Virus record (IMG/VR): IMGVR_UViG_3300037400_003843 | Location: 1-64,000 of that record | Source: a virus | Lineage: Duplodnaviria; Caudoviricetes | DNA length: 64,000 nucleotides | Direction: 5' to 3' (one strand) | In this document: one piece after another, positions 1 through 64,000 of the stretch | Layout of the letters: the number at the start of each line of letters is the position of its first letter | How positions within the stretch are numbered: the stretch's first letter is position 1 | Translations under genes and position numbers: made by a program | The notes under the pieces: model-generated | The model's input: the letters and a program-made list of their open reading frames with translations, nothing else | What the model was told of the DNA's origin: nothing | Databases searched by the model: none

Positions 1-56
1 GTGTGGTTAAGACGCGTCACCACGAACACAAGTTTAACATGAAATTCTAACCTATT

Positions 57-974
57 ATGGCAGACGAAAAAACTATAATCATGCCCGAAGGCCAGAACAA
101 CGGCTGGGGCAACATTCCTGCCGTCCTTGCCCTGAACGGCTTGGGCTACAACAACGGCTACAATAACGGAGGATTCTTCGGCGGAAACGGCTCTGGTTTC
201 GGCGCCGGTATTCTCGGTGGTCTCCTTGGTGGCCTCATCTGGAACGGAATCGGCTTCGGTAACTGGGGCATGGGCAACTGGGGTAACGGCGGAAACGGTG
301 CCGCTGCTGCATCCCTCGGCGCCCAGGCGACGGCTATCGGTAACACCGAAACCATCCTCCGCGCCATCGACGGAACTGACAGCGACGTGCGCCTCCTGGC
401 CACCACCCTCAACAGCGATGTCAACACCGTGAAGACCAACCTCGCAACCTTGCAGAACGGCCTCACTGCTCTGACTGGACAGACCGGCCTCTCCGCGCAG
501 CAGATCATCAACGCAATCCAGGCCGGTGACGCTAGCCTCGCTGCAAGCCTGTGCCAGTGCTGCTGCGAGATGAAGCAGCTCGTCACCTCCCAGGGCTACG
601 AGAACCAGATTCGCACCCTCCAGCAGACCGAGACTCTCGGCGGCGCCATCGCCGACCTGAAGTCCACGATGATCGAGCAGTTCTGCAACCAGGAGCGCCG
701 CGAGATGCAGGCCACCATTACCCGCCAGGGCGATGTTATCACCCAGCTGCGTAACGAGGCCGACAACGCTCGGCAGACGAGCGCCTTCGCTGCTATGCTC
801 GCCCCTATCGCGCAGGAGGTCAACGACATCAAGTGCAAACTTCCGAACACGGTACCCGTAACTTACCCGAACATCACTGCAGTGAACAACACTCCGTACA
901 TGGGCGGGTTCCTCGGCGGATTCAATGGTTTCGGCTACGGTCCAGGCTGGGGCAACGGCAGCTACTGGGGCTAA
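57..974 (+). CDS. Gly/Asn-rich N-terminus, heptad-repeat and CQCCC protein of unknown function
   Basis: 305 aa ORF; Gly-rich hydrophobic segment GILGGLLGGLIWNGIGFG, CQCCC motif, Gly-rich C-terminal tail; strong phage-like codon use. Confidence 0.9.
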   Translation: MADEKTIIMPEGQNNGWGNIPAVLALNGLGYNNGYNNGGFFGGNGSGFGAGILGGLLGGLIWNGIGFGNWGMGNWGNGGNGAAAASLGAQATAIGNTETILRAIDGTDSDVRLLATTLNSDVNTVKTNLATLQNGLTALTGQTGLSAQQIINAIQAGDASLAASLCQCCCEMKQLVTSQGYENQIRTLQQTETLGGAIADLKSTMIEQFCNQERREMQATITRQGDVITQLRNEADNARQTSAFAAMLAPIAQEVNDIKCKLPNTVPVTYPNITAVNNTPYMGGFLGGFNGFGYGPGWGNGSYWG

Positions 975-982
975 TCGTTAAC

Positions 983-1016
983 TGAATAGGCGGGGTGTAA
1001 AAACTCTGCCTATTCA
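983..1016 (+). other. Intergenic stem-loop (no U-tract; possible RNA stability or processing element)
   Basis: tgaataggcgggg ... ctctgcctattca inverted repeat. Confidence 0.6.
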
Positions 1017-1032
1017 TAAAACCTATCGAATT

Positions 1033-1371
1033 ATGGCAAGATGGCCCTTTCAGTATGTGAATATTAACGGAATCCCAACGATTCAGTCGCGTTCCGTTAC
1101 GGTGTCCGAAACCTCGGTTGACTTCAAGTTCAACCCCGACTGGGACCGCAGGCCGTTCCGTGGGCTGATCCTCGTGTACCTTTCCGAGGAAATACCCGCT
1201 GGGACTACAACCACGCTTCCGATTCGGTTCTCCATGGGCGGCGGTACGAGCAATGTAACGCTGGCCGGCGGCGCTAACTGGACGGTAGCCGACATTCCTG
1301 GACCTGGTGTCTACCTTCTGTACTACGACAGGCTTGCTGACACCCTCCAGCTTCTCAACACGACAATTTAA
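1033..1371 (+). CDS. Hypothetical beta-rich protein
   Basis: 112 aa ORF co-oriented in the operon, AT-rich upstream region. Confidence 0.85.
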   Translation: MARWPFQYVNINGIPTIQSRSVTVSETSVDFKFNPDWDRRPFRGLILVYLSEEIPAGTTTTLPIRFSMGGGTSNVTLAGGANWTVADIPGPGVYLLYYDRLADTLQLLNTTI

Positions 1372-1391
1372 CAAACAAAATTCAAACAACT

Positions 1392-1904
1392 ATGCTCAGT
1401 GCACTTAGGCCCGGAACGCCCGTCTATGTTCTTTATAAGAACGAACCGCGATTTGCGGTCGCAAAGGTTTCTCAAGTGAGCAACCAATACCCGAACCTTA
1501 CACCACAGCAGCCGTTGATACCAGGAAACAACCTGGCTGTCAACATGGCGATTGAGGTGGACGGTAAAATTGAAAACTACGAGAGGATTCCTCTCAACTC
1601 ATCGATAGCAGAGTTCCCTGATAGGGGCGTGCTCATCAGCGAGACAAGGGATGGAATTATCAACGAAGTGAACGCAATCAAAAGCGCGAGCGTCACGGCG
1701 CTCCAGCAAGTAGATATGCACAAAAACGTGATAGCCTCCTGCGACAAACTTCTCTTCGACCTTAATCCTCAACTCCGAAAGGAACAGGAACAGGCCGCTG
1801 AGATAGCCACTCTAAAGGAGCAGCTAAACGGTATGAGCGAGCAGATTGCAGCCCTGACGGGAATGCTGTCTAAGTCGCTGGGCAAAAAACCTAAGGAGGA
1901 ATAG
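1392..1904 (+). CDS. Hypothetical protein with C-terminal coiled coil
   Basis: 170 aa ORF; heptads EIATLKEQLNGMSEQIAALTGML. Confidence 0.85.
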   Translation: MLSALRPGTPVYVLYKNEPRFAVAKVSQVSNQYPNLTPQQPLIPGNNLAVNMAIEVDGKIENYERIPLNSSIAEFPDRGVLISETRDGIINEVNAIKSASVTALQQVDMHKNVIASCDKLLFDLNPQLRKEQEQAAEIATLKEQLNGMSEQIAALTGMLSKSLGKKPKEE

Positions 1905-1907
1905 AAA

Positions 1908-2153
1908 ATGTCTTACAGAGTAATCAGTTTCCGAGGCAGGAGCGAAAGTCGCGAGTTTGACGAGGCTCTTGAAATGGCCAAGGAGGGCATGGCCCGCGTT
2001 TGCGAGCTGGCCGAAGAGATGCGTGACCGTTACGGTGAGCGCGGAAACTACGGCATGCGCGGCAGCTATGGCCGGCGCGACCACGAAGACTGGGAAGACG
2101 ACGACATGTACGGCGAACGCCGTATGCGCGATTCCAGAGGTCGCTACCGCTAG
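1908..2153 (+). CDS. Small Arg/Gly/Asp-rich low-complexity protein
   Basis: 81 aa; YGERG..YGRRD..YGERRMRDSRGRYR repeats. Confidence 0.8.
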   Translation: MSYRVISFRGRSESREFDEALEMAKEGMARVCELAEEMRDRYGERGNYGMRGSYGRRDHEDWEDDDMYGERRMRDSRGRYR

Positions 2154-2199
2154 TGTACAACCTGGGGCGGGGAAACTCGCCCCTTAATAAAAGAAAATT

Positions 2200-2607
2200 A
2201 TGGCAAGATTAGACGATTATGATTATGACCGCATGCCTCACGGAATGCGCGAATATTTAAGTTACCACGGCTATCACTTTTCTAAGCCTATGTGCGAGTG
2301 GGCGATTGGTATGATGAGAGACCGTAACGGAAATAAGGTACAGATGCGTACGAAGGACCAGGTGGACTCCGTGCTAAAAGCGAATAACGCCTGGGTCGAG
2401 GACGCAAAGGGTTATGACGCAGTGTTTACCCTGCATATGGCGATTTCCGATTTCCTCGGAAGTTCAGTCCCAGATGAGGCACACGCTGCCATGTATGTGA
2501 AAGACCTGCTTGGAGACAAAGACGGTTACGACGGGATTGTGTTTACCCGATTCTTAGCCGACTGCTCTGCTAAAGGCATTCCAATCCCGTGGGGAGAATT
2601 ACTTTAA
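2200..2607 (+). CDS. Hypothetical protein
   Basis: 135 aa ORF following a hairpin at about 2163-2182. Confidence 0.85.
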   Translation: MARLDDYDYDRMPHGMREYLSYHGYHFSKPMCEWAIGMMRDRNGNKVQMRTKDQVDSVLKANNAWVEDAKGYDAVFTLHMAISDFLGSSVPDEAHAAMYVKDLLGDKDGYDGIVFTRFLADCSAKGIPIPWGELL

Positions 2608-3218
2608 TCGGCATAGCGCCATTTACATCCGTGGTGGTGAGAATATTTGCCGACGATACAGCAACGAATGCTTCTTTCACAGAACCCAGCAAGTACCGCG
2701 TCTTGCATTGATGCAAATGTTTTTTCTGTGCCGTCCGGGCAAACACAAATAACCCTCTTGGCTCGAATTCGTTTGCCGTAAAAATAGCAATTTGTACCAG
2801 ATTTTACTTTTGATATATGTTGCTTTGTGATTGGATTGTTTGCATTCTCGGTAATCGTAACCCATCTTAAGTTTTCAACACGATTATCAAAAGTGTTGGT
2901 GTTAATGTGGTCAATGCATGGCTTGTTGTCTGGGTTGTCAATGAAGGCCAGCGCGACAGCCTTATGAAGATAAATTCTGGGCGGCATCCCATCGCGATAA
3001 GCACTGAATCCGAGGTACTTTCGGCCAGGACCGCTACCACTTTGTTTTCGAATTCGCTCCTTAATATAGTGGATACTTCCGTCCTTGTGAATACTTATTC
3101 TCGCTACGGACTTGGCCCGAGCAAGATTCGACACTTGATAATACCCTTCCCACCCAGGGATATCCTTCCAGACCTCGCCAGGCATGTCTTCGAGAGACAG
3201 ATTTTGATACGGTAACAT
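2604..3218 (-). CDS. NUMOD4-HNH-NUMOD1 homing endonuclease
   Basis: EVWKDIPGWEGYYQVSN (NUMOD4), IDHINTNTFDNRVENLRWVT (HNH), C-terminal HTH ending GCKWRY. Confidence 0.92.
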   Translation of the reverse strand: MLPYQNLSLEDMPGEVWKDIPGWEGYYQVSNLARAKSVARISIHKDGSIHYIKERIRKQSGSGPGRKYLGFSAYRDGMPPRIYLHKAVALAFIDNPDNKPCIDHINTNTFDNRVENLRWVTITENANNPITKQHISKVKSGTNCYFYGKRIRAKRVICVCPDGTEKTFASMQDAVLAGFCERSIRCCIVGKYSHHHGCKWRYAD

Positions 3219-3254
3219 AGAACAACGGTTTATATGTGAGCAACGGAAAAATAA

Positions 3255-3324
3255 AGAGCGGAAGGCGCCGTTGCTTCGCTTTTCGGAGGGTAGCTACTCC
3301 CGTCCTATCCGCTCTACAAAGATA
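3255..3324 (-). ncRNA. Promoter (TATCTTTG) plus structured leader, family B copy 1
   Basis: Minus strand agagcGGATAGGacgggAGTAGCTAccctCCGA...CCTTCCgctct; outer stem agagcgga/tccgctct; matches copy at 10123. Confidence 0.7.
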
Positions 3325-3334
3325 AGAAAAAATT

Positions 3335-3739
3335 GTGATAATTCGCAAAGTTCGCATACATGATTGGACGATTTTGTTCCTGTTCTCCTTCGACCGGTAC
3401 GATATGGAGCGCATCTACGACGCCCTGTTCTGGGTAAACGCGCCCGATTCTATCATTTCACAAGTGTCAGAGAACGTGTATGCCGGTCGCTTGAATGAGG
3501 GCTTCACATACAGCGAACCCTCACTCAGGCGCACTGTTTTCGCGACGGGTATTGCCGAAAATGGCCCGGAGGTTCTGGATAGTGTCGTCCATGAGATAAT
3601 CCACATCTGTCAGCACGTCGCCATCGAGGACGGAATGGATCCTTTCGGCGAAGCCTTTGCTTACTTGGGAGGAGATATCTCGCGAGAGATAAGTGATATA
3701 GTATGCGAGCTTTCCTGCCCGCATTGCAGTGGCGCCTGA
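3335..3739 (+). CDS. HExxH-containing putative metallopeptidase-like protein
   Basis: 134 aa; VVHEIIH motif, downstream E, C-terminal CPHC. Confidence 0.7.
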   Translation: MIIRKVRIHDWTILFLFSFDRYDMERIYDALFWVNAPDSIISQVSENVYAGRLNEGFTYSEPSLRRTVFATGIAENGPEVLDSVVHEIIHICQHVAIEDGMDPFGEAFAYLGGDISREISDIVCELSCPHCSGA

Positions 3740-3758
3740 GGCAAGTTTCGGCCCTGCA

Positions 3759-3793
3759 AAAAGCCCCGGGGTTATGCGGTTCCCTGGGGCTTT
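3759..3793. terminator. Bidirectional intrinsic terminator between convergent arms
   Basis: aaagccccggg...cctggggcttt hairpin flanked by A and T runs. Confidence 0.7.
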
Positions 3794-4344
3794 CCTTCTC
3801 TATAGGCCTTGAGCTCTTTCTCAAATGCTTCCGTGTGGCAGAATCCGCAGCATTTCATCTCAGGGCAGAATCCCCTGTAGACGCACTGCCGGACCATGAC
3901 CTGTGCCATCTCCGGGTCGATCTTTTCAACCTCGTTCTTGACGGCCTGCCAGGCCTCTCGTGTTTCTTTCGATGCGCAATTGCATAAGCGCTTCCTGGAG
4001 ATGTTTATCATGGCTTGGGCGTTAATGACGAAATCCTGGTCATTAAGAGAACCTTGCGGCATATAGTCCCTGGGGACCGGGTTGTCCCTCCTGTCGGCCC
4101 GCTGGGAGTGGATGAACGGAAGAATAAACGGGTGGCGAAGCAGGTGAACCCCGACCCATTGCCGGAGCGCCTTGAACTGAATCAGATATTCGACCAGCTT
4201 TATCTGGCTGTGCTCTGCGTACAGGCTCCTGAGTTTGAATTCACGGGAAGGCTCCTTATCCAATGGCTCCTTGCCCATGGTCCGGCGGGCCGCATTCAGC
4301 GCACGCTTCCAGCCGGTCTCGTTTGTTACCTTGACCTCTATCAT
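3772..4344 (-). CDS. thyX: Flavin-dependent thymidylate synthase (ThyX family)
   Basis: AEHS motif, RH-x8-SQR (ThyX RHRx7SxR spacing), NAQAMINISRKRLC. Confidence 0.8.
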   Translation of the reverse strand: MIEVKVTNETGWKRALNAARRTMGKEPLDKEPSREFKLRSLYAEHSQIKLVEYLIQFKALRQWVGVHLLRHPFILPFIHSQRADRRDNPVPRDYMPQGSLNDQDFVINAQAMINISRKRLCNCASKETREAWQAVKNEVEKIDPEMAQVMVRQCVYRGFCPEMKCCGFCHTEAFEKELKAYREGKPQGTA

Positions 4345-4667
4345 ACCTCGTCAATGTAACCGTTATACCTATCCAGCGACCTACGAATCCTTTGCTGAGC
4401 CAGGCCGATAATGTCGAGAACATCGGCCGCGTCTTCGGTGGCGAGCCGGTCGGTCAAATCCGAGTTCTCTATTGACTGCAGGATGAGCAGGCATTTCGGA
4501 ACTCCCATGAACTTGCAGAACCGCTCGATAGTAGCCTGTTTTGGTACGGACTGTCCGGACTCGAGTGCCCGGAGCGCCTGAGGAGATATGCCAATCTCCC
4601 TTGCAAGGGTTACTTGCTTCGTGCCGGCTTCCTTTCGTATCCGGCGCATTGTTTTACCTATATTCAT
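4341..4667 (-). CDS. XRE-family helix-turn-helix regulator
   Basis: IGKTMRRIRKEAGTKQVTLAREIGISPQALRALESG. Confidence 0.85.
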   Translation of the reverse strand: MNIGKTMRRIRKEAGTKQVTLAREIGISPQALRALESGQSVPKQATIERFCKFMGVPKCLLILQSIENSDLTDRLATEDAADVLDIIGLAQQRIRRSLDRYNGYIDEV

Positions 4668-5026
4668 ATTTCTTTCTGTTTTTCCCTCTGAAGCCTTTTC
4701 TCCGTCGCAATGATGTGATATAGCCTCAAGAGGATGTTCTTCGATTTACGGCCGGTTCCGTAGCGTTTGTCGGCCTTTATGAGAGTGTCGACGCCAAGCG
4801 GTCGCAACATCCTACGATAATCGCTCCTGATAAGGACCATATACTTCCGGTCCAACTGGTATGCGTGACCGTTGATCCTGGCGCCTCCGGTCCAGCGTGC
4901 AATAGAAAGAGCACCGGACATCCATTCGCTTTCCGTCAGTAGTATTCTGTTTGTTGTAGTCATAGCGGTTAATTGGCACCCCGGCCGGCAATCACGCCAT
5001 GCCGGGGCGATTTTTACTGAGAACAA
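4664..5026 (-). CDS. Hypothetical protein
   Basis: ORF with stop/start overlap in the minus-strand operon; true start probably an internal Met. Confidence 0.65.
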   Translation of the reverse strand: MFSVKIAPAWRDCRPGCQLTAMTTTNRILLTESEWMSGALSIARWTGGARINGHAYQLDRKYMVLIRSDYRRMLRPLGVDTLIKADKRYGTGRKSKNILLRLYHIIATEKRLQREKQKEI

Positions 5027-5038
5027 AAGCCGGATTGG

Positions 5039-5248
5039 TTACCGGGCCGTGTCCTTTTCACGGCGGTTAATGGGTTGAAAACTTGTGTTGGCGGATATAT
5101 GACCGCTATATGCTTCGTTGTAGATTATTCCGTTTCGAACGACGACATGTCCTGATACCTTGACAATCTTGCCGCGAAACTCGTGGTTCGGACCGAATAC
5201 CTCACTGTATTCTTTCCACTCCTGTGTTCCTTTCTTTCTTGCTTTCAT
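5039..5248 (-). CDS. Hypothetical protein
   Basis: 69 aa, ATGA-type overlap with neighbour. Confidence 0.6.
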   Translation of the reverse strand: MKARKKGTQEWKEYSEVFGPNHEFRGKIVKVSGHVVVRNGIIYNEAYSGHISANTSFQPINRREKDTAR

Positions 5249-5550
5249 TTCTTTCTCTGTTCATTAAAGCGTTTCAAAACTTCCTCATAAAATGGCCTTG
5301 TCTTATAGCCATCATTGTAGCCCTCGCCGACCATATTCATAATAATGTTATCCAGCTTAACAACCTGCTCCAAGGTCAGCGCAAGGTCTTTCTCGGCCCG
5401 TTCATAACCCTGTATGTAAACCTCCCGCGCCTGAATGTTTTCGTCAAATTCGTGCGTATCAAAGTTGGTTCTGACGAGTTGTACGGGCCGAGCCTCTAAC
5501 GCCGCCTCTTTCGCTCGTTTACTCATGGCTTTCATCCTTGATTTGGTCAC
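5245..5550 (-). CDS. Hypothetical protein
   Basis: 101 aa; YIQGYERA motif typical of small phage proteins. Confidence 0.7.
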   Translation of the reverse strand: MTKSRMKAMSKRAKEAALEARPVQLVRTNFDTHEFDENIQAREVYIQGYERAEKDLALTLEQVVKLDNIIMNMVGEGYNDGYKTRPFYEEVLKRFNEQRKK

Positions 5551-5740
5551 TAAGATTACCCACTACTGTTTCTCCCTTTTCGTTTGACATACAAAAATCA
5601 GAGTGATAATAATTATTCGTTATCAGTTCATACATATCCATCATAGTGTGAAAGTCTTCAATGGAAATGTTGAGTTCCAGTGCTGGTGTTATGTATATCA
5701 CCCGGCTTGCTGTTATTGACATTGAACAAGATGGCTTCAT
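5519..5740 (-). CDS. Hypothetical protein
   Basis: 73 aa filling the gap; ATGA overlap with the 5737 gene. Confidence 0.45.
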   Translation of the reverse strand: MKPSCSMSITASRVIYITPALELNISIEDFHTMMDMYELITNNYYHSDFCMSNEKGETVVGNLSDQIKDESHE

Positions 5741-6786
5741 TTCTCATCCTCCTTGAGTCTTGGAAGTTTTTCAAGGGCAGATAGTGGCGCTTCATAAACA
5801 TCATTTAGTGTGTCATTCATTTCCAGATACCTTCCATTGATGGTAAATTTTGTTTCAGATGAATAATTGTTTCCGCGATCGATTTTCCTCCACTTCGGCA
5901 ATTCCTTCATGGCCGCATCCTTGAGCCTTGTGGCATACGCCTCAGCAATTTCCTCAATCTCTTTCCAGTTCGGGCAGGTATAGAGGTTACACATAAACTC
6001 TATGAGGTTGTAGGGGATGCTATCTTTGTCCAGCCCCGACTTGACGAGATTTTCCGTAAGCTCTGTGGCGCGGGTTCTCAAGGCTTCGGCTTTACCATGT
6101 TCTCTTGACATCTGTACATATTCTTTAAGAACAGTATCATTTGCAAAAAGTTCTTCACGGGCGAGGGCAAGGAGTTTTTCGGCATGTCCTCTACATATGG
6201 CCCATATCGCAGAGTTATCTCCAACCTCTTTTTCTACCGCCTCTTTAACAATATCACCTAAGACTTTCTCAAATTCCGTCAGTTCTTTATTCGCCTTATC
6301 TACATTCTCCGAAACCGCCTTCATTACTTCGGGAGAAACCTTCTTCACCGCATCGTGAAAGGCTTTCTTCTCAATGACATATCCGTCTTTGATGAACTGC
6401 TCGCGTGCAAGGGCGATAAGTTCGGCGGCGTATTCTTTCACAAACGCACTGGTTGGCTTTTGAGGTTCGACGACAGACAAAGAAATAGCGTATCCGACAA
6501 CATCAGATAACTTCTTCTCGAACTCGCTCAACTCCGGCTCCGGCGTGATGATGAAAAGGTCATACGCTTTATCCGGCACGTATTTCTTACCAGATTGGTG
6601 ATAGTAATACACGGCCTCCCCTCCGTCTTCTGGAACTAAGACACATAGATTTAAATCATCATCGGTGTCTTCCTTTGCAATCCTATCCCAGCAAACAATT
6701 CTCACCGGCCTTCCATCCCTGGTTTCCACCTTATACTCCCCGCTTTCAATCTGGGGCCTGTACTTAATGTCAAATTGCTTTTTCAT
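5737..6786 (-). CDS. Modular hypothetical protein
   Basis: 349 aa; internal repeats ELSEFEKKL / ELTEFEKVL and ELIALAREQF / KLLALAREELF. Confidence 0.85.
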   Translation of the reverse strand: MKKQFDIKYRPQIESGEYKVETRDGRPVRIVCWDRIAKEDTDDDLNLCVLVPEDGGEAVYYYHQSGKKYVPDKAYDLFIITPEPELSEFEKKLSDVVGYAISLSVVEPQKPTSAFVKEYAAELIALAREQFIKDGYVIEKKAFHDAVKKVSPEVMKAVSENVDKANKELTEFEKVLGDIVKEAVEKEVGDNSAIWAICRGHAEKLLALAREELFANDTVLKEYVQMSREHGKAEALRTRATELTENLVKSGLDKDSIPYNLIEFMCNLYTCPNWKEIEEIAEAYATRLKDAAMKELPKWRKIDRGNNYSSETKFTINGRYLEMNDTLNDVYEAPLSALEKLPRLKEDEK

Positions 6787-6962
6787 ATCTCAAATAGTTT
6801 TGGTATAAATCTTATCTGGTGCTTCCATATTACTCTTCCTTTCTTGCATTAAAACTTAATATAGTTTTTATGTTTACTTCTGAAGCGTTTTGCATATAGC
6901 AATCCGGATTTCCATTCCCCGTAAGAACTATTCCCATTGATTTTTACTCTTGGTTTCATAGG

Positions 6963-7397
6963 CTAAATCGTTATTTCTTTTTCAATTCCACAATGCCGCA
7001 TAAAATGCTGTAATTCGTGCACCCAAGACAAGTGAATAGTCTGGTCTGGAATATTAAACTCGCAGGAATGATAAGTGACGATATAAAGACCATCGCTATA
7101 CTCCCAAATATCGAGGTCAAAGTAATCATCATAAATGCCATAGAATGTCTTTTTCTCAAAATTCTTCTCCAGGATTTCCGGGGTTAGTGGAATTGGCTCA
7201 AGATATTCGCACCAAATACCGCCTTCAAATTGGTCGTCATCCAATGGACGGCAATGAGCTGAACCTACAAGTCCTTTTTTCGCAAGCCTATCATCAGCAT
7301 CAACCGCTCGTACATCTACGATTGTGTTCTTTTTAATACACAAGCCATCACGGTTAACACGGACAAGGGCACCGACAAATAATTCTTCTGCTTTCAT
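6963..7397 (-). CDS. Hypothetical protein (PIPLTPEILEKN family)
   Basis: Start trimmed to MKAEELF; PIPLTPEILEKN...WVHELQH motif. Confidence 0.8.
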   Translation of the reverse strand: MKAEELFVGALVRVNRDGLCIKKNTIVDVRAVDADDRLAKKGLVGSAHCRPLDDDQFEGGIWCEYLEPIPLTPEILEKNFEKKTFYGIYDDYFDLDIWEYSDGLYIVTYHSCEFNIPDQTIHLSWVHELQHFMRHCGIEKEITI

Positions 7398-7399
7398 GG

Positions 7400-8002
7400 C
7401 TATAACTTTTTGAGGTCGTCGTGAATTGATTGTAAAATTTTCGCAAAGGCGGGGCAACATTGACTCTGTGCGCGAATTAATGTTATCATCTGTTCCTCAC
7501 TGGGCTTCCAATGACGGCTTTTTTCGCTCTGTATTCCGTCTTTTACTCCGCGTTCATACTCAAGGTTGCCAAACTTTGTGGCGTCTTTTATAGATATTGT
7601 ATGAGGCTGGGGACGGAGGGTTTTGAGCCAATTTGCTACATCATCATGACTGTATCTCCGCAATACTGCGATAGCAACTTTTAGCATAGCCTCATCCTTC
7701 TCGCTCCACTCTGCGGGCTTCTGCTCTTTCTGCTCAAATTCTTTACCATCTTCAAACCAAGCCTCAGAACATGGGAGTACTCGCGGAGTGGGCTTCTGCT
7801 CTTTCTTCTTTTCGAGGTAGGCAATGATGTTCTTAACAGGTATATTGCACCAAGTCTCCTTTGTCTTGCTTTTGAAATGCTCAACCATTTTCCGCCTTAT
7901 CCTCTCGTCCTCGCTCTCCTTTAACTCCGGGAACACCTCATCCATCGGCTTTCCCGCTTTTGCCCGCTCCAGGGCTTCTTCGTATTTTTCCTTGTAGTCC
8001 AT
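7400..8002 (-). CDS. Modular hypothetical protein
   Basis: MDYKEKYEEALERA, FPELKESEDERIR, EQKPAEWSE, HWKPSEEQM blocks. Confidence 0.85.
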   Translation of the reverse strand: MDYKEKYEEALERAKAGKPMDEVFPELKESEDERIRRKMVEHFKSKTKETWCNIPVKNIIAYLEKKKEQKPTPRVLPCSEAWFEDGKEFEQKEQKPAEWSEKDEAMLKVAIAVLRRYSHDDVANWLKTLRPQPHTISIKDATKFGNLEYERGVKDGIQSEKSRHWKPSEEQMITLIRAQSQCCPAFAKILQSIHDDLKKL

Positions 8003-8004
8003 AA

Positions 8005-8349
8005 CTAATCTTCTATAATTTCAATAATATTCGGGTACATGCCAAACATCTCGTTCCTGGCGCCTCTTGTCTTAAGCCGGTAGGTCTGGCCCTCTTTAAT
8101 CACGGAGACGCCATAGGCATAAGCGTTAATTCCGGTCAGCTCGATCTTGAACACTCCGCTGTCAGTATAGACCATGTAGTAGCAGTCTCCGGAATAGAAC
8201 CCTTGCTCCTTTGCGCCGAGGTTCCATATCCTCTCCACCTTTTCCACTTTGTACTCACCTTCCCTGGTGTAGCCGAGCTTGACCGATGCGGCCAGGGCGC
8301 TTATGGTAAAGATAGCTAAAAAGGCCATTACTTTCTCAATCTTTTTCAT
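8005..8349 (-). CDS. Secreted or membrane-anchored hypothetical protein
   Basis: N-terminal hydrophobic helix, OB-like beta region. Confidence 0.75.
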   Translation of the reverse strand: MKKIEKVMAFLAIFTISALAASVKLGYTREGEYKVEKVERIWNLGAKEQGFYSGDCYYMVYTDSGVFKIELTGINAYAYGVSVIKEGQTYRLKTRGARNEMFGMYPNIIEIIED

Positions 8350-8668
8350 ATTGTTTCCAGTTAATAGTGAAATCCTCAGTTACGCCAGCCTCTTCATCTT
8401 CATGGTCTTCCAGGTCCTTAACAAACTCAATCTTCTCAATCTGGACCGCATCGACATCTATGCTGTACTTAGGACTCTCGAAGCTGTAGTCGTATATGAG
8501 CTTCCTGGCATCCTCTTCCGTAGCGGCCCAGACCTCCACTTCCAAGTCGTCCCAGGTCGGCACTTCGATGTCATAGCATCCGGACCCGCGCCAGAAAGAC
8601 GGGCACTTCGGGTCCTCAATCGTATAGTGTCCATCAATGTGGACATTTGCATTGTATTGTTTTAACAT
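8336..8668 (-). CDS. Acidic hypothetical protein
   Basis: 110 aa, very Asp/Glu-rich; EVEVWAATEEDARK. Confidence 0.75.
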   Translation of the reverse strand: MLKQYNANVHIDGHYTIEDPKCPSFWRGSGCYDIEVPTWDDLEVEVWAATEEDARKLIYDYSFESPKYSIDVDAVQIEKIEFVKDLEDHEDEEAGVTEDFTINWKQYEKD

Positions 8669-9414
8669 ATTTTTAATTCTTTAGCCCACTTGGAAAGGAC
8701 GCCCTTACGAAGAGGACGCCCTTCCCTCGTGCAATAAACTGACGGATTTTTGTCGAACAGCACCTGTGCCTCCTCCAGGATCTCCTTTCGAGGCCGGCGC
8801 CGAAGAAGTTGGTTTTCTACCCACATATAGAGCGCCGACCCTCTCTTCCATTCATTTGCTCGCTTCTGCGCGTTTATGGCGGATTGCGAGGACGCGGCGC
8901 TTGTATCTACGCCCTTACCACGGCCGAGCGTGTTAATCCAGCGACCCGCCTTTGACATGTGGCCGCCGTTCTTGGCGATATCGTCCTTTATGGACTCGAG
9001 AGCAGATTTCGTACGGCCCGCAATCAATTCTCTTTCATAGGCGGCAACCGTAGCGAAGACGCCGAGGGTAAGCGTATTCATGACCGGAAGGTCGCATACA
9101 TATATGGAAATCCCAGTTTCCATAACCTTGAATGTGAACGCGATATTTCTGGCGAGACGATCGAGTTTAGCGATAACAAGCGTACAGGGCTCTATAGGCG
9201 TACTATTTGCCTTGCAGAAGTCTATCGCATCCAAAAGCCCCGGACGATCCGTTTCCTTTCCGCTCATGGCATCCTGGAACTCTTTCAGCACAACTCCGTC
9301 CTGGCGCTCGACATAGTCAAGGCACATACGTCTTTGTGCGTCAATTCCAAGGCCGGAGTCTTTTTGCTTACGTGTTGATACGCGGTAGTATGCAGCAAAT
9401 TTAGGCTTACTCAT
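8662..9414 (-). CDS. Small serine recombinase (resolvase/invertase family)
   Basis: Start trimmed to MSKPKFAAYYRVSTRKQ (catalytic Ser), SGKETDRPGL, AKLDRLARN, YERELIAGRTKSAL. Confidence 0.92.
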   Translation of the reverse strand: MSKPKFAAYYRVSTRKQKDSGLGIDAQRRMCLDYVERQDGVVLKEFQDAMSGKETDRPGLLDAIDFCKANSTPIEPCTLVIAKLDRLARNIAFTFKVMETGISIYVCDLPVMNTLTLGVFATVAAYERELIAGRTKSALESIKDDIAKNGGHMSKAGRWINTLGRGKGVDTSAASSQSAINAQKRANEWKRGSALYMWVENQLLRRRPRKEILEEAQVLFDKNPSVYCTREGRPLRKGVLSKWAKELKIC

Positions 9415-10087
9415 CTTTGAATTTCCATTTGTATCCGCCGGCCGAGGCCTGAATGCCATAGCAGCAGGCGGAGATGTTTGAACCATGTATTCCAAGCTCC
9501 ATGGCAGCGTAAGAACTACCGAGCCACTCGCGGACAAAACTCCCGTCCATTGTCATCTGAATTACAGGCTTGGTATGCGTGCCAGTGTTTCCTCGGCCTA
9601 TATTCCTTCTCCATTCTTCCGGAAGTTTTCTGCCGTATAAAGGGCTGTTCTTACCAGAGTATCTTTCTGAACGAGTTTTGGCTCCATTCGAAAGTGCCTC
9701 CTCTGTATGCGACGCAGCTATAACCTTTTCCGCACTGCGATAAAAAGACTCTCGGTATCTCTGAATTGTTACTGGATTGTTGTGGTTTTCTTTTGTCGTA
9801 ACCCACCTCAGGTTACTCGCGCGGTTATTCTTTGTGTCACCGTCAATGTGGTCAACCTCCGGCTTGCCATCAGGGTTTTCATGGAACGCCATCGCAATAA
9901 GCACATGTACGCGATATGTTTTAGGCGATCCGTTACGGCATAGCACGAGGCTATCGTACTTTCTTGTCCTCCCAGATGGAGACATGACCAGAAGACGGCC
10001 GTATCTTATGCTACGGACCCTGCCAAGACTACTTGCCTGGTACAATCCCTCATAACCCGGGATGTCTTTCCAAATTTCCTCTTCCAT
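9407..10087 (-). CDS. NUMOD4-HNH-NUMOD3-NUMOD1 homing endonuclease
   Basis: MEEEIWKDIPGYEGLYQAS, VDHIDGDTKNNRASNLRWVT, GKNSPLYGRKL, AGGYKWKF. Confidence 0.92.
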   Translation of the reverse strand: MEEEIWKDIPGYEGLYQASSLGRVRSIRYGRLLVMSPSGRTRKYDSLVLCRNGSPKTYRVHVLIAMAFHENPDGKPEVDHIDGDTKNNRASNLRWVTTKENHNNPVTIQRYRESFYRSAEKVIAASHTEEALSNGAKTRSERYSGKNSPLYGRKLPEEWRRNIGRGNTGTHTKPVIQMTMDGSFVREWLGSSYAAMELGIHGSNISACCYGIQASAGGYKWKFKDE

Positions 10088-10122
10088 AGAAGCTGACAAA
10101 TTTATGTTGGCTGACAAATAGA

Positions 10123-10194
10123 AAAGCAGGAAGGGCTGTCAGCTTACCTTTGTCGGCCGGTAGCTACTCCGGCCTATCCTGCTTTGCAAATATA
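10123..10194 (-). ncRNA. Promoter (TATATTTG) plus structured leader, family B copy 2
   Basis: Minus strand aaagcaGGATAGGccggAGTAGCTAccggCCGAcaaaggtAAGCtgacagccCTTCCtgcttt. Confidence 0.7.
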
Positions 10195-10261
10195 GCAATA
10201 ATTTTACTTTCTGGCAAGCATATCGTCCAAATATGCCACGAACATTGCTATCAGGAACATA

Positions 10262-10633
10262 CTACATTATGTTTACGGTTGAACCATCCGGGCAGATACA
10301 GGTAATGTGCCCGATTTCTTTCTCCCCTGCAGTTATATACCCGTCACCGGTATAGAAGTACCCGTAGACCTCGAGCGTGATGTTATACTCGGCGCAGTAC
10401 GGGTCGACGGTGTCGGCATGCTCCCACTCCGCGTCCGTCCAGTACTCGTCCCATAGGCACCTGGCCATGATCCTGTGATAGGCCGGAGAGAGCGTGAAGA
10501 TAGCAAGGCAGAATAGGGCGAACTGGACCAGGGCGAAAACGACGCGCCAGGCAGTGCTATCCATAAAGAGCGATACCGCGCCGACGATGGCGCTCAGGAT
10601 GATGATTACATAGAAGGTTTTGTTCTGTTTCAT
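10262..10633 (-). CDS. Membrane protein, two N-terminal TM helices
   Basis: 123 aa with two hydrophobic segments. Confidence 0.75.
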   Translation of the reverse strand: MKQNKTFYVIIILSAIVGAVSLFMDSTAWRVVFALVQFALFCLAIFTLSPAYHRIMARCLWDEYWTDAEWEHADTVDPYCAEYNITLEVYGYFYTGDGYITAGEKEIGHITCICPDGSTVNIM

Positions 10634-10652
10634 GGGTTATTGCTTTTTGAAG

Positions 10653-11411
10653 TCAAGATTGTGTTTTCTTTGCTTTCCTTGTGTATCCATGCTTCTGGTA
10701 CGGCTCGATGTAAATAAGCCTGTGTGTCCATTCCCCGTCCTTCTTGTACGGCTGCATCTTGAAGTGTCCACGGACGATGAAGCCTTCTTTTCTGATGATG
10801 GTCCGGAACCATGAGCAGTCGGTATAGCTTACGGTGATGTCGGACTCGACCAGGATCTTCTCTCCGTCCGGGGCCTTTACCTTCTTGTTCATTTTCGCCT
10901 CGACCGTCTCGACGTCAGCGTACTTCTTGAATAGGTGGAAGAACAGCGGGTAGTAATCGTAACTCTCCGCCTGGATGTCCTGCCCGAGCTTTCCCATGTA
11001 ATCCCTTGGCACTAGATAACTGTCGGAGCCGGTATTGATGGCCACGAGGTGCTCTCCGCAGCAGGTAAGTGCCTTGTGTCCGACATCTCCGTTCGGGGAC
11101 ATCTTAAAGTAGTAGAGTGTGACCCACCGACCCACGATGAGGCATCCGTAGATGGGCTCGCGGAGGATTTCCCTAAGCGTCTCGTGCGTCAGGATTTTTT
11201 CCCGGTTCATCCATGCTGCCCTGATGAACGGCATAGACACGGCGTCAACATGCTCTCTGAATATCGGTGCGGTATCGTGTGGGTCCTGGAAGAAGTCGTC
11301 GAACATTTCCCACGCTTTCTTTTCTTCGCCAGCTGGAATCTTGAGACCGATACCGGCATCTGGATTGTGAAGATATCCGAGGATTGGGTACTTTTCAAAA
11401 CTGATTTTCAT
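10653..11411 (-). CDS. Hypothetical protein with C-terminal VRGH motif
   Basis: Start trimmed to MKISFEK; GFIVRGHFKMQPY. Confidence 0.8.
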   Translation of the reverse strand: MKISFEKYPILGYLHNPDAGIGLKIPAGEEKKAWEMFDDFFQDPHDTAPIFREHVDAVSMPFIRAAWMNREKILTHETLREILREPIYGCLIVGRWVTLYYFKMSPNGDVGHKALTCCGEHLVAINTGSDSYLVPRDYMGKLGQDIQAESYDYYPLFFHLFKKYADVETVEAKMNKKVKAPDGEKILVESDITVSYTDCSWFRTIIRKEGFIVRGHFKMQPYKKDGEWTHRLIYIEPYQKHGYTRKAKKTQS

Positions 11412-11486
11412 AGCGCTACCTTTTTTCGTTGAACAGTTCCGGTATAAACGCCAGGGCGCATAATATGTAGACAATGATGAACATGG

Positions 11487-11759
11487 CTACATCTCCGTCT
11501 TAATTCTCTTAACATAGGCCTCCAGGCAGGTCAGCTCTTCCTCGAGCTCTCCGGCGGTCCCGATAGAGGAGAATTCGAACTGGCGGACAATCTCGAGCTC
11601 CTCGAAAACCGTCAAATCGAAACTGACGTGTCCGTCGCCATTGTGCACACCGCAGTCCAGATGGCACGTGCGGCCAGTCTTGACGATTTCTATCTGCATG
11701 GGCTGGACCTTTGCGAGCGTCTCCAGCATGACGCTGTCGGGAAGATAACTTGTCTCCAT
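11487..11759 (-). CDS. Hypothetical protein
   Basis: METSYLPD start; co-oriented with operon. Confidence 0.7.
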   Translation of the reverse strand: METSYLPDSVMLETLAKVQPMQIEIVKTGRTCHLDCGVHNGDGHVSFDLTVFEELEIVRQFEFSSIGTAGELEEELTCLEAYVKRIKTEM

Positions 11760-11859
11760 TGCTTTGTTTTTTTTAAGTAACACTTGCTACAAGAACTATG
11801 CCACTACTTAAGGCGAGTGACGGAACCTACGGAATTTTGGTCGTCTGTTGTGTTCATGG

Positions 11860-12099
11860 CTATGCTTTTTCAGTGCAAATGTTATGGTAAAAATCAATGG
11901 CTGCTTTCTCGACTGTATCTCCAAAACCGGCGATTCCCTCTTGGAGATTGTCGCCGAAAAGGAAACACCACTGATTACCGTCCTTGAAGGGCTTCAATCC
12001 AAGAGAATGAATGCAGGACCACATGCAGAGTGGCGTCATAAAATCGCTGTACCGGCCGTCAAAAAGGTCAATAAAAAAGTTCCTATCTTCTGTTTCCAT
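11860..12099 (-). CDS. Hypothetical protein
   Basis: 79 aa; GDNLQEGIAGFGDT motif. Confidence 0.75.
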   Translation of the reverse strand: METEDRNFFIDLFDGRYSDFMTPLCMWSCIHSLGLKPFKDGNQWCFLFGDNLQEGIAGFGDTVEKAAIDFYHNICTEKA

Positions 12100-12101
12100 A
12101 G

Positions 12102-12284
12102 CTAAAACGCTGTAAAGATTTCTAATAAGTTCTGGACTCTGCTCTTTTCGTGGAGGCAGTCCATCTGGGCCTCTTTGTTACCTCCGTCGCGGTATGCTTC
12201 GGACATTTTGTAGAGCTTGTCGATACGGTCGCGCATCGAGTCGATGAGGATCTGCTGCTCCTCTGGAAGAAGGTTGATTGTCAT
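12102..12284 (-). CDS. Hypothetical protein
   Basis: 60 aa, tight spacing with neighbours. Confidence 0.65.
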   Translation of the reverse strand: MTINLLPEEQQILIDSMRDRIDKLYKMSEAYRDGGNKEAQMDCLHEKSRVQNLLEIFTAF

Positions 12285-12475
12285 AACTTTACCTGTGCTA
12301 TTGTGTGGAAGTTTACGCCTTGTGTCTTGACATCGTAGGCGTTTATAACTGTGGCGGTGTATCCAGTCTTTATGAGATACTCCTTGCGCTCTTTGGCCGC
12401 GTACTCTGATGCAGTCAGTTCTGGCTGCGAGAAGATAGGCCCAGGCTTTATTGGTGTTATAAGGTAGATTTTCAT
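12281..12475 (-). CDS. Hypothetical protein
   Basis: 64 aa, ATGA overlaps. Confidence 0.65.
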   Translation of the reverse strand: MKIYLITPIKPGPIFSQPELTASEYAAKERKEYLIKTGYTATVINAYDVKTQGVNFHTIAQVKL

Positions 12476-12636
12476 TTTGCTGTTGTGTTAAGTCTGTTCA
12501 TCCAGTTCTGCAGTTCCTTCTTGGTAAGGGCTCCGGAAATCTGCATCGCTTTTGCTTCTTCAAGGATTTCCGATTTGGGCCGGCCACGAAGAATAATGGC
12601 AAGCACTTTCTTGCGGCTTACTCTCTTCTTGCCCAT
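12472..12636 (-). CDS. 54 aa basic protein resembling the C-terminus of the serine recombinase
   Basis: Hand-translated MGKKRVSRKKVLAIILRGRPKSEILEEAKAMQISGALTKKELQNWMNRLNTTAK; fills the gap exactly (not in ORF track). Confidence 0.65.
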   Translation of the reverse strand: MGKKRVSRKKVLAIILRGRPKSEILEEAKAMQISGALTKKELQNWMNRLNTTAK

Positions 12637-12639
12637 CTC

Positions 12640-12840
12640 CTATGCCTCCACCACTTTTCCGTTAATGTATAGAGATACCTTGTTGGCGTGGATAGCCACT
12701 GCAGTAATCTCGCTGTCCTCGCAGGTCTCGTCATTGACGCATACCGGCGTATCTTTATCTACGACAGCCGACAGTACCTCTTCGAGCTGGCCGACAGTCA
12801 AGGGAATATCCGTGTATGCCAGTCCATCCATTATGATCAT
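12640..12840 (-). CDS. Hypothetical protein
   Basis: 66 aa; LTVGQLEEVL...DTPV. Confidence 0.65.
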   Translation of the reverse strand: MIIMDGLAYTDIPLTVGQLEEVLSAVVDKDTPVCVNDETCEDSEITAVAIHANKVSLYINGKVVEA

Positions 12841-12843
12841 ATC

Positions 12844-13149
12844 CTACCCCTCCACCAATCCGATGAACTCCGTGCAGGTGAAGCAGCGCCACAGACCCTT
12901 CTCCACGTCAAAGAACCGGATGATGCTGGCCGGTTCCGGCTTGGACTCACCCTTCGGTTCCCAGATGGTGCCGTCTTCCTGAACCATCAGGGCTCTCTTC
13001 AGGGTGCCCAGGGCGTCGCGGATGCTTCCGTCCTTCTTCTTGAATTGGAACTTGACGGCCTGCTCCATCATCTTCTCCTGGAGCTTCATGATTTCGTCGG
13101 CCTTGAATCCATCAATGCCGAGGCTTACTAATTCTTCATGTGTTTTCAT
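12844..13149 (-). CDS. WYL_2 / DUF2693-like Sm/SH3 beta-barrel protein
   Basis: VKFQFKKKDGSIRDALGTL ... RFFDVEKGLWRCF. Confidence 0.8.
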   Translation of the reverse strand: MKTHEELVSLGIDGFKADEIMKLQEKMMEQAVKFQFKKKDGSIRDALGTLKRALMVQEDGTIWEPKGESKPEPASIIRFFDVEKGLWRCFTCTEFIGLVEG

Positions 13150-13182
13150 CTTGCTTGTGTTTTTAAAAGTTAATTTTCTTTT

Positions 13183-13413
13183 CTATTCCTCCACTATCTT
13201 CAGTTGATCCTCGAGAACCTTGATGTGCTTTCTGATTGAATCAGCATTCTCGAATACTCGCCATCCACCGCGAAGTCCGTTCGCGATAGCAGCACGCTGT
13301 ACGGACTGGAAGTTCGTCTGCAGGAATTTCGCTGCAGCGTTGATGCTTTTGAACTCCTTCTTCTCTCTTGTCGTCTCATTAATGAGGACGATTCCGATGT
13401 TTAAATAACTCAT
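13183..13413 (-). CDS. Stand-alone NUMOD1-like HTH protein
   Basis: KKEFKSINAAAKFLQTNFQSVQRAA...GGWRVF. Confidence 0.65.
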   Translation of the reverse strand: MSYLNIGIVLINETTREKKEFKSINAAAKFLQTNFQSVQRAAIANGLRGGWRVFENADSIRKHIKVLEDQLKIVEE

Positions 13414-13555
13414 TTTGTTTTACCAATTATTAAGTTAATGTACTGGACCCACTGTGCTGCGGAATCGAACTTGCGCCACTTGCCATCAATCTCGCTTTTA
13501 TAGCCACGCCCCCATTCGTAGAGGGCGTAGCCTTCGTATGTCAGAATTGCCTTGT

Positions 13556-13831
13556 TCATCTGTCAATCGCCTCTTGGATGCTGTCGATTGTTTCCTGGAT
13601 GGTGTCGGCCAGGTCCTCCATGTTGCTGATGGCCTCGTCCATGTTGTCGATGTTCTCCTGCATGGCGTCTCCCTTCTCGCCTTCCTGCATGCTCTCTGGC
13701 AGGTTATCGTAGCACTCCTCTTCTTCGTCCTTGCAGGACTCTACCGTGGACTTGGCTTCCTCTATGGCAGACTTGGCTTCTTCGAGTTTGCCGATTGCTT
13801 CACTCAGCGCTTTTCTTCTCTCTTTGTTCAT
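13556..13831 (-). CDS. Acidic helical hypothetical protein
   Basis: MNKERRKAL...DEEEECYDNLPESMQEGEKG. Confidence 0.8.
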   Translation of the reverse strand: MNKERRKALSEAIGKLEEAKSAIEEAKSTVESCKDEEEECYDNLPESMQEGEKGDAMQENIDNMDEAISNMEDLADTIQETIDSIQEAIDR

Positions 13832-13961
13832 CGCTTTCGCTTTTAATGATTACACATACGAGCACCGCTATACTCAGAAGGAGCGGGCACTCAACGCTCC
13901 ACCAGGCTCCGTGGTAGGCGATTACCGCCAGTGCTACGGCTATTGTCAGTAAATATTTCAT
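13800..13961 (-). CDS. 53 aa small membrane protein
   Basis: Hand-translated MKYLLTIAVALAVIAYHGAWWSVECPLLLSIAVLVCVIIKSESDEQREKKSAE. Confidence 0.55.
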   Translation of the reverse strand: MKYLLTIAVALAVIAYHGAWWSVECPLLLSIAVLVCVIIKSESDEQREKKSAE

Positions 13962-13981
13962 AGTTTTATACTATGCAAATT

Positions 13982-14437
13982 CTATGCCACTGAATGTTCC
14001 TTGACAAGATTTTTGATGATGTCTTCTGCGGTGGGGACATCGTCCTCATAGTTTGTCCAAAAGGACTCAAAGGTCTTACCGTCCTTGCTCGTAAGCCAGT
14101 AGAGGTCAACCGGGAAGAGCGGGCATCCATTCAGGCCTTCGTGGATGTCCAGCCAGTATGCGAGCTTAGCCTCGAACTCGTAGTCATTAGTCTGGCCGTA
14201 GTACTCCCTCTTACACGCCTGGCGGAAATCCTCATCCTTCCACAGCTCCTCAACCGGAGGATAGCGAAGCTCCGTGTACGGGTCCCCGGGCTCCCAGGCG
14301 TAGTGAACGAGGATGACGATTGTGCCGTCATCGAGCACTTTACCGGCCCTCTCTCTAGTGGACTCATATTCCACTTCCAGCCCCAACTCCTTGAGCCGGG
14401 CCTCGAATTTCTCTTGTGCTGTCATGATTAGCTCCAT
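13982..14437 (-). CDS. Hypothetical protein
   Basis: 151 aa, operon context. Confidence 0.75.
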   Translation of the reverse strand: MELIMTAQEKFEARLKELGLEVEYESTRERAGKVLDDGTIVILVHYAWEPGDPYTELRYPPVEELWKDEDFRQACKREYYGQTNDYEFEAKLAYWLDIHEGLNGCPLFPVDLYWLTSKDGKTFESFWTNYEDDVPTAEDIIKNLVKEHSVA

Positions 14438-14724
14438 TTATAGTGTTCTACCATTATGTTCATCTTGAACTTGATGTCCACGCCGGAGAACTGCTCGCGG
14501 ATGGACTGCTTTGCGAAATCAATAGCTGAGTCTTTCTTACTACGACGAGCGGTCTCGTAAAGGAACCCGCCCCTCGGCGTATAGATGAAGTAAAGCGGGC
14601 CGTCAAACTCCCGCTTGCTCTTCTTGTCTACCTCTGCCAGGACTTGACCCGACTGCTTGTCATTGAACCTCCAATACTTTCCGTATGGGTTCGTGCATTC
14701 TGTGATGATGATTGTTGCTTCCAT
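14428..14724 (-). CDS. Hypothetical protein
   Basis: 98 aa, operon context. Confidence 0.7.
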   Translation of the reverse strand: MEATIIITECTNPYGKYWRFNDKQSGQVLAEVDKKSKREFDGPLYFIYTPRGGFLYETARRSKKDSAIDFAKQSIREQFSGVDIKFKMNIMVEHYKWS

Positions 14725-14875
14725 GATTTACTCGGTCTCGTTAAACATTTTGATAAGTTTTGCGCGGATGTCCTTGTAAAGGTCAATCCAGCAACTATTC
14801 TCCGACTCGTGGATTTTACGGTTGACGAGATTGATGAGCTCGTCCAACTCGTTAAGCTCTAACTTTGTTTCCATA

Positions 14876-15592
14876 TCAGTGTGCTTCAAATAAGATTCTT
14901 TCTCCGTTTTTCAGACTCCAGCAGCCCTCGTCCTTTACGGCACAGGCTGAACAATCTCCGCCACACCATATACCGCTCGGTACAAGCTCTCCCTTCCAGA
15001 CCGGCCTCGAGGTCGGCAGGTTGTGCGGATTGAATACATCCAGACCGCGCCACTCGCTGAAGATGATGTGCAGGTTCTCTGGAAGCGGTCCGTTGTCGTC
15101 AATCCATCTGTTGACGATTCCAAACTGCTTCGTGAACGCAAGCACCTGGCAGTGAGGGTTCTTCTTGGACACCTCAACCATAGAATCGAAGAACTCTTCG
15201 CTCAAGATATCTCCCGAAACGAAAAACCGGAACCACTTATTCTTCTTCATCTCCCCGTCCACCTCTCGGAAGAACTTCTCCGGCTCCCTCCTGGCGATTG
15301 CACTGTTATTGGCAAATGCGGCTCGGCTTGCCTTATAGCAGGCAATGTTTCTCGCTGCATAGCAGCCCCTCGCACAGCAGGCGCAGTTTGCGCCACAATC
15401 GGCAATCGGGATAAGCGATACCGACGGTACAAGGTTGCCCGTCTTACGGTTGCCGTAACTGAACTTTACATGGGCGTTCTCCACATCTACCTCGCCCCGC
15501 ATCTCCACCATCTCTTTTACCCGCCCCTGGATGGTTTCGTTCTTGAATTCACAATACTGGTGCTTGCCAGTGAGTTTTGCGTGTGTGCTCAT
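14876..15592 (-). CDS. gp88-like Cys-rich (radical-SAM-like Fe-S) protein
   Basis: GNRKTG..SVSL, CxxxCxCCxxxCYA, FRFFVSGDI, AFTKQ, NLHIIFSEW. Confidence 0.7.
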   Translation of the reverse strand: MSTHAKLTGKHQYCEFKNETIQGRVKEMVEMRGEVDVENAHVKFSYGNRKTGNLVPSVSLIPIADCGANCACCARGCYAARNIACYKASRAAFANNSAIARREPEKFFREVDGEMKKNKWFRFFVSGDILSEEFFDSMVEVSKKNPHCQVLAFTKQFGIVNRWIDDNGPLPENLHIIFSEWRGLDVFNPHNLPTSRPVWKGELVPSGIWCGGDCSACAVKDEGCWSLKNGERILFEAH

Positions 15593-15596
15593 AGTG

Positions 15597-15791
15597 TTAG
15601 CCCTCCATAAGTTCTAATTTTACTTTATCATACATTGGTTTTGTCACCCAGATAACTGCTCCGGGTACTTCGATGCGATGACGGGTCAATCCGTCTATTG
15701 TGTTTCTCTCGGGGCGCATATAGTAGATGTGGTCGACATTTACTACGTAGTCGACTCCCGCATCGCTGCGAATCTCTATGAACTTTGCCAT
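15597..15791 (-). CDS. Hypothetical protein
   Basis: MAKFIEI...VNVDHIYY, short beta-rich phage protein. Confidence 0.7.
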   Translation of the reverse strand: MAKFIEIRSDAGVDYVVNVDHIYYMRPERNTIDGLTRHRIEVPGAVIWVTKPMYDKVKLELMEG

Positions 15792-15793
15792 AA

Positions 15794-16093
15794 CTATTCG
15801 TTGATTATTTTACGTACGTCATCCCAGTCTACATTTAAGACTCGAGTCCATCGACCACCTTCGTCAAGTTTCTCGTCATTGAAGTCTTTCTCAAATTCAG
15901 CAGCCGACATGATATTGTACTTGCTCAGAGGATTATATCCACTTAGTTCCACGTAATAAAACAGAACATCCATCTCGTCACGTTTGTGCCAAAGGATGTC
16001 AAATGCGTCACGGTCAGAAACATCGTCAAATGCGTGGCGCCCAACCTCGCGGTCAAAAATCGACCAAAATGCTAAGATTGTCATGGCTACCAA
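15794..16093 (-). CDS. Hypothetical protein
   Basis: 99 aa, operon context. Confidence 0.7.
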   Translation of the reverse strand: MVAMTILAFWSIFDREVGRHAFDDVSDRDAFDILWHKRDEMDVLFYYVELSGYNPLSKYNIMSAAEFEKDFNDEKLDEGGRWTRVLNVDWDDVRKIINE

Positions 16094-16377
16094 ATTCGAT
16101 TTACTTTAACTTCATAGAACTGCCGAGGCTGATTGTCCTCGCCGGTGTAGGTCTGTCCACGCATCGTACCGTCCAGGTGGATATCCTTTCCCTTTTCCAC
16201 ATCGCAGTCGCCCCAGTATACGCAGTTGAACCAGGTCGTGCTGACGGTCGCTCCTGCTCCGCCACGATATACAGTGTCAACGGCAACGCTGAATCGCACA
16301 ACGCGCTCATTTCCAATTGTCTGCTCGTGGACCGCACCAACACGACCTACGAGTTCGATTTTGCTTAAGTGTTCCAT
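16087..16377 (-). CDS. ssb: Single-stranded DNA-binding protein (short, no acidic tail)
   Basis: MEHLSKIELVGRVG, RFSVAV, TTWFNCVYWG, LDGTMRGQTY. Confidence 0.8.
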   Translation of the reverse strand: MEHLSKIELVGRVGAVHEQTIGNERVVRFSVAVDTVYRGGAGATVSTTWFNCVYWGDCDVEKGKDIHLDGTMRGQTYTGEDNQPRQFYEVKVNRIW

Positions 16378-16512
16378 AATGTTAGAATATGTAGTGAAAC
16401 TGTCTGTCTTCCGGCGTGTCTTTCGTCTCCTTGAGGACATAGCACCAGAGCGTTTGACACCTCGCTCCGTACCAGGTTTCACGGGCGATGTGGTATCCCT
16501 TCTTCTTGTCCA

Positions 16513-17985
16513 TTAGATTGTCCTCCTGTCTAAAAATCTGTACGATGCCGCCTCCGCTATATGCACCGTCCTCACTGACTCCGCACCCTCAAGGTCGGCT
16601 ATCGTCATCGCTATCTTCAGCATCCGGCTCCATGCCCTCGCTGAAAGTCCGAGCCTCTCCACTATCGTCTCCGCGAACTGCAGCACCTCGTTGTTAGTCG
16701 GCACATACTCCGCCAACTCCTGGGCGCTCAGTTCGTCATTGAGCTTGCCCTGCCTTGCAATCTGGCGCTCCCGAGCCTTCCGCACTCGCTCCGCCACGAC
16801 CGCAGCAGGCTCGCCTGCCGTACCGCTCACGTCCGGATGCACCCAGAGCTGCACAGTCAGCCTGTCGAAGACCGGCCCCGACATCCTTGACAGATACGCC
16901 ACCCTCTGCCCGGTTGTGCAGGTACAGCGGTCGCCCTCTCCATAGTACCCGCATGGGCAGGGATTCGTCCCCACCACCAGCTGGAACCTTGCAGGATACT
17001 CGACCTTGCTCTTCAACCGGCTGATTACGACCTTGCCGTCCTCCAGCGGACCTCTCAAGGCCTCATACTTCACCTTCGGATACTCGGCGAACTCGTCGAG
17101 GTACAGCACCCCGTTGTGGGCCAGACTGACCTCGCCCGGCTTGATGCCTTCCCCCCAGCCACCTCCAAGCAGCGCTGCCATGCTCGCCGAAGCGTGCGGC
17201 GCTCTGAACGGCCTCTGTCGCTGCTCGTACTTGCCGGCCACTGAATAAATCTTCGCGACCTCCATCGCCTCCTCTTTCGTCATCGGTGGCAGAATGTCCA
17301 ACATCGCTTTCGCCAGAGCAGTCCTGCCGCTCCCCGGCGCTCCCATCATAAAGACGGGATGGCCGCCTGCAGCAGCAATCTCCAAGGCTCGCTTCGACCC
17401 GTTCTGGCCCGTAATCCTGTCCCACCAGCCCTCGGGCGCCGGCTGCTCGTCCACATCGCCCGGAACCCTCGCACATGTCAGCGTATTGACCACTGCAATC
17501 GCCTCGTCCAGATGGTTCACATAGTACACCGGCTTATAGTCGTCGAACAGTCCTTCGACCTCTGCCGCATTCGCCCTCGGTACGATAACCCCGTAGCCCT
17601 GGTCCTTCGCCGCCTGCACTGCCTGCACCACGCCCGGCACCTCTCGGATATGTCCGTCCAGAGCCAGTTCGCCCAGGACAACAAAACTCTCGAGGAAATC
17701 CGCAGAAGACTGCCCGCTCTCCGCAATCATGCTCAGCGCTATGGCCAGATCGTACCAGCTGCCCTCCTTGGTCAGGTCGGCCGGAGCAAGGTTGATAACG
17801 ATTTTCTTGCCAGGAATACGATATCCGCAAGCCTGCATCGCCGTTACTGTCCGCAGCAGCGAGCACTTCACCGCCTCGTCGGCCAGTCCAACCAGGTGGA
17901 TGCCGATACCCGGAGTCACTTCGCATTCTACTTTCACAGGCACGTAGTCCACGCCCTGCAACTTAATGGTGTTTGTCGTTCTCAT
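16513..17985 (-). CDS. comM: ComM/YifB Mg-chelatase-like AAA+ ATPase
   Basis: VGLADEAVK, INLAPADL, GELALDG, GAPGSGRT, RPFRAPH, PGEVSLAHNGVLYLDEF, NPCPCGY, LSARAW. Confidence 0.92.
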   Translation of the reverse strand: MRTTNTIKLQGVDYVPVKVECEVTPGIGIHLVGLADEAVKCSLLRTVTAMQACGYRIPGKKIVINLAPADLTKEGSWYDLAIALSMIAESGQSSADFLESFVVLGELALDGHIREVPGVVQAVQAAKDQGYGVIVPRANAAEVEGLFDDYKPVYYVNHLDEAIAVVNTLTCARVPGDVDEQPAPEGWWDRITGQNGSKRALEIAAAGGHPVFMMGAPGSGRTALAKAMLDILPPMTKEEAMEVAKIYSVAGKYEQRQRPFRAPHASASMAALLGGGWGEGIKPGEVSLAHNGVLYLDEFAEYPKVKYEALRGPLEDGKVVISRLKSKVEYPARFQLVVGTNPCPCGYYGEGDRCTCTTGQRVAYLSRMSGPVFDRLTVQLWVHPDVSGTAGEPAAVVAERVRKARERQIARQGKLNDELSAQELAEYVPTNNEVLQFAETIVERLGLSARAWSRMLKIAMTIADLEGAESVRTVHIAEAASYRFLDRRTI

Positions 17986-17989
17986 AATG

Positions 17990-18427
17990 TTAGTCCTTTA
18001 TTTTTTCTTCTGTTGCGAAACTGAAATGTTCGTCCGTTCCGATAACCACATGGTCCAGAAGGTCGATGTCAAAAAGGCGCAGGGCCTTCCTGACCGAATC
18101 GGTCTCTGCGATGTCAGCCTGACTCGGTAGGCAACTTCCGCTCGGGTGATTATGCACCAGGATCACCGCATCGGCCAACTGGTCAATCGCTACCTTTGCA
18201 ACCTCCTTCGCGTCGAATCCGGTTGCCTTCGTGCTGCCCACACTGAGGCAGTAGTGGCCGGTTATTTTCCCTCCGTGCAACACCAGCACCCACGCCATCT
18301 CCTTCCACATCTCCTCACGACTCTGGCAGTTCTTCACTACATAATTGACCACGTCCGTTGCGGTCAGCACCTTTACAGGCTCCGCGCTATCGTGCAGTTC
18401 TCGCCTGATTACTACATACTCGTACAT
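17990..18427 (-). CDS. radC: RadC-like JAB domain protein
   Basis: KEMAW, VILVHNHPSGSCLPSQAD, LLDHVVIG. Confidence 0.9.
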   Translation of the reverse strand: MYEYVVIRRELHDSAEPVKVLTATDVVNYVVKNCQSREEMWKEMAWVLVLHGGKITGHYCLSVGSTKATGFDAKEVAKVAIDQLADAVILVHNHPSGSCLPSQADIAETDSVRKALRLFDIDLLDHVVIGTDEHFSFATEEKIKD

Positions 18428-18540
18428 TTTGCTTTACTTTTTATTCGTTGTCCTTACGCCTCAATCACTTTCCGTTCACTACTCATCAGATTCGGCCCAG
18501 GAATTCACAATCCCCACGACCGCAAACAATACCAGCCAAA

Positions 18541-18723
18541 TCATAGCTCGCCCTCCATGTCCTTAAAAGCCTGATCCTCCGCGCCCTCCAACTCGCTCAA
18601 GTCGTACGATACCTCGATGCCCCTCGTCATCTGCACGGCCACATAGTCCAGGATGGCCAGTTCGGCAATGATGATGCCGGTCGCTACCGCCTTAGCAGTG
18701 CTCTTCGCTTTTTGCTTGTTCAT
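18541..18723 (-). CDS. Small membrane protein
   Basis: 60 aa, one hydrophobic segment. Confidence 0.55.
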   Translation of the reverse strand: MNKQKAKSTAKAVATGIIIAELAILDYVAVQMTRGIEVSYDLSELEGAEDQAFKDMEGEL

Positions 18724-18726
18724 GTC

Positions 18727-18864
18727 TTACTTGCTTTTTTCTATGAAACAATACCTTCCGCCACGCTCGTGTCGCTTCACTATTTCTCTCGCTTTTCGCT
18801 CGCTCGGCTGGTCCAGGCCCACCTGAATCTTCCGGCCCTTGTTCATCGTATATACTCGCCACAT
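18727..18864 (-). CDS. 45 aa hypothetical protein
   Basis: Hand-translated MWRVYTMNKGRKIQVGLDQPSERKAREIVKRHERGGRYCFIEKSK; fills the gap. Confidence 0.45.
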   Translation of the reverse strand: MWRVYTMNKGRKIQVGLDQPSERKAREIVKRHERGGRYCFIEKSK

Positions 18865-18866
18865 AA

Positions 18867-19166
18867 CTATATCTCAAACATGTCCACGATCATTTGCTCA
18901 AACTGCTCCCAGGTCTTCACCGCTCTCCGGTTGAATTCGGCCAAAATCTGGTCGGTCCGCCAACGCTGCTCACAGGCATAATATTCAGCCGGATAGGTCA
19001 CGACCAGCTCGCGCACCTCGTCCGTCTCCCAGTTGAAATCTGCATCGCAGAAATTCTCCCACATCCCAATCTTACGCTTCCGAACCTCGGCATGGAATCG
19101 CTTGCCGTACTTTTCGGCAATCTCGTTCACGGCCTTCGCAAAGACCTTACTAACTTTTACTTTCAT
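18867..19166 (-). CDS. Hypothetical protein
   Basis: 99 aa; VVTYPAEYYACE. Confidence 0.75.
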   Translation of the reverse strand: MKVKVSKVFAKAVNEIAEKYGKRFHAEVRKRKIGMWENFCDADFNWETDEVRELVVTYPAEYYACEQRWRTDQILAEFNRRAVKTWEQFEQMIVDMFEI

Positions 19167-19181
19167 TGTTCGCTTTACTTT

Positions 19182-19370
19182 TTATTGTTGTCCTTGCCCC
19201 ACAATCGAATCTATAACTTTCTTCATTTGTTCAACAGTCCTTGTCACCACATCATCGAAAATATACACCTTGTTACCCTTCTCCTTCCCGAGGGTGTAGC
19301 CAATAAGCTCGCCGTAAAATGTATAATTGGCCATTATCAAATAGCCATTGTATTCAATTGGTTTTTCCAT
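19182..19370 (-). CDS. Hypothetical protein
   Basis: 62 aa, AT-rich spacer upstream. Confidence 0.65.
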   Translation of the reverse strand: MEKPIEYNGYLIMANYTFYGELIGYTLGKEKGNKVYIFDDVVTRTVEQMKKVIDSIVGQGQQ

Positions 19371-19380
19371 AGTTGTCCTC

Positions 19381-19593
19381 CTATATATTTGCTATTACTG
19401 CTAGTCCTATCTTATCCTGTTCGTCCCGGAAATAGATGGCCGTTACATTCGGCTTGCTGTCTTCCTTGACTATTCGGTAACGCCGTTCAATTAAGAATCG
19501 GTTACGCTCTACGATTTTGTCGTATTCCGGCTCGGTGAATACATACATATCACATTCGCCGTCAGGCGTTCTGGTAGATACTATTGCACCCAT
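19381..19593 (-). CDS. Hypothetical protein
   Basis: 70 aa, operon context. Confidence 0.6.
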   Translation of the reverse strand: MGAIVSTRTPDGECDMYVFTEPEYDKIVERNRFLIERRYRIVKEDSKPNVTAIYFRDEQDKIGLAVIANI

Positions 19594-19605
19594 CGCTCAG
19601 TCCTC

Positions 19606-19914
19606 CTATAATTCTGCCAGTTCTCTACGCATCTTATCCGCGTTAACTGCACGGAAATAGTTGTCCACGGCTCGCTTGGCCTCTCTCAGTCCGAGTAATC
19701 CAGTGTAACCCAGGCCGGCGATCGTCCAGGTATAGCCGTGATTGTTGGTCACTAAACCATAGCCACGGTAAACGATTCGCTGGTCCTTCGGGAACCGCTC
19801 GGCATACCAAGCCATCCGCTCGGCCTTCTGCTGTTCTTCGTGCCTCTTCAGGCGGGCACAATACGCCTCGTTGATTCGGTCAGCGTTGCGCTGCTTATTT
19901 TCCCAGTAACTCAT
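19606..19914 (-). CDS. Hypothetical protein
   Basis: 102 aa, operon context. Confidence 0.7.
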   Translation of the reverse strand: MSYWENKQRNADRINEAYCARLKRHEEQQKAERMAWYAERFPKDQRIVYRGYGLVTNNHGYTWTIAGLGYTGLLGLREAKRAVDNYFRAVNADKMRRELAEL

Positions 19915-19956
19915 ATCGTTCGGCCCTCCTTCGGCCGGTTCATTAAGTTATACAAT

Positions 19957-19991
19957 TAGTGCCGGCAGTGGGAGTCGAACCCACCCCGGCA
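19957..19991 (-). other. tRNA 3'-half / minihelix-like element
   Basis: Minus strand tgccggg GTGGG TTCGACT CCCAC tgccggc a cta. Confidence 0.5.
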
Positions 19992-20878
19992 GTCCTGTTC
20001 ACGCGCTCACTTGCTTTGCACTCACACGCCAGTCGTGTAAGCTGAGCTTACTGCACTCGCTCACGCATTAAACATTTGTTCGGTATCACGCCGTTCCCCG
20101 CGGTTAATTTCTCAAATGGGTATTCCAACGGCTCACGCCATGGGCAACCCCAGTGGCCTCACTCACTTCATGTTACTGTCCTTCGCATATACTCGTTTCG
20201 TTCGGCCCTTGTTCGGTTTTTCTCGCTCACTCAGCCCGGCGCACATGATGTCACGACCTCCCAAACTGGGATCATGTACCGCTCCCACGCTGCAAACACT
20301 GCAACGCCCTGACCCGCGCACCAAATGCGCCGACGGCCGGGACCCATCCGGGCTGCTCCCCTTATCCCGGTGCCTGTTCGGGCACAGTATGGCCGGGCCC
20401 TTGTTCGGGCCCATTTCGGGGGCTGTTCGGTGCCACCGTTCAGGCATGGCTTACGCTAACCGCCTGAGCCTTGCGGCTCCCGGTCCGGGCCCCCTTGCCT
20501 GGGGCCGTTGGCATAAACCACGCCCGCCGCCCGGGCTCCCTTACGGGCTCCCATGGGGCGGCCATGCCGGGCGGCTTGGCGGCTTATCAATGTACTAACA
20601 ATAGGGCGGGCCCCGGCTAACTTGGCCGGGCTCCCATGGCGGGCGGGCTCCCTTACGGGCCCGGGGGCCTCCGCCTTGGGCGGGGCTCCCTTGCCTGGCT
20701 TATAGGCCGCCATTGCGGCCTTGCGGGCTTGGGCTTGGGCCGCCAATTGCGGCCCCGGGGGCGGGCTCCCATTGGGGGCCCTATTTCAGTACTAACAATG
20801 AACTAATAGGGCGGGCCGGGGTAACGCTCCCCGGGGGCCTTGCGGCCCGTCTAAACTCCCGCCAATGGCCGGGGGATT

Positions 20879-21940
20879 TTAGGCATCCGCCAGCATGGCA
20901 ACCTTGCGGGCCTTGGCCTCCGCGGCTGCCGTTGCCTTGGCCTCCCTTTCATTGGCCCCGGACAACTCCCGCCCGGCCTCAACTCCGGCGGCAATTGTGG
21001 CCTCAACTTGGGCCATGGCCTCCCGGGCCGCCTTGGCGGCCTCCGGCTTGGCCTTGGGAGCCTTGGGCCCCTTGGGGGCCTTGCCCTTGCCTCCCTTTGG
21101 AGCCCTGGCGGGCTTGGCCTCCGGCTTGGCCTTGGGAGCCTCCCCGGACACAATGGCCATGGCCTCCATTCCTTGGGCTAAAAGGGCCAATTTGTGGGCC
21201 TCTGCATTATAGGCCGTTAAGGTCGTAAGCCCTGCAGAATTGCCCCTCATATATGCGGCCAACGCCTCCCCTGTTATGGCCTCCCCCTTGGCGATTGTGC
21301 CAATTTTGGCCCCCGGTTTCACATTATAGGCCGCCACAATGGCCCCCTTGCGCTCCGCCTTGGCCGGGGATTTGTAAGCCTTGCCGCCATTATTGGCGGA
21401 TTTGAGGGCGGCCGCCATTTTCCCCAAACAAGTGTCCACAATGGCCCGGGCGTGGCGGCCATCAATGGGCCGTATTTCGTAGGCCTCTACAATAGTGGCC
21501 GCGGCCTCCCCGGTTACATATGCAACCTTAACAGCCGGGGCCCCCTCAATAACATGGGGATATGTGGCCGCAATGAATTGGGCCGGGGTTTCATACTTGG
21601 CCGCCGCCATGTTTGCCAATTTGGCGAAATGGCCCCCTTTGCGGGCGGCCCGCCAGGCCTCCGCAATTGCGGGCTCCCATTCCCGGACCCCGGCCCGGGC
21701 CATGGCCGCCTCCGCCTCAATTTCAGACTTGCGGGCGGCCTTGATTTCGGAATCTATCATTTTCCAATTTTCGGCCCCATACTTGGCCCGGAGTTCCGCC
21801 CCATGGGCTTTTATGCCCTGGCGGCTTTTGTACTTGCGGAGTAACGCGGCGGCAATGGTAGCGGCCCCGGCCTTATCAATACTTACGAAATTTCCCTTTG
21901 CGCCCTTGGCGGCTTTGGTGGTGGTGGTGTTAGTTTCCAT
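20879..21940 (-). CDS. Ala/Lys-rich protein, first gene of the minus-strand arm
   Basis: 353 aa ORF with TATCTTTG promoter at 21984-21991; KAPKG/KAKPE repeats. Confidence 0.8.
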   Translation of the reverse strand: METNTTTTKAAKGAKGNFVSIDKAGAATIAAALLRKYKSRQGIKAHGAELRAKYGAENWKMIDSEIKAARKSEIEAEAAMARAGVREWEPAIAEAWRAARKGGHFAKLANMAAAKYETPAQFIAATYPHVIEGAPAVKVAYVTGEAAATIVEAYEIRPIDGRHARAIVDTCLGKMAAALKSANNGGKAYKSPAKAERKGAIVAAYNVKPGAKIGTIAKGEAITGEALAAYMRGNSAGLTTLTAYNAEAHKLALLAQGMEAMAIVSGEAPKAKPEAKPARAPKGGKGKAPKGPKAPKAKPEAAKAAREAMAQVEATIAAGVEAGRELSGANEREAKATAAAEAKARKVAMLADA

Positions 21941-21983
21941 AATAAAAATATTTAAAAATTAATAAAGTGTACATTTCTAAATG

Positions 21984-21991
21984 CAAAGATA
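21984..21991 (-). promoter_or_regulatory. Bacteroidetes -7 promoter element TATCTTTG
   Basis: caaagata on the + strand, about 44 nt upstream of the ATG at 21940. Confidence 0.7.
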
Positions 21992-22001
21992 GTAATAAAT
22001 T

Positions 22002-22124
22002 TTGATACTATATAGATTTTAGGCCGACTCATCAAAATAGTATCAATATTAGTTAAATTTCTACTACTTTTATTGTATCTCGATATCCAAACCGGAAAAA
22101 CGCACTAATAAATGATACTATTTT
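22002..22124. repeat. Three copies of TGATACTAT (one inverted pair plus one), operator-like
   Basis: ttgatactat 22002-11, atagtatcaa 22037-46, tgatactatttt 22113-24. Confidence 0.55.
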
Positions 22125-22476
22125 ATCATACCTATATAATACGCGAGAACCAAAACCACCAGCGAATAAAATCTAATTATAGCAGTTTAACACCAGGCAC
22201 GCCCAGGAACACCCAGGGCACATTTTGCTAAAACGCTATAAATTTAGATGATTAAGCAGGGACGCAGCCAAAAAGTAACAAAAATGTTACAAAATCCCAT
22301 GCAGCTATCAGGCCTAAAATTCTAATTTGTTACGGCCACGAAACGAACAAAATGCAGCCGTAACGCATTAAGGGTTACAGGGTTAAACGACCACCCCAAC
22401 CCCGAACGCTGGGGTGCGTTTCTGAAATTTTTTTTTGCGCATTTTTTGTGGATACGGCTTTCGTGAGCGGCAAAAA

Positions 22477-22740
22477 TGTAGTTCGATGTAGCGCAAAAAC
22501 CCATAAGTGGTCTGCATTCACTCCGAACTACACCTTCTATATTATTATATATTATGTAGTTATGTAGTTTTATGTAGTTATGTAGTTAGGTATATAATAT
22601 ATTCTTTTATTTCAGAAATAGCCATTTTTCAAACATAATATAGGAAAACAACTACATTGAACTACACAACTACACAAAACGCCATTCTACGGGCCTCTAG
22701 GCAGTGTAGTTTTCATGTAGTTTTCTACACAGAACTACAT
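22477..22740. repeat. Iteron-like TGTAGTT/AACTACA array; putative replication origin
   Basis: About a dozen direct and inverted heptamer copies interleaved with AT-rich tracts. Confidence 0.7.
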
Positions 22741-22947
22741 AACCGCCCGAAAGACCCACTACCGTACCTGAAAAAAAAGAACCTATGCGTGTACCTGGTA
22801 TGGTTATGGGTTCTTTTTTCGGTAGGTAAGAATATGGTTCTTTAGCCCGGGATTGTTGGGAGTCAGGAAGGCGGGGTGGCTGGGAGTTTTAGTCCCGGTT
22901 TGGCACGGAACTTGAAGGGAGGGACGGTTTCAAAAAACGGTATTAGT

Positions 22948-23196
22948 ATGGTGAAAAAAGAGAAGCTGCATCTCGGCCAGTTGGTCCTGGTCGGAGCGAA
23001 AAGGGAGCCGGCAGTGATTGACGGCCTGACGCAGACCTTCGCGGGAGTGAGGCTCCAGAGCGGAGGTTACGAGTTTTGTGGGTATGATGATATCCAGAGC
23101 ATCGAGGATATGTGCCGCGATGAAGTTGAGAAATGGGTGAATGTGCTGGAGGAGGCATACGGTCTGAAGGGCCTGGAGGTGCCCGCCCATGTTTAA
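22948..23196 (+). CDS. Hypothetical protein
   Basis: Start trimmed to MVKKEKL; first gene of the + arm. Confidence 0.7.
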   Translation: MVKKEKLHLGQLVLVGAKREPAVIDGLTQTFAGVRLQSGGYEFCGYDDIQSIEDMCRDEVEKWVNVLEEAYGLKGLEVPAHV

Positions 23197-23647
23197 GCCG
23201 CCGAGACAGGTCCAGCGGAAGAGACTGGATGACCGGTATGAGGTAGGCAATGACGGGGTCGTGTATAGTGACGGGTGTGCGCTTGTTCCGATCAACGGGG
23301 TTGGAGTGAATATCCATGGTCGGAGGATGAAGATTGCGTATCTGGTCGCCAGGGCCTGGGTCGGCAATCAGGAGGGCAGGCCGTATGTGAGGCACATCAA
23401 CGGTGATGTGAAGGACAACCGGCCGGAGAACCTGGAGTGGTGCGAAGAGAAGGAGGTCACTCGGAAAGGAAGGAAGGCCGAGACCCGGTGGTGCTCGTGC
23501 TTTGACCTGGAAGGGAACAAGGTGGGAATGTACCGGTGCCCGAGTGACGGGGCCGTGGATAAGGGCGTTGATGTGCGTTTTGTCAGGAAGTGTCTGTCCG
23601 GAAGGCAGAAGACCGCCGGCGGTTATATGTGGAGGTGGGGATGTTGA
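23189..23647 (+). CDS. HNH-NUMOD1 endonuclease-like protein
   Basis: IAYLVARAW, VRHINGDVKDNRPENLEWC, QKTAGGYMWRW. Confidence 0.85.
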   Translation: MFKPPRQVQRKRLDDRYEVGNDGVVYSDGCALVPINGVGVNIHGRRMKIAYLVARAWVGNQEGRPYVRHINGDVKDNRPENLEWCEEKEVTRKGRKAETRWCSCFDLEGNKVGMYRCPSDGAVDKGVDVRFVRKCLSGRQKTAGGYMWRWGC

Positions 23648-23665
23648 TTTGTTGAGAAAAATCGC

Positions 23666-23673
23666 TATATTTG
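23666..23673 (+). promoter_or_regulatory. -7 promoter TATATTTG
   Basis: gctatatttgcg immediately upstream of the ATG at 23678. Confidence 0.65.
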
Positions 23674-23677
23674 CGCT

Positions 23678-23839
23678 ATGAGTTTCCAAGGAAAAACGAC
23701 GAAGGAGCTGGAGATAGAGCTCCTGAAGAAGATGGACGAGGTGTATCGCCTGAGAATGGAGATAGATCGTCGCAAGGGTGATGTGCCCCAGGGGAAGGTT
23801 GATGTTGATTTTGAAAAATATGTAAAAGATGGAGATTAA
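23678..23839 (+). CDS. 53 aa hypothetical protein
   Basis: Hand-translated MSFQGKTTKELEIELLKKMDEVYRLRMEIDRRK... Confidence 0.55.
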   Translation: MSFQGKTTKELEIELLKKMDEVYRLRMEIDRRKGDVPQGKVDVDFEKYVKDGD

Positions 23840-24227
23840 CGAGTATCAAGAGAAAGCAATGAGCACCAGGCTGCCGTCGAGCGATAATTTCTGCTATATG
23901 ATGTTCGGTCTGGTTGAGGAGATCGGAGAACTGGCTGGTAAGTTCAGCAAGGGCATCCGGAAGGGCGTCTGTAGTGTCGGCCTGGACGGCGAGCTGTGTG
24001 AGCAGCTGGACCAGGAGGATGTAACGGCCAATGATGTGTACTTCCTGTATGGTGCAGATGAGCAGCGCGAGGAAATCAAGAAGGAGCTCGGCGATGTGAT
24101 GTGGATGGTTGCCGGCCTGGCTGATGAGTTCGGATGGAGCCTGGAGGAGGTCTGTAGGGAGAACCTGCATAAGCTGGCCGACCGGGCCATGAGAGGGAAA
24201 ATAGACGGCGCAGGAGACAATCGGTAG
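23829..24227 (+). CDS. MazG-like NTP pyrophosphohydrolase
   Basis: INEYQEKA, GLVEEIGELAGK, KELGDVMWMVA, ENLHKLADR..RG. Confidence 0.9.
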   Translation: MEINEYQEKAMSTRLPSSDNFCYMMFGLVEEIGELAGKFSKGIRKGVCSVGLDGELCEQLDQEDVTANDVYFLYGADEQREEIKKELGDVMWMVAGLADEFGWSLEEVCRENLHKLADRAMRGKIDGAGDNR

Positions 24228-24273
24228 TTTCCGGCACGGTGTTTGTAGAGAGAAACGCTTAAAATTTAGCTAT

Positions 24274-24561
24274 ATGAAAATCGAGACAAAGTATGAAATC
24301 GGACAGGAGGTCTTCCTGTTCAACGCGGTCTCCCAGGAGATCGAGAAGGATGAAGTTTTTGCAGTCCTGTATTCGCCGGTTCCGGCCAATGACGAGCCCC
24401 TTAATGCTATGGAACCAGTTTCCAAGTCGCTGAAGAAAGGGAATGTGGCGCTTGATTACAGGTACCAGCTGCAGCACCACCAGGGCCTACTGGAGGAGAG
24501 GATTCTCTTCGGGTCCGAGGATGAGCTGAAGGAGTTCTTCCTGGAGTTCTTCAAGAAGTAG
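24274..24561 (+). CDS. Hypothetical protein
   Basis: MKIETKYEIGQEVF...FGSEDEL phage family pattern. Confidence 0.8.
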   Translation: MKIETKYEIGQEVFLFNAVSQEIEKDEVFAVLYSPVPANDEPLNAMEPVSKSLKKGNVALDYRYQLQHHQGLLEERILFGSEDELKEFFLEFFKK

Positions 24562-24572
24562 GTTTTTCTACT

Positions 24573-24757
24573 GGGGACTGATGCTGATGAAAAGGCGGAC
24601 CGTACCTCGGTCGGCATATTTGGTAGGGTTGCAATATGAGGCCGGCTGTGTCCCCATCTGTTGAGTAGGAATTTATCGGCCGGCCGCCGCTTGTTTGGGA
24701 AGCGGCCATGTCGGATGAAAGGGACAGCATCCGGGCTTAATGCAGCCCGAGCATTAA
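24573..24757 (+). ncRNA. Candidate structured ncRNA at the head of the tRNA cluster
   Basis: Several helices (ggggac/gtcccc, gatgctg/cagcatc, cggtcggc/gccggctg, ccgctt/aagcgg) and a 3' H-type pseudoknot. Confidence 0.45.
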
Positions 24758-24801
24758 CCAATTGCAGCCAGAGGTGACAAGCCGGGAAAGACCGGCAAAC
24801 T

Positions 24802-24886
24802 GCCCCGGTGGCGGAAGTGGTAGACGCAAATGGCTAAGGACCATTCACCGTAAGGCGTAGGAGTTCGAGTCTCCTCTGGGGCACCA
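24802..24886 (+). tRNA. tRNA-Leu(AAG), long variable arm, encoded CCA
   Basis: GCCCCGG/CTGGGGC acceptor, AATGG-CTAAGGA-CCATT anticodon arm, AGGAG-TTCGAGT-CTCCT, A73 CCA. Confidence 0.9.
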
Positions 24887-24950
24887 CGTCGTGATGACGT
24901 TATAGTGTATTAGTATTAGTATTACTGACAGCCGGGAAAGACCGGCTCAA

Positions 24951-25035
24951 GGAAAGTTGGGGGATCGGTTTAACCCAGGCGCCCGCTACGCGCCCGTTCC
25001 GAAAGGGGCCGATGGTTCGAATCCATCACTTTCCG
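24951..25035 (+). tRNA. tRNA-Ser(GCT) with non-canonical C33/C38
   Basis: GGAAAGT/ACTTTCC, GGCGC-CCGCTAC-GCGCC, long variable arm, G73. Confidence 0.8.
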
Positions 25036-25046
25036 CAGGCAATATT

Positions 25047-25112
25047 GCCAAATAACCGCAAAGACCGGTAAAAGGAGCCGGGTCCGGATGCAAGTTCCGG
25101 AATGTTGGTACC
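25047..25112 (+). ncRNA. D-armless tRNA-like element
   Basis: CCGGT-AAAAGGA-GCCGG hairpin, CCGGA-TGCAAGT-TCCGG T-arm, imperfect gccaa/ttggt acceptor, ACC end. Confidence 0.4.
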
Positions 25113-25196
25113 TAGAGATTGACAGCCGGAAAGACGGCGCCTGGGCAGGCATCGGGCCTTTTTGCCTGCCCTAAAGGGAACATAATTTTGTTTGTT

Positions 25197-25508
25197 ATGG
25201 ATATAATTAATGGTATTTTTTCGGAAGCTTTCTGGTGGATTGCTCCGATTCTGATGACGCTGACGGTCGCGTTGGCGGGTGTTATCAATGGCTGGACCAA
25301 GGCGGAGGGTTTCTGGGCCCAACTGACGGCCTGGGCGGTAGGTTCCGGCCTGAGTGTTGGAGCCTGGGCGCTGAAGCTGATTGCTTTCGGCGATCCGGTA
25401 TGGCTCGGCGTCGTATGTCTGTGCGTTGTTGTTGGTCTTAGCAGCAACGGCGTGTATGACATCCCTGCGATTAAGGCTTTCGTGGACAGTTGGTTCAAGA
25501 AGGCTTAG
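25197..25508 (+). CDS. Holin-like membrane protein (three TM helices)
   Basis: Start trimmed to MDIING; three hydrophobic segments, GLSSNGVYD, basic C-terminus. Confidence 0.65.
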   Translation: MDIINGIFSEAFWWIAPILMTLTVALAGVINGWTKAEGFWAQLTAWAVGSGLSVGAWALKLIAFGDPVWLGVVCLCVVVGLSSNGVYDIPAIKAFVDSWFKKA

Positions 25509-25515
25509 CTGGAAA

Positions 25516-25595
25516 GGCGGCTTAGCTCAGTCGGTAGAGCGCATCCGGTCGGCCAGTATTGGATGGGGTCGGGAGTTCGAATCTCCTCGCCGCCT
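25516..25595 (+). tRNA. tRNA-like gene with expanded (14 nt) anticodon loop; anticodon undetermined
   Basis: GGCGGC/GCCGCC acceptor, GCTC-AGTCGGTA-GAGC D arm, CATCC-14nt-GGATG, GGGAG-TTCGAAT-CTCCT. Confidence 0.7.
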
Positions 25596-25741
25596 CTTGT
25601 AAGTTTAAAATTAAATTCGCATCTTTGCAATCCGCGTCAAAGGGAACGGCGCAGAAGAAAAATCGGGCTGGAGTGGCCAGGGTGTTCCCACCTTCTTCGG
25701 AAGGGCCCTGTCCATTCCAGCCTTTTTGTACTAAAAACCGC

Positions 25742-27211
25742 ATGAAGTACAGTGATATCGTAGATTACCTTGTGTCCACGGCCGGACAGTCTTTTGATAG
25801 TTTCGGCCTGTCGGATGACAGGGTAAACAAGAAGACGGAGGCAGGCATTGCTATAGCCATGCGCCGTTATATCTGCGGGATCGACGGTGATGATGGGAAC
25901 GATTTCTTCAAGGTGGACGACGATGGCCTGCTTTATGTGTACAACGGGCAGTATTTTGAGCAGATGTTGGAAGAGACGCTCCTTGAAATCATTATCGAGG
26001 TCCTGGAGAGGAGTAATGTAGGCATAGTCTATCAGACCGGTTCTGCGAAAATCATAAAAGAATACTGCTTAAACCGGCTGAAAGGGGACGAACGATGCAA
26101 GTTTGTCGCCGATAGGCGGTATATATGCTTTAAGAACGGTGTTTTTGACCTGCAGCAGATGAAGCTGGTTCCGTTCAGTGTGAAATACAAGACGGACATT
26201 ATCCTGGACTTCGACTATATCGCCAATGTGCACTCGGCTCTTTGGGATAAGGTTCTCGCACAGACGGTTCCGGACGAGAATATGAGGGAAACTCTGCACC
26301 AGTACTGCGGCTGCTTCCTTGCGAACCGGAATGAATACAAAATCGAGTATATCTGCTTTGTAGTCGGAGAGGGTCAGAACGGCAAGAGTATCATCTGCAA
26401 GGCCGTTGTGAATATGCTCGGACCGAATGTGGCGAGCAGCTATAGCCCTGAGCAGCTCTTTAAAAGCAGCCAGATGGAGTACCACCTGGCCGATGTGAAT
26501 GGAAAAATAGTGAATTATTGCGATGAAGTGTCAAACAAAGACTTTTCTGGCGGTGACTTTAAGCAGTTTGTCTCCGGTGGAGCCTTCACCGGCCGGCATC
26601 CCTACTCGAAAAGGCCGACAAAGGTGGACAAGATCCCGCTTATGCTCTGCTGCGCCAATAAAATTCCCCCGACAACCGACGACACTGAGGGTTATTTTAG
26701 AAGATTTCTAATTATCCTCGCCCCTAACCACATTGATGACAGAGACAAGGACCCGATGCTGGAAATGAAGCTGAAGGCGCCGGAAGTGAAGGCCGCAATC
26801 TTCAACTGGGTCCTGGAAGGATACAAGACCTTCATGAAGAACGATGGTAAAATCGAGATAGCGAGCTCTGTGAAGGAAGTCGTGGATGAGATGAAGGCTA
26901 ATAGTAATAGCCTGCGCCGCTGGATTGACACTATGGGGTATGTCGCAGCTCAGCCGGAAGACAAGAGGGCCCCTGGTTGGAAGTCTCTGAAGGAATGGGT
27001 TCAGCTCTATAAGGCGTACTGCGATGACTGGGGCGAAACGCCGAGGTCGAGAAGTGCAGTGACCGAGCAGTTCAAGAAGATGAATGCGGTTTCCGAGAGA
27101 AGATCCGATGGTATATGGTACTACCTGGAGGTTGCGCCGGTGGAGACGGTCAAGAGTGAGCCGGTTGTGGAGGAAAAGAAAGAGGTTGAGGAGGATTTGC
27201 CTTTTAGTTAA
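25742..27211 (+). CDS. D5/P4-like SF3 primase-associated helicase
   Basis: FKNGVFDL, GEGQNGKS Walker A, YCDE Walker B, CANKIP, FRRFLII. Confidence 0.9.
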   Translation: MKYSDIVDYLVSTAGQSFDSFGLSDDRVNKKTEAGIAIAMRRYICGIDGDDGNDFFKVDDDGLLYVYNGQYFEQMLEETLLEIIIEVLERSNVGIVYQTGSAKIIKEYCLNRLKGDERCKFVADRRYICFKNGVFDLQQMKLVPFSVKYKTDIILDFDYIANVHSALWDKVLAQTVPDENMRETLHQYCGCFLANRNEYKIEYICFVVGEGQNGKSIICKAVVNMLGPNVASSYSPEQLFKSSQMEYHLADVNGKIVNYCDEVSNKDFSGGDFKQFVSGGAFTGRHPYSKRPTKVDKIPLMLCCANKIPPTTDDTEGYFRRFLIILAPNHIDDRDKDPMLEMKLKAPEVKAAIFNWVLEGYKTFMKNDGKIEIASSVKEVVDEMKANSNSLRRWIDTMGYVAAQPEDKRAPGWKSLKEWVQLYKAYCDDWGETPRSRSAVTEQFKKMNAVSERRSDGIWYYLEVAPVETVKSEPVVEEKKEVEEDLPFS

Positions 27212-27247
27212 GGACCTGGGTAAGTCCTTAAACTGCCCGAATACAAG

Positions 27248-28165
27248 ATGGCAAAGAAAGAGACATATAGTTTTGCTTTTGATCCCGTAGCGGCTCTTAG
27301 GAACGCTCCGAAGTTAATGGGAATGGAGTTGAAGCAGTGCGGGCCAAATAAGCTTTGTGGTGGGTACTATCTCAATCGCGAAAGGCACCAGTTCCGTACT
27401 GATAAAATTAAGGTCTTTATCTCGAGGGGAACTGTATGGGTAGCAGAGGAGGGTGGACGTTGTATCAGTCTTCCGCAGTGGTTAATCGAGTTTGGCCAGG
27501 CCGCCGACTTCAAGGACGCTCTTAGGATTATTAAAGGAGGGTCGCAGGCCATAAATTGGGAAGAGGAGTCTGTACGCATAAAGAAAGTGCAACTCAAATA
27601 TGTTAGCCAAGATGTTTTGGCCGGTGCGAAGGCGTATGACTTAAACCTGAGCCCGCTGTTTCGACATATGTGCAAACTCTTCCCGGAGCCTCGTGTTCGT
27701 GCGATTTGGGACGCATACAATGTGACAGCCACGAGCAAGGGTGGCACTTGCTTTTGGTATCTGAATGCGGATGGCCGGATTTGCCACGACAAGGTAGTCT
27801 TTTACGACGAAACGGGCCATAGAATTAAGACTCTTCCGATGGGACGCCAGTATCGTATTGGAGACGGGTACACAGAAAGCCCCATGTTCGGTAGTCACTT
27901 CAAGAAGAAGCCGAAGGGAATACTTGAGTCAGAAAAGTCAGCGCTTTACGCGTCTTGTTTTTTCGGAGGCGTTTGGCTTGCGACTGGTGGAATGGGAAAC
28001 CTTCACGATCCGGGAGATATACCTCTTTATGCGGATAGGGACGCGGAAGAAATATGGTCCGCGAAGGGTGACTGCGTTGACTGGTACAGCGACTGGCCGG
28101 AATGCGGCGACCACAGTGATTTGGGTGATAAAATTGAATGGATGATTTTGAATAATTCTAAATAA
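27248..28165 (+). CDS. Putative primase-like (Toprim-type) protein
   Basis: FWYLNADGRICHDKVVFY, ILESEKSALY, WLATGG, LYADRDA, GDHSDLGD. Confidence 0.65.
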   Translation: MAKKETYSFAFDPVAALRNAPKLMGMELKQCGPNKLCGGYYLNRERHQFRTDKIKVFISRGTVWVAEEGGRCISLPQWLIEFGQAADFKDALRIIKGGSQAINWEEESVRIKKVQLKYVSQDVLAGAKAYDLNLSPLFRHMCKLFPEPRVRAIWDAYNVTATSKGGTCFWYLNADGRICHDKVVFYDETGHRIKTLPMGRQYRIGDGYTESPMFGSHFKKKPKGILESEKSALYASCFFGGVWLATGGMGNLHDPGDIPLYADRDAEEIWSAKGDCVDWYSDWPECGDHSDLGDKIEWMILNNSK

Positions 28166-28166
28166 G

Positions 28167-28448
28167 ATGGTTGACCCTAGCATATGGAGAAAGTACGTCT
28201 CGATTATGGAGTCCATAGTTGGTGGCGACATAAGGAGCCGGTCCAGAAAGAGAGATTTCGTGGTCGGAAGGTCTCTTGTTGCGCATCAGCTCAGGATTGA
28301 CGGCTGGACCCTGGAGAGGATTGGCCTTGCGTTGAACAGGGATCACGCTACGGTTAGTCATGCGCTTGATATGGCCCGGGATTACATGATGTACCCGGAT
28401 TTTGCTGAAATTTGGTCTAAGTTTCAAATAAAAATCAACGAAAAATGA
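28167..28448 (+). CDS. DnaA C-terminal-like HTH protein
   Basis: RSLVAHQLR...TLERIGLALNRDHATVSHA resembles DnaA domain IV. Confidence 0.7.
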   Translation: MVDPSIWRKYVSIMESIVGGDIRSRSRKRDFVVGRSLVAHQLRIDGWTLERIGLALNRDHATVSHALDMARDYMMYPDFAEIWSKFQIKINEK

Positions 28449-28930
28449 AGAACATTAAAGAAAAAATCATGCAATGGTGGTACTTCCACGTGCAGAATCC
28501 GGTCGTCCGTAAGGGCGAGAGTAAGGACGGTGCGTTCAGGTGGACGTTCAGGAGATTCACAATGGACATCTCTACGCTTTCCGGTAATTTCAAGGCGAGA
28601 TTCACGGCCGGCGAACATCCGTTTGCCGCTCTCTTGTCTGACGAGTCTGACAAGAACACTCCAGGCTTTGCCGAGATTCTGTACACGGTAGGTATGCTAC
28701 TGACAACGGAGCAAAAATTCGCGAACGATATCCAGAACGCGATTAAGCGGTATCAAGACAGGGCTACGAAGTCTGCAAAGGTTGAGGAAGACGAAATTGA
28801 AGAGAAAATAGCGTTAGAAACCGAAAAACAGATCCAGGAGCTAGTGGATATGCCGAAGAAGGAACGGAAGAAGGTTGAGAAAAAGATTGACAGGAAGTTC
28901 AAAAAGGCGGTAAAGGATTTGGAGAAATAA
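28445..28930 (+). CDS. Hypothetical protein
   Basis: 161 aa, basic coiled-coil C-terminus. Confidence 0.8.
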   Translation: MKNIKEKIMQWWYFHVQNPVVRKGESKDGAFRWTFRRFTMDISTLSGNFKARFTAGEHPFAALLSDESDKNTPGFAEILYTVGMLLTTEQKFANDIQNAIKRYQDRATKSAKVEEDEIEEKIALETEKQIQELVDMPKKERKKVEKKIDRKFKKAVKDLEK

Positions 28931-28941
28931 GAATAATTCGC

Positions 28942-29044
28942 TATCTTTGCTCTTGCTATGTACGAGATAGCGGAAGAAATATAGGATGCTCGGATAAGTA
29001 GGTGTTTGCTCGTACCATTCACTGAAAGTTCGGGCACTTTTTTT
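28942..29044 (+). ncRNA. Promoter plus kissing-loop / loop-E leader, family A copy 1
   Basis: gctat-GTACGAG-atagc; tgctcgga-taAGTAgg...CTCGTAC...ctGAAag-ttcgggca-T run. Confidence 0.8.
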
Positions 29045-29050
29045 ACAAAA

Positions 29051-29626
29051 ATGAAAGAAGAAATTTGGAAGGATATTCCCGGGTATGAGGGGATATACCA
29101 AGTTAGCGATTGGGGAAGAGTTCGCTCCCTCGACATGTTCGTTCCGATAAGGGGTGGAGTGCAAACAAGGCATGGTAGAGTTTTGGTTCCATATATCAAT
29201 ATAGATGGATATAGAACCGTTTCCCTATGTAAAAACAAGAAGAAAAGGACTTTGAGGGTATGCAGGTTGGTCGCTATTACTTTTATTCTTAATCAGTATA
29301 ATTATCCAACAGTCAATCATATAAACGAGATAAAAACAGACGATCGCGTTGAGAATCTCGAGTGGTGCACAGTGAAATATAATTTAAATTATAGAAACCG
29401 GCGAGCAAACGCAACGGCGACAAGAAAACGAAATAAAGTCGGATTCAAGCCTGTTGAGCAATATGACCTAAGTGGCAATCTTGTTGCTGTTTACGAAAGC
29501 ACAGCCGCCGCAGCCCGGGCGACCGGCTGCGGCCAAGGTTTAATTTCGAATAATTGCCTGGGAAGAACAAAAACCGCAGGCGGTTATAAATGGAAATACT
29601 TGGATGGCACAGATATTGTAGAATAA
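29051..29626 (+). CDS. NUMOD4-HNH-NUMOD1 homing endonuclease
   Basis: MKEEIWKDIPGYEGIYQVS, VNHINEIKTDDRVENLEWCT, KTAGGYKWKY. Confidence 0.92.
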   Translation: MKEEIWKDIPGYEGIYQVSDWGRVRSLDMFVPIRGGVQTRHGRVLVPYINIDGYRTVSLCKNKKKRTLRVCRLVAITFILNQYNYPTVNHINEIKTDDRVENLEWCTVKYNLNYRNRRANATATRKRNKVGFKPVEQYDLSGNLVAVYESTAAAARATGCGQGLISNNCLGRTKTAGGYKWKYLDGTDIVE

Positions 29627-29643
29627 TTTTTTAAAATATTGAT

Positions 29644-30183
29644 ATGGAGCAAACCGATATTCATTTCCGTACTGGCGGAAATATCACTCACGCTGGGATA
29701 GAGGTCCTTCCGGCCGGTCGCGATATCGAGTACATTGTACTTGAGAGCATTGAGTTTAAGGAAAGCGAGAAAATTAATGGCCGTAGCCAGGACGGCGTTT
29801 GGATAGGGCATTTCGCCCCTAATCCGTACACGTCACTCCCTTGGGTTATAAATAGCACAAATCGCCGTAGGCTCGCCAAACTCTTCCCTGAATGCGAGGG
29901 GTACCTCGCAAGGCTTCACAATGTGGCAATTCGTCTCACGAAGGAAAAAACAAGAGATCCACAAGATGGGGGAGAATGTTTTGGCCTCCGCGTAAGTCTT
30001 ATTCCGGCAAAGCAGCCAGAGGCTCCCGCAAAGAAAGCTATCCAGGAGAACCAGATTCAGGCCATTGTCGATTGGGCGAAGAAGAACGGCTACGGCATCG
30101 AGCAGATTGCTGAGAAGTACGACTTCGCTTCTGATGCGGTTAAGCAGGCCATCATTGACAAGTTGGAGGACTTACCTGAATAG
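29644..30183 (+). CDS. Putative ssDNA-binding/annealing partner of the exonuclease
   Basis: INSTNRRRL motif; lies immediately upstream of the YqaJ-like gene. Confidence 0.5.
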   Translation: MEQTDIHFRTGGNITHAGIEVLPAGRDIEYIVLESIEFKESEKINGRSQDGVWIGHFAPNPYTSLPWVINSTNRRRLAKLFPECEGYLARLHNVAIRLTKEKTRDPQDGGECFGLRVSLIPAKQPEAPAKKAIQENQIQAIVDWAKKNGYGIEQIAEKYDFASDAVKQAIIDKLEDLPE

Positions 30184-30185
30184 TT

Positions 30186-30944
30186 ATGGACAAAGAGCAC
30201 AAATGGAGACTTGAACGATGCGGATATATTACCGCATCCATGCTTTCGGACATTACATCGAAATCTGGGAAGATTATCGACGGGAATTTGACTGCTATCC
30301 GCTCGAAGCGATTCGAACGGAAATACGGTTATCCTTTGCAAGTATCTTCGCGCACAATGGAAATCGGGACCGAGAACGAGAAGTATGTTATCGAGTGGTT
30401 TCGTAATCAGTATCCAGACATTCCAATTATTTACGCACAGGAATTGGGTGAAAATATTCCATTTTGGAAGGTGGGTTGGGCTAAGTTCGGAGCTTCCCCA
30501 GACGCTTTCACTGAGGACGAAAGGATTGTTATAGATGCAAAGACGGTCGTAAGTAATTCCAATATCGAGTTCTTTGCTGACGAGTACACATCCTATGAGG
30601 AGAAGAAAGCAAAGGTTTGGGAAGAGCACGGCGACCAGATTTTAGGGTTATGGCTGTCTAATCCAAAGACCGAGGAGGTCTGGATTGTTAAGCACATCTA
30701 CTGCGACGAGTTCAACGAGTTCGAGCCAGCAGACCCCCTTGCCACCTGGCGCGGTCTTGTCTTCAAGTTCGCTCGGAAGGATTTCGAGGCATCTATCGCC
30801 GAGATGAAGGACCGCATTATCCTTTTCGACAAGATGATTGACGCACCTGTAGATCCTTCTCAGTTCAAGGTCGGAGAATGGAGCGTAAGGGGAGGACAAC
30901 TTCATCAAGAGACCCCTATGCCGGCCGAGAAGAAAAAGAAATGA
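30186..30944 (+). CDS. YqaJ / lambda-exonuclease-like PD-(D/E)XK nuclease
   Basis: WRLERCGYITAS, MEIGTENE, GASPDA, IDAK. Confidence 0.8.
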   Translation: MDKEHKWRLERCGYITASMLSDITSKSGKIIDGNLTAIRSKRFERKYGYPLQVSSRTMEIGTENEKYVIEWFRNQYPDIPIIYAQELGENIPFWKVGWAKFGASPDAFTEDERIVIDAKTVVSNSNIEFFADEYTSYEEKKAKVWEEHGDQILGLWLSNPKTEEVWIVKHIYCDEFNEFEPADPLATWRGLVFKFARKDFEASIAEMKDRIILFDKMIDAPVDPSQFKVGEWSVRGGQLHQETPMPAEKKKK

Positions 30945-31510
30945 GAGACCCTCTTAACAGAGCAAACGGACCGGCTATAATTCGGCTTTATGACGCATGC
31001 TTTAAGCGTGGCGTCATTGACTCATGCGAAGCCAACGACGACTATGCTGTTCGTGAATTTATTTCCAAGCATAAGTTTAAGTGGACCTTCGGGACGATTA
31101 AGGAGCCCGATGGCGTGGATTGGAGGTCGTTTCGTTTTATCCTTTACAGGATTGCGAGGGAAACAGGTTTAATGGGCCTTTCCGAGAACTATATCGCTAT
31201 GATCCGGAAGACAAATTACCTTTGGTGCCTTCTTCCGTATTGCATGTGGTTCTATCTCATGGGCGCTCAGGAGTGGTTGGCTTACCCTTCTGCTCCGCAG
31301 ATTGAAATTTTCAAGTCGCACAAGAGGGTTCACTGGGACCCAAACTGTCCGGTAAAGAAATTTACCAGAATGGACTATATTTCATACATGCATGAGGCTT
31401 CGTTTGAGTACAGGAAGTTTGACGATGAGAATAAGCCAGTCACAGACACTCTGATGGAGAGTTATTGCAATGCCGTTTTCGATATAACCAAAAGCTATGT
31501 CTCAAAATAA
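30941..31510 (+). CDS. Hypothetical protein
   Basis: Start trimmed to MRDPLNR (ATGA overlap). Confidence 0.75.
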   Translation: MRDPLNRANGPAIIRLYDACFKRGVIDSCEANDDYAVREFISKHKFKWTFGTIKEPDGVDWRSFRFILYRIARETGLMGLSENYIAMIRKTNYLWCLLPYCMWFYLMGAQEWLAYPSAPQIEIFKSHKRVHWDPNCPVKKFTRMDYISYMHEASFEYRKFDDENKPVTDTLMESYCNAVFDITKSYVSK

Positions 31511-31856
31511 AATATACCGCGTTCCCCATGAGGAACCCAACGATTTTCGCTGGGATTACATTCTCTTGCCGTACGGCCAATATTACGAGAAGACTGCGGC
31601 CATACTTAGTGCTCGCCCAGGTGACACTTTGCGGTTTTTCGAGGGACGAGATGCGGAGATTAAGGGGGTTAGGCTTATCGAGGACGAAGAGCTATGCGGT
31701 ATTCTCTCAAGGACGCGCTACGGCCTCCCTTGGCCCGTCGTGTTTGATCAGTGGCGAAGAGACGCTATCCTGGAAGGACATGGCGGAGGAGTCTTGCTAC
31801 CACATAAGTGCATATTTGTAGCGTTTACTTACAAATGCGAAGAAAAGCAGAAATAG
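31497..31856 (+). CDS. Hypothetical protein
   Basis: 119 aa, overlap-coupled. Confidence 0.7.
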   Translation: MSQNKIYRVPHEEPNDFRWDYILLPYGQYYEKTAAILSARPGDTLRFFEGRDAEIKGVRLIEDEELCGILSRTRYGLPWPVVFDQWRRDAILEGHGGGVLLPHKCIFVAFTYKCEEKQK

Positions 31857-32179
31857 CCGCACCGAAGCGGGAGATGCCTGCCGAGAGTTATGGCATCAAT
31901 GCAAAGTCTGCTGAGTATATCCTATGCCCGGCAAACGCGATTGAGGATGCGTTTTACAAGCGGAATCCGGATAATCCGTATCGCCTGAAGACCGTGGACG
32001 GAGCGGAGCACTCGGTGTTGTTCCTCTGCACATGGTTTAATCGTGGAACCATGTACGACGATGAGCTGGAGGCGACGTGCCAGAGATATTACGGCATGAC
32101 TTTTGAAGGCATAAGGTCTATGTGGATAGGAAGGCTGGGTCGCGTTGACGATTACTGGCACCTTATAAAACTTAGTTGA
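31808..32179 (+). CDS. Hypothetical protein
   Basis: ORF in operon; start uncertain. Confidence 0.65.
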   Translation: MHICSVYLQMRRKAEIAAPKREMPAESYGINAKSAEYILCPANAIEDAFYKRNPDNPYRLKTVDGAEHSVLFLCTWFNRGTMYDDELEATCQRYYGMTFEGIRSMWIGRLGRVDDYWHLIKLS

Positions 32180-32355
32180 TGGACGAGAAGTTGGCTATGG
32201 AGTTGTTTGAAAACGGCGAGGCATTCGGCGTTTATGTGAACATCATCCTTATGGAAGCAAATGGAATGGCGTATTTTTCGTTTGACGGCCACGAATGGCA
32301 CGAAGCAGAGCATCCAGCGTTTAGGGATTGCTTAAAACAAGCTAAAAAACTATAG
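32179..32355 (+). CDS. 58 aa hypothetical protein
   Basis: Hand-translated MDEKLAMELFENGEAFG...; stop/start overlap. Confidence 0.5.
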   Translation: MDEKLAMELFENGEAFGVYVNIILMEANGMAYFSFDGHEWHEAEHPAFRDCLKQAKKL

Positions 32356-32359
32356 TATT

Positions 32360-32746
32360 ATGGAAAATTCATTATTTCCCTTAAAGTACCGCCTCCGTAA
32401 GACGGATGAGCCGGTAGAGATTGTCGCCTGGGAGACCATTGAAAAGGGCGCACGGAATGAGAATGACTGGGTGTCGTACATCGACGCCCAGGGAGTGGAG
32501 CATATCAAGGAGCATCTGACGCTCGAGTGGGATTTTGTCATCCAGACGCCGTTTGAGAAAGTGCTTGCCGGCGGGTTCGGAAGCGGCTTGGACAAGTTCG
32601 ACCCGTGGGAATCGAGGCGGTATGAGCTGGTGAAGGAGATGTACATCAAGGAGTGGGATTCGGATGTAGACTCCGACATTGATGACCTTGTCGCAATCGC
32701 TGACGAAATTATTGATGCACTGAAAAAACCGAACAATGGGCTGTAG
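32360..32746 (+). CDS. Hypothetical protein
   Basis: 128 aa; WESRRYELVKEM...AIADEIIDALK. Confidence 0.8.
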   Translation: MENSLFPLKYRLRKTDEPVEIVAWETIEKGARNENDWVSYIDAQGVEHIKEHLTLEWDFVIQTPFEKVLAGGFGSGLDKFDPWESRRYELVKEMYIKEWDSDVDSDIDDLVAIADEIIDALKKPNNGL

Positions 32747-32853
32747 TAGGATTGCCGCCGATGTGAGCCCATGAGCCCATACTATCAGGACAGACTGAAT
32801 AGGGCGACAGACCACGGGGTAATTCCCAAGGAGTGCACTAACGGCGGCGTTTT

Positions 32854-32927
32854 GGATGGGTAGCTCAGTGGTAGAGCGCGGTAAGAGTTGAGACCGTAAG
32901 TCGCGGATTCGAGTTCCGCCCCGTCCG
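32854..32927 (+). tRNA. tRNA-like gene with 10-nt purine-rich anticodon loop; anticodon undetermined
   Basis: GGATGGG/CCCGTCC, GCTC-AGTGGTA-GAGC, CGGT-AAGAGTTGAG-ACCG, GCGGA-TTCGAGT-TCCGC. Confidence 0.7.
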
Positions 32928-32932
32928 CAAAT

Positions 32933-33358
32933 ATGATTAACAAAGGACTATTTTCATCAAACAGCAACGAGTGGGCAACTCCGACCGACTTCTATAAGAA
33001 GCTGGACGCGGAGTTTCACTTCAATCTTGACCCGTGCTGCACGCACGAGAACGCTAAGTGTGAGAGACACTATACTATTGAAGATGACGGACTTACGCAA
33101 AAATGGGGGGGGGCAGGAACGAGAGTGTTCTGCAATCCCCCTTACGGAAGGGAGATCGGCAAGTGGGTCAAGAAGTGCTACGAAGAGAGCAAGAACTGCG
33201 ATGCCGTGGTTATGCTTATTCCGGCAAGGACAGACACGGCTTATTTCCACGACTACATCTATCACAAGGCCAAGGAGATTCGATTCATCCGTGGTCGGCT
33301 TCATTTCAACGATTCAAAGCAGGGAGCGCCGTTCCCGAGTATGGTAGTGGTATTTTGA
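32933..33358 (+). CDS. Phage DNA N6-adenine methyltransferase (Dam-like), with a G9 tract
   Basis: EWATP, FNLDPC, VFCNPPYG, MLIPARTDT. Confidence 0.92.
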   Translation: MINKGLFSSNSNEWATPTDFYKKLDAEFHFNLDPCCTHENAKCERHYTIEDDGLTQKWGGAGTRVFCNPPYGREIGKWVKKCYEESKNCDAVVMLIPARTDTAYFHDYIYHKAKEIRFIRGRLHFNDSKQGAPFPSMVVVF

Positions 33359-33359
33359 T

Positions 33360-34898
33360 ATGGCATTAGAGTTAAGAAAATACCAGGCACAGGCGGTTTC
33401 GGAAGTAAGATTTGCATTAGGGCGTTACCGTAAGGTTATGCTCCAGGCCGCTTGTGGGTTCGGCAAGACCGTTTGCTTCAGTTATATCGCTTCAAAGACG
33501 ATAGAGAAGGGGCATAGAGTCCTTATCTTGTCCGACCGCTGCGAGATTCTGACGCAGAACGGTGGCGCATTGGAGAAGATGGGCACCCAAGTCGAGTATG
33601 TCACTCCGAAGAACAAGAAGGTGCCGACCGGAATGTGTATCGTCTGTATGGCACAAACCCTTCGGCGAAGAATCGAAAAGCAAGAGTGGCTGGATTGGTT
33701 GCAAACGGTCGATTTTGTGGTTATTGATGAAGCACATTCTTGTAGTACGGACTTTATCCATCCGTATCTGCGCGAGAACGTATGGCTTCTGGGTTGCTCG
33801 GCTACGCCTGCCAGGAGAAGCCACCAAAAGCAGCTCTGCGAAATTTACAGGGCGATGGTTACGACCATATCGACGAAGGAACTTATTGCTCTCGGATATC
33901 TATCAAAGTCGAACCACTATTCGATTATAGCCCCTTCTCTGGACGGATTGAATATAGATTCCGGCACCGGCGACTATAACCGCAAGCAACTTGCGATGCG
34001 CTTCGAGAATAAGGCTATCTATACCGGCATTGTGGATGAGTATATGCGACTGACTCCGCATAAGAGGGCTATCTGCTTCTGTGTATCGGCGAAACAGGCT
34101 ATTGAGCAGACGAAGATATTTAATGAGCGTGGAATATCGGCCAAGTATGTATTATCCGGCTCCTTTGATAGCGATGATACTTACAGCGGCAAGCGAAGCG
34201 ATGTATTTCAAGACTTCAAAGACCACAAGTTCGAGGTGCTGGTTAATGTAGGTGTTGCAGTCGCAGGATTCGATCAAAAGGACATCGAAGTCGTAATCCT
34301 CAACTTCGCTACGGTATCCATTACAAGGTATCTACAGGCGACCGGTCGCGGTTCCAGAGTGACGGATACAAAGCACGAGTTTACGGTGCTTGATGCCGGC
34401 CGAAACTTCGCCAAGTTCGGAGTTTATGAGGCAGACCGTCAGTGGAGCCTACAACACGACGAGCATTCTTCGTCAGGCGTGATGGCAATGAAGATATGCG
34501 ACACGACGAAGAAGGACTGTAACGGACATTATGGCTGCGGTCGCCTTGTTCCGACGACGCTAAAGATCTGCAAGGAATGTGGCTATGTCTTTCGCACTGC
34601 GGAGTATGAGTATCAGCTACACCTGGAAAAGGTTCAAGAGGAGAACTCAGAGGATAGCATCGAGGCTTTCGCTGCAAAAAAACGCGCAGAAGGGTGGAAG
34701 CTAAACAGAATTTGCGTTGCTGTTGGTCTAAGGGAACCCGATAGGGCAAGGCGAGCAGTAATGACCGCTTATCTTGCTTGCTGCCCTGACAAGACAGAAG
34801 CGGACGCGAGGAAGTTCTGGTTTGTTTTTGAAAACAATGTATGGAAGAATGTCAAGCATAAGCGAAAAAATGACAATGATGCTTCTTTGTTCCAATAA
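33360..34898 (+). CDS. SF2 DEAD/DEAH-like helicase with C-terminal Zn ribbon
   Basis: ACGFGKT, DEAH, SAT, GFD, QATGRGSR, CGR...CKEC. Confidence 0.92.
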   Translation: MALELRKYQAQAVSEVRFALGRYRKVMLQAACGFGKTVCFSYIASKTIEKGHRVLILSDRCEILTQNGGALEKMGTQVEYVTPKNKKVPTGMCIVCMAQTLRRRIEKQEWLDWLQTVDFVVIDEAHSCSTDFIHPYLRENVWLLGCSATPARRSHQKQLCEIYRAMVTTISTKELIALGYLSKSNHYSIIAPSLDGLNIDSGTGDYNRKQLAMRFENKAIYTGIVDEYMRLTPHKRAICFCVSAKQAIEQTKIFNERGISAKYVLSGSFDSDDTYSGKRSDVFQDFKDHKFEVLVNVGVAVAGFDQKDIEVVILNFATVSITRYLQATGRGSRVTDTKHEFTVLDAGRNFAKFGVYEADRQWSLQHDEHSSSGVMAMKICDTTKKDCNGHYGCGRLVPTTLKICKECGYVFRTAEYEYQLHLEKVQEENSEDSIEAFAAKKRAEGWKLNRICVAVGLREPDRARRAVMTAYLACCPDKTEADARKFWFVFENNVWKNVKHKRKNDNDASLFQ

Positions 34899-34905
34899 TA
34901 ATTCT

Positions 34906-35015
34906 TATATTTGCATAGTGAAACTCGTATGACGGACGAGTGATAGAAATATAAAAGCCCCGGACAAGTAGGATAGTGCCGTCATCGCTATTTGAAAATT
35001 CGGGGTCTTTGTTTT
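34906..35015 (+). ncRNA. Promoter plus kissing-loop / loop-E leader, family A copy 2
   Basis: ctcgt-ATGACGG-acgag; gccccgga-caAGTAgg-atagtg-CCGTCAT-cgctat-ttGAAaa-ttcggggt. Confidence 0.8.
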
Positions 35016-35018
35016 ACT

Positions 35019-36182
35019 ATGATAGAAGAAGTTTGGAGCAATATATCTTGGGCGCCAGGATATATGGTCAGCACGCTTGGAAATGTAAGAAGTCTAAATT
35101 GGCGCAGGCAGGGCATAGCAAAGAATTTAATTCCGCGCCCGTCTGGCCGTGGATACCTCCAAGTATCTATTCGGGTTAATAATACTCCCATCCGTGTTTA
35201 TGTTCACAGGCTTGTCGCGGAGGCTTTTATAGATAACCCTAATGGATATCCACAGGTAAACCATAAGGACGAGAATAAAACCAATAATAGAGTTGACAAC
35301 CTTGAATGGTGTGACGGGTCCTATAATCAAAATTATGGCACAGTTAAGGAAAGGAGGCGTAGGACAAATGTCGGGAGAGGAAATATTTGTGCTGGAACAC
35401 CCGTTTGCCAATACTCGTTGGATGGGGATTTTATTAGGGAGTACGCCACGATATCGGAAGCTCAAGAGATTTCTGGTATAAATAGCATAGGTTCTGCAGT
35501 AAACGGAAAGGCTAAGCAAATGGGCGGTTTTATTTGGAGAAGAAAGGGAGAGGACGTCGGGGAGATTGACTTCGATAGATATTCTCTTCATCACGCAAGA
35601 CCGGTTAAGCAATACTCTCTTCGCGGGGATGAATTGGCCTCGTTTCTTTCTATTAAGGATGCCTCTGAAACAACTGGTATACAGAGATTATCAATCATCA
35701 ATTGCGCGAGGGGGAAATTTAGAACCGCTGGCGGCTATGTATGGAGGTATTGCGATGAAGAACACCACCCAAACAATATTAGGAGGGAATTCGAGTTTAT
35801 GACAGACGAATTACACGATGTGCGTGGTTTTCATGGCGAATATAAGGTTAATAAACGCGGAGAAGTAATAAGCATGAATTTTCTGTCTACGAATCGGCTA
35901 GGAATAATGGAGGGTTATACTACAAAACGGGGATTTAGGGGGATAAATATGACAAAGGATGGAATTGCCTACAGGAAATTGATTTGCATAATTGTAGCGC
36001 AATCTTTCATCCCGAATCCGAGCGGTTTTTCTTGTATTGAGCATATTGATGGGTGCCTTACTAATGACAATGTGTCCAATTTACGATGGGTCCGCGGAAA
36101 GCGTGACAGAACAGACCTTGTCTGGCTCCGTAGCGTTAAAGATAAAGTGAGCGATGCGGACTCCTCGCCGAAACTGCTTTAG
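35019..36182 (+). CDS. NUMOD4-HNH endonuclease with two NUMOD1 repeats and a second HNH domain
   Basis: [34 protein letters not shown], two GGxxWR modules, second [19 protein letters not shown]. Confidence 0.88.
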
Positions 36183-36185
36183 AGT

Positions 36186-36917
36186 ATGGAGATAAAAGGA
36201 AAGGTTTGGTGCATGTTCGAGCAGAGCGGCACCTTTAAGAATGAGTTTAAGAAGCTCGGATACGACGCGGTTGACCTGGATATCCAAAACAACTTCGGCG
36301 AGACGGATTATCAGATAGATTTGTTCGCGGAGATAGAAAAAGCATATAGGGGGGGGTGGCAAAGTGTTTTTGATTCAATCACTTACGATGATTTAATTAT
36401 GGCGTTTTTCCCTTGTATACATTTCTGCGATTTTAAAACGCTCTATTTTTTGGGAGTGAATATCGGACAAAAAGGGAAGCCCCTGCACGAACTTATGCGT
36501 CAAAATATAGAATTTGCAAAGCAGAGGGAAGCCTTCTTTTACACGCTGATGGAATTTGTCGCAGTGTGTTCATCCAGGGGACTCCGCCTTATAATTGAAA
36601 ACCCTTATAATTCCAGCGGAATGACATATCTTGAAAATAACTTCATCCGCCCTACGATTATAGACAAAAATAGGATGACGCGCGGGGATTATTACGTCAA
36701 ACCGACTGGTTACTGGTTTGTGAATTGCGCCCCTACGTACGGATTTACGGAGCAGAGAGACAAGAGGCAGAAGACTATAATGAAGGCAAAGATGAGGGCC
36801 AAGCCGGGAGTCTGCAACGAGGAAAGGTCCATGATTTCCCCCGACTACGCACGCAACTTCATCTGCGACTTCATCCTCGGCAAGGAGCAGGCATTTTCGG
36901 AACCGAAACTGTTTTAG
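36186..36917 (+). CDS. C5-cytosine methyltransferase-like protein, with a G8 tract
   Basis: FEQSG (motif I-like), FFPC (motif IV), IENP (motif VI), KPT. Confidence 0.7.
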   Translation: MEIKGKVWCMFEQSGTFKNEFKKLGYDAVDLDIQNNFGETDYQIDLFAEIEKAYRGGWQSVFDSITYDDLIMAFFPCIHFCDFKTLYFLGVNIGQKGKPLHELMRQNIEFAKQREAFFYTLMEFVAVCSSRGLRLIIENPYNSSGMTYLENNFIRPTIIDKNRMTRGDYYVKPTGYWFVNCAPTYGFTEQRDKRQKTIMKAKMRAKPGVCNEERSMISPDYARNFICDFILGKEQAFSEPKLF

Positions 36918-36945
36918 TGGCACGGGATTTGCAGGTGTAACGGTT

Positions 36946-37140
36946 ATGAGACAAGCAGACATAAATAGAGTAAAGAAGGCGCAGTCTCACATTGAGTCGG
37001 CGCGAATTCTCCTGCAAAACATAAAGTGGGAGAATCTATCGACGATTGAAGACACCTGCCGCAGCAATGCGTATGATGGGCTCAAATCGGCGGAGTATGG
37101 ATTGATAGACATGGTTAATTGTGATGGGCATCGAGATTAG
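36946..37140 (+). CDS. Hypothetical protein
   Basis: 64 aa. Confidence 0.55.
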   Translation: MRQADINRVKKAQSHIESARILLQNIKWENLSTIEDTCRSNAYDGLKSAEYGLIDMVNCDGHRD

Positions 37141-37173
37141 ACGGAATAGTCCCAAGAAAAGCGAATACGAGAA

Positions 37174-37416
37174 ATGATACACAAATGTTTGCAATACTGG
37201 CTGCAGTCCGCTGACGAGTCTGGTGTGCATGTGCATCCGCAGATACAGATGGAACGGCTCGGCCTAGGCAACTACTACCGTGGCATTCCAGTAACAATAT
37301 GCGACTGCTGGCTCTTTCTCTTCGAGCAATGGCCGGATATAGAACTGCCGAGTTACATTGTGAAGAAGGAATTGGATGACGAGAAGTTTCCCGTATTAAA
37401 ACCGAGACAGAAATGA
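37174..37416 (+). CDS. Hypothetical protein
   Basis: 80 aa, ATGA overlap with next gene. Confidence 0.65.
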   Translation: MIHKCLQYWLQSADESGVHVHPQIQMERLGLGNYYRGIPVTICDCWLFLFEQWPDIELPSYIVKKELDDEKFPVLKPRQK

Positions 37417-37733
37417 AACTACTTAGAGATAAAACAATTGACGTTTTGGATTCGGTATTGGCTGAAATTCAACTCAGGGAATGGGAGGCACGCAAAAGTC
37501 ACGAGTTTAGGTTCGCTGATGGGCTGAATTCTGCGTGGAGATTCCTTGCCGATATGCACGCAGAATATGTAAACCAGAAGGCGAAAAGAAATCCGATATT
37601 TAGGTGGAGAATTTGGCTGAGATATAAAAAGGCCAGCAAAGAAATAAGGGATGTCGTACCGGCAGAAAAGGTCGGCGACGAGTATATTATAAGGCTTAAA
37701 TTGCATAAACCCAAACCCATTGATAGCCTATGA
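37413..37733 (+). CDS. Hypothetical protein
   Basis: 106 aa. Confidence 0.65.
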   Translation: MKLLRDKTIDVLDSVLAEIQLREWEARKSHEFRFADGLNSAWRFLADMHAEYVNQKAKRNPIFRWRIWLRYKKASKEIRDVVPAEKVGDEYIIRLKLHKPKPIDSL

Positions 37734-37869
37734 CCATCGAAGAATACAAGGCCCAGCCGTTCAAGGACGCGACCATCGGAGACTGGTGGAGCACCTTTGA
37801 CCGCAGGACTCGCCGTGAGATAGAGCGGATTGTCAAGAAGGGGAAGAACCCGGATATAATGAACTATAT

Positions 37870-38064
37870 TTGAGTGATATGACAGACCGAGAGATAATGC
37901 ACAAGCTGCTTGACGAGATCCTTGATTCCGGAAATCACGTAGCGATTCACACAGAGTTTTTCCCGGGGATTCCCGGAAAGATACCTGCACTACAAAAGAA
38001 TTATAGACTTGAGATAAAAGAAGCCTCATTCACAGTTAAAAAACAGAGTTATGACCATCAATGA
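37870..38064 (+). CDS. Hypothetical protein
   Basis: 64 aa. Confidence 0.55.
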   Translation: MSDMTDREIMHKLLDEILDSGNHVAIHTEFFPGIPGKIPALQKNYRLEIKEASFTVKKQSYDHQ

Positions 38065-38348
38065 ATACAAAGGCAAGTTCCTCGACCTTCTCGAGGAGAT
38101 GCAGAAGGAGCACGGTGTGGTTCATTTTGTGCATATCGAACAGAATCTTGATATGCTTCCAGAAGGAGTTCCTCTTGTCACGAGCGTAACAATCGAATTC
38201 TAATATGACACTATTAGAATACAAGAAAGCATTCTCCGATTTGCATGAGCAGTTGGAGAAGGAATATGGCACCAAGGCTGAGGTGCATATTTACGAGGAG
38301 AAAGAAACATACGGCCGATGGGTAACAACGATAGAAATCAAGTTCTGA
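38051..38348 (+). CDS. Two tandem paralogous small ORFs of about 50 aa (38051-38203, 38205-38348)
   Basis: MTINEYKGKFLDLLEEMQKEHG...VTSVTIEF and MTLLEYKKAFSDLHEQLEKEYG...VTTIEIKF (hand-translated). Confidence 0.6.
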
Positions 38349-38423
38349 TATGCCAATCATTGAGACCCCGCCGCATTTTCTCTTCCAAATAATTTTGCTA
38401 TCTTTGCGAAAAATCGTGATAAT

Positions 38424-38624
38424 ATGAGACTTGAATTTACCGGCACTCCGCTGGAGTACGCACAGAGCCTTACTGAAAAGGAGCTGAAGAAGGTCATCCG
38501 CGATTGCAAGAAAGGCAATTACGACGAATTTACGGATCGCTGCCGTCTTTGTTTTGAGCACTATCTTGCTGGAAACGAGACCATGGCCAAGTGGTGGAGC
38601 AATCACGCCGAGCTGGTGAAATGA
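38424..38624 (+). CDS. Hypothetical protein
   Basis: 66 aa, TATCTTTG promoter at 38399-38406. Confidence 0.7.
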   Translation: MRLEFTGTPLEYAQSLTEKELKKVIRDCKKGNYDEFTDRCRLCFEHYLAGNETMAKWWSNHAELVK

Positions 38625-39028
38625 TATTAGAGACTCCGGAGCGGCCTAAGAAGCGGGGCCATTCGATGCCAGAGGGAAAAATCCAGGCAGAATGCTATCA
38701 GCATTTCTGGAACACTTACCCGCAGTATCGAGGCCTCTATTTTGCTGTACCGAACGAAAACAACCGGGCAGACTCAAACGCAATCACCGGCGCTATCCGC
38801 AGGTCTATGGGTGTATATCATGGCGTATCTGACACGCTTATGCTTATCCCTCGCGGGCCATATCATGGACTTTGCATCGAATACAAGGACGAGAAGGGCC
38901 GGCAGTCAGAGCACCAGATAGCTTGGCAAAAGCTCGTCGAGTCGCAGGGATACGCTTATCGGGTCTGCCGCAGTTTAGAACAATTTAAAATTATCGTTGG
39001 CGAATACTTCGCTTTGCATCATGCCTAA
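38621..39028 (+). CDS. VRR-NUC domain nuclease
   Basis: EGKIQ, FAVPNE, GVSD, LCIEYK, GRQSEHQ. Confidence 0.9.
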   Translation: MILETPERPKKRGHSMPEGKIQAECYQHFWNTYPQYRGLYFAVPNENNRADSNAITGAIRRSMGVYHGVSDTLMLIPRGPYHGLCIEYKDEKGRQSEHQIAWQKLVESQGYAYRVCRSLEQFKIIVGEYFALHHA

Positions 39029-39644
39029 AAACACTATCATACCGATGCGGCCGGATGGATTCAATTCGAGTCTCACCCAGGGCGAGCAGACCTGTCTCAC
39101 ATGGTTGGTCCTCTCTGGTTGCTCCAAAGAGGATGCCTTTATCCTTTTCGCTCGGCCAGATATGGCAGAATCAAGGGCCAGGGCCGTAGTGAAGGAGACC
39201 ATCAAGCAGTTCTATGCCAGGGCCGAGGTAAAGGAATACCTCACGGCGTACAGGACGACTCTGGAGGACCTGGTTAACCAGAAGCGAAAGGAAAAGGAGC
39301 CGGTCTGCACAGGCACGCTCGAGGAAAGGAAGGCTCGCGCAAAGACCAGAGCAACAGAGTTTGCCATGTCACTAGCTGAAAATATTGACCAGGCAGATGA
39401 CCCTGAATATGTTCTCAAACTTATGGACAAAGTCGGTCTCCTCGACGCGGAAGAGCAGGTAGAAGAGCAGCCGAGAAGGTATATTCCTCAATCTTGTTTG
39501 GACGGCTGCAGGTATAGGATGTTTGTTGAAGAGAACTGTGAAGACGAATGCCAATTTTGTCGATACAAAAAGTATGGCGAGGAAAATGGCGTACATTTCA
39601 AAAACGAGGAAATGCTAGATATCCCACAAAAAGTTGTGGAATAA
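39021..39644 (+). CDS. Putative terminase small subunit
   Basis: Helical HTH-like N-terminus; position after VRR-NUC and upstream of TerL. Confidence 0.45.
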   Translation: MPKNTIIPMRPDGFNSSLTQGEQTCLTWLVLSGCSKEDAFILFARPDMAESRARAVVKETIKQFYARAEVKEYLTAYRTTLEDLVNQKRKEKEPVCTGTLEERKARAKTRATEFAMSLAENIDQADDPEYVLKLMDKVGLLDAEEQVEEQPRRYIPQSCLDGCRYRMFVEENCEDECQFCRYKKYGEENGVHFKNEEMLDIPQKVVE

Positions 39645-39656
39645 ACAAATAATTGC

Positions 39657-39760
39657 TATCTTTGTATTGCTATGGACGAGATAGCTATTTAGATACATAA
39701 AGCCCTGGATTAGTAGGCGCGAGCTCGTCCCTCCGTTGAAAGTTCAGGGCGCTTTGTTTT
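39657..39760 (+). ncRNA. Promoter plus kissing-loop / loop-E leader, family A copy 3
   Basis: gctat-GGACGAG-atagc; gccctgga-ttAGTAgg-cgcgag-CTCGTCC-ctccg-ttGAAag-ttcagggc. Confidence 0.8.
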
Positions 39761-39763
39761 CAA

Positions 39764-40729
39764 ATGAGAGTAAGAGATATTGTTATCGGGGAACGATACA
39801 AGGATATCCTTGTTGTAGGCCCCAAGTATCGAAAGAACAGGGCAACATATTACGGTTGTCAGTGTATGCGATGTGGGAAAATTTACGAAATGCGTAATGA
39901 TCATATCGGAAATTCTACGTGTTGTGCTGATTGTTTTCCGAAGGACAACATTGTTGATTTATCTGGGAAAAGATTCGGCCGTCTTGTTGCATTAAAGTAT
40001 GTTGGGCGAAATAACGATAGGTCTTTATGGCGGTGTATTTGTGATTGCGGTAAAGAATCTATTACTGGATACTCGAATCTTGTAAGCGGGAACACCCGCT
40101 CTTGCGGATGCCTTGAGAAAGAAAATCTTGCGTATATTCAAAAGCATTCTTGCCGCAGAAAATCGGCGTCAAAGGAATTTAAACAAACTTTATCCGAACA
40201 CCCTCTATATGGTTTATGGTCCTCAATGCTCACAAGGTGCTACAACAAATCACGCAACTCTTATAAGCATTATGGCGGAAGAGGAATAAAAGTTTGCGAC
40301 AGGTGGCTTCCAGAGAATAAGGGGTTCGAGAACTTCTTAAATGATATGGGGCCGAGACCGAGTATTGAATATACTCTTGATAGAATAGATAATGAAGGAG
40401 ATTATTGCCCAGAGAACTGTAGGTGGGCGACGCCAAGACAACAGGGCAGTAATAAGCGAACAAGTATAATTTTATTCTATAAGGGGGCGAGAATTCCCGC
40501 TTTGGATGTATGCGAGGCGACTGGGCTAAAATATCAAACTCTATCGCATCAACTAAAGAGAGGATACGATATAAACATAATTATAGAGAATAAGGGCGCA
40601 GACTTTCGCCAAGGCAAATACAAGAAAAATCTTGACGCTATTAAAACAGGAAACAGAAATATTACTATCTTTGTGCCAGAGTTAGAATCCGATGGCACGG
40701 AACTTGCAGAAGAAAATCCGACTGAATAG
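39764..40729 (+). CDS. HNH-like homing endonuclease (DLSGKRFGRL / YGGRGIKVC type)
   Basis: WRCICDCG, YGGRGIKVCDRW, TLDRIDNEGDYCPENCRWAT. Confidence 0.88.
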   Translation: MRVRDIVIGERYKDILVVGPKYRKNRATYYGCQCMRCGKIYEMRNDHIGNSTCCADCFPKDNIVDLSGKRFGRLVALKYVGRNNDRSLWRCICDCGKESITGYSNLVSGNTRSCGCLEKENLAYIQKHSCRRKSASKEFKQTLSEHPLYGLWSSMLTRCYNKSRNSYKHYGGRGIKVCDRWLPENKGFENFLNDMGPRPSIEYTLDRIDNEGDYCPENCRWATPRQQGSNKRTSIILFYKGARIPALDVCEATGLKYQTLSHQLKRGYDINIIIENKGADFRQGKYKKNLDAIKTGNRNITIFVPELESDGTELAEENPTE

Positions 40730-40800
40730 TCGTGTCCATTGCTTCTTGGGCGGTGAAGAATAGTAGCCGCCTTTTTTATGAAACTTTTTTGTTATATTAT

Positions 40801-41097
40801 ATGGAAATTAAAGGAAGAGTCTTAGAGAAGCCCGCATCAAAGACGGGCGTTTCATCTAGAGGCCCCTGGAAAAGGGCGCAGTTGGTAATCCGTTATGAGG
40901 ACGGGCAATACCCTAAGGATATTCTCCTGTCGAATATGAACAAGGCGGAAGAATTTGAGCGCATCCCGATTGGCGCGACGGGAACATTTAAATTTGACGG
41001 CAGTGTTCGGGGAAAAGACGGGAATTACTATCTCGACCTAAACTGCTGGTCTTGGACGCTTGATCAGGCTGCACCTGGCAGCGCGGATCCGATTTAG
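40801..41097 (+). CDS. DUF3127-like OB-fold protein
   Basis: MEIKGRV...GVSSRGPWKR...EDGQYPKDI...NCWS, Bacteroidetes phage family pattern. Confidence 0.75.
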   Translation: MEIKGRVLEKPASKTGVSSRGPWKRAQLVIRYEDGQYPKDILLSNMNKAEEFERIPIGATGTFKFDGSVRGKDGNYYLDLNCWSWTLDQAAPGSADPI

Positions 41098-41121
41098 TTT
41101 GGAAAATCCAAAATCTTTTCC

Positions 41122-41226
41122 TATCTTTGTGGTACGGTAAGGTCCAGTTACCACAGATAGAAACCTAAAGCCCCACAACGAGTAGGCGCGTGCTGGACCC
41201 ACCGCCGAAAGTTGTGGGGTATTTTG
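41122..41226 (+). ncRNA. Promoter plus kissing-loop / loop-E leader, family A copy 4
   Basis: ggtaa-GGTCCAG-ttacc; gccccacaa-cgAGTAgg-cgcgtg-CTGGACC-caccg-ccGAAag-ttgtggggt. Confidence 0.8.
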
Positions 41227-41233
41227 TAGTATT

Positions 41234-42004
41234 ATGCCTTGGAAGAGATTAACAAGAGAGGAATTTATTCAGAGAGCAAAAGCCGTAAATGGGGATGCGT
41301 ATAATTATGACCTAATCGAATATGAGGGGATGACGAAGAAGATTCATGTAGTCGGGATGGACGGCGAGTTCGATATATGGCCTTATAATTTTTTAAGAAG
41401 GCGCGGACCGCAGACAAAAAATAAGCCTGGATGGAAGGGAGATAGGAGGAGGCCGCTTTACGGTGTTGGAATAAACGACGAATTTGGGGTTACGAGAACA
41501 CCGGCATATAGGAAATGGGCCGGTATCATCGAGCGGTGCTATAAGCCAAATAGAGGGAAACGCTATCCGGCATATGTTGGCTGCTCAATCTGTGACGAAT
41601 GGAAATATTTTTCTTGTTTCAGGCGATGGTTTGAAAAGAATTCTATACCCGGTTATGATTTGGATAAAGATATATTGAAGCAAGGTAATCGTGTTTATTG
41701 CCCAGAGTATTGCTGTTTTGTTCCGAGAGAAATTAACCTTCTAATTTCTGGGCTAAATATTAAACGCAAGGACAACTTGCCAGTTGGCGTTTGTTACTCG
41801 GGGAGCAAGAAGAACCCCTATGTTGTAAGATTAAAATGCCAGAAAAGGACTATTCATGTTGGATTGTTTAAGACAGCAGAAGACGCATCTGCCGAATACA
41901 AGAAAATAAAAAAAGGAGAAATAATTCGAGTCGCAAACGAATATTTCAAAGACGGGAAAATATCAGAAAGAGTCTACAATGCACTCTTGTCCTTTGAAGT
42001 TTGA
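41234..42004 (+). CDS. HNH-like endonuclease with AP2-like C-terminus
   Basis: LYGVGIND, YVGCSICDEW, YDLDKDIL, YCPEYCCFVP, LPVGV...HVGLFKTAEDAS. Confidence 0.85.
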   Translation: MPWKRLTREEFIQRAKAVNGDAYNYDLIEYEGMTKKIHVVGMDGEFDIWPYNFLRRRGPQTKNKPGWKGDRRRPLYGVGINDEFGVTRTPAYRKWAGIIERCYKPNRGKRYPAYVGCSICDEWKYFSCFRRWFEKNSIPGYDLDKDILKQGNRVYCPEYCCFVPREINLLISGLNIKRKDNLPVGVCYSGSKKNPYVVRLKCQKRTIHVGLFKTAEDASAEYKKIKKGEIIRVANEYFKDGKISERVYNALLSFEV

Positions 42005-42045
42005 AATTATGCAAGTATTTTTTATCTTTGCATCAAATTGGTAAA

Positions 42046-43791
42046 ATGTTCAAACTTCGTCCCAATCACGCTCCGTTCCCGCCGCTTTACGAGCATGTCA
42101 CGCGGGAATTGCCGACGGTTAAATCCAAGGGGTTTGACCGCGTTGGGGATTATACGCTTCGGGACGGGATAGACCTCATTCCGCAGGAAGGTATGCAGGA
42201 GGATATCTGTAAATGCTCTGCAAATCTTATTATGGCCGTAGGCCAGGCTACGAGTGGCAAAAGCTTCAGTATCTTCCTGTCCGCATTGAAAGGTGTTGGT
42301 GTTCAGAATTACACGGGCCGTCTTATCAATGTCCGCAAACTTGATAGCGCCAAGGGTTCTTCGATGTTTCGAGATGCCAGTTTGTGCTGGGGTCAGTTCT
42401 CGAATTGCGAAGTTACCACAGGCGAACTCCCGACTTTCGCGTGGCCGAAATGGAACAATAGCATCCAGATGATCCACGCAAACTTCAATGCCGAAACGGA
42501 GTGGAGCGATTTTGTCGAGTATATTAAGAAGCAACAAGCAAGTTTCATCGGGATAGACGAAAGCACCGCAATCCGCTCATTTTCAATGTTTTCCTATATT
42601 TTTTCGCGAAACAGAGATAACTCGGGTATCGAGCCACAAATGTTGCTTACGTATAACCCGGAGCACAATCACTGGACAACCGAATGGCTTGTTTGTGGCG
42701 GTTATATTGATACCGAAACCTGGTATATTAAGCCTGAAATGGAGGGCAAAATTCGCTACTTCTATATTCAGGGGAACACACCGCAGTCTGTCGTCTGGGG
42801 GGATTCAAAAGAAGAGGTTGTCGCCGCAGCAAATATCAAACTGAATAAGGATGACATTGCCGCAGGGCTTAGACCCGAAGATATGGTTAAGTCCTTCGCG
42901 TTATTCTCCGGCTCTGCCGCCGGGAATAGAAAGCTTGTTGCGGCTACGAAGGGGCAGTCTGTTGCTAATTTGCACAATGTTGGCGGAACGCAGCGTTCCG
43001 TGCTGGCGGAAGCGTACTTTGGCGAAATAGAGAATGAGGAGCAAACGGTATCGAAGCAGATGATGCGGGATATCCAGATCGCGCCATACGATGATGATGA
43101 GACGATGTATGCGACCCTTGATGTCTCTGGAGGTAATGACGATTCCGATGACTGTCCCTTTATCGCATGGAAGGGGCACACGATGGTCGGCATAGAGTTT
43201 TTCCGTGGCGACCCGAAACAACTTGTCGATTGGATAGCAATGAACCTGGAAAAGTATAATATCCCAAAGCGAAATCTGGCGTTTGACGGGACCGGTCTCG
43301 GAAACTATCTTCGTGCTTATACGGATGGGTGGCCCATTACTGCGAATAAGACGCCAATCCAAGAGTACGATTCTGAGGGAAATAACATATTGCTGGAGAG
43401 GTACTTTAACGTTCGTTCGCAGCTCCTTGGCAAGTTAGAGGTCGCGCTAAAGACTAACCAGATTTCGACAACGATGGACCTGGATATGACCATTCCATAC
43501 GGCAAGAAGGGACAGCGACGGAGGCTCGTCGATGTACTTTGTGACGAGAGTTTCATTTTTAGAAGGCTCGTTAAACTCGGGAAAATTTATTATAGGAGCA
43601 AATCTGAGTTTATTGCGCGATTCCACGCCAGCTCCAACATCGTCGATACTATGGCGCTTCGTATGGTCTGGGACCTCGACGCCCGCCCGAAGAAACAGCC
43701 GTCTCCGGAGATTGACGACGATGCTTATTCCGGATTATTTACGAATTATAACAGTCATGGCCGGGGACGCTCGGTCGTGTGGGTAGGATAA
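42046..43791 (+). CDS. terL: Terminase large subunit
   Basis: GQATSGKS Walker A, IGIDE Walker B, TYNP motif C, RNase H-like LDVSGG / AFDGTG; promoter at 42023-30. Confidence 0.88.
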   Translation: MFKLRPNHAPFPPLYEHVTRELPTVKSKGFDRVGDYTLRDGIDLIPQEGMQEDICKCSANLIMAVGQATSGKSFSIFLSALKGVGVQNYTGRLINVRKLDSAKGSSMFRDASLCWGQFSNCEVTTGELPTFAWPKWNNSIQMIHANFNAETEWSDFVEYIKKQQASFIGIDESTAIRSFSMFSYIFSRNRDNSGIEPQMLLTYNPEHNHWTTEWLVCGGYIDTETWYIKPEMEGKIRYFYIQGNTPQSVVWGDSKEEVVAAANIKLNKDDIAAGLRPEDMVKSFALFSGSAAGNRKLVAATKGQSVANLHNVGGTQRSVLAEAYFGEIENEEQTVSKQMMRDIQIAPYDDDETMYATLDVSGGNDDSDDCPFIAWKGHTMVGIEFFRGDPKQLVDWIAMNLEKYNIPKRNLAFDGTGLGNYLRAYTDGWPITANKTPIQEYDSEGNNILLERYFNVRSQLLGKLEVALKTNQISTTMDLDMTIPYGKKGQRRRLVDVLCDESFIFRRLVKLGKIYYRSKSEFIARFHASSNIVDTMALRMVWDLDARPKKQPSPEIDDDAYSGLFTNYNSHGRGRSVVWVG

Positions 43792-43806
43792 AAATCGCGA
43801 TAACCT

Positions 43807-45369
43807 ATGAAACTTTCAGTAAACTTCCAGAAGGACCCCTGGCTTAGAAGGGTCCACCCGGACAACTCGGAGGCGAGGTTTGCCCTTGGGTACAAGCCGT
43901 ATGTTAATACGAGCCGCGAAGACTCGTACGTACAGCTTTTCGCCTCTGATTTTCTGAACGAGCTGTCTCCGGCGGCCCACCCTATCAATTCCAGGTATCA
44001 GTCGACCCGTCCCATCTGGAAACCGACCGGCGAGAAGGACGCTAACGGAAAGGAGAAATGGGAGATTGACGGATACGATGAGCTCGAATCCGTGGCTCTC
44101 GGCTGGCAGCAGTTCATCTGCGGAAACAAGGTGGCGCATTTGACCGGCGACGGAGGCTTCCAGGTCTGTAACGAGACGACCGATTTCGACACGTTCGAGG
44201 AGTTATCTTCCTGGATGGACCGCATCGGTCTCCGAGATGCTTTCACGGAGGCGGTCCATTATACCGAGCGTGCTGGCGACGCCGGTATCCTTTTCTATCA
44301 GACGGCCGACGGAGATATCGAGTGGGATGTATACGCCTACGAGAAGGGGCACACGATTTACCCGCAGCTGGACGAAAACGGGAAGCCGGTCTACTACATT
44401 ACCTACATGAAGGCCGGCAAGCCGATGTGCGACGTGATTTCCACGAAGTACATTGAGAAGTGGGTTAAGGCTGACCCGAAGAACGAGGAAGACCTGCCCT
44501 ACTTCGAGAAGCTCTGGCGCCGCTTTGTGAAGCAGGCAGATGCCGAGCAGACCGAAGATGGATATGTCCTTGTCAATAGGAAGGCCGCACAGTGCGGGTC
44601 CGACCTGTGCCAGTTCATCTACTTCAGGGTTCCCGACGTCTCATGGGGCCCCGTGGAGTTGACAATCGAGCAGCATGAGAACGCCGCGTCCTATGTTGCG
44701 AATGAGGTTAAGGATAGCGCATTCCCTCTCCTGGTCCTTAAGGCCGAGAAGACGACTAGCCTGCCGCCGTCTGAGATGAACGGTAAGACCATCGCGATCA
44801 AGGGCACCGCTGACGCCCTTGCGCATAGCGATGTGAAGTTCGAGAGTCCTGCAGACGCTAGTAATATCGCTACGGTTCATTTCAAGGAGCTCAACGAAAA
44901 TATCCTCAGGGCATCCCAGTCCGTAATCATAAGCCCCGAAATCATGAAGCAGGGGGCTGACTCCAGTACTGCCATCAAGATTCTGTTCCGGCCCGAGATT
45001 GAGTGGTGCATGTCCAGGTGGATTTACTACAATAAGCCGGTCCGCCAGATGGTGAAGGTCGTGAAGGTCCTTGCTGGCAAGGCAGAGGGTAAAATCGGGA
45101 AGTACGACGATATCGTAACGTCCGTCTGGCAGAAAGTGTGGTTGCCGCAGAACGAGAAGGAGCAGATTGACATGATTACGGCGAAGGTGTACGCCAGAAT
45201 CCTCTCCAGGAAGGCTGCCATGAACGAGATGGGCTCCCAGTACAAGGGCGACTACGAGCAGGTGCAGAAGGAATGGGAGTGGGAAATCGATAAGAAGGCC
45301 GAAACAAAGAACCCGGACGAGCCAAATATCGACAACAACAACCCTGGCAAATCAATAGCGGAACAATAG
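43807..45369 (+). CDS. Portal protein
   Basis: 520 aa directly after TerL; GDAGILFY, terminator after gene. Confidence 0.8.
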   Translation: MKLSVNFQKDPWLRRVHPDNSEARFALGYKPYVNTSREDSYVQLFASDFLNELSPAAHPINSRYQSTRPIWKPTGEKDANGKEKWEIDGYDELESVALGWQQFICGNKVAHLTGDGGFQVCNETTDFDTFEELSSWMDRIGLRDAFTEAVHYTERAGDAGILFYQTADGDIEWDVYAYEKGHTIYPQLDENGKPVYYITYMKAGKPMCDVISTKYIEKWVKADPKNEEDLPYFEKLWRRFVKQADAEQTEDGYVLVNRKAAQCGSDLCQFIYFRVPDVSWGPVELTIEQHENAASYVANEVKDSAFPLLVLKAEKTTSLPPSEMNGKTIAIKGTADALAHSDVKFESPADASNIATVHFKELNENILRASQSVIISPEIMKQGADSSTAIKILFRPEIEWCMSRWIYYNKPVRQMVKVVKVLAGKAEGKIGKYDDIVTSVWQKVWLPQNEKEQIDMITAKVYARILSRKAAMNEMGSQYKGDYEQVQKEWEWEIDKKAETKNPDEPNIDNNNPGKSIAEQ

Positions 45370-45370
45370 A

Positions 45371-45412
45371 AAAGGTTTGGTCCATAGCAAATTTTGGGCC
45401 AAACTTTTTTGT
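45371..45412 (+). terminator. Intrinsic terminator after the portal gene
   Basis: aaaggtttggtcc...gggccaaactttttt. Confidence 0.65.
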
Positions 45413-45469
45413 TTTATAAGATTTTTTGCTATTTTTGCGACGAAAAGGCAATTCTTAACCTGTTAACAT

Positions 45470-46192
45470 ATGTTCAAAGAAAAAATCGTTGAAGGGCTTA
45501 GGGCGAAATCTGAAATCAAGCGTTTCGGGCTAAGCAATGAGGCTATCGACCGGATTGCCTCAGCGAGAGAAAAGACGGTCACAGAAGAGTCTCAGGTTGA
45601 AACCGTCCTCACGGATGCAGAGACTATGAGGCTGATTGCCGAGGAGCTGATGAAGCATCGGGACCAGGAAATCACCAAGAGGACCGAAGCCCAGAGTGCT
45701 TTTGAAGACTACAAGGCAAAGCATCCGGACAAAACCGACCCGGACCCCGACCCAGACCCGGACCCTGACCCCAACAAGCAGACGCCTCTGACCGCAGAGG
45801 CCATTGCAAAGTTGGTTAAGGACGCCGCCGCAGAGGCCGTAAAGACCGTGAAGGACGAGTTCGATGCTTACAAGGCCCAGATTTCAGGACGCGAAGCGAT
45901 CGCTGCAGCAAAGGCCAAATTCTTCGAGAACAAGTGGACAACGAAGTTCGAGGAAGAGGCTAATGACGCATGGGAACGTGCTCATGAACTGAACGAGGCC
46001 GGTGGCAGCAAGATGTCTCAGGAAGAGCTCACTGGTAAGGCTACCGAGTATTTTAACCTCTACGTGCAGCGTAAGGGTACGGATGCAACGAAGCCTTTTG
46101 AGGAGGGAAGCGGCCATAATGGCAATTTCGACTTCTCGGACCAGGTTAAGCACTTCCAGGATACCGGAAAGCTGCCCGAAGAAAACAAGTAG
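45470..46192 (+). CDS. Capsid scaffolding protein
   Basis: Helical, charged, DP-repeat linker, located before capsid genes; promoter at 45430-37. Confidence 0.7.
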   Translation: MFKEKIVEGLRAKSEIKRFGLSNEAIDRIASAREKTVTEESQVETVLTDAETMRLIAEELMKHRDQEITKRTEAQSAFEDYKAKHPDKTDPDPDPDPDPDPNKQTPLTAEAIAKLVKDAAAEAVKTVKDEFDAYKAQISGREAIAAAKAKFFENKWTTKFEEEANDAWERAHELNEAGGSKMSQEELTGKATEYFNLYVQRKGTDATKPFEEGSGHNGNFDFSDQVKHFQDTGKLPEENK

Positions 46193-46214
46193 TTTAACCT
46201 AGAAACAGTTACCC

Positions 46215-46841
46215 ATGAAAAAGTACGGAAACTCTTTCAATCAGGGAACGAAGGAATACCCCGCTGGTAAGGTTCCGATTTGGCTGCATGTGGACGAATT
46301 CTACACTGCTGGCTGCACTCTGAACAACCAGGAAGTCGGCTCCGTCATTCCTATCGGTACCCCCGTGTACGTGCCCAAGGTGGGTGGCGAGGCTATTGTC
46401 CTCGAAACCTTCCAGGTGGTCGGCGCTGTTGCCGCTACCGACACTTCCGTTGTGCTGAAGTCCGTCAGTGGCGCCGTTCAGCCCGCTAAGGACCTCATCG
46501 TCGGCAAGCCGAACTCCAGCAATGTCGTCGCCAAGGCTCTCAAGCTCCCCGCCGTGACTTCCGTAGGCTCCGGTGACCATGAAGGCGAGTACACCTTCAC
46601 CATTGAGGCCAACGCTCTCGGCGTTCTGTCCGACGGCGACATCCTCGTGATGGCCGTCGCTGCCGGTTCCAATAAGGCCGCCGCTATGCCTACCGGCCTC
46701 CTCTATGAGGACGTGACCATCGGCAATGTCGGCGCCACTGGCACCGTAGTAACCAAGGGCCAGGTCCTCGCTGACCGCATCGCCGCTATCCCGGCCATGT
46801 ACAAGCCCTATCTCACCAACATCACTTTCGTAAACGAGTAG
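46215..46841 (+). CDS. Head decoration/cement protein
   Basis: IPIGTPV...PTGLLYEDV...GTVVTKG; lies between scaffold and MCP. Confidence 0.7.
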   Translation: MKKYGNSFNQGTKEYPAGKVPIWLHVDEFYTAGCTLNNQEVGSVIPIGTPVYVPKVGGEAIVLETFQVVGAVAATDTSVVLKSVSGAVQPAKDLIVGKPNSSNVVAKALKLPAVTSVGSGDHEGEYTFTIEANALGVLSDGDILVMAVAAGSNKAAAMPTGLLYEDVTIGNVGATGTVVTKGQVLADRIAAIPAMYKPYLTNITFVNE

Positions 46842-46845
46842 AACT

Positions 46846-48069
46846 ATGAATCAGTATCTTGGACTTGACACTCTGATGGCCTCCAATGGCATCACCAGTG
46901 CAGATGCCTTTATGGCATATTACAAGCAGGTTCTCTCGCGCCGCGAAAACCAGAACCTGAACATCATCGGCTTCGAAGAGTGGGGCATTCCTCAGATTGA
47001 CTTCACTTACAAGATGCTCGAGGCCGAGCAGAAGATCTCCGTGATGGCCACCTATGTGGACCTGAACTCCGATCCGATTCCTCTCGGAACCAAGGGTTTC
47101 AACACCCTCGAAGGCTCCATCCCTCGCCAGAAGGCTCGCTGGGAACTCGGCGAGAACGACTACCGCAAGCAGCTGATGGTCCTCAAGGACCTGCAGATTG
47201 CCGCTTCCTTCCGGAACGAGAGCCCCGCAGAGAGCGTGAAGAATTATCTGGCCGACCTCCTCTTCGGCGGTCTGTCCGAAATCCAGAACGCCCACATCGG
47301 CTCCATGTCCTACCAGGTAGGCCAGATGAAGTCTGAGGGCAAGGTCACCCTGACCGACGCCAATAACCCTCGCGGTATCCAGAACGTCACCTTCTCCGCC
47401 CAGATTCCGGCCGGCCAGATCGTGACCCTCCAGGGCGACAAGCGTTGGTTCACCGACGCCGAAAAGACCGTGGAAGGCTCCGAATCCGATCCCGTGAACG
47501 ACATCAAGAAGCGCGTACGCGACCTGCACGACAAGCTGAACGGTGCTCCCGTCACCGTCGAGGTGAACGAGACCTCCTTCTTCGAGGATATGCAGCACTC
47601 CAAGTGGCAGGTAGCCCTCGGTTACGCCATCTCCCCCGACCTCATCAAGTATGCAGGTGTGGGTGCAGACGGCAAGGCCGCTGCTGCCGCTGTGGCTCAG
47701 GCCTCCGGTGACGATGTCATCAAGGCTGCCTTCAAGCGTGCCATCAACGCCGACGAGGTGATCTTCAACAAGACCGTCTGCGGCGTTGAGAAGTGGGACA
47801 AGAGCAACAAGAAGCTGACCATCAGCACTCTTCCAGCTTTCAGCAAGAACACCTACCTGGTACGTCCTTCCGGCCCTGTCGGAATGCGCCTCAACGTGGT
47901 GCCCCTGCGTCCCGATCCCAGCGCTATCAGCGCCCTCATCTTCGAAGGTCACGGCCTCATCGAGTACCGTTACGACCCTCGTACCAAGTATCAGGACTGG
48001 GTGTCCGAACTGACCGTGCTGGCCGTTCCTACCCGTCCTAGTGATATGGTAATCCTTCACACGAAGTAG
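46846..48069 (+). CDS. Major capsid protein
   Basis: 407 aa, highly biased codon use, position in head operon. Confidence 0.85.
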   Translation: MNQYLGLDTLMASNGITSADAFMAYYKQVLSRRENQNLNIIGFEEWGIPQIDFTYKMLEAEQKISVMATYVDLNSDPIPLGTKGFNTLEGSIPRQKARWELGENDYRKQLMVLKDLQIAASFRNESPAESVKNYLADLLFGGLSEIQNAHIGSMSYQVGQMKSEGKVTLTDANNPRGIQNVTFSAQIPAGQIVTLQGDKRWFTDAEKTVEGSESDPVNDIKKRVRDLHDKLNGAPVTVEVNETSFFEDMQHSKWQVALGYAISPDLIKYAGVGADGKAAAAAVAQASGDDVIKAAFKRAINADEVIFNKTVCGVEKWDKSNKKLTISTLPAFSKNTYLVRPSGPVGMRLNVVPLRPDPSAISALIFEGHGLIEYRYDPRTKYQDWVSELTVLAVPTRPSDMVILHTK

Positions 48070-48071
48070 TT

Positions 48072-48479
48072 ATGACTGTCGAAGAGTATCTGCGTAGTTT
48101 AGTTCCCGGCCTCGACCTGCAAACCAGTGTCCTGGCCAGGGCTGCCCGCAGTCCGATTGAAGTAGGGCTGGAGAGGCTTGACCTTGACGAGGACGAAGAG
48201 GACTATGATGGCGATGAGGATTTTCAGAAACGGCTAGACTATGCCTCTTCGACAATCTACTATTCGGTGTTGGGAGTTTTTGCTGGCGGTGGGCACTCCG
48301 AGCAGGTCGGAGACGTCCGCTCTTCTAGAGGAGGGTACACCATCACTATGGCAGACCGCGCTCGGTTCAAGTCCATGGGTGATGCCCTCCGACAGAAGTG
48401 GGGATGGGAAACCGAGGCTGACGAGGTGTCTACCGAAATTGTAGATATGAGCTCTTTGAGAAGTAAGCACAGATGTTAG
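48072..48479 (+). CDS. Head-tail connector (adaptor)
   Basis: MTVEEYLRSLV...; follows MCP. Confidence 0.65.
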   Translation: MTVEEYLRSLVPGLDLQTSVLARAARSPIEVGLERLDLDEDEEDYDGDEDFQKRLDYASSTIYYSVLGVFAGGGHSEQVGDVRSSRGGYTITMADRARFKSMGDALRQKWGWETEADEVSTEIVDMSSLRSKHRC

Positions 48480-48814
48480 AGTTCATTGATTTCCGTGACC
48501 ATTGCGTTATCACTAGGGATAACGGCGGAAGGGACGAGTGGGACAACCCGGTCAATCCCGAGACGATCTATGACGGTCCGTGCCTCTATGAGGAGGGCGG
48601 TACCAGTTATACGAGAATCTTCACGACCAGGAATCCTACCGTATTCCTTCCCGGCGTAGATGTTATCGTGAACATCAATGATGCGGTGAAAGTGACGACC
48701 GAATTTGGACGTGAGGTTTCATCCATCGTAAAGATTGTGCGCGATATCAACATGCCCTGGAGGGAAAACGTACAGGTCACGAGAATTGAACTCAAGCAGG
48801 CACAGGGAGACTAG
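48473..48814 (+). CDS. Head closure protein
   Basis: GRDEWDNPV...IYDGPC; synteny. Confidence 0.6.
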   Translation: MLEFIDFRDHCVITRDNGGRDEWDNPVNPETIYDGPCLYEEGGTSYTRIFTTRNPTVFLPGVDVIVNINDAVKVTTEFGREVSSIVKIVRDINMPWRENVQVTRIELKQAQGD

Positions 48815-48817
48815 AGA

Positions 48818-49438
48818 ATGGCAAGGGTTAAAGACGTACATTGGAAGGGAAAGGTCGTGAAGGGTTTTACGACCGCTCTCGCCGATGCGTCTGAACACCT
48901 TACTGGATGGGCCCGTGGCTGGATGTCCGAATCTGTTAAGGACGCAATCCTTGAGATGGATTCAAAGTGGCCGCACTCAACGACAATCGCACCGAGTATC
49001 CGCCGTTCTAAAGCAAGAAACAGCAGTGCATGGATACTTATTGGCGCCCAGATGTTTGGTGGTGATAGGGAGCATCCATGGTATACCGGCCAACTCCACG
49101 ATAGCGTTGTCGGCGTTGTTTCAGACAGCCGTCATATTGTTTCGGCCTGTTACATGCCTACGCGTGCAACCCGCCTACAGAAAGACGATGATGGAAACGT
49201 CGTAAATGGCAGCGCTATTGCGATGTCGTCTATCGGGTCGCTTTCGAGGGTTATAAGGTTCCTTCCTGGCGTGTCTGCTTCGATTTTCGTAACCGTGCCG
49301 TATGCGGAGAAAGTCAATAACATGCCGCGCCACCTCGATTTCGAGTGGGAGCTAAATGCAGACTTTGCCGCATCCGTAGAAGACTTTTTCTACACGAAAG
49401 CAGAAGGGTTCAGAACGAGAATATATAGGACTAAGTAA
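48818..49438 (+). CDS. Neck / tail completion protein
   Basis: PWYTGQLHDS, VPYAEKVN; synteny. Confidence 0.6.
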   Translation: MARVKDVHWKGKVVKGFTTALADASEHLTGWARGWMSESVKDAILEMDSKWPHSTTIAPSIRRSKARNSSAWILIGAQMFGGDREHPWYTGQLHDSVVGVVSDSRHIVSACYMPTRATRLQKDDDGNVVNGSAIAMSSIGSLSRVIRFLPGVSASIFVTVPYAEKVNNMPRHLDFEWELNADFAASVEDFFYTKAEGFRTRIYRTK

Positions 49439-49442
49439 AACG

Positions 49443-49937
49443 ATGTTTAATCCATCATCCATACAGCCGGACGTTGAGCTGCGGGAATTCCTGCAGGGAA
49501 AGGTCACTGTCGGCGAGGACAAGAAGCCGGTCACAGTTTATGGCGACTGGGAGCGTCCGACCAATGAGGTCCCGGATGACTTCATTGTCATCATGCAGAA
49601 CGGAAACCCTATGGGTTTAGGTATGGATGTTGACTTTGCGAAAGGTTTTCTGGCGGTAAGTCTCTATAGCAAGCTCAATAACGACGGGTCCGTAAAAAAG
49701 AAGCGCGTCGATAAAATCCTCAAACAGGTAAACGACCAGTTTGTGGGTGGCGGCTCCGGTTCTGGCTCGGGAGACGAGCGATACGAGCCCATCATAACGG
49801 AAAATTACGTATACCAATACGACCCCCAGCAGTTCATAACTCCCACGACACCGAATATTACTTCGGGATACTCTATCACTAGCCTCAATTTGAGGTGGAC
49901 AACCAACAACAATTTCAATAAACCCGTAACACCATAA
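49443..49937 (+). CDS. Tail terminator
   Basis: Synteny immediately before the tail tube gene. Confidence 0.55.
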   Translation: MFNPSSIQPDVELREFLQGKVTVGEDKKPVTVYGDWERPTNEVPDDFIVIMQNGNPMGLGMDVDFAKGFLAVSLYSKLNNDGSVKKKRVDKILKQVNDQFVGGGSGSGSGDERYEPIITENYVYQYDPQQFITPTTPNITSGYSITSLNLRWTTNNNFNKPVTP

Positions 49938-49943
49938 AAAACT

Positions 49944-50531
49944 ATGGCAACTGTTATCGACAAAATTGATGCCGCAACTGTTCCCTTTGTAGGACAGGGC
50001 GACCTTATCATCTTCGATGCCGTCAGCGACTATAGCACCGCTAAGCTCGCCGACTTCGCTAACCCTAAGTCCCTGGGCCAGATTGTCCAGGACTCCACCT
50101 CCTGGGAGGGCGAAGATGTCTCCACCGACCAGATTCTGGACGAGCAGGGTAACCTCATCACCGCAAAGGTGACTGCCGGCACCCTGAGCTTCTCCTTCGA
50201 CATCGCCTCTACGAGCGCGAACATGATGAAGAAGTTCATGAAGGCCGCCGACATCTCCTCCGCCAACCTTGGTTCTCCTGCGTTCCTTGGAGCAACCATC
50301 TCCGCCGTCGGCTTCGGCGTGGACCTGCCCGTGTTCACCGTTCCTATTCTGGTCGCCGACCAGGAGAAGAAACGCGCCTGGGTTTATCCCAAGGCCAAGA
50401 TCACCTCGAACCTGTCCCTCAGCGACGGTCTGTACCGTATCCACGCTGTTGTCCTGGCTGAGCAGGTGGATACCTCCTACCTCAAGACCGGCATCCTCCT
50501 GGAGGGCGAACTCAAGTACGAGTCCGCTTAA
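49944..50531 (+). CDS. Major tail tube protein
   Basis: 195 aa, biased codons, followed by a terminator and the chaperone gene. Confidence 0.75.
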   Translation: MATVIDKIDAATVPFVGQGDLIIFDAVSDYSTAKLADFANPKSLGQIVQDSTSWEGEDVSTDQILDEQGNLITAKVTAGTLSFSFDIASTSANMMKKFMKAADISSANLGSPAFLGATISAVGFGVDLPVFTVPILVADQEKKRAWVYPKAKITSNLSLSDGLYRIHAVVLAEQVDTSYLKTGILLEGELKYESA

Positions 50532-50554
50532 CGGAATGCTATCCTAAACCGAAC

Positions 50555-50584
50555 GGGGCGGGCCTAATCGCCCGCCCTTTTTTA
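50555..50584 (+). terminator. Intrinsic terminator
   Basis: gggcgggc-ctaatc-gcccgccc followed by a T run. Confidence 0.8.
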
Positions 50585-50594
50585 ATTTAATCGC

Positions 50595-51436
50595 ATGGAA
50601 AAAACCGAAAAGTTTCTGCAGGGCGCCTATGACACTATTGTCGGCGCACCTTGCACGGTCTATGTGGGCCGGCATAAGTACAAGGTCCGGCAGGTGGCCC
50701 AGGCCGTGAAGGAGAGAATAGCTCTTTTGGAACAGGAGGCTCAGATCCTCGAGGGCCGTGGTAAACAGGGCGTTTCTCAGAAGGAGGCAAAGAAGATAAC
50801 CAAGAAGCTGTATTCCCTCCATTCTAAGAAGGCCGCCTATTACCTGCTCGGGAACTGGGCCTTATTCATACCGGGCCTGTTCTGGCTGAAATGGAACATC
50901 CTGCAGCTCCGTGGAAACGAGACAACCTTCAAGATAAACGAGGCGGGACTCGTCAGTGCGGACCTGGGTTTTTCCAAAGCCAACTGGGATATCTCAAAGC
51001 AGGAACGCGAGCTTTATATGAGACCGGTTGGCGAAGTCGCCAGGCAGCAGCTAGAGCGGCTGGAAAGCGTAATGAATATGTTGGAGACGGACGCTTTGGG
51101 GACAAAGGAGGAAAGCAAGTAGGGTCGGCGTTTGCGGAATCGGAGCATAATGAACGGATTAAGAATGTATACGGTAATTACTGCTTCTGGGCGTGGTTCC
51201 GGTACTGGTATGTTGATTCCGTCAATTATGTAACGATGATGCTTCTTGACAAGGGCTACTTCGACTACGACTTCGAGAAGGTCGACAAGCCGGCGCCCGT
51301 TGTCGATTGGGAAGACACAATTAAGAGTGATGAAGAGGTCCAGGGAATCCTGAGCATGTTCGGGGTTGGAACCGGGGCTAAGAAGTCGCTCGAAGATATA
51401 CAAAGTCACATTATAAAACAAATGAAGGAGGACTAA
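50595..51436 (+). CDS. Tail assembly chaperone (50595-51122) with -1 frameshift extension to 51436
   Basis: G GGT TTT slippery heptamer at 50966-50972; -1 frame open to 51436, directly before the TMP. Confidence 0.75.
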
Positions 51437-51439
51437 GTT

Positions 51440-54400
51440 ATGGCAGTTGAAATACCGGTAGTAATCGACATAGACGGTGCGTTCGAGGATGCTGCTAAAA
51501 GAATCCGCCAGGACATGAAGCAGCTACAGGACGCTGTCGATAAGAACGCCGTAAAAATACGGGTAGACAACACGAGCATAAAAGACTTTAATGCTGAGCT
51601 TGAGGCGCTTAATGAGTGGTACCGTGAGCTTGAGAGCGCGGAATGGTCTAAAATCGGCCAAAAGCTTGATTTAGGCCCAACCATCAACCGGGCCATTTTA
51701 GAGCTACAGAGACTCGAGAAGGAAATTAATACCATTCAGGAACTCCGTTGGTCTGAGGGCGGCGGTGGAGATTTTTCTTTTGCCGAAGAATACCACAGGC
51801 TCAAAGAGCAAATTGTCGAGGCGAAGAAAGAGGTTCTGGCGCTAGAACAGACACAGCAAAAATTGTCGAACGCCGTTGGTATTAACACTGCCGAGCACAT
51901 AGAAAACCTCTCGAGGACTAACATCGAGCTCCTTCAGATGCAGGAATACTACAAGCGCATCGAACAGGAGTCTATGCGTTTGTCAAACAGCGTAAACGGA
52001 TACCATGCTAGAATAGCAGAACTCAACGAGCTTTGGAACAGCATGACGGCCTCCGAGCGGGAGTCTGCCGAGGGCAGCGAAATAAGAAGAAAGTATGAGG
52101 AAGAGATAAAGGCTCTCGAAACAGAAGCGCAGACACTTGGCCAGCTTCACCAAAAAGAAGTTGAGCGAGTTCAGGATGCAAAGAGGGCGGCCGAAGAGCG
52201 CAGGAGGGAAGCCGAAAAAGCAGCAGAGGCGGAAAGAAAGGAACTCGAACGTATAAACAACCTTCGCCAGAAAGGCATCCAGTCTCGCCGCTACGAGAAT
52301 GCAATCCTTAACTCGACGGTTAAGACCATGCGCGTTCTTCAGGAGCAGGAGAGGATTTTGTCCGACAGGCTAAACAAGACTACGTTTGGTTCGAGAAAAT
52401 ACAAGCAGCTTCAGGCTGATTTGGAGGGTGTCCGTGCTCAGATACAGGCTCTCAACGGCGGGCTCACTGCGCAGTCCACTATATTGAGCAACCTGTCTAC
52501 TATGGCCTCTACGTACGTCTCCCTGTTTGGCGTACTCAGGCTTGCGAAGCAGATTCGAGATGTGACCGGCGAGTTGGAGTATCAGCGCGTCGCACTCGGT
52601 CACCTTATCCAGGACGAGGAGTACGGAGCAAAGCTATTTGAACAGATCAAGGCTGCCGCAATCGAGTCTCCGTTCCGTATTAAGGACCTCGTGACGTACA
52701 CAAAGCAACTGGCCGCATATCGTATTGAGCAGGAGAATCTGTTCGATACAACTCAGCGCCTTGCGGATATATCTGCCGGACTTGGCGTTGATATGAATCG
52801 CCTTATTTTGGCGTTCGGTCAGGTTCGCGCAGCTTCCGTGCTTCGCGGACAGGAATTGCGCCAATTTACGGAAGCCGGTATTCCTCTTGTTGAATTGCTT
52901 GCTGAAAAAATGGGCGAGCTCAATAAGACGACCTACTCGACGGCCGACGTGTTTAAGTTAATCTCAGAGCGAGCCGTTCCGTTCTCTGCCATTGCGGAAA
53001 TATTCGAGGACTTAACGGAAAAAGGAGGAATGTTCTATGAAATGCAGGAGAGGCAGGCCGAAACGCTTAAAGGCCGTTGGGAGAAACTCAAGGACGCGTT
53101 TGATATTGGCCTGCAAACTGCCGGTGAGACAAAAACCTTCGAATGGCAAAATAAACTTGTCCTGGATATCCTGAACATTCTAGCACAGAATATCAATCTT
53201 GTTCCAAAGGTCATTGAGGCTTTGGGTTACGCCTGGGCTTCTTATACCGTCGTAGCGAAGCTTGTGAATCGTAGGAATAAAGAGATTGTTAAGTCTAACT
53301 ACGAGTTGCTTAGCACGGAGCAGCTTAAGCAGGCTGGCGTAAGCAAGACTGCAATTAGTTTCTTTGGTGAGGCTCGTGCTTCAAGGATGCTTTTAAAGTC
53401 AAATGCTGCCCTGGCAGCGTCTAATGGGTTCCTGGCGAAAACATTTGCGAGATTAAGACTTGCTATGCTCACAAACCCGTATGCTGCTGTTGCGGGGGCT
53501 GTATTCGGCTTGGTTTCTTTGTTTTCTTTCTGGAACACAAAAACAAAGGAGACTACTACTTCGTTTGATGAACTCGATAAGAGCATAGAAGACGTATCGC
53601 AGTCCACAAAGAAGTTCAACAGGGCCGAAAAACTTATCGACCGGTATAAAGATCTTGCGTCGAAAAAGGAGCGAACGACAGAGGAGAATGACAAACTTCA
53701 AAAGACAATGTCTAACCTCATCTCTTTGTTCCCGGAACTCGCCGACGCTATTACTTTGGAGAATGAAAGTCTGGACAAGAATGTTGCGTTGCTTGAGAGC
53801 AGGAATAAAGCACTGCTTCAGCAAAGTAAGGACAGGGCAACTGCTAGCCTTAATCTTGCCAGGGCTGACCTAGAAAAGTATAATAAAGAGGTCGTAAAGG
53901 CGGATAAAGAATGGGCTGCAGCCGAAGCAAAGGCGGCAGCTATACTCGACGGCAAGAGGTACGAGGAGCTTTATAAGTCACAACAGAAGATGTATGATGA
54001 GCTCCGCGAACAGGCTGATAATGAGGCGAAGAAAAGAGATGATGCCATCAAGAGGAGAGATAATACCGCAAAGCGTATAGAAACGCTTGAGAGGTACTTG
54101 AACCCGCTCGGAAATACGCTGTTTGAAACCGCGTGGCAAAATACTTTGGCAAGGTTAAAAGACGTGAAGCTTGGTGAAAAAACCATCAACCTTATTGGTG
54201 AGGAAGACATTCGCGGATACGAATCAATCTATAAAGCACTCACGAAGATTGACAAGGCGTACAAGGATAGCTCTAATAGTTTGAAGGAAATGAGAGCGTC
54301 CTTGTCATCCGTTGCCGCTGAATACAGGGAGCAAGCCGAGGAGGAAATTGCCGTTGAACAAGCCAGGCGTGATGGTTACAAGAAGATTCTTGATACGTTT

Positions 54401-57400
54401 GGATACATTTCTTCCATGGATAAAAAGAAAGGTGTTTCCGATCTGACTCTTTTGAAAGAAGAACTGAAGATCGTTCAGGATATCTACAAAAGGTACCAGG
54501 AGTTTGAAAAGTATCTCGGAAAAGGAGAGGCTCGCAGAAAAATAGAAGAAATCTACGGCAATGTTACCGCTATAGACTTTCTCGACCCGGAGTCATTTAA
54601 GCAAAGAATATCGACTATTCTTAAGGAGCTTCGCCGGCTCCAGGGACGCATTACTTCTGGTGCCCAAAATATTACAAAAGAGTACTTTGACGACCTTAAG
54701 AAGACCATCAAAAAGAACGAAGGATTCAGAGAGGATGCGTATAAACTAGCAGGAGAGCCTTACTATACTATTGGTTATGGCTTTTATAAGAATCTTCCGG
54801 ACGGTCGAAAGATTACTAAAGATATGAAGCTAACCAGGGAAGAGGCTGACAAGCTCCTTGACCTTGGTATAGAGACCCGTATCAAGTATGTCAATGAGCA
54901 AATAAGAAAATACGGAGAGGGCCTTGTGCTGAACGAGAAGCAAATGAATGTGCTTGTCGATCTCGCATACCAAAGCGCCCACGGGGTTGAGCGTGTCCTT
55001 AAGGAGGCCGGCGGAGATACTAACAGAATTACTGAAGCTCTTAAGTCTGCAGCGTCTGATTTCTTAGTGTCAAACGATGCCGATATAAAGGCTGGTGTCA
55101 AAAAACGTGACATGCGTCGAGCTGAGGCTTTCGCGAAAGCAATGGCCGAACAGACAGAAGATAGCGACGCAGTTGCACAGGCCGTAGGGGAGGCTGAAAA
55201 GCTTGTTCAGGACGTAGACTGGGACGAGTTTAAAAAATCTCTTGATGAAAAACTGAAACAAGTTTCCGACGAGATCAAGCGCTCCGAGGCGGCTAGGAAT
55301 TTCTATAAGAACATTCTTGACCTTACTGGCGACGAGGGGCTTGCGACAACTATGACTGTTTCTGTATACGGAGGTATCGGAGAGGATTTTAAAGACCGGA
55401 TTAAAAAGCAGCTTGTCGATTCTCTCAGTTCGCTTGATGCTAATACATTCGCTGGCTTGGATGATGCTATTCGTAACGCATTTGACGAAGGTGACTACGA
55501 GTATCTTATGAAGAACCTCGAAAAGGTTCCAGAAAAGCTTCGTGATGTTGTTAAACAGGTCGCAAGCGACGCAGAGAAGTACAATGCCGATTTATTGAGG
55601 AACTTCGCTGACCTGGTGTCCAAGTACGGTGATACCGCTCAGAAGATTGCCACGATAAGGGCAAAAGCGGAGAACGATATTAAAAAGGTAAAGGATGCTC
55701 TCGAACTGAGCCTCAAGGATACGAAACTCACACCAGAAGAAAGAGAATCCTTGAAGAAACGAGCCGACGAGGTCATTAAAGCTCTTGAGGCGCAGAGAAA
55801 CCTTGATATTTTTAAGGCCAGCGATGATTATATCAAGTTTTTTGCCGAGCTTAATGTGATGACTGCGGACCAGGCTGCTCTGGTTCGTACTAAGCTTCGT
55901 GATGCTTATCTAAAGGCATTCCATGATGGTGCTATTTCTGCAGACGAGCTCAGCAAGAACTTGCGAGCTATCGATACCCAGTTTAGGAAGCTAACGCAAA
56001 GTTCAAGTCTCCTCGAGTCTTACCTTGATGGTGGTTTTGATAAGGCAAATGAAAAACTGCAGGAGTATGCCGACAATGTTGCCGTTTTAGCCCAGAAAAT
56101 GAAGTCAGGGAAGGAACTCAGTGCTGATGAGCAAAATTTTGCCACAAAGATGCTATCTCAGTTTGGCAGCGGTAGTACGGCGAATATTGAAAGCTATCAG
56201 CAACTAATTCAGGCTTTTTCTGGAGAGGGTGGAGGTCTTGAGGCTGCCGGCGAAGCTTTCGGGCAAATGGGAGAGGGTATGTCAGCAATGGCTGCAAACG
56301 GCCCTGGGGCCCTTGCTATCGTCGATGCTATTTTCAAGGCTGTGCATGCTACAATTAGTGGAATCCAGCAGATAATCGACCAGCTGAATGAAGTTCGCTC
56401 CGAAGAAAATAAGATTGGTGAATGGTTTAAATACATATCTGATTTTGATAGGTATACATTCTCTGGGTGGGAAAAATTGAAGTCCGGTGATGCTATAGGT
56501 GCAACAGTTGATGCTATTAGTTCTTGGATTTCAATTTTTACAAATGTTCAAAAAGACAAGGTTAAAAAATTCAACGACCAGATTAAGGAACAGGGAACTT
56601 TATTAGAAGACCTCGAATATGAATATTCGAGACTTGGCGTGGCGATAGAAAAGTCTTCCGGCTCCGACTATATCGCCAACTACAACCAGCAGATATCTGT
56701 CCTGCAGGCCCAGGCTGAGGCTTATCGTAAGCAGGCTGAGCTTGAGAGAAAGAAGGGTAAATCGGCCGACGAAGACACTGCCAAGGGCTACGAAAAGTCT
56801 GCCCGCGATGTCGAGGACCAGATTGCCGACATGCAGTCTCAGCTGTCCGAGTTCTTCACCGGCTCTGACCTTACGAGCGCAGCCAGGGACTTTGCCGATG
56901 CCTGGATTGAGGCGTACAAGCAGTTCGGGAACACCACCGACGCGATGAAGGAGAAGTTCAGCGAGATGATTGAGAACATGGTTGTCAACTCCCTGGCCGC
57001 CCAGCTCATCCAGGGTATCCTGAAGCCGGTGTTCGACCAAATTGACTTGGCCTCAAAGGACGGCGAGTTGACGGCCCAGGAGATTGGCGCCATTTCCGCT
57101 ATGCTCCCTGAGCGTATGCGTATGATTGACGACTCCATGCTGACGATGATGAACCAGCTTACCTCGGCCGGCATCAACCTGCGCGAACAGGCCGGCCAGT
57201 TTACCGGCATCTCCAGGGACATCGCAGGGGCTTCCGAGGAGAGCATTACGGGTCTGGCCGCCGGCATCAATACGCAGAACTTCTACATCTCGCACATCGA
57301 CGCGAATGTGGCCGCCATACTTGCTACGCTCACGGGCGGGGCTTCTACGGCCGGCGCTTCGGTTACCGGCGAGTATGTGGACCCGTACAAGGACCAGATG

Positions 57401-57523
57401 CTTGCTTACGCCGCGTACATCCCGATGGTGCATGACGAGGTTGCGACAATCCATACGCTGCTGAGCCGGGTAATCCAGCCAAGGACGGCAAAACCGGATT
57501 ATGTATTGCACACTAATTTATAA
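51440..57523 (+). CDS. Tape measure protein with embedded lysozyme-like domain
   Basis: 2027 aa helical; SPFRIKDLVTYTKQLAAY TMP motif; NEGFREDAY...YTIGYG at about 54700. Confidence 0.92.
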   Translation: MAVEIPVVIDIDGAFEDAAKRIRQDMKQLQDAVDKNAVKIRVDNTSIKDFNAELEALNEWYRELESAEWSKIGQKLDLGPTINRAILELQRLEKEINTIQELRWSEGGGGDFSFAEEYHRLKEQIVEAKKEVLALEQTQQKLSNAVGINTAEHIENLSRTNIELLQMQEYYKRIEQESMRLSNSVNGYHARIAELNELWNSMTASERESAEGSEIRRKYEEEIKALETEAQTLGQLHQKEVERVQDAKRAAEERRREAEKAAEAERKELERINNLRQKGIQSRRYENAILNSTVKTMRVLQEQERILSDRLNKTTFGSRKYKQLQADLEGVRAQIQALNGGLTAQSTILSNLSTMASTYVSLFGVLRLAKQIRDVTGELEYQRVALGHLIQDEEYGAKLFEQIKAAAIESPFRIKDLVTYTKQLAAYRIEQENLFDTTQRLADISAGLGVDMNRLILAFGQVRAASVLRGQELRQFTEAGIPLVELLAEKMGELNKTTYSTADVFKLISERAVPFSAIAEIFEDLTEKGGMFYEMQERQAETLKGRWEKLKDAFDIGLQTAGETKTFEWQNKLVLDILNILAQNINLVPKVIEALGYAWASYTVVAKLVNRRNKEIVKSNYELLSTEQLKQAGVSKTAISFFGEARASRMLLKSNAALAASNGFLAKTFARLRLAMLTNPYAAVAGAVFGLVSLFSFWNTKTKETTTSFDELDKSIEDVSQSTKKFNRAEKLIDRYKDLASKKERTTEENDKLQKTMSNLISLFPELADAITLENESLDKNVALLESRNKALLQQSKDRATASLNLARADLEKYNKEVVKADKEWAAAEAKAAAILDGKRYEELYKSQQKMYDELREQADNEAKKRDDAIKRRDNTAKRIETLERYLNPLGNTLFETAWQNTLARLKDVKLGEKTINLIGEEDIRGYESIYKALTKIDKAYKDSSNSLKEMRASLSSVAAEYREQAEEEIAVEQARRDGYKKILDTFGYISSMDKKKGVSDLTLLKEELKIVQDIYKRYQEFEKYLGKGEARRKIEEIYGNVTAIDFLDPESFKQRISTILKELRRLQGRITSGAQNITKEYFDDLKKTIKKNEGFREDAYKLAGEPYYTIGYGFYKNLPDGRKITKDMKLTREEADKLLDLGIETRIKYVNEQIRKYGEGLVLNEKQMNVLVDLAYQSAHGVERVLKEAGGDTNRITEALKSAASDFLVSNDADIKAGVKKRDMRRAEAFAKAMAEQTEDSDAVAQAVGEAEKLVQDVDWDEFKKSLDEKLKQVSDEIKRSEAARNFYKNILDLTGDEGLATTMTVSVYGGIGEDFKDRIKKQLVDSLSSLDANTFAGLDDAIRNAFDEGDYEYLMKNLEKVPEKLRDVVKQVASDAEKYNADLLRNFADLVSKYGDTAQKIATIRAKAENDIKKVKDALELSLKDTKLTPEERESLKKRADEVIKALEAQRNLDIFKASDDYIKFFAELNVMTADQAALVRTKLRDAYLKAFHDGAISADELSKNLRAIDTQFRKLTQSSSLLESYLDGGFDKANEKLQEYADNVAVLAQKMKSGKELSADEQNFATKMLSQFGSGSTANIESYQQLIQAFSGEGGGLEAAGEAFGQMGEGMSAMAANGPGALAIVDAIFKAVHATISGIQQIIDQLNEVRSEENKIGEWFKYISDFDRYTFSGWEKLKSGDAIGATVDAISSWISIFTNVQKDKVKKFNDQIKEQGTLLEDLEYEYSRLGVAIEKSSGSDYIANYNQQISVLQAQAEAYRKQAELERKKGKSADEDTAKGYEKSARDVEDQIADMQSQLSEFFTGSDLTSAARDFADAWIEAYKQFGNTTDAMKEKFSEMIENMVVNSLAAQLIQGILKPVFDQIDLASKDGELTAQEIGAISAMLPERMRMIDDSMLTMMNQLTSAGINLREQAGQFTGISRDIAGASEESITGLAAGINTQNFYISHIDANVAAILATLTGGASTAGASVTGEYVDPYKDQMLAYAAYIPMVHDEVATIHTLLSRVIQPRTAKPDYVLHTNL

Positions 57524-57528
57524 ATTGC

Positions 57529-57596
57529 TATATTTGCACGGAGGAAAAATCTCATATCCATAAACCCGGCCGGTTGCGAAATCCGCTGGGTTTTTC
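57529..57596 (+). ncRNA. Promoter plus short terminated transcript (candidate sRNA)
   Basis: TATATTTG, about 25 nt, then acccggc...gctgggt-ttttt; no ATG-initiated ORF. Confidence 0.35.
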
Positions 57597-57634
57597 TTTG
57601 CATTTTACGGAAGTTTTTTTATCTTTGCGACAGA

Positions 57635-58114
57635 ATGAAAAACCAGTGGCATAGACAACTTCGCAGGGAGGCATCGGCGCACCACATGTGTGCCGAGAAT
57701 CGCTCCGCTCTGGAAAACATTTCCGACAAGGGCGAAGCGATTGCCTTGTACAAGAAGACGATTGACTGGGCCCTGGAGGAAGGCTATCCGTGCATGGAAA
57801 CGCTCCGTAGCGAGTTTTCAGGCTGCGAGGCTTACGGCATCTTCGTCGATAAGGTCTTCCACGGCGAGAGGCTGGATGACCAGCAGGTCTATGTCTTCCA
57901 CAACTGCTCCGGAACTATCCGTACCGGTCTGAATGTCCAGAAGAGAATAATCCCCATGCTGTACTTCGCCAACGGATGCAACATGGATGTGAAGCCTATC
58001 AGCGAGACGGCACCGAAAGTGCGCGTCCCGCTTTATATTTTTGGTCCTAACCGGGTCAATGCCGAGCAGTCCGACAATATTGAGTGTGTAACCCATAAAT
58101 TCGAGGTCAAGTAA
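57635..58114 (+). CDS. Hypothetical protein
   Basis: 159 aa, own TATCTTTG promoter at 57620-27. Confidence 0.8.
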   Translation: MKNQWHRQLRREASAHHMCAENRSALENISDKGEAIALYKKTIDWALEEGYPCMETLRSEFSGCEAYGIFVDKVFHGERLDDQQVYVFHNCSGTIRTGLNVQKRIIPMLYFANGCNMDVKPISETAPKVRVPLYIFGPNRVNAEQSDNIECVTHKFEVK

Positions 58115-58116
58115 CC

Positions 58117-58488
58117 ATGGAAAGCTCAGTTATTATAGAAATACTTAAGGACATCGGGCTTCCGATAGTCACTGCCGTTGGCGGCTGGTTCGCTTCTGTC
58201 TGGAGAAACAAGCAAAAGAAAGAGGGTGACATCCTTGACAATGTGAAACAGATTCTCGAGTCCCAGAAGCAGTACATCGCGGACCAGGACAAGGAGAACA
58301 AGAAGACCCGCGACATGAACGCCAGGCTCGAAAAGGAGCTTAGACAGAAGAGCTTTTCCATCCGTCGGGCCAACAGCTGTAAGTACACGGCAGAGGGAGA
58401 CGGATGTCCGGTCCTGGCTCACGAAGAAGAGATGGAAGAGAAATGTAAAAACTGCGAAATGAACAGCCATGATAAAGGCACAGATTAA
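58117..58488 (+). CDS. Membrane-anchored coiled-coil protein (holin-like)
   Basis: N-terminal TM helix, coiled coil, Cys-rich end. Confidence 0.6.
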   Translation: MESSVIIEILKDIGLPIVTAVGGWFASVWRNKQKKEGDILDNVKQILESQKQYIADQDKENKKTRDMNARLEKELRQKSFSIRRANSCKYTAEGDGCPVLAHEEEMEEKCKNCEMNSHDKGTD

Positions 58489-58951
58489 GATAGGTTCTGG
58501 AAGCATCGTATACACGGACGAGGCTTACGGCCTTGTCTACCTCGATTCGGATAAGCGCACATCCGCTCCCATCAAGGGCTTCGAGAAGACAGCCTACCCG
58601 GAGGAGGAGGGCGAGCATATCATGCCTAAGACCGTCGACGACGCATTCGATTACAAGGTCAAGTTCTTCATTCAGGCGAGTTCTCTTGCGACTTCCAATG
58701 CCAGGGTTAAGGCTTTCAACGACGCTGTCCTTCCACTTGACCCGCAGACCGGCATCCGTACGGCCGCCCAGGTCGAGTTCTATAACCTGTACAAGCGAAA
58801 CAAGATAGTCGGATACTGCGAACCGATGGCTGAGCCGACGGAGTTCTGGCGCGATCCGACCAATCAGGTCAACGATGTCGTCGTGGTCGAGCTGACCATA
58901 CATGTACCGAAGCCCAGCCTCTGCGACTTTAACTACCAGCCGAGCCTATGA
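58469..58951 (+). CDS. Distal tail protein (Dit-like)
   Basis: 160 aa between the TMP region and the large tail gene; FDYKVKFFI. Confidence 0.65.
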   Translation: MIKAQIKIGSGSIVYTDEAYGLVYLDSDKRTSAPIKGFEKTAYPEEEGEHIMPKTVDDAFDYKVKFFIQASSLATSNARVKAFNDAVLPLDPQTGIRTAAQVEFYNLYKRNKIVGYCEPMAEPTEFWRDPTNQVNDVVVVELTIHVPKPSLCDFNYQPSL

Positions 58952-61900
58952 TACCCTCTATAACCGAAGTCAACTTCCCGTCCTACGCGACATTGCACCA
59001 GGCAACCGTTTCCTTGCAGGAGATGGGTGAGCGGACCATTACGACCCAGGTCAGGATAGACGGCTCCGTGACGCCCAGCTTCGAAGGCTGGGAACTGCGT
59101 TTCAAAGGCGAGCGCTTCGTTCTCCCTACGAGGACTCCTCAGGCGGCCAAGGATAACACGACAAAGAATGCCCTGGTCGACCTAACTTTTCAGTCCTGGG
59201 CGATTGAACAGCTCAAGCACTATTTCTTTGTATCCCTCAGTGAATACGAGACCGGAAAATTCATTCCGGACCAGTATAACGCATCAGTCATCCTCCCTCT
59301 CGAGAGCTTCGTCCAGCTTTTCAACCGCGTGCTCCAGTATTACTTCGGCACCGGCATCCGCATGGACCTCTTCGGAGCAGGGACGGGCATCTACTCTACC
59401 CAGCCGGTATCGGTCGAAATCAATAAGACCTATATCTGGGATGTCCTCATCAAGTTCTACGAGCTTTTCGATGTCCGCTGGTACATAGAGTACGAGCAGG
59501 CCACGGGTGCCTATGTCATCAAGGTTGGATACGCAGTAGATGCTATCACCGACCACGACTTCGAATACGGATACAATGGCGGTTTGCTGAAGTTTGAGCG
59601 CAATGTCCAGGACGCAGATGTCCGTAATATCCTGCTCGGTCGAGGCGGAGAGAAGAACCTTCCTTACAGGTACTTTAAGTTGCAGGAGGACCCGCAGAAC
59701 CAGGAATGGGCCGCAGATCCTGACGCTATTCCCGAGCTCGCAAATATCTACTTTGACCGGCTCCGCGATATCAACTTCCGCTGGTATGTCCGAGGCTGGA
59801 TGCAGAATCCGCACAGGGACACCTCCTGGGATGCAACCCACACATTCCCGCAGTACACAGAGTCTCAGTGCCCGGCCGAGCACCTCTTTGCGTTCCGGCT
59901 TGGCAAGACTGACGCGAAGTTCAATCCGGTCGAATATGTCAAGGACGACGCGTCCATCACCAAGTACGGAGAACGCTGGGGCGCCGTGGAGGATAACGAC
60001 GAGGTGTTCCCCACCATTCAGGGCATGACTGGAACAGGCATCGGCCGCGTGGACGAGTGCGTGGATGTTTCCGACATCGTTACGGACGACATCGAGGCCG
60101 CAGTGACCGAGGCCGCTACCGTAAGGACCATCGCCGGCGAGATAACCATCACGAAGGACTTCTCCGCAAACGAGCAGAAGACCGATGTGCTGAAAAGTGA
60201 ACAGTTCACCATTCCGTCCGGAAGCACTGGTAACCTGTCCGCACCCTGGCTGAACCCGATAGCACAGGACGGAGCAGGAATTGCCCTTGTCAGCGTGAAC
60301 ACCACTCTCAGTTCGGTCAAGGCCGTCAGGGTCGATAACGGGACCGAGTATGACATCGACACTCCAGGTGGATTCCCTGCAGGTACATACTACGCCAAGA
60401 TTACCGTAGTCGTCAAGAACTACAACACCTCTTCCGGATATAGCAATGTCACATACGGCCTGCAGTCACTCGACCTTACCGTATCGACACCGAACACTGA
60501 GGCCTGGAAGCCCACTTTCGACATCTGGGTCAAGAACATCTGGGAGACAACGCAGGGCCAGAGCGAGACCGATGAGCAGTACGCTGCCCGCGTTTGGGAG
60601 CCTATCCTTGGCGACCGGGTCGGCAACGAGGCCAAGCTGGTTTTCTCTGACGGCTTCATGTCCGTCAGCCAGGACTACGAGTTTACCATAGCATCCTATC
60701 CCGTTAAGGACAGGAGCAAGTCCATCAACGGGGTCCAGTCCGAGTGGAAGATAACGCTATTCAAGTCCGATGCTGAATTCAAGGCAACGGGCCTGTATGT
60801 GCCGAACGCTACGACGGGAGGTAAGCCTGCTGCAGGCGACCACTTCTTCTTCATCGGCATCGACATGCCGTTCTTGTATGTAACCAAGGCTGAGGAACTG
60901 CTTAACGGAGCCACTATGACTCCAGCGGCAAATAAGACAGCGGCCCTCTCGGACCTAGCCGATGTGCAGCCCACTTGGGTCATATCTCTCGACAAGGTCC
61001 GCGTCCATACGCTCGAGGACGGCGAATACGGGCAGACCCTGGCGGAAAGGCTTTCTGCAGGGGCTACGGTGCGCATCAAAGACAGCCGCTTCACTGGAGG
61101 CCAGGCCCTTACGCTCTATGTAAAGAGCATTACATACACCTGGAACGAGCCGACTACGGGTAACCCGTACCTCGTTCCGGATATCGAGGTAGTCCTGTCC
61201 GACACTGTCCTTTCTGCGGAAGGAACCGTGACGAGGGTAGCAAATGAGCTTAATGTCGTGAAGACCACCTACGCCAAGAGCGCAGACATCGAGAGCACCG
61301 TCCGGGCCGTAGGTAATGCACTCTTCCTCAAGAAGACCGGCGAGTCTGACCGGTCGTCTTCCCCTACTCAGTTCGCCAGCAAGGTGACAAGCATGTCCTT
61401 CCGACAGGGCGATATCGGCGGTAAGGGATGGGGCTTCTATGATGAGGAGCCAGCGAAGGTCCAGGCCGTTACTAGAGCGACCAGGGCGGCTGCGACGGAA
61501 ACGGAAGAGAAGGGCAACTCGGTCCTCGAGATAGACAAGCTCGTCGTCCGAAAGGAGATGAGGGTCAACTCTCTCGTAGCAAACCAGATTGCTTATGTCG
61601 GCGGCCGGCAGATTGTCTCTGCCGCAGCTATTGAGTGCACTCAGGTCGTGGACGATCAGGCCGGATACTACTGCTACTTCAACCAGAAGCAGGGAACTGT
61701 GGCCAACCTGTTCGTAGTCGGAGACTTCGCCATGGGCCAGATGTTCGACCCGAATAACCTCGAGGTGCGCTACTATAAGGCCCGCGTTAACGAGATAGGA
61801 TCGAACTATATCCTTCTGTCCAAGACCGTTAAGGACGGAGATGGAGTACCGGCCGTAGGCGATACGATTGTCCAGCACGGACATGAGTCTAACACGGCAA

Positions 61901-64000
61901 GGCAGTTCGTCATTGTCCGCGATGTCATCGGAGGTGGCTATGAGAGGATGCTCTCAGGACTCGACGCGGTGGATGCGGAAGGAGACGAGTATTACTTCGC
62001 TGGCCGGCTCGCAAGTCAGGGTCCTCGCTGGTTTGTCGGAGACGCTGCAGGAGAATACGCCGAATGGGTAAACGGCCGCCTGAATATCAAGGGCACGCTC
62101 GTCGTGCGAAATTCGGACGGGACCTACCAGGCCATGACTGACTATATGGCCGGCGTTGCTTCTGCTATGGATGTTCTTCAGGCTCAGATTGACGGGCAGA
62201 TTCAGTCCTGGGCGAGCACCCAGGCGCCTTCCGCCCAGACGGAGCCGTTTCCGCAGTATGACCCTGATACGGAGCAGCCTGTTGGGGATGCTAACTATCC
62301 TGCTAACGGGTGGGCTACTACGGTCGATAAAAACAAGCACGTCGGCGATATCTACACCGATGACACGACTGGCCAGGCCTGGCGTTATTCCGCAGGATTC
62401 TACTGGGTTCGAATAACAGATGAAGAGGCCGCTGCCGCTATGGCTATCGCGCAGCAGGCTGCTGCCGGCGTGGCAGGCCTGCAGTATCTGAAGGCCGCTA
62501 CGAATAACGGCGCCACGCTTGTCTCCGGCGGTCTTATCCTGTCCAACCTCATGGCCCTCGGTCAGACCGTCAGCCAGCAGTTCCAGGTAACGGCCGGTAT
62601 CAACGGTATCATGAACGCCGGTCGCACCCGTCTTGGCGGTGGGCTTGCCGCCTGGTTTGGTGGGGACATATCCGACAAGGACGACCTCGACCAGGGCGTG
62701 ACGGCCTATGCTAAGAGCGTGTTCCGTTTCGACGGGTCCGGCTATCTCGCTGGAGGTAATATCCATTGGGACCAGAACGGATACGGCGGAATACCTGGAA
62801 TAACCTGGAGCGGGAACAATATCATAATAGGAGGCAATGTCAAGCTCGCGTCGCTTACCGGCGACAGCGTGACGGACCTTATTAATCTCGTACAGGAACT
62901 TAGCGGACTCCTTGAAAAGGTCAACATAGGAACGGAGGCTAATCCTATCTACGCAGTGCATGTCAAGGACGGGATGGGATTATATTCCGACGGCTTCATC
63001 ACCGCCGGTGGCGTGGGCTCCGGCTCCGGAGGAGGTGGTGGCCTGGATGTGGACCGCATGTGGCAGAGCCTCACCAACAGCCCGGCCGACCCCGGCTACG
63101 AGAACACCAAGATTGCCGTGGCGCATATCCCCGACCTTGCCATGTCCCAAATCACCGGCCTCTCCACCGCGCTTGCTGGCAAGGCCGACGCGAGTGCGCT
63201 GACGGGGTATCTGCCGTTGACCGCCGGAAGCGGAAAGGCGTTGACGGGTGTGTTATACACGCATAAGATAATTAACCTTGGTTCGGCGGCTGACAACGCG
63301 ATTGTTACGCGCGGATTGAATGGAGCAACAGAAGCAGGTGTGCTTGGCGATTTGTATATCAATTACGGGCATACAGGGAATGTGATTATTAACTATGGGG
63401 ATGGAACGCCTGGTGGAGTTGTAATCGGCGAGGCGTCGTATTCCGGAACATCCCTTTTGCGTGTGGCTGGGAATATTACATCCACGGGAACGATATATTC
63501 TTCTGCGGTTTCAATTAGCGGAAGCGGTGCGGATATATTCAAAATCAACAGAAGCAGCACTTATTCTTGGATAAGATTTGATTGCTATGGTAATTTTGCG
63601 GGTTATCTTGGTGTTGGAAGCGATGGAAAGCCATATTTTAGCACTGGGACACTACGGGAATTATTACATACGGGCAATTATTCTTCCTATGCTCTTCCGT
63701 TGGCCGCGGGTTCATCTTATTCCCTTACCGATAAATTATACATTGATAAAACAAGCGGCGAATCTGGTGTTGTGTTTAAGGTCGGAGGAACCATTTTAGG
63801 TCAGGTGTTCTCAGCAAGTGGAGCCACTACGATTTGCCAAGAAGGAACTGGCTCGCCATCTTTATCTGTAAAGGGTGGAACTAATAGCCCGGTTTTTCAG
63901 TATAATGGAACCAACTATACGGTATATCATTCTGGCATATTCACGCCGTCAGATTATCTTCCGTTGGCTGGAGGAACAATGACTGGCAGCATAACGATGA
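58948..64000 (+). CDS. Large baseplate hub / tail fibre protein, partial (runs off the window; absent from ORF track)
   Basis: ATGA overlap with Dit; MIPSITEVNFPSYATL...; frame spot-checked at 62941 and 63901 (YLPLAGGTMTG). Confidence 0.85.
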   Translation, partial: MIPSITEVNFPSYATLHQATVSLQEMGERTITTQVRIDGSVTPSFEGWELRFKGERFVLPTRTPQAAKDNTTKNALVDLTFQSWAIEQLKHYFFVSLSEYETGKFIPDQYNASVILPLESFVQLFNRVLQYYFGTGIRMDLFGAGTGIYSTQPVSVEINKTYIWDVLIKFYELFDVRWYIEYEQATGAYVIKVGYAVDAITDHDFEYGYNGGLLKFERNVQDADVRNILLGRGGEKNLPYRYFKLQEDPQNQEWAADPDAIPELANIYFDRLRDINFRWYVRGWMQNPHRDTSWDATHTFPQYTESQCPAEHLFAFRLGKTDAKFNPVEYVKDDASITKYGERWGAVEDNDEVFPTIQGMTGTGIGRVDECVDVSDIVTDDIEAAVTEAATVRTIAGEITITKDFSANEQKTDVLKSEQFTIPSGSTGNLSAPWLNPIAQDGAGIALVSVNTTLSSVKAVRVDNGTEYDIDTPGGFPAGTYYAKITVVVKNYNTSSGYSNVTYGLQSLDLTVSTPNTEAWKPTFDIWVKNIWETTQGQSETDEQYAARVWEPILGDRVGNEAKLVFSDGFMSVSQDYEFTIASYPVKDRSKSINGVQSEWKITLFKSDAEFKATGLYVPNATTGGKPAAGDHFFFIGIDMPFLYVTKAEELLNGATMTPAANKTAALSDLADVQPTWVISLDKVRVHTLEDGEYGQTLAERLSAGATVRIKDSRFTGGQALTLYVKSITYTWNEPTTGNPYLVPDIEVVLSDTVLSAEGTVTRVANELNVVKTTYAKSADIESTVRAVGNALFLKKTGESDRSSSPTQFASKVTSMSFRQGDIGGKGWGFYDEEPAKVQAVTRATRAAATETEEKGNSVLEIDKLVVRKEMRVNSLVANQIAYVGGRQIVSAAAIECTQVVDDQAGYYCYFNQKQGTVANLFVVGDFAMGQMFDPNNLEVRYYKARVNEIGSNYILLSKTVKDGDGVPAVGDTIVQHGHESNTARQFVIVRDVIGGGYERMLSGLDAVDAEGDEYYFAGRLASQGPRWFVGDAAGEYAEWVNGRLNIKGTLVVRNSDGTYQAMTDYMAGVASAMDVLQAQIDGQIQSWASTQAPSAQTEPFPQYDPDTEQPVGDANYPANGWATTVDKNKHVGDIYTDDTTGQAWRYSAGFYWVRITDEEAAAAMAIAQQAAAGVAGLQYLKAATNNGATLVSGGLILSNLMALGQTVSQQFQVTAGINGIMNAGRTRLGGGLAAWFGGDISDKDDLDQGVTAYAKSVFRFDGSGYLAGGNIHWDQNGYGGIPGITWSGNNIIIGGNVKLASLTGDSVTDLINLVQELSGLLEKVNIGTEANPIYAVHVKDGMGLYSDGFITAGGVGSGSGGGGGLDVDRMWQSLTNSPADPGYENTKIAVAHIPDLAMSQITGLSTALAGKADASALTGYLPLTAGSGKALTGVLYTHKIINLGSAADNAIVTRGLNGATEAGVLGDLYINYGHTGNVIINYGDGTPGGVVIGEASYSGTSLLRVAGNITSTGTIYSSAVSISGSGADIFKINRSSTYSWIRFDCYGNFAGYLGVGSDGKPYFSTGTLRELLHTGNYSSYALPLAAGSSYSLTDKLYIDKTSGESGVVFKVGGTILGQVFSASGATTICQEGTGSPSLSVKGGTNSPVFQYNGTNYTVYHSGIFTPSDYLPLAGGTMTGSITM

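Follow-up and report, generated by a model that had tools for sequence, protein, structure and literature searches.

Six HNH Genes of a Bacteroidota-Type Phage as Likely Free-Standing Homing-Type Cassettes With Structured Leaders

Introduction

Homing endonuclease genes rank with the most frequent selfish elements of phages, and what is known of their restraint comes mainly from T4. Regulatory RNAs of other kinds provide further points of reference. The P4 CI RNA (seqA/seqB/seqC) and the P1/P7 c4 RNA (a1b1/a2b2), which belong to the Rfam family C4 (RF01695), each recognize two sites within the transcript of their own operon by base pairing. In the cobalamin riboswitch (L5-L13), a regulatory hairpin is held in its fold by a loop-loop helix of about 7 bp, and 7-nt loops act in this way in ColE1 RNA I/RNA II. 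In the T4 family, homing endonuclease genes (mobE, segB, segF, and I-TevI/II/III) are restrained by terminators and start-masking hairpins (PMC2988022), and a promoter downstream of mobE restores nrdB (PMC2988022; Edgell, Gibb and Belfort, 2010).

The phage genes described here resemble those of T4 in that nuclease ORFs lie between conserved phage genes, vary in presence among relatives, and have an RNA hairpin or 5'-near terminator as the putative restraint. As in the mobE/nrdB case, outward promoters for the next gene are found downstream. However, the six cassettes each place a consensus promoter of their own before the structure, whereas the T4 genes have a promoter within the hairpin or depend on read-through. 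The idiosyncratic hairpins of T4 also contrast with two conserved and covarying multi-helix RNA families, designated kissing-loop (KL) and three-way-junction (TWJ) leaders, that are shared across unrelated nuclease families and more than 100 contigs. Moreover, there is no Shine-Dalgarno sequence to mask.

Among nucleases, HNH1–HNH5 share the order of NUMOD4, HNH_3, and NUMOD-like domains and the DH..N..N motif with I-HmuI-type nicking enzymes (PF13392, PF07463, and PF22083). I-HmuI is intron-encoded, whereas the genes for HNH1–HNH5 are free-standing, and HNH6 and HNH7 belong to another family that lacks a Pfam entry and in which the first His is replaced by Arg or Lys. For the leaders, the TWJ loop has two complementary sites within its own transcript, of which one is at the translation start, as in the C4 RNAs. 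Unlike these, it has no match to Rfam C4, has both boxes downstream of the fold, and would control nucleases rather than immunity or antirepressor operons. The KL leader is comparable to the kissing-loop platforms in having a loop-loop helix of about 7 bp that would fix the fold of a regulatory hairpin, but it has no recognizable ligand domain, a single short leader contains both loops, and almost every copy has a loop word of its own.

Materials and Methods

The window analyzed is a 64-kb stretch of the 73.7-kb genome (G000) of an uncultured Bacteroidota-type phage. The comparison set comprised four sister genomes (G001–G004) and contigs of related phages, including L006–L009; L009 is a stretch of G001. 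Two covariance models were used, R1 for the KL leader and R2 for the TWJ leader. For protein domains, the curated cut-off of HNH_3 (PF13392) is 24.8 bits, and NUMOD4 corresponds to PF07463.

Results and Discussion

HNH-Type Genes of the Window

The window contains seven HNH-type ORFs, as reported in the initial annotation. The starts at 29051 and 35019 are correct, and the gene listed at 9407 starts at 10087 on the minus strand.

2604..3218 (-), HNH1: 204 aa; NUMOD4, HNH_3, and NUMOD-like domains by Pfam and PHROG
9407..10087 (-), HNH2: 226 aa; NUMOD4 and HNH_3
23189..23647 (+), HNH3: 152 aa; HNH_3; no promoter or leader
29051..29626 (+), HNH4: 191 aa; NUMOD4, HNH_3, and NUMOD1
35019..36182 (+), HNH5: 387 aa; in-frame fusion of two NUMOD4/HNH modules
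39764..40729 (+), HNH6: 321 aa; HNH-like, DRID replacing DH
41234..42004 (+), HNH7: 256 aa; HNH-like by PHROG 953/374

The description of all seven as HNH-type holds by Pfam for HNH1–HNH5, which are canonical NUMOD4/HNH_3 proteins (HNH_3 with or without NUMOD4). HNH_3 profile scores are 28–45 bits for HNH1, HNH2, HNH3, and HNH5; HNH4 scores 22.9 bits as the ORF and 24.8 as the frame, together with 56 bits for NUMOD4. HNH6 and HNH7 have no Pfam match and no PDB sequence match, and are HNH-like by the PHROG "HNH endonuclease" families 374/953/3377 (E 1e-41 to 1e-69) and a weak fold match. In this fold test, an AF2 model (pLDDT 83) was aligned by VIA-align with PacI (3m7k_A; Z 6.0, rmsd 3.8 Å over 80 residues; model residues 137–234, which include the motif), and a Foldseek search with the HNH6/HNH7-type model gave no match. 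The catalytic His of the DH..N..N motif is kept in HNH1–HNH5, including the second module of HNH5. The first catalytic His is replaced in HNH6 (DRID) and HNH7 (DKD), and Arg at this position is nearly invariant among 28 relatives. Given this replacement, HNH6 and HNH7 may not cut DNA.

The proposed intergenic placement beside core genes is only approximate, because cassette ends overlap signals of their neighbors (stop codons, a start codon, and promoter elements in terminal codons). HNH1, encoded on the opposite strand, is flanked by two conserved genes of unknown function, and its stop codon overlaps that of the convergent gene 2200–2607. The last codons of HNH2 overlap the start of the serine recombinase gene (ATG at 9414; Resolvase match in Pfam), and the 3' end of HNH5 is a copy of the helicase tail. 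A sigma54-like promoter motif (29606–29618) is located within the last HNH4 codons. HNH6 contains an outward TAnnTTTG promoter (40666–40673) and an outward sigma54-like promoter (40694–40706); the next gene (40801–41097), previously regarded as a putative TerS, is DUF3127 by Pfam. HNH7 is followed directly by the TerL promoter (42023) and TerL.

Promoters and Leaders

Six HNH genes have their own promoter and an A- or B-type leader, as had been proposed: each has a TAnnTTTG box (the -7 box of Bacteroidota promoters) and an R1 or R2 match, followed by the ORF. Family A is the KL leader, found in four cassettes (29051, 35019, 39764, and 41234), and family B is the TWJ leader, found in two (3218 and 10087). 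The promoter-leader module is about 125 bp in size, and the structured leader is roughly 100 nt.

3219..3334 (-), cassette 1 promoter and TWJ leader: -7 box 3317–3324; R2 match 3239–3316
3268–3274 (-), cassette 1 TWJ loop 7-mer: complementary boxes 3241–3246 and 3223–3228, the second 4 nt before the ATG
10088..10203 (-), cassette 2 promoter and TWJ leader: -7 box 10187–10194; R2 match 10108–10185
10137–10143 (-), cassette 2 TWJ loop 7-mer: complementary boxes 10110–10116 and 10092–10098, the second 4 nt before the ATG
28931..29050 (+), cassette 4 promoter and KL leader: -7 box 28942–28949; R1 match 28955–29037
34899..35018 (+), cassette 5 promoter and KL leader: -7 box 34906–34913; leader 34924–35007
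39645..39763 (+), cassette 6 promoter and KL leader: -7 box 39657–39664; leader 39669–39751
41098..41233 (+), cassette 7 promoter and KL leader: -7 box 41122–41129; leader 41136–41220

Across the 73.7-kb genome, the only R1 matches are at 28955, 34929, 39669, and 41136, and the only R2 matches are 3239–3316(-) and 10108–10185(-). Other strong promoters (21991-, 23666, 38399, 42023, 45430, 57529, 57620, and 69173) have short and plain leaders. The four sister genomes and four related contigs together provided 12 more KL and two more TWJ matches, all 14 of them directly 5' of HNH-type ORFs. Within the five genomes G000–G004, leaders occur only in front of such ORFs, but this specificity does not extend to all viral sequences. 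The TWJ leader was found in at least 116 viral contigs, and three of the 47 distinct ORF types behind it elsewhere are non-nuclease. TnpB genes in contigs of ~95 kb are also headed by this leader.

Empty and Filled Sites

Comparison with relatives that lack individual cassettes supports the view that promoter, leader, and ORF form one insertion unit, since all three are missing together at empty sites. For HNH1, the whole stretch 2608–3334 is missing in G001–G003, where its neighbors are either 1 nt apart (G003) or share a TAATG overlap (G001 and G002). The HNH2 site is empty in all four sisters; in G001 and G004, a tiny upstream ORF (10204–10260 in the window) is followed by the recombinase within 3–4 nt. 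The HNH4 site is empty in G002 and G003 and filled in G001 and G004, whereas the HNH5 site is empty in G001. The HNH6 site is empty in G001, G002, G004, L006, L007, and L009, and the HNH7 site is empty in G001 and L006–L009, with no HNH7 homolog in any of G001–G004. At five sites, the two flanking genes of a sister abut or overlap, with no HNH gene, promoter, or leader between them. Persistence of leaders at empty sites, which would argue against joint movement, was not observed, as neither R1 nor R2 had a match at the empty sites of G001–G004, L006, and L007. However, the empty HNH7 site of L006 retains 14 nt identical to the 3' terminus of the 41136–41220 leader, with a U-tract behind them. 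At one and the same junction, L007 and L009 have ORF-less units composed of a promoter, a short hairpin RNA, and a terminator, and a unit of this kind is also present at 57529 in the window.

HNH1, HNH2, HNH4, HNH5, HNH6, and HNH7 are located outside introns and inteins, show presence/absence at one locus, and have precise empty sites, which are the features of free-standing homing endonuclease genes. Because such genes need no intron by definition, the idea that the leader is what lets these elements insert without introns is an overreach. HNH3, in contrast to these six, has full-length orthologs (39–56% identity) in all four sisters and is a conserved backbone gene rather than a mobile cassette. 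It had already been singled out as translationally coupled, and its start overlaps the upstream stop (ATGTTTAA).

The suggestion that leaders and ORFs recombine as modules is borne out by the disagreement between their histories. Identity values for leader/ORF pairs are 99/44, 96/38, and 89/34%. Two phages that share a 99%-identical KL leader have only 44% identity in the ORFs that follow it and only 54–59% (protein level) in the genes on either side. HNH families unrelated to one another can also follow KL leaders that are nearly identical (82%). Between G000 and G001, a sharp block of 99% identity covers only the promoter and leader, with both sides diverged.

Leader RNA Structure

In the KL leader, the 7-nt loop of a 5' hairpin is exactly complementary to the 7-nt loop at the tip of a long hairpin. 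All 16 copies (13 by script and three by eye) have this kissing helix without a mismatch, with at least 10 different loop words. Compensatory changes were found in 20 of the 26 pairs, and none of 500 shuffles reached the observed score. The long hairpin bears an AGUA/GAAA (loop-E-like) internal loop; the AGUAG 5' strand is kept in 16/16 copies, and the opposite strand is mostly GAAA (GAAC in four). AGUA opposite GAA between two helices is the loop E/sarcin-ricin (bulged-G) pattern at the sequence level. For the TWJ leader, 13 of the 19 pairs are compensatory (0/500 shuffles). Its loop 7-mer has two perfect downstream complements in 34 of the 67 distinct leaders, compared with 2% of shuffled loops, and the second box ends 1–9 nt (mode 4) 5' of the ATG. 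The loop of the second TWJ hairpin is a 6-nt palindrome with two different spellings.

All 16 KL copies and the TWJ copies read have a G+C-rich closing helix with a U-tract at once behind it, such that the leader resembles an intrinsic terminator between promoter and ORF. A simple terminator scan flagged neither family because the helix is interrupted. Both folds are absent from Rfam 15: no family overlaps the leaders at E up to 10 (C4, pistol, hammerhead, twister, and riboswitches included), and matches at gathering score are limited to tRNAs. No helix over the start codon is conserved in the KL leader, for which the computed openness of the start region is 0.30 to 0.70, and no alternative anti-terminator pairing is conserved across the copies inspected.

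Possible Roles of the Leaders

Taken together, these six HNH genes are likely to be free-standing homing-type mobile cassettes with throttling leaders, wedged into the junctions of packed phage genes. In each, a Bacteroidota sigma70-type promoter would drive a structured leader of ~100 nt and then the nuclease ORF. What the leader contributes would be expression that is autonomous and probably throttled. Its most likely effect is to hold nuclease levels down, and it would throttle or time synthesis through attenuation and start-site masking. The KL loop-loop contact may lock the terminator-like fold. The TWJ junction may present its 7-nt loop for pairing with either of two identical downstream boxes, and since the second box ends 4 nt short of the AUG, pairing with it would make the start site inaccessible. 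Hosts of this group lack a Shine-Dalgarno sequence and require an open start region. The outward promoters in the last codons of HNH4 and HNH6 may re-drive the next phage gene, and the cassettes may spread by nuclease-induced gene conversion. A consensus promoter right before its own "terminator" is an odd design unless attenuation is regulated, and there is no obvious reason for the two identical TWJ boxes to switch without some further factor.

Other roles of the conserved module may be considered. The promoter-leader units may be small-RNA genes in their own right. Transcription would then mostly stop at the U-tract, and the released RNA would target, in trans, the nuclease mRNAs made by read-through, in a manner reminiscent of the P4 CI and P1/P7 c4 immunity RNAs. 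The terminator-like end right after a consensus promoter is consistent with this hypothesis, as are the single TWJ loop word faced by two copies of the same target box, of which one is at the start codon, the palindromic loop that may allow RNA dimers, and the ORF-less units in L007, L009, and at 57529. We consider it unlikely, given that the private loop word of each cassette matches its own boxes or partner loop, which favors action in cis, and that no Rfam family, C4 included, matches at E up to 10. Alternatively, the leaders may be sensors (riboswitches or protein-binding operators) in which a metabolite, or a protein of the phage or host, binds the invariant unpaired nucleotides, opens or closes the terminator-like helix, and times the nuclease in infection. 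The stems covary freely while unpaired AGUAG, GAAA, and an A-rich linker are fixed, the AGUA/GAA internal loop has the consensus of loop E/sarcin-ricin, a protein-docking module, and the use of one leader type by unrelated nuclease families makes the nuclease itself an unlikely binder. This explanation is quite improbable, as there is no candidate ligand or protein, no Rfam riboswitch match, and no anti-terminator pairing conserved across copies.

Two further explanations have very low plausibility. The 99%-identity block limited to promoter and leader could indicate that the conserved ~100 bp act as DNA, either as a nuclease recognition site or as a recombination hot spot for ORF swapping. 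However, the compensatory changes maintain four KL helices, three TWJ helices, and the 7-bp loop-loop pairing, which argues for selection on RNA folding rather than on a DNA word, and every copy is strand-specific between promoter and ATG. A ribozyme role, in which the leaders cleave themselves and thereby shorten the nuclease mRNA at its 5' end, is similarly hard to credit. Although the compact pseudoknotted fold has invariant junction nucleotides and a loosely pistol-like topology (a hairpin loop pairing into a second helix), the pistol P3 hairpin is missing and no pistol, hammerhead, twister, hatchet, or other ribozyme matches at E up to 10.

The genome and its sisters provide a clean natural experiment, with defined empty and filled sites and a ~125-bp module moving between unrelated nuclease families. 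If the leaders attenuate or mask translation, they would represent a widespread control device in a phylum without Shine-Dalgarno initiation and a compact expression-limiting part for Bacteroides genetics. A broader and rather doubtful extension is that Bacteroidota phages use both leaders as a general and portable "selfish-nuclease governor," namely a regulated attenuator plus small RNA with a private 7-nt code, by which a resident cassette would silence its own mRNA in cis or trans after homing. If true, this would amount to an immunity-like layer for homing endonucleases and TnpB in crAss-size phages.

In neither leader family was a T4-type start-masking hairpin with an embedded promoter found; the promoter is upstream of the whole fold. 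The second TWJ box near the ATG represents an idea similar to start masking in T4, in a different design.

HNH-Type Genes and Their Genomic Context

The window covers the first 64 kb of the virus record, which is 73,670 bp in size and has direct terminal repeats. A near-identity DNA search of the phage collection found no near-identical DNA to the window, and the nearest cultured relatives are two Parabacteroides phages (TerL 38% identical). The genomes compared include four sister phages (G001 to G004; 67–77 kb, TerL 51–75% identical) and related or viral contigs (L-numbers). Genes run leftward from ~22 kb and rightward beyond, and many are preceded by strong TAnnTTTG −7 boxes, the Bacteroidota promoter type.

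The initial annotation reported seven HNH ORFs, six of them in cassettes composed of a promoter, a leader, and the ORF. Pfam and PHROG confirm this count, and R1 and R2, the covariance models of the two leader types, match only these six in the genome. The eight or so consensus promoters outside the cassettes have short and plain leaders.

HNH-type ORFs in the window and their neighbors (HNH1 to HNH5 are HNH_3 by Pfam, most of them also having NUMOD4 and NUMOD-like DNA-binding modules)
2604–3218 (−), HNH1, inverted, flanked by two conserved genes of unknown function
9407–10087 (−), HNH2, adjoining a serine recombinase
23189–23647, HNH3
29051–29626, HNH4, two genes upstream of a RecE-like exonuclease
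35019–36182, HNH5, helicase before and methyltransferase after
39764–40729, HNH6, flanked by a 215-aa gene of unknown function and a DUF3127 gene
41234–42004, HNH7, flanked by the DUF3127 gene and TerL

The DH..N..N motif is kept in all five Pfam-matched ORFs. HNH6 and HNH7 have no match in Pfam or among PDB sequences; they match the PHROG "HNH endonuclease" families 374, 953, and 3377 (E-values 1e-41 to 1e-69). The first-His position of the motif is occupied by Arg in HNH6 (DRID), a residue nearly invariant across 28 relatives, and by Lys in HNH7 (DKD). In the AF2 model of HNH6 (pLDDT 83), the motif region aligns weakly to the HNH restriction enzyme PacI (Z 6.0, rmsd 3.8 Å, 80 residues); a Foldseek search with this model returned noise only. 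Because five ORFs have the Pfam domain and the motif, and the other two have PHROG matches, Arg/Lys variants, and the weak PacI alignment, the sequences are classified as five canonical HNH and two HNH-like ORFs (HNH6 and HNH7), of which the latter two may not cut DNA. The DUF3127 gene is the one previously labeled putative TerS, an assignment without Pfam support.

HNH5 is an in-frame fusion of two complete NUMOD4/HNH modules, as indicated by two PHROG stretches and a weak second HNH_3 match in the C-terminal part. One sister-phage HNH protein aligns to residues 1–122 and again to residues 258–361. The first module runs to its usual GGY.W.Y tail (about residue 246), and the second begins near residue 262. 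HNH5 probably arose when the helicase site took two insertions in succession.

The orthologs of HNH3 are full-length in all four sister genomes (39–56% identity) and never have a leader; this gene belongs to the phage backbone.

Two Structured Leader Families

The leaders fall into a kissing-loop family (KL; R1) and a three-way-junction family (TWJ; R2), which correspond to types A and B, respectively, of the initial annotation.

Leaders in the window, by position of the −7 box
~3324 (−), TWJ leader
10194 (−), TWJ leader
28942 (+), KL leader
34906 (+), KL leader
39657 (+), KL leader
41122 (+), KL leader

From the −7 box onward, the KL leader has a 5–6-bp hairpin with a 7-nt loop, a 15–17-nt A-rich linker, and a long hairpin composed of a 9-bp basal helix, an AGUA(G)/GAAA internal loop, an upper helix, and a second 7-nt loop. 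A U-tract comes next; from the end of the fold to the ATG is about 10–15 nt. The two loops are exact Watson-Crick complements in 16 of 16 copies (13 by script, the remaining three by eye), and they comprise at least 10 distinct words. Because MAFFT misaligned the first hairpin, the model was seeded from four copies of the same geometry. Of the 26 pairs in the model-based alignment, which include the kissing helix, 20 have compensatory changes; the covariation score was reached by none of 500 shuffles, and every slid control collapsed. Across the 73.7-kb genome, R1 has exactly four matches, all of them KL leaders. In only some KL copies can the U-tract pair with early codons rich in purines and so enclose the AUG, and this reading was not adopted.

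The TWJ fold begins 4–6 nt past the −7 box. Its outer helix (4–8 bp) encloses one hairpin with an 8-nt loop and another with a 7-mer in its loop, and a U-tract stands directly 3′ of the outer helix's 3′ strand. Compensatory changes occur in 13 of 19 pairs, and none of 500 shuffles reached the score. R2 likewise has exactly two matches in the genome, both TWJ leaders. Two complements of the loop 7-mer lie downstream, and the second ends 4 nt before the ATG in both window copies. Of the 67 distinct TWJ leaders collected from viral contigs, two perfect loop complements (at least 6 nt; 12 different words) are present in 34, compared with 2% for shuffled loops, and most others have one; in several of the latter, read by eye, the second copy is imperfect or contains G-U. 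The second complement ends 1–9 nt (mode 4) upstream of the ATG.

The 8-nt TWJ loop carries the 6-nt palindrome UAGCUA in both window copies (3290–3297 and 10161–10168, minus strand). The only model-found copy with a different loop, in G003 (10285–10300), has another palindrome, UCAUGA. Such palindromes hint at possible loop-loop dimerization of two leader RNAs.

No Rfam 15 family matches either leader, at gathering thresholds or at E-values up to 10. The leader topology suggested pistol, hammerhead, and twister ribozymes, which were dropped for lack of any model match. A simple scan for terminators passes over the leaders, and literature searches found no description of them.

Insertion Boundaries

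The junctions in sister phages are either filled by a cassette or empty. At the HNH1 site, the flanking genes overlap as TAATG in G001 and G002 and are 1 nt apart in G003. The site is filled in the window's own genome and G004; here the 727-bp insert (2608–3334) is inverted, in the order ORF, leader, and −7 box, and the promoter −33 TTTG sits within codons 4–5 of the right-hand gene.

At the HNH2 site, G001 and G004 have a tiny conserved ORF (18–20 aa) followed by the recombinase within 3–4 nt, G002 has another small ORF, and G003 has no HNH match near the recombinase. In the window, the cassette occupies the gap between the tiny ORF and the recombinase, whose start overlaps the HNH2 end. The tiny ORF (10204–10260, minus strand; MF..AYLDDMLAR-type with a hydrophobic N-terminus) precedes the recombinase in the window's genome, G001, G002, and G004, and was not seen in G003.

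The HNH4 site is empty in G002 and G003 (genes 2–6 nt apart) and filled in G001 and G004. The HNH5 site is empty in G001 and filled in G002 to G004. Here, the helicase's final codons, about eight of them, are duplicated, with a diverged copy on the helicase and the other at the HNH5 ORF end; in the window, a third copy ends the methyltransferase gene. Each inserted module appears to have come with, or created, a helicase-tail copy just before the downstream promoter.

Copies of the helicase tail (..SSPKLF-type)
34880–34898, helicase
36160–36182, HNH5
36895–36917, methyltransferase
15029–15052, G001

The HNH6 site is filled in G003, L008, L035, and L036 and empty in G001, G002, G004, L006, L007, and L009. 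No HNH7 homolog was found in the four sister genomes.

Leader and ORF are absent together at the sister empty sites, and neither R1 nor R2 has a match at the empty sites of G001 to G004, L006, and L007. The sole exception is the empty HNH7 site of L006 (9415–9450), where 14 nt are identical to the 3′ end of the 41136–41220 KL leader and a U-tract is also present. In L006, this stretch resembles a terminator for the DUF3127 gene. It may be either the scar of a lost cassette or a backbone terminator that gave rise to the 3′ half of the leader.

Module Exchange and Distribution of the Leaders

The HNH4 leader and the leader at the same site in G001 are 99% identical from ~10 nt upstream of the −7 box to the U-tract, whereas identity is 44% for the ORFs and 54–59% (protein) for the flanking genes. 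Other cassette pairs have leader/ORF identities of 96/38% and 89/34%. NUMOD4 and HNH6-type ORFs are headed by leaders 82–83% alike, and ORFs that are 63–70% alike have leaders just 70% alike. These discordant identities mark the ~125-bp promoter-leader block as a discrete module, recombining independently of the ORF. The earlier view of the leaders as portable and modular is largely right, given the leaderless empty sites and the 99/44% pair; the note erred in detail over TerS, HNH3, and the idea that the leader lets these elements insert "without introns".

In G001 to G004 and contigs L008, L035, L036, and L038, 12 further KL and two further TWJ matches were found, all immediately 5′ of HNH-type ORFs. 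Among 64 more distant HNH6 homologs in other phages, the KL leader is absent and two or three bear a TWJ-like leader; therefore, the leaders track phage or host lineage, not nuclease family. At least 116 viral contigs carry the TWJ core pattern, and all 80 matches inspected are true copies downstream of a Bacteroidota-type promoter. Among the matches listed, the 47 distinct ORF types behind TWJ copies comprise about 33 NUMOD4/HNH, seven TnpB (OrfB_IS605 and Cas12f-like TNB; ~95-kb contigs), four other HNH-like, and three non-nuclease types (HTH_36/DnaD_N, DUF6291, one unknown). The claim that leaders are confined to nuclease genes thus holds in the window, the sisters, and the related contigs, but not for these three types. 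The TnpB genes (~404–409 aa) behind TWJ leaders are found in L118, L121, L135, L168, and L184 (contigs of ~89–98 kb, which by size alone are crAss-like); the same TWJ governor would therefore also serve an RNA-guided nuclease.

Outward Promoters at Cassette Ends

In HNH6, the final codons hold both a TAnnTTTG box (40666) and a TGGCAC-N5-TTGC motif (40694); in HNH4, they hold the second of these (29606). The general form, TGGCAY-N5-TTGC, lies 25–100 nt upstream of gene starts, with five exact plus-strand matches in the window compared with 1.8 expected. It occurs at many sites across all five genomes and is a putative second, sigma54-like promoter class.

TGGCAY-N5-TTGC motifs (sigma54-like −24/−12) in the window
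22902 (+)
24233 (+)
29606 (+)
36919 (+)
40694 (+)
11802 (−)
13988 (−)

Often, the motif is written into the end of the preceding ORF, so that protein tails such as DGTEL recur. In HNH6, this tail was considered to have been displaced from the upstream gene; the reading was dropped, as the codons of the tail spell the recurrent TGGCAY-N5-TTG promoter motif, which also ends HNH4 and the upstream gene in empty alleles. Given the promoter motifs in the last codons of HNH6 and HNH4, the cassettes therefore re-drive the next phage gene via predicted outward promoters. Similarly, T4 has a middle promoter after mobE (PMC2988022).

Possible Mode of Action

In both leaders, a stable closing helix and a U-tract stand between the ORF and its consensus promoter. 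This gives them the shape of an attenuator, and we infer that they regulate nuclease expression. In KL leaders, the loop-loop helix would lock a terminator-like hairpin or speed its folding. In TWJ leaders, the loop 7-mer could pair with either the proximal box or the start-codon box. Initiation in Bacteroidota depends on an open start region, and pairing at the start-codon box would block it. The KL leaders have an invariant AGUA/GAAA loop and an A-rich linker, and the TWJ loop is palindromic; these features suggest that a factor may dock there or that the RNA may dimerize, which leaves a sensor and a trans-acting RNA as less likely rivals to attenuation.

Other RNA Features

Four tRNA genes were called by ARAGORN in the window, three of which are also scored by Rfam.

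tRNA genes
24802–24886, Leu-aag
24951–25036, Ser-gct
25516–25596, Pro-cgg
32854–32928, Ser-tga

Units composed of a promoter, a ~60–70-nt hairpin RNA, and a terminator, with no ORF, occur in L007 (2440–2530), L009 (9850–9950), and the window (57529–57620). These candidate small RNAs stand immediately before the next promoter, and the L007 and L009 units have GUUAGUAAA in common.

Follow-up and report, generated by a model that had tools for sequence, protein, structure and literature searches.

The leader that precedes four endonuclease genes of this phage represents an RNA family absent from Rfam 15, which in this clade, as judged by sequence comparison, is the cassette-borne leader of HNH homing endonuclease genes, and its role is most likely that of an expression throttle. 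Homing endonucleases are among the commonest selfish genes of phages, and, to our knowledge, a few T4-type cases are the only ones in which the control that keeps their expression tolerable is understood. The phage carrying the four leader copies is of Bacteroidota type, with a genome of 74 kb: the source record is a complete virus of 73,670 bp with direct terminal repeats, and the window, meaning the whole stretch of DNA that was analyzed, corresponds to its first 64 kb. No match was obtained when 8 kb from the window were compared by megablast with the phage collection.

Architecture of the leaders and their nuclease genes

All four sites, beginning at 28942, 34906, 39657 and 41122, present the same order of parts, as proposed by the first-pass annotation: TAnnTTTG, a first hairpin (P1), an A-rich linker, a second hairpin (P2), a T-rich tail and ATG. 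The TAnnTTTG motif is taken here to be the Bacteroides-type consensus promoter. P1 begins 4-10 nt past this motif and carries a 7-nt loop (L1), as annotated, on a stem of 5-6 bp instead of the uniform 5 bp reported. The linker between P1 and P2 has about 15-19 nt. The basal stem of P2 has 8-10 pairs and leads into an internal loop, whose 5' strand reads AGUA and whose 3' strand reads GAA(A); above it come about 8 further pairs, forming the upper stem, and a loop (L2) of 7 nt. The upper stem is present as described, but it is imperfect: in copy 1, it is interrupted by two U-U mismatches, and copies 3 and 4 have a bulged C there. The ATG is located 11-15 nt downstream of the P2 stem in the four copies, and the whole leader domain has about 95 nt. 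The elements are given below, where the bit scores are those of covariance model R1, the leader promoter motifs were read in the sequence and each P2 is followed by the T-rich tail.

Copy 1:
28942..28949, + strand: promoter -7 motif TATCTTTG
28955..29046, + strand: leader RNA, 94.2 bits
28955-28971, + strand: P1, with L1 GTACGAG at 28960-28966; linker at 28972-28986
28987-29036, + strand: P2, with AGUA at 28997-29000, L2 CTCGTAC at 29009-29015 and GAA at 29024-29026
29051..29626, + strand: HNH homing endonuclease, NUMOD4-HNH_3-NUMOD1, 191 aa (Pfam and PHROG phrog_59)

Copy 2:
34906..34913, + strand: promoter -7 motif TATATTTG
34923..35015, + strand: leader RNA, 74.7 bits
34923-34941, + strand: P1, with L1 ATGACGG at 34929-34935
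34957-35006, + strand: P2, with AGUA at 34967-34970 and L2 CCGTCAT at 34979-34985
35019..36182, + strand: HNH homing endonuclease, NUMOD4-HNH_3-NUMOD1, 387 aa (Pfam and PHROGs)

Copy 3:
39657..39664, + strand: promoter -7 motif TATCTTTG
39669..39760, + strand: leader RNA, 95.4 bits
39669-39685, + strand: P1, with L1 GGACGAG at 39674-39680
39702-39750, + strand: P2, with AGUA at 39712-39715 and L2 CTCGTCC at 39724-39730
39764..40729, + strand: endonuclease, 321 aa (phrog_374/3377, "HNH endonuclease", in PHROGs; no Pfam match)
40666..40673, + strand: candidate exit promoter TATCTTTG within the 3' end of the nuclease gene, proposed by analogy to T4 mobE

Copy 4:
41122..41129, + strand: promoter -7 motif TATCTTTG
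41136..41229, + strand: leader RNA, 91.5 bits
41136-41152, + strand: P1, with L1 GGTCCAG at 41141-41147
41170-41220, + strand: P2, with AGUA at 41181-41184 and L2 CTGGACC at 41193-41199
41234..42004, + strand: endonuclease, 256 aa (phrog_953/374, "HNH endonuclease", in PHROGs; no Pfam match)
42023..42030, + strand: candidate exit promoter TATCTTTG, directly past the nuclease stop and 15 nt before the ATG of a 581-aa ORF

The P2 loop had been described as the exact reverse complement of the P1 loop, and this is true in 4/4 copies (GTACGAG/CTCGTAC, ATGACGG/CCGTCAT, GGACGAG/CTCGTCC and GGTCCAG/CTGGACC in copies 1-4, respectively), with the complementarity ending at the loop edges. These four pairs are indeed different from each other, but codes 1 and 3 are distinguished at just 1/7 positions. 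Within each leader, both loops lie on the same strand at a distance of 49-52 nt, and P1 and P2 are predicted by nested MFE folding, with their 7-nt loops open, in 4/4 copies. Beyond the four sites, no further AGTAGG...GAAA site of leader type is present in the 73,670-bp genome.

Regarding the downstream proteins, all of them (4/4) belong to HNH endonuclease families in PHROGs. A Pfam search with the proteins of copies 3 and 4 returned no domain, and their comparison by sequence with solved structures gave nothing significant; one core region is common to both. The three different architectures formerly ascribed to these nucleases appear overstated in view of the HNH-type annotation of all four and of this common core region, and we see instead two probable groups of related enzymes (copies 1 and 2; copies 3 and 4), not three independent lineages.

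Covariation, the loop-loop kiss and the extent of the family

Relatives were gathered by pattern scans of IMG/VR, by the covariance models R1 and R2 and by scans of whole related records, resulting in at least about 27 distinct core members on about 20 IMG/VR contigs. Most of these contigs are phage records measuring 48-77 kb, and the five genomes searched whole have 1-4 copies each. In the first IMG/VR pattern scan, about 20 of the at least 120 matches listed passed the stem and kiss filter, the matches being mostly due to chance. Two narrower IMG/VR patterns yielded few further contigs, suggesting that the sub-family is rare in IMG/VR, in the form captured by those patterns.

The covariation alignment comprised 18 distinct family members. 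P1 and the kiss together form standard pairs in 99.1% of the cells, compared to 66.5% in shuffles, of which 0/500 reach the observed value, and displacing the partner by 1-3 columns lowers this pairing to 27-51%; moreover, 11/12 of these pairs change on both sides. The 7-bp kiss itself is Watson-Crick in 126/126 cells, with double changes in 6/7 pairs, its outer pairs (G-C, A-U and G-C) being nearly fixed and its central four positions freely variable. The core family has at least 12 loop codes, to which the distant members add 3 others. P2 uses many G-U pairs, which correspond to C-A mismatches on the opposite strand, and, therefore, the fold can be assigned to the sense RNA. The suggestion that the stems differ between copies and still pair is then extended by the alignment, as P1, the kiss and P2 all covary, and by this measure the leader is a genuine, strongly covarying structured RNA with a predicted loop-loop kiss of the intramolecular type.

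As calculated for the loops, the cognate duplexes have energies of -8.5 to -11.3 kcal/mol, compared to no better than -5.8 kcal/mol for the non-cognate duplexes in this genome. Orthogonality of the loop codes within one genome is not supported, given the single pair that separates codes 1 and 3 and their cross-duplex of about -5 kcal/mol. In addition, AGUA faces GAA, with helices on both sides, in 4/4 copies and in 27/27 tabulated members, which is the sequence signature of the sarcin-ricin/loop-E (bulged-G) type recognized by the first-pass annotation and supports this assignment. A K-turn was also considered for the P2 internal loop and rejected, as the sequences have no tandem G-A arrangement.

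How the codes change can be seen in two pairs of leaders. One pair, otherwise identical over 61 nt, has 7 differences, all confined to the two loops (L1 and L2) and to the upper stem, on its 5' strand, a clustering with a p of about 9e-5 when uniform change is assumed. In another pair, the loops and stems are common, yet 11/25 of the linker and basal-stem positions differ. Therefore, the copies are mosaics, in which the code is able to change without a change of scaffold.

Outside the phage records, a pattern scan of species-representative genomes gave 7 matches, of which 1 was real, a prophage contig of Prevotella sp. KH2C16, and model R2 applied to 151 genomes of the bacterial family of that prophage's host retrieved the same prophage only, plus two ordinary terminators; the leader RNA thus appears to be rare in bacterial chromosomes. 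The leader was not found at eight viral loci coding for 29-42% identical relatives of the copy 4 nuclease, indicating that the RNA is clade-limited and is not a universal companion of this nuclease family. In three distant lineages, the AGUA/GAA module and the T-rich tail are retained and the loops are complementary over 7-8 nt, but the codes are new and P1 is looser; their contexts are the following:

L020/L037: directly before a PAPS_reduct gene
L101/L107, the same as the Prevotella sp. KH2C16 prophage contig: flanked by a NinG gene on one side and an HTH_36 gene on the other
L012/L049: 180 nt before an ORF without Pfam match

Mobile cassettes and their promoters

The site of copy 1 was found in different states among related genomes. 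In G000 and G003, the promoter, the leader and the HNH gene are present; in G005, the promoter and an intact leader are followed by only a C-terminal remnant of the nuclease; and, in G002, the flanking genes lie 2 nt apart and promoter, leader and nuclease are all missing, representing an empty site. These occupied, decayed and empty states fit the usual homing endonuclease gene cycle of invasion, decay and loss. The cassettes are inserted between different genes, the same leader is found before different HNH ORFs, and near-identical ORFs are found behind leaders of different codes, while every member has the leader in the same orientation to promoter and ORF. The comparison of these sites indicates that the leader belongs to a mobile promoter-leader-HNH cassette.

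In the five related genomes, 15/15 model matches are in endonuclease cassettes, and 8/13 NUMOD4-type genes carry this leader; two NUMOD4-type genes of the present genome have a different leader, of "family B". The coupling of the RNA to endonuclease function, as advanced by the first-pass annotation, is then sustained within this clade but not among the distant homologues, which precede PAPS_reduct, HTH_36 and an ORF without Pfam match. A lack of enrichment upstream of nucleases had been named there as evidence against the proposal, and it is seen in part, through these distant members before non-nuclease genes. The proposal that the RNA is the partner of a nuclease in an RNP finds no support, considering that leaders and nucleases are shuffled and that an intact leader stands beside a decayed nuclease gene.

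Concerning the promoters, non-nuclease genes with the TAnnTTTG motif have unstructured leaders of 5-32 nt, and those at 38399 and 42023 combine the same promoter type with a short leader. The motif TATCTTTG is also found at the 3' end of 2/4 cassettes (copies 3 and 4), where it could restart the transcription of the next gene, and no exit promoter is recognizable at cassettes 1 and 2. The occurrence at 40666 is a candidate promoter for the next gene, comparable to the middle promoter at the 3' end of T4 mobE (PMC2790892).

Role of the leader and its known counterparts

The preferred reading, with a probability of about 0.5, is that the leader is a cis-acting expression governor, working as a leaky terminator and/or as a brake on ribosome loading and keeping the nuclease output low. 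A silencing or attenuating role had already been suggested and still seems the best reading, by virtue of the terminator-like anatomy and of the analogy with T4. In every member, a G+C-rich basal P2 stem of 8-10 pairs is directly followed by the T-rich tail, an arrangement of G+C-rich stem and immediate U tract that is typical of an intrinsic terminator or attenuator. The mean T fraction in the 10 nt after P2 is 0.70 (range 0.5-0.9, n=23), compared to 0.245 in the genome. The ATG occurs 3-7 nt past the model end in 28/29 core members with downstream sequence. The T-rich tail is kept in the distant member whose next ORF is 180 nt away, suggesting that the tail is more than a translation-start region and favoring a terminator over a ribosome landing site.

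According to this model, P2 would act as a leaky intrinsic terminator and, since the start codon adjoins it, would also slow ribosome loading. The majority of the transcripts, coming from the cassette promoter or from upstream read-through, would then end before the nuclease ORF or stay poorly translated, and the phage would make just a little of a potentially harmful nuclease. The kiss between P1 and L2, the bulged-G-type module and the length-constrained A-rich linker may pre-organize the long hairpin P2 or, alternatively, serve as a recognition target for a trans-acting factor. A precedent is provided by mobE and segF of T4, which have a weak intrinsic terminator at the 5' end, with about 30% termination; the mobE terminator is found only in phages having mobE, and its effect is compensated by a promoter located at the 3' end of that gene (PMC2790892, PMC2988022).

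Some observations do not fit the governor easily. A strong terminator would be polar on the conserved downstream genes, and cassettes 1 and 2 have no recognizable exit promoter. A plain hairpin suffices to terminate, leaving the kiss, the AGUA/GAA loop and the linker unexplained by termination alone, and the position of a consensus promoter right before a terminator suggests that read-through is conditional and not constitutive. P2 was not flagged by a simple terminator scan, which accepts loops of 3-8 nt only. As for the braking of translation, pairing that hides the AUG occurs in just 3/26 members. A helix between the transcript 5' end and the start codon was rejected as a general feature on the same count (3/26); copy 2 can form it, through the pairing of 34914-34923 with 35012-35021, AUG included.

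A conditional switch is an unlikely, though not far-fetched, alternative, where a short terminated leader would be made constitutively and a phage or host factor, or a ligand, recognizing the fold would permit timed read-through. Such a gate on antitermination or translation could be read by its shape or operate by pairing two RNAs through L1 and L2, and it would resemble the lambda PR'-6S RNA-tR' arrangement with Q, or a riboswitch. The consensus promoter adjoining a terminator-like hairpin agrees with this idea, as does the conservation of three-dimensional features over varying sequences, with 12 loop codes combined with an unchanging AGUA/GAA module and a linker whose length is similar throughout; distant members are also found ahead of replication-type or early-type genes. 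If a shape-read or two-RNA switch were true, the loop code would be under selection to change, as in the leader pair whose differences (7/7) are confined to L1, L2 and the adjoining stem. However, no conserved antiterminator pairing was seen by eye, the few invariant unpaired positions are poor material for a ligand pocket, and no candidate factor was identified. The lambda arrangement also has a terminator shortly after the promoter, with the downstream genes depending on read-through, but Q is loaded at a site on the DNA, no conserved fold of this kind is present in lambda 6S RNA, and neither a Q-like factor nor a pause site was identified for the leader.

It is rather improbable that the element is an mRNA stabilizer, an insulator or a processing site. 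As a compact 5' domain, it could block 5'-end-dependent decay or keep the folding constant in any insertion context, which agrees with the start of P1 4-10 nt after the promoter motif, near the presumed 5' end, and with the insertion of cassettes between different genes. Alternatively, P2, built as a two-part helix with lower stem, internal loop and upper stem, could be cut by a double-strand RNase, like the RNase III sites of T7. However, a stabilizer would raise the level of the nuclease, which phages usually restrain (PMC2988022), and neither version explains the T-rich tail in the member far from an ORF.

An independent trans-acting small RNA, consisting of promoter, RNA of about 95 nt and terminator, and working as an L1/L2 dimer, as a nuclease partner or as a ToxIN-type antitoxin, is doubtful. 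Type III toxin-antitoxin loci, such as ToxIN, have a promoter, a structured RNA, a terminator and a nuclease gene, and the leader shares this layout, with its terminator-like end. The 180 nt free of ORFs after one distant member and the intact leader persisting beside a decayed nuclease gene are also compatible with an RNA of its own. However, one leader is found before different nuclease types and one nuclease type behind different loop codes, and codes 1 and 3, differing by one pair, are not orthogonal. ToxI is a tandem repeat processed by its endoribonuclease toxin; the leader, in contrast, is a single unit, with no tandem RNA repeats at the four sites, and it precedes PHROG-annotated HNH endonucleases of more than one type. 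HNH endonucleases cut DNA, whereas the toxins of type III systems are endoribonucleases.

Small ribozymes are common near phage genes and frequently have loop-loop contacts; nevertheless, a self-cleaving ribozyme trimming the 5' end of the nuclease mRNA is very improbable, since no Rfam ribozyme family matches, hardly any unpaired nucleotides are conserved and the helices do not meet in a multi-helix junction. The purely Watson-Crick P1 and kiss could pair on the other strand as well, but an element acting at the level of DNA, for example as a cruciform, a target site or a site of recombination, is hardly credible considering the C-A mismatches that the P2 G-U pairs would leave on that strand, the fixed orientation to promoter and ORF in every member and the empty site that lacks the entire element.

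Returning to the expression governor, the leader, which moves with nuclease genes of uncultured Bacteroidota-type phages, offers a testable model of mobile nuclease cassettes that bring their own expression control along. It can also be used as a marker for endonuclease cassettes and their decayed remnants in metagenomes, and its 7-bp kiss occurs naturally with at least 12 matched codes on a single scaffold, a set of possible use in RNA design.

When the RNA was compared to known families, as the first-pass annotation had advised, no Rfam 15 family matched the leader. At gathering thresholds, the whole window gave three tRNAs only; in permissive E-value scans, the best match at copy 1 had an E of 7.5, with nothing relevant; copies 2-4 gave no match up to an E of 1; and the distant members L012 and L107 had no match. 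A literature search found no description of the leader family, although an unnamed entry among the 10,006 viral candidate RNAs of an automated catalogue (PMC10690425) could correspond to it.

A similar genetic setting is that of T4 mobE and segF (PMC2790892, PMC2988022), where a terminator-type hairpin with a U tract likewise starts a free-standing HNH cassette between conserved genes, moves with the cassette and is missing from empty sites, and a promoter at the 3' end can rescue the next gene. The T4 hairpin, however, lies within the coding region and consists simply of a 9-bp stem closed by a 4-nt loop, and mobE lacks a dedicated promoter (PMC2790892). The hairpin of the leader stands before the ORF and after a cassette promoter, in a two-hairpin fold with kiss and AGUA/GAA loop, and its termination is predicted. 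I-TevI, I-TevII, I-TevIII, segB and Aeh1 mobE (PMC2988022) also have a leader RNA structure that limits homing-endonuclease production, a function which is putative here. In the I-TevI type of hairpin, the RBS is sequestered and a late promoter is embedded (PMC2988022), whereas the present leader has its promoter upstream of the fold and no Shine-Dalgarno sequence. The T-even translational lock, with a hairpin hiding the RBS or AUG and a late promoter inside, is therefore not the arrangement seen here, given the 3/26 members with a paired AUG and the promoter position.

The scaffold formed by P2 and P3 of the lysine riboswitch (RF00168), to which the leader had been compared, also combines a loop-E-type module with a loop-loop kiss, and the analogy is restricted to these parts. 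The riboswitch has a five-way junction, a K-turn and a ligand core; the leader lacks all three, being composed of two hairpins without a multi-helix junction or a match to the RF00168 model, and it is followed by nucleases, with no lysine genes nearby. Regarding the kiss, ColE1 RNA I/RNA II and TAR/TAR* likewise have two 7-nt loops that are fully complementary, with all seven pairs Watson-Crick. Those RNAs act in trans, as sense and antisense, on two separate molecules, whereas both loops of the leader are carried by one RNA of about 95 nt, with a code that varies between copies. In the literature searched, the combination of these parts on one small cassette-borne leader is not described, and the parts themselves have known counterparts in the bulged-G module, the 7-nt kiss and the T4-style restraint by a terminator.

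Changed loop code and a predicted helix at the start codon

The family A leaders at two IMG/VR loci, L141:4222-4311 and L142:5262-5351, are identical at 61 nt and differ at 7 positions, each of which (7/7) falls in one of the kissing loops, L1 or L2, or in the upper stem on its 5' strand. The code is changed in this pair from GTACGAG to GGTCGAG, with the scaffold kept constant.

In copy 2, an outer helix is predicted, where window positions 34914-34923 are able to pair with 35012-35021. Its 5' strand comprises the 10 nt from the promoter to P1, beginning with CAU, and its 3' strand the 10 nt whose last three are the AUG start codon, having an energy of -9.6 kcal/mol compared to -3.3 for shuffles. 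The helix has been also found, with compensatory changes, at L104:2984 and L139:625, and was not found in the remaining 23 of the 26 members tested.

Decayed and empty sites, and genes lacking a family A leader

Related phage records carry a decayed cassette and an empty site:

L126:1500-1745 (record G005, 7797-8040), decayed cassette
L155:1770-1790 (record G002), empty site of cassette 1

In the former, the promoter TACCTTTG is present and the leader is intact, possessing the kiss GTACGAG/CTCGTAC. Of the HNH gene behind it, only a C-terminal, NUMOD-like remnant is left, and the conserved downstream gene comes next. At the empty site, the upstream gene's stop codon and the ATG of the downstream gene lie 2 nt from each other. 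Additionally, three NUMOD4-type HNH genes of related phages lack a family A leader:

G003:60306-60440
G002:10375-10515
G002:30536-30604

Promoter motifs and tRNA genes

Promoter motifs also occur beyond the leaders in the window:

40666-40673, TATCTTTG, 3' edge of nuclease cassette 3
42023-42030, TATCTTTG, 3' edge of nuclease cassette 4
57529-57640, promoter-terminator-promoter arrangement, kissing fold absent

The first two are candidate promoters, positioned where they could restart transcription of the next gene; no motif of this type was seen at the 3' edge of cassettes 1 and 2. The third begins with TATATTTG, continues with a simple hairpin that is G+C-rich and has a T tract, and then has a second motif, TATCTTTG, 8 nt ahead of an ATG.

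The window also has three tRNA genes that score at or above the Rfam gathering threshold for tRNA:

24802-24883
25516-25595
32854-32927

A second leader type

Two further NUMOD4-type HNH genes of the window are each preceded by a structured leader, family B, which is unlike family A:

10104-10201, - strand
about 3255-3324

Its layout is TATATTTG, an outer stem GCAGGA/TCCTGC around a small hairpin with the loop AGTAGCTA, and a T-rich tract. Because the stem-hairpin structure is followed by this tract, family B, too, looks like a terminator-type leader.
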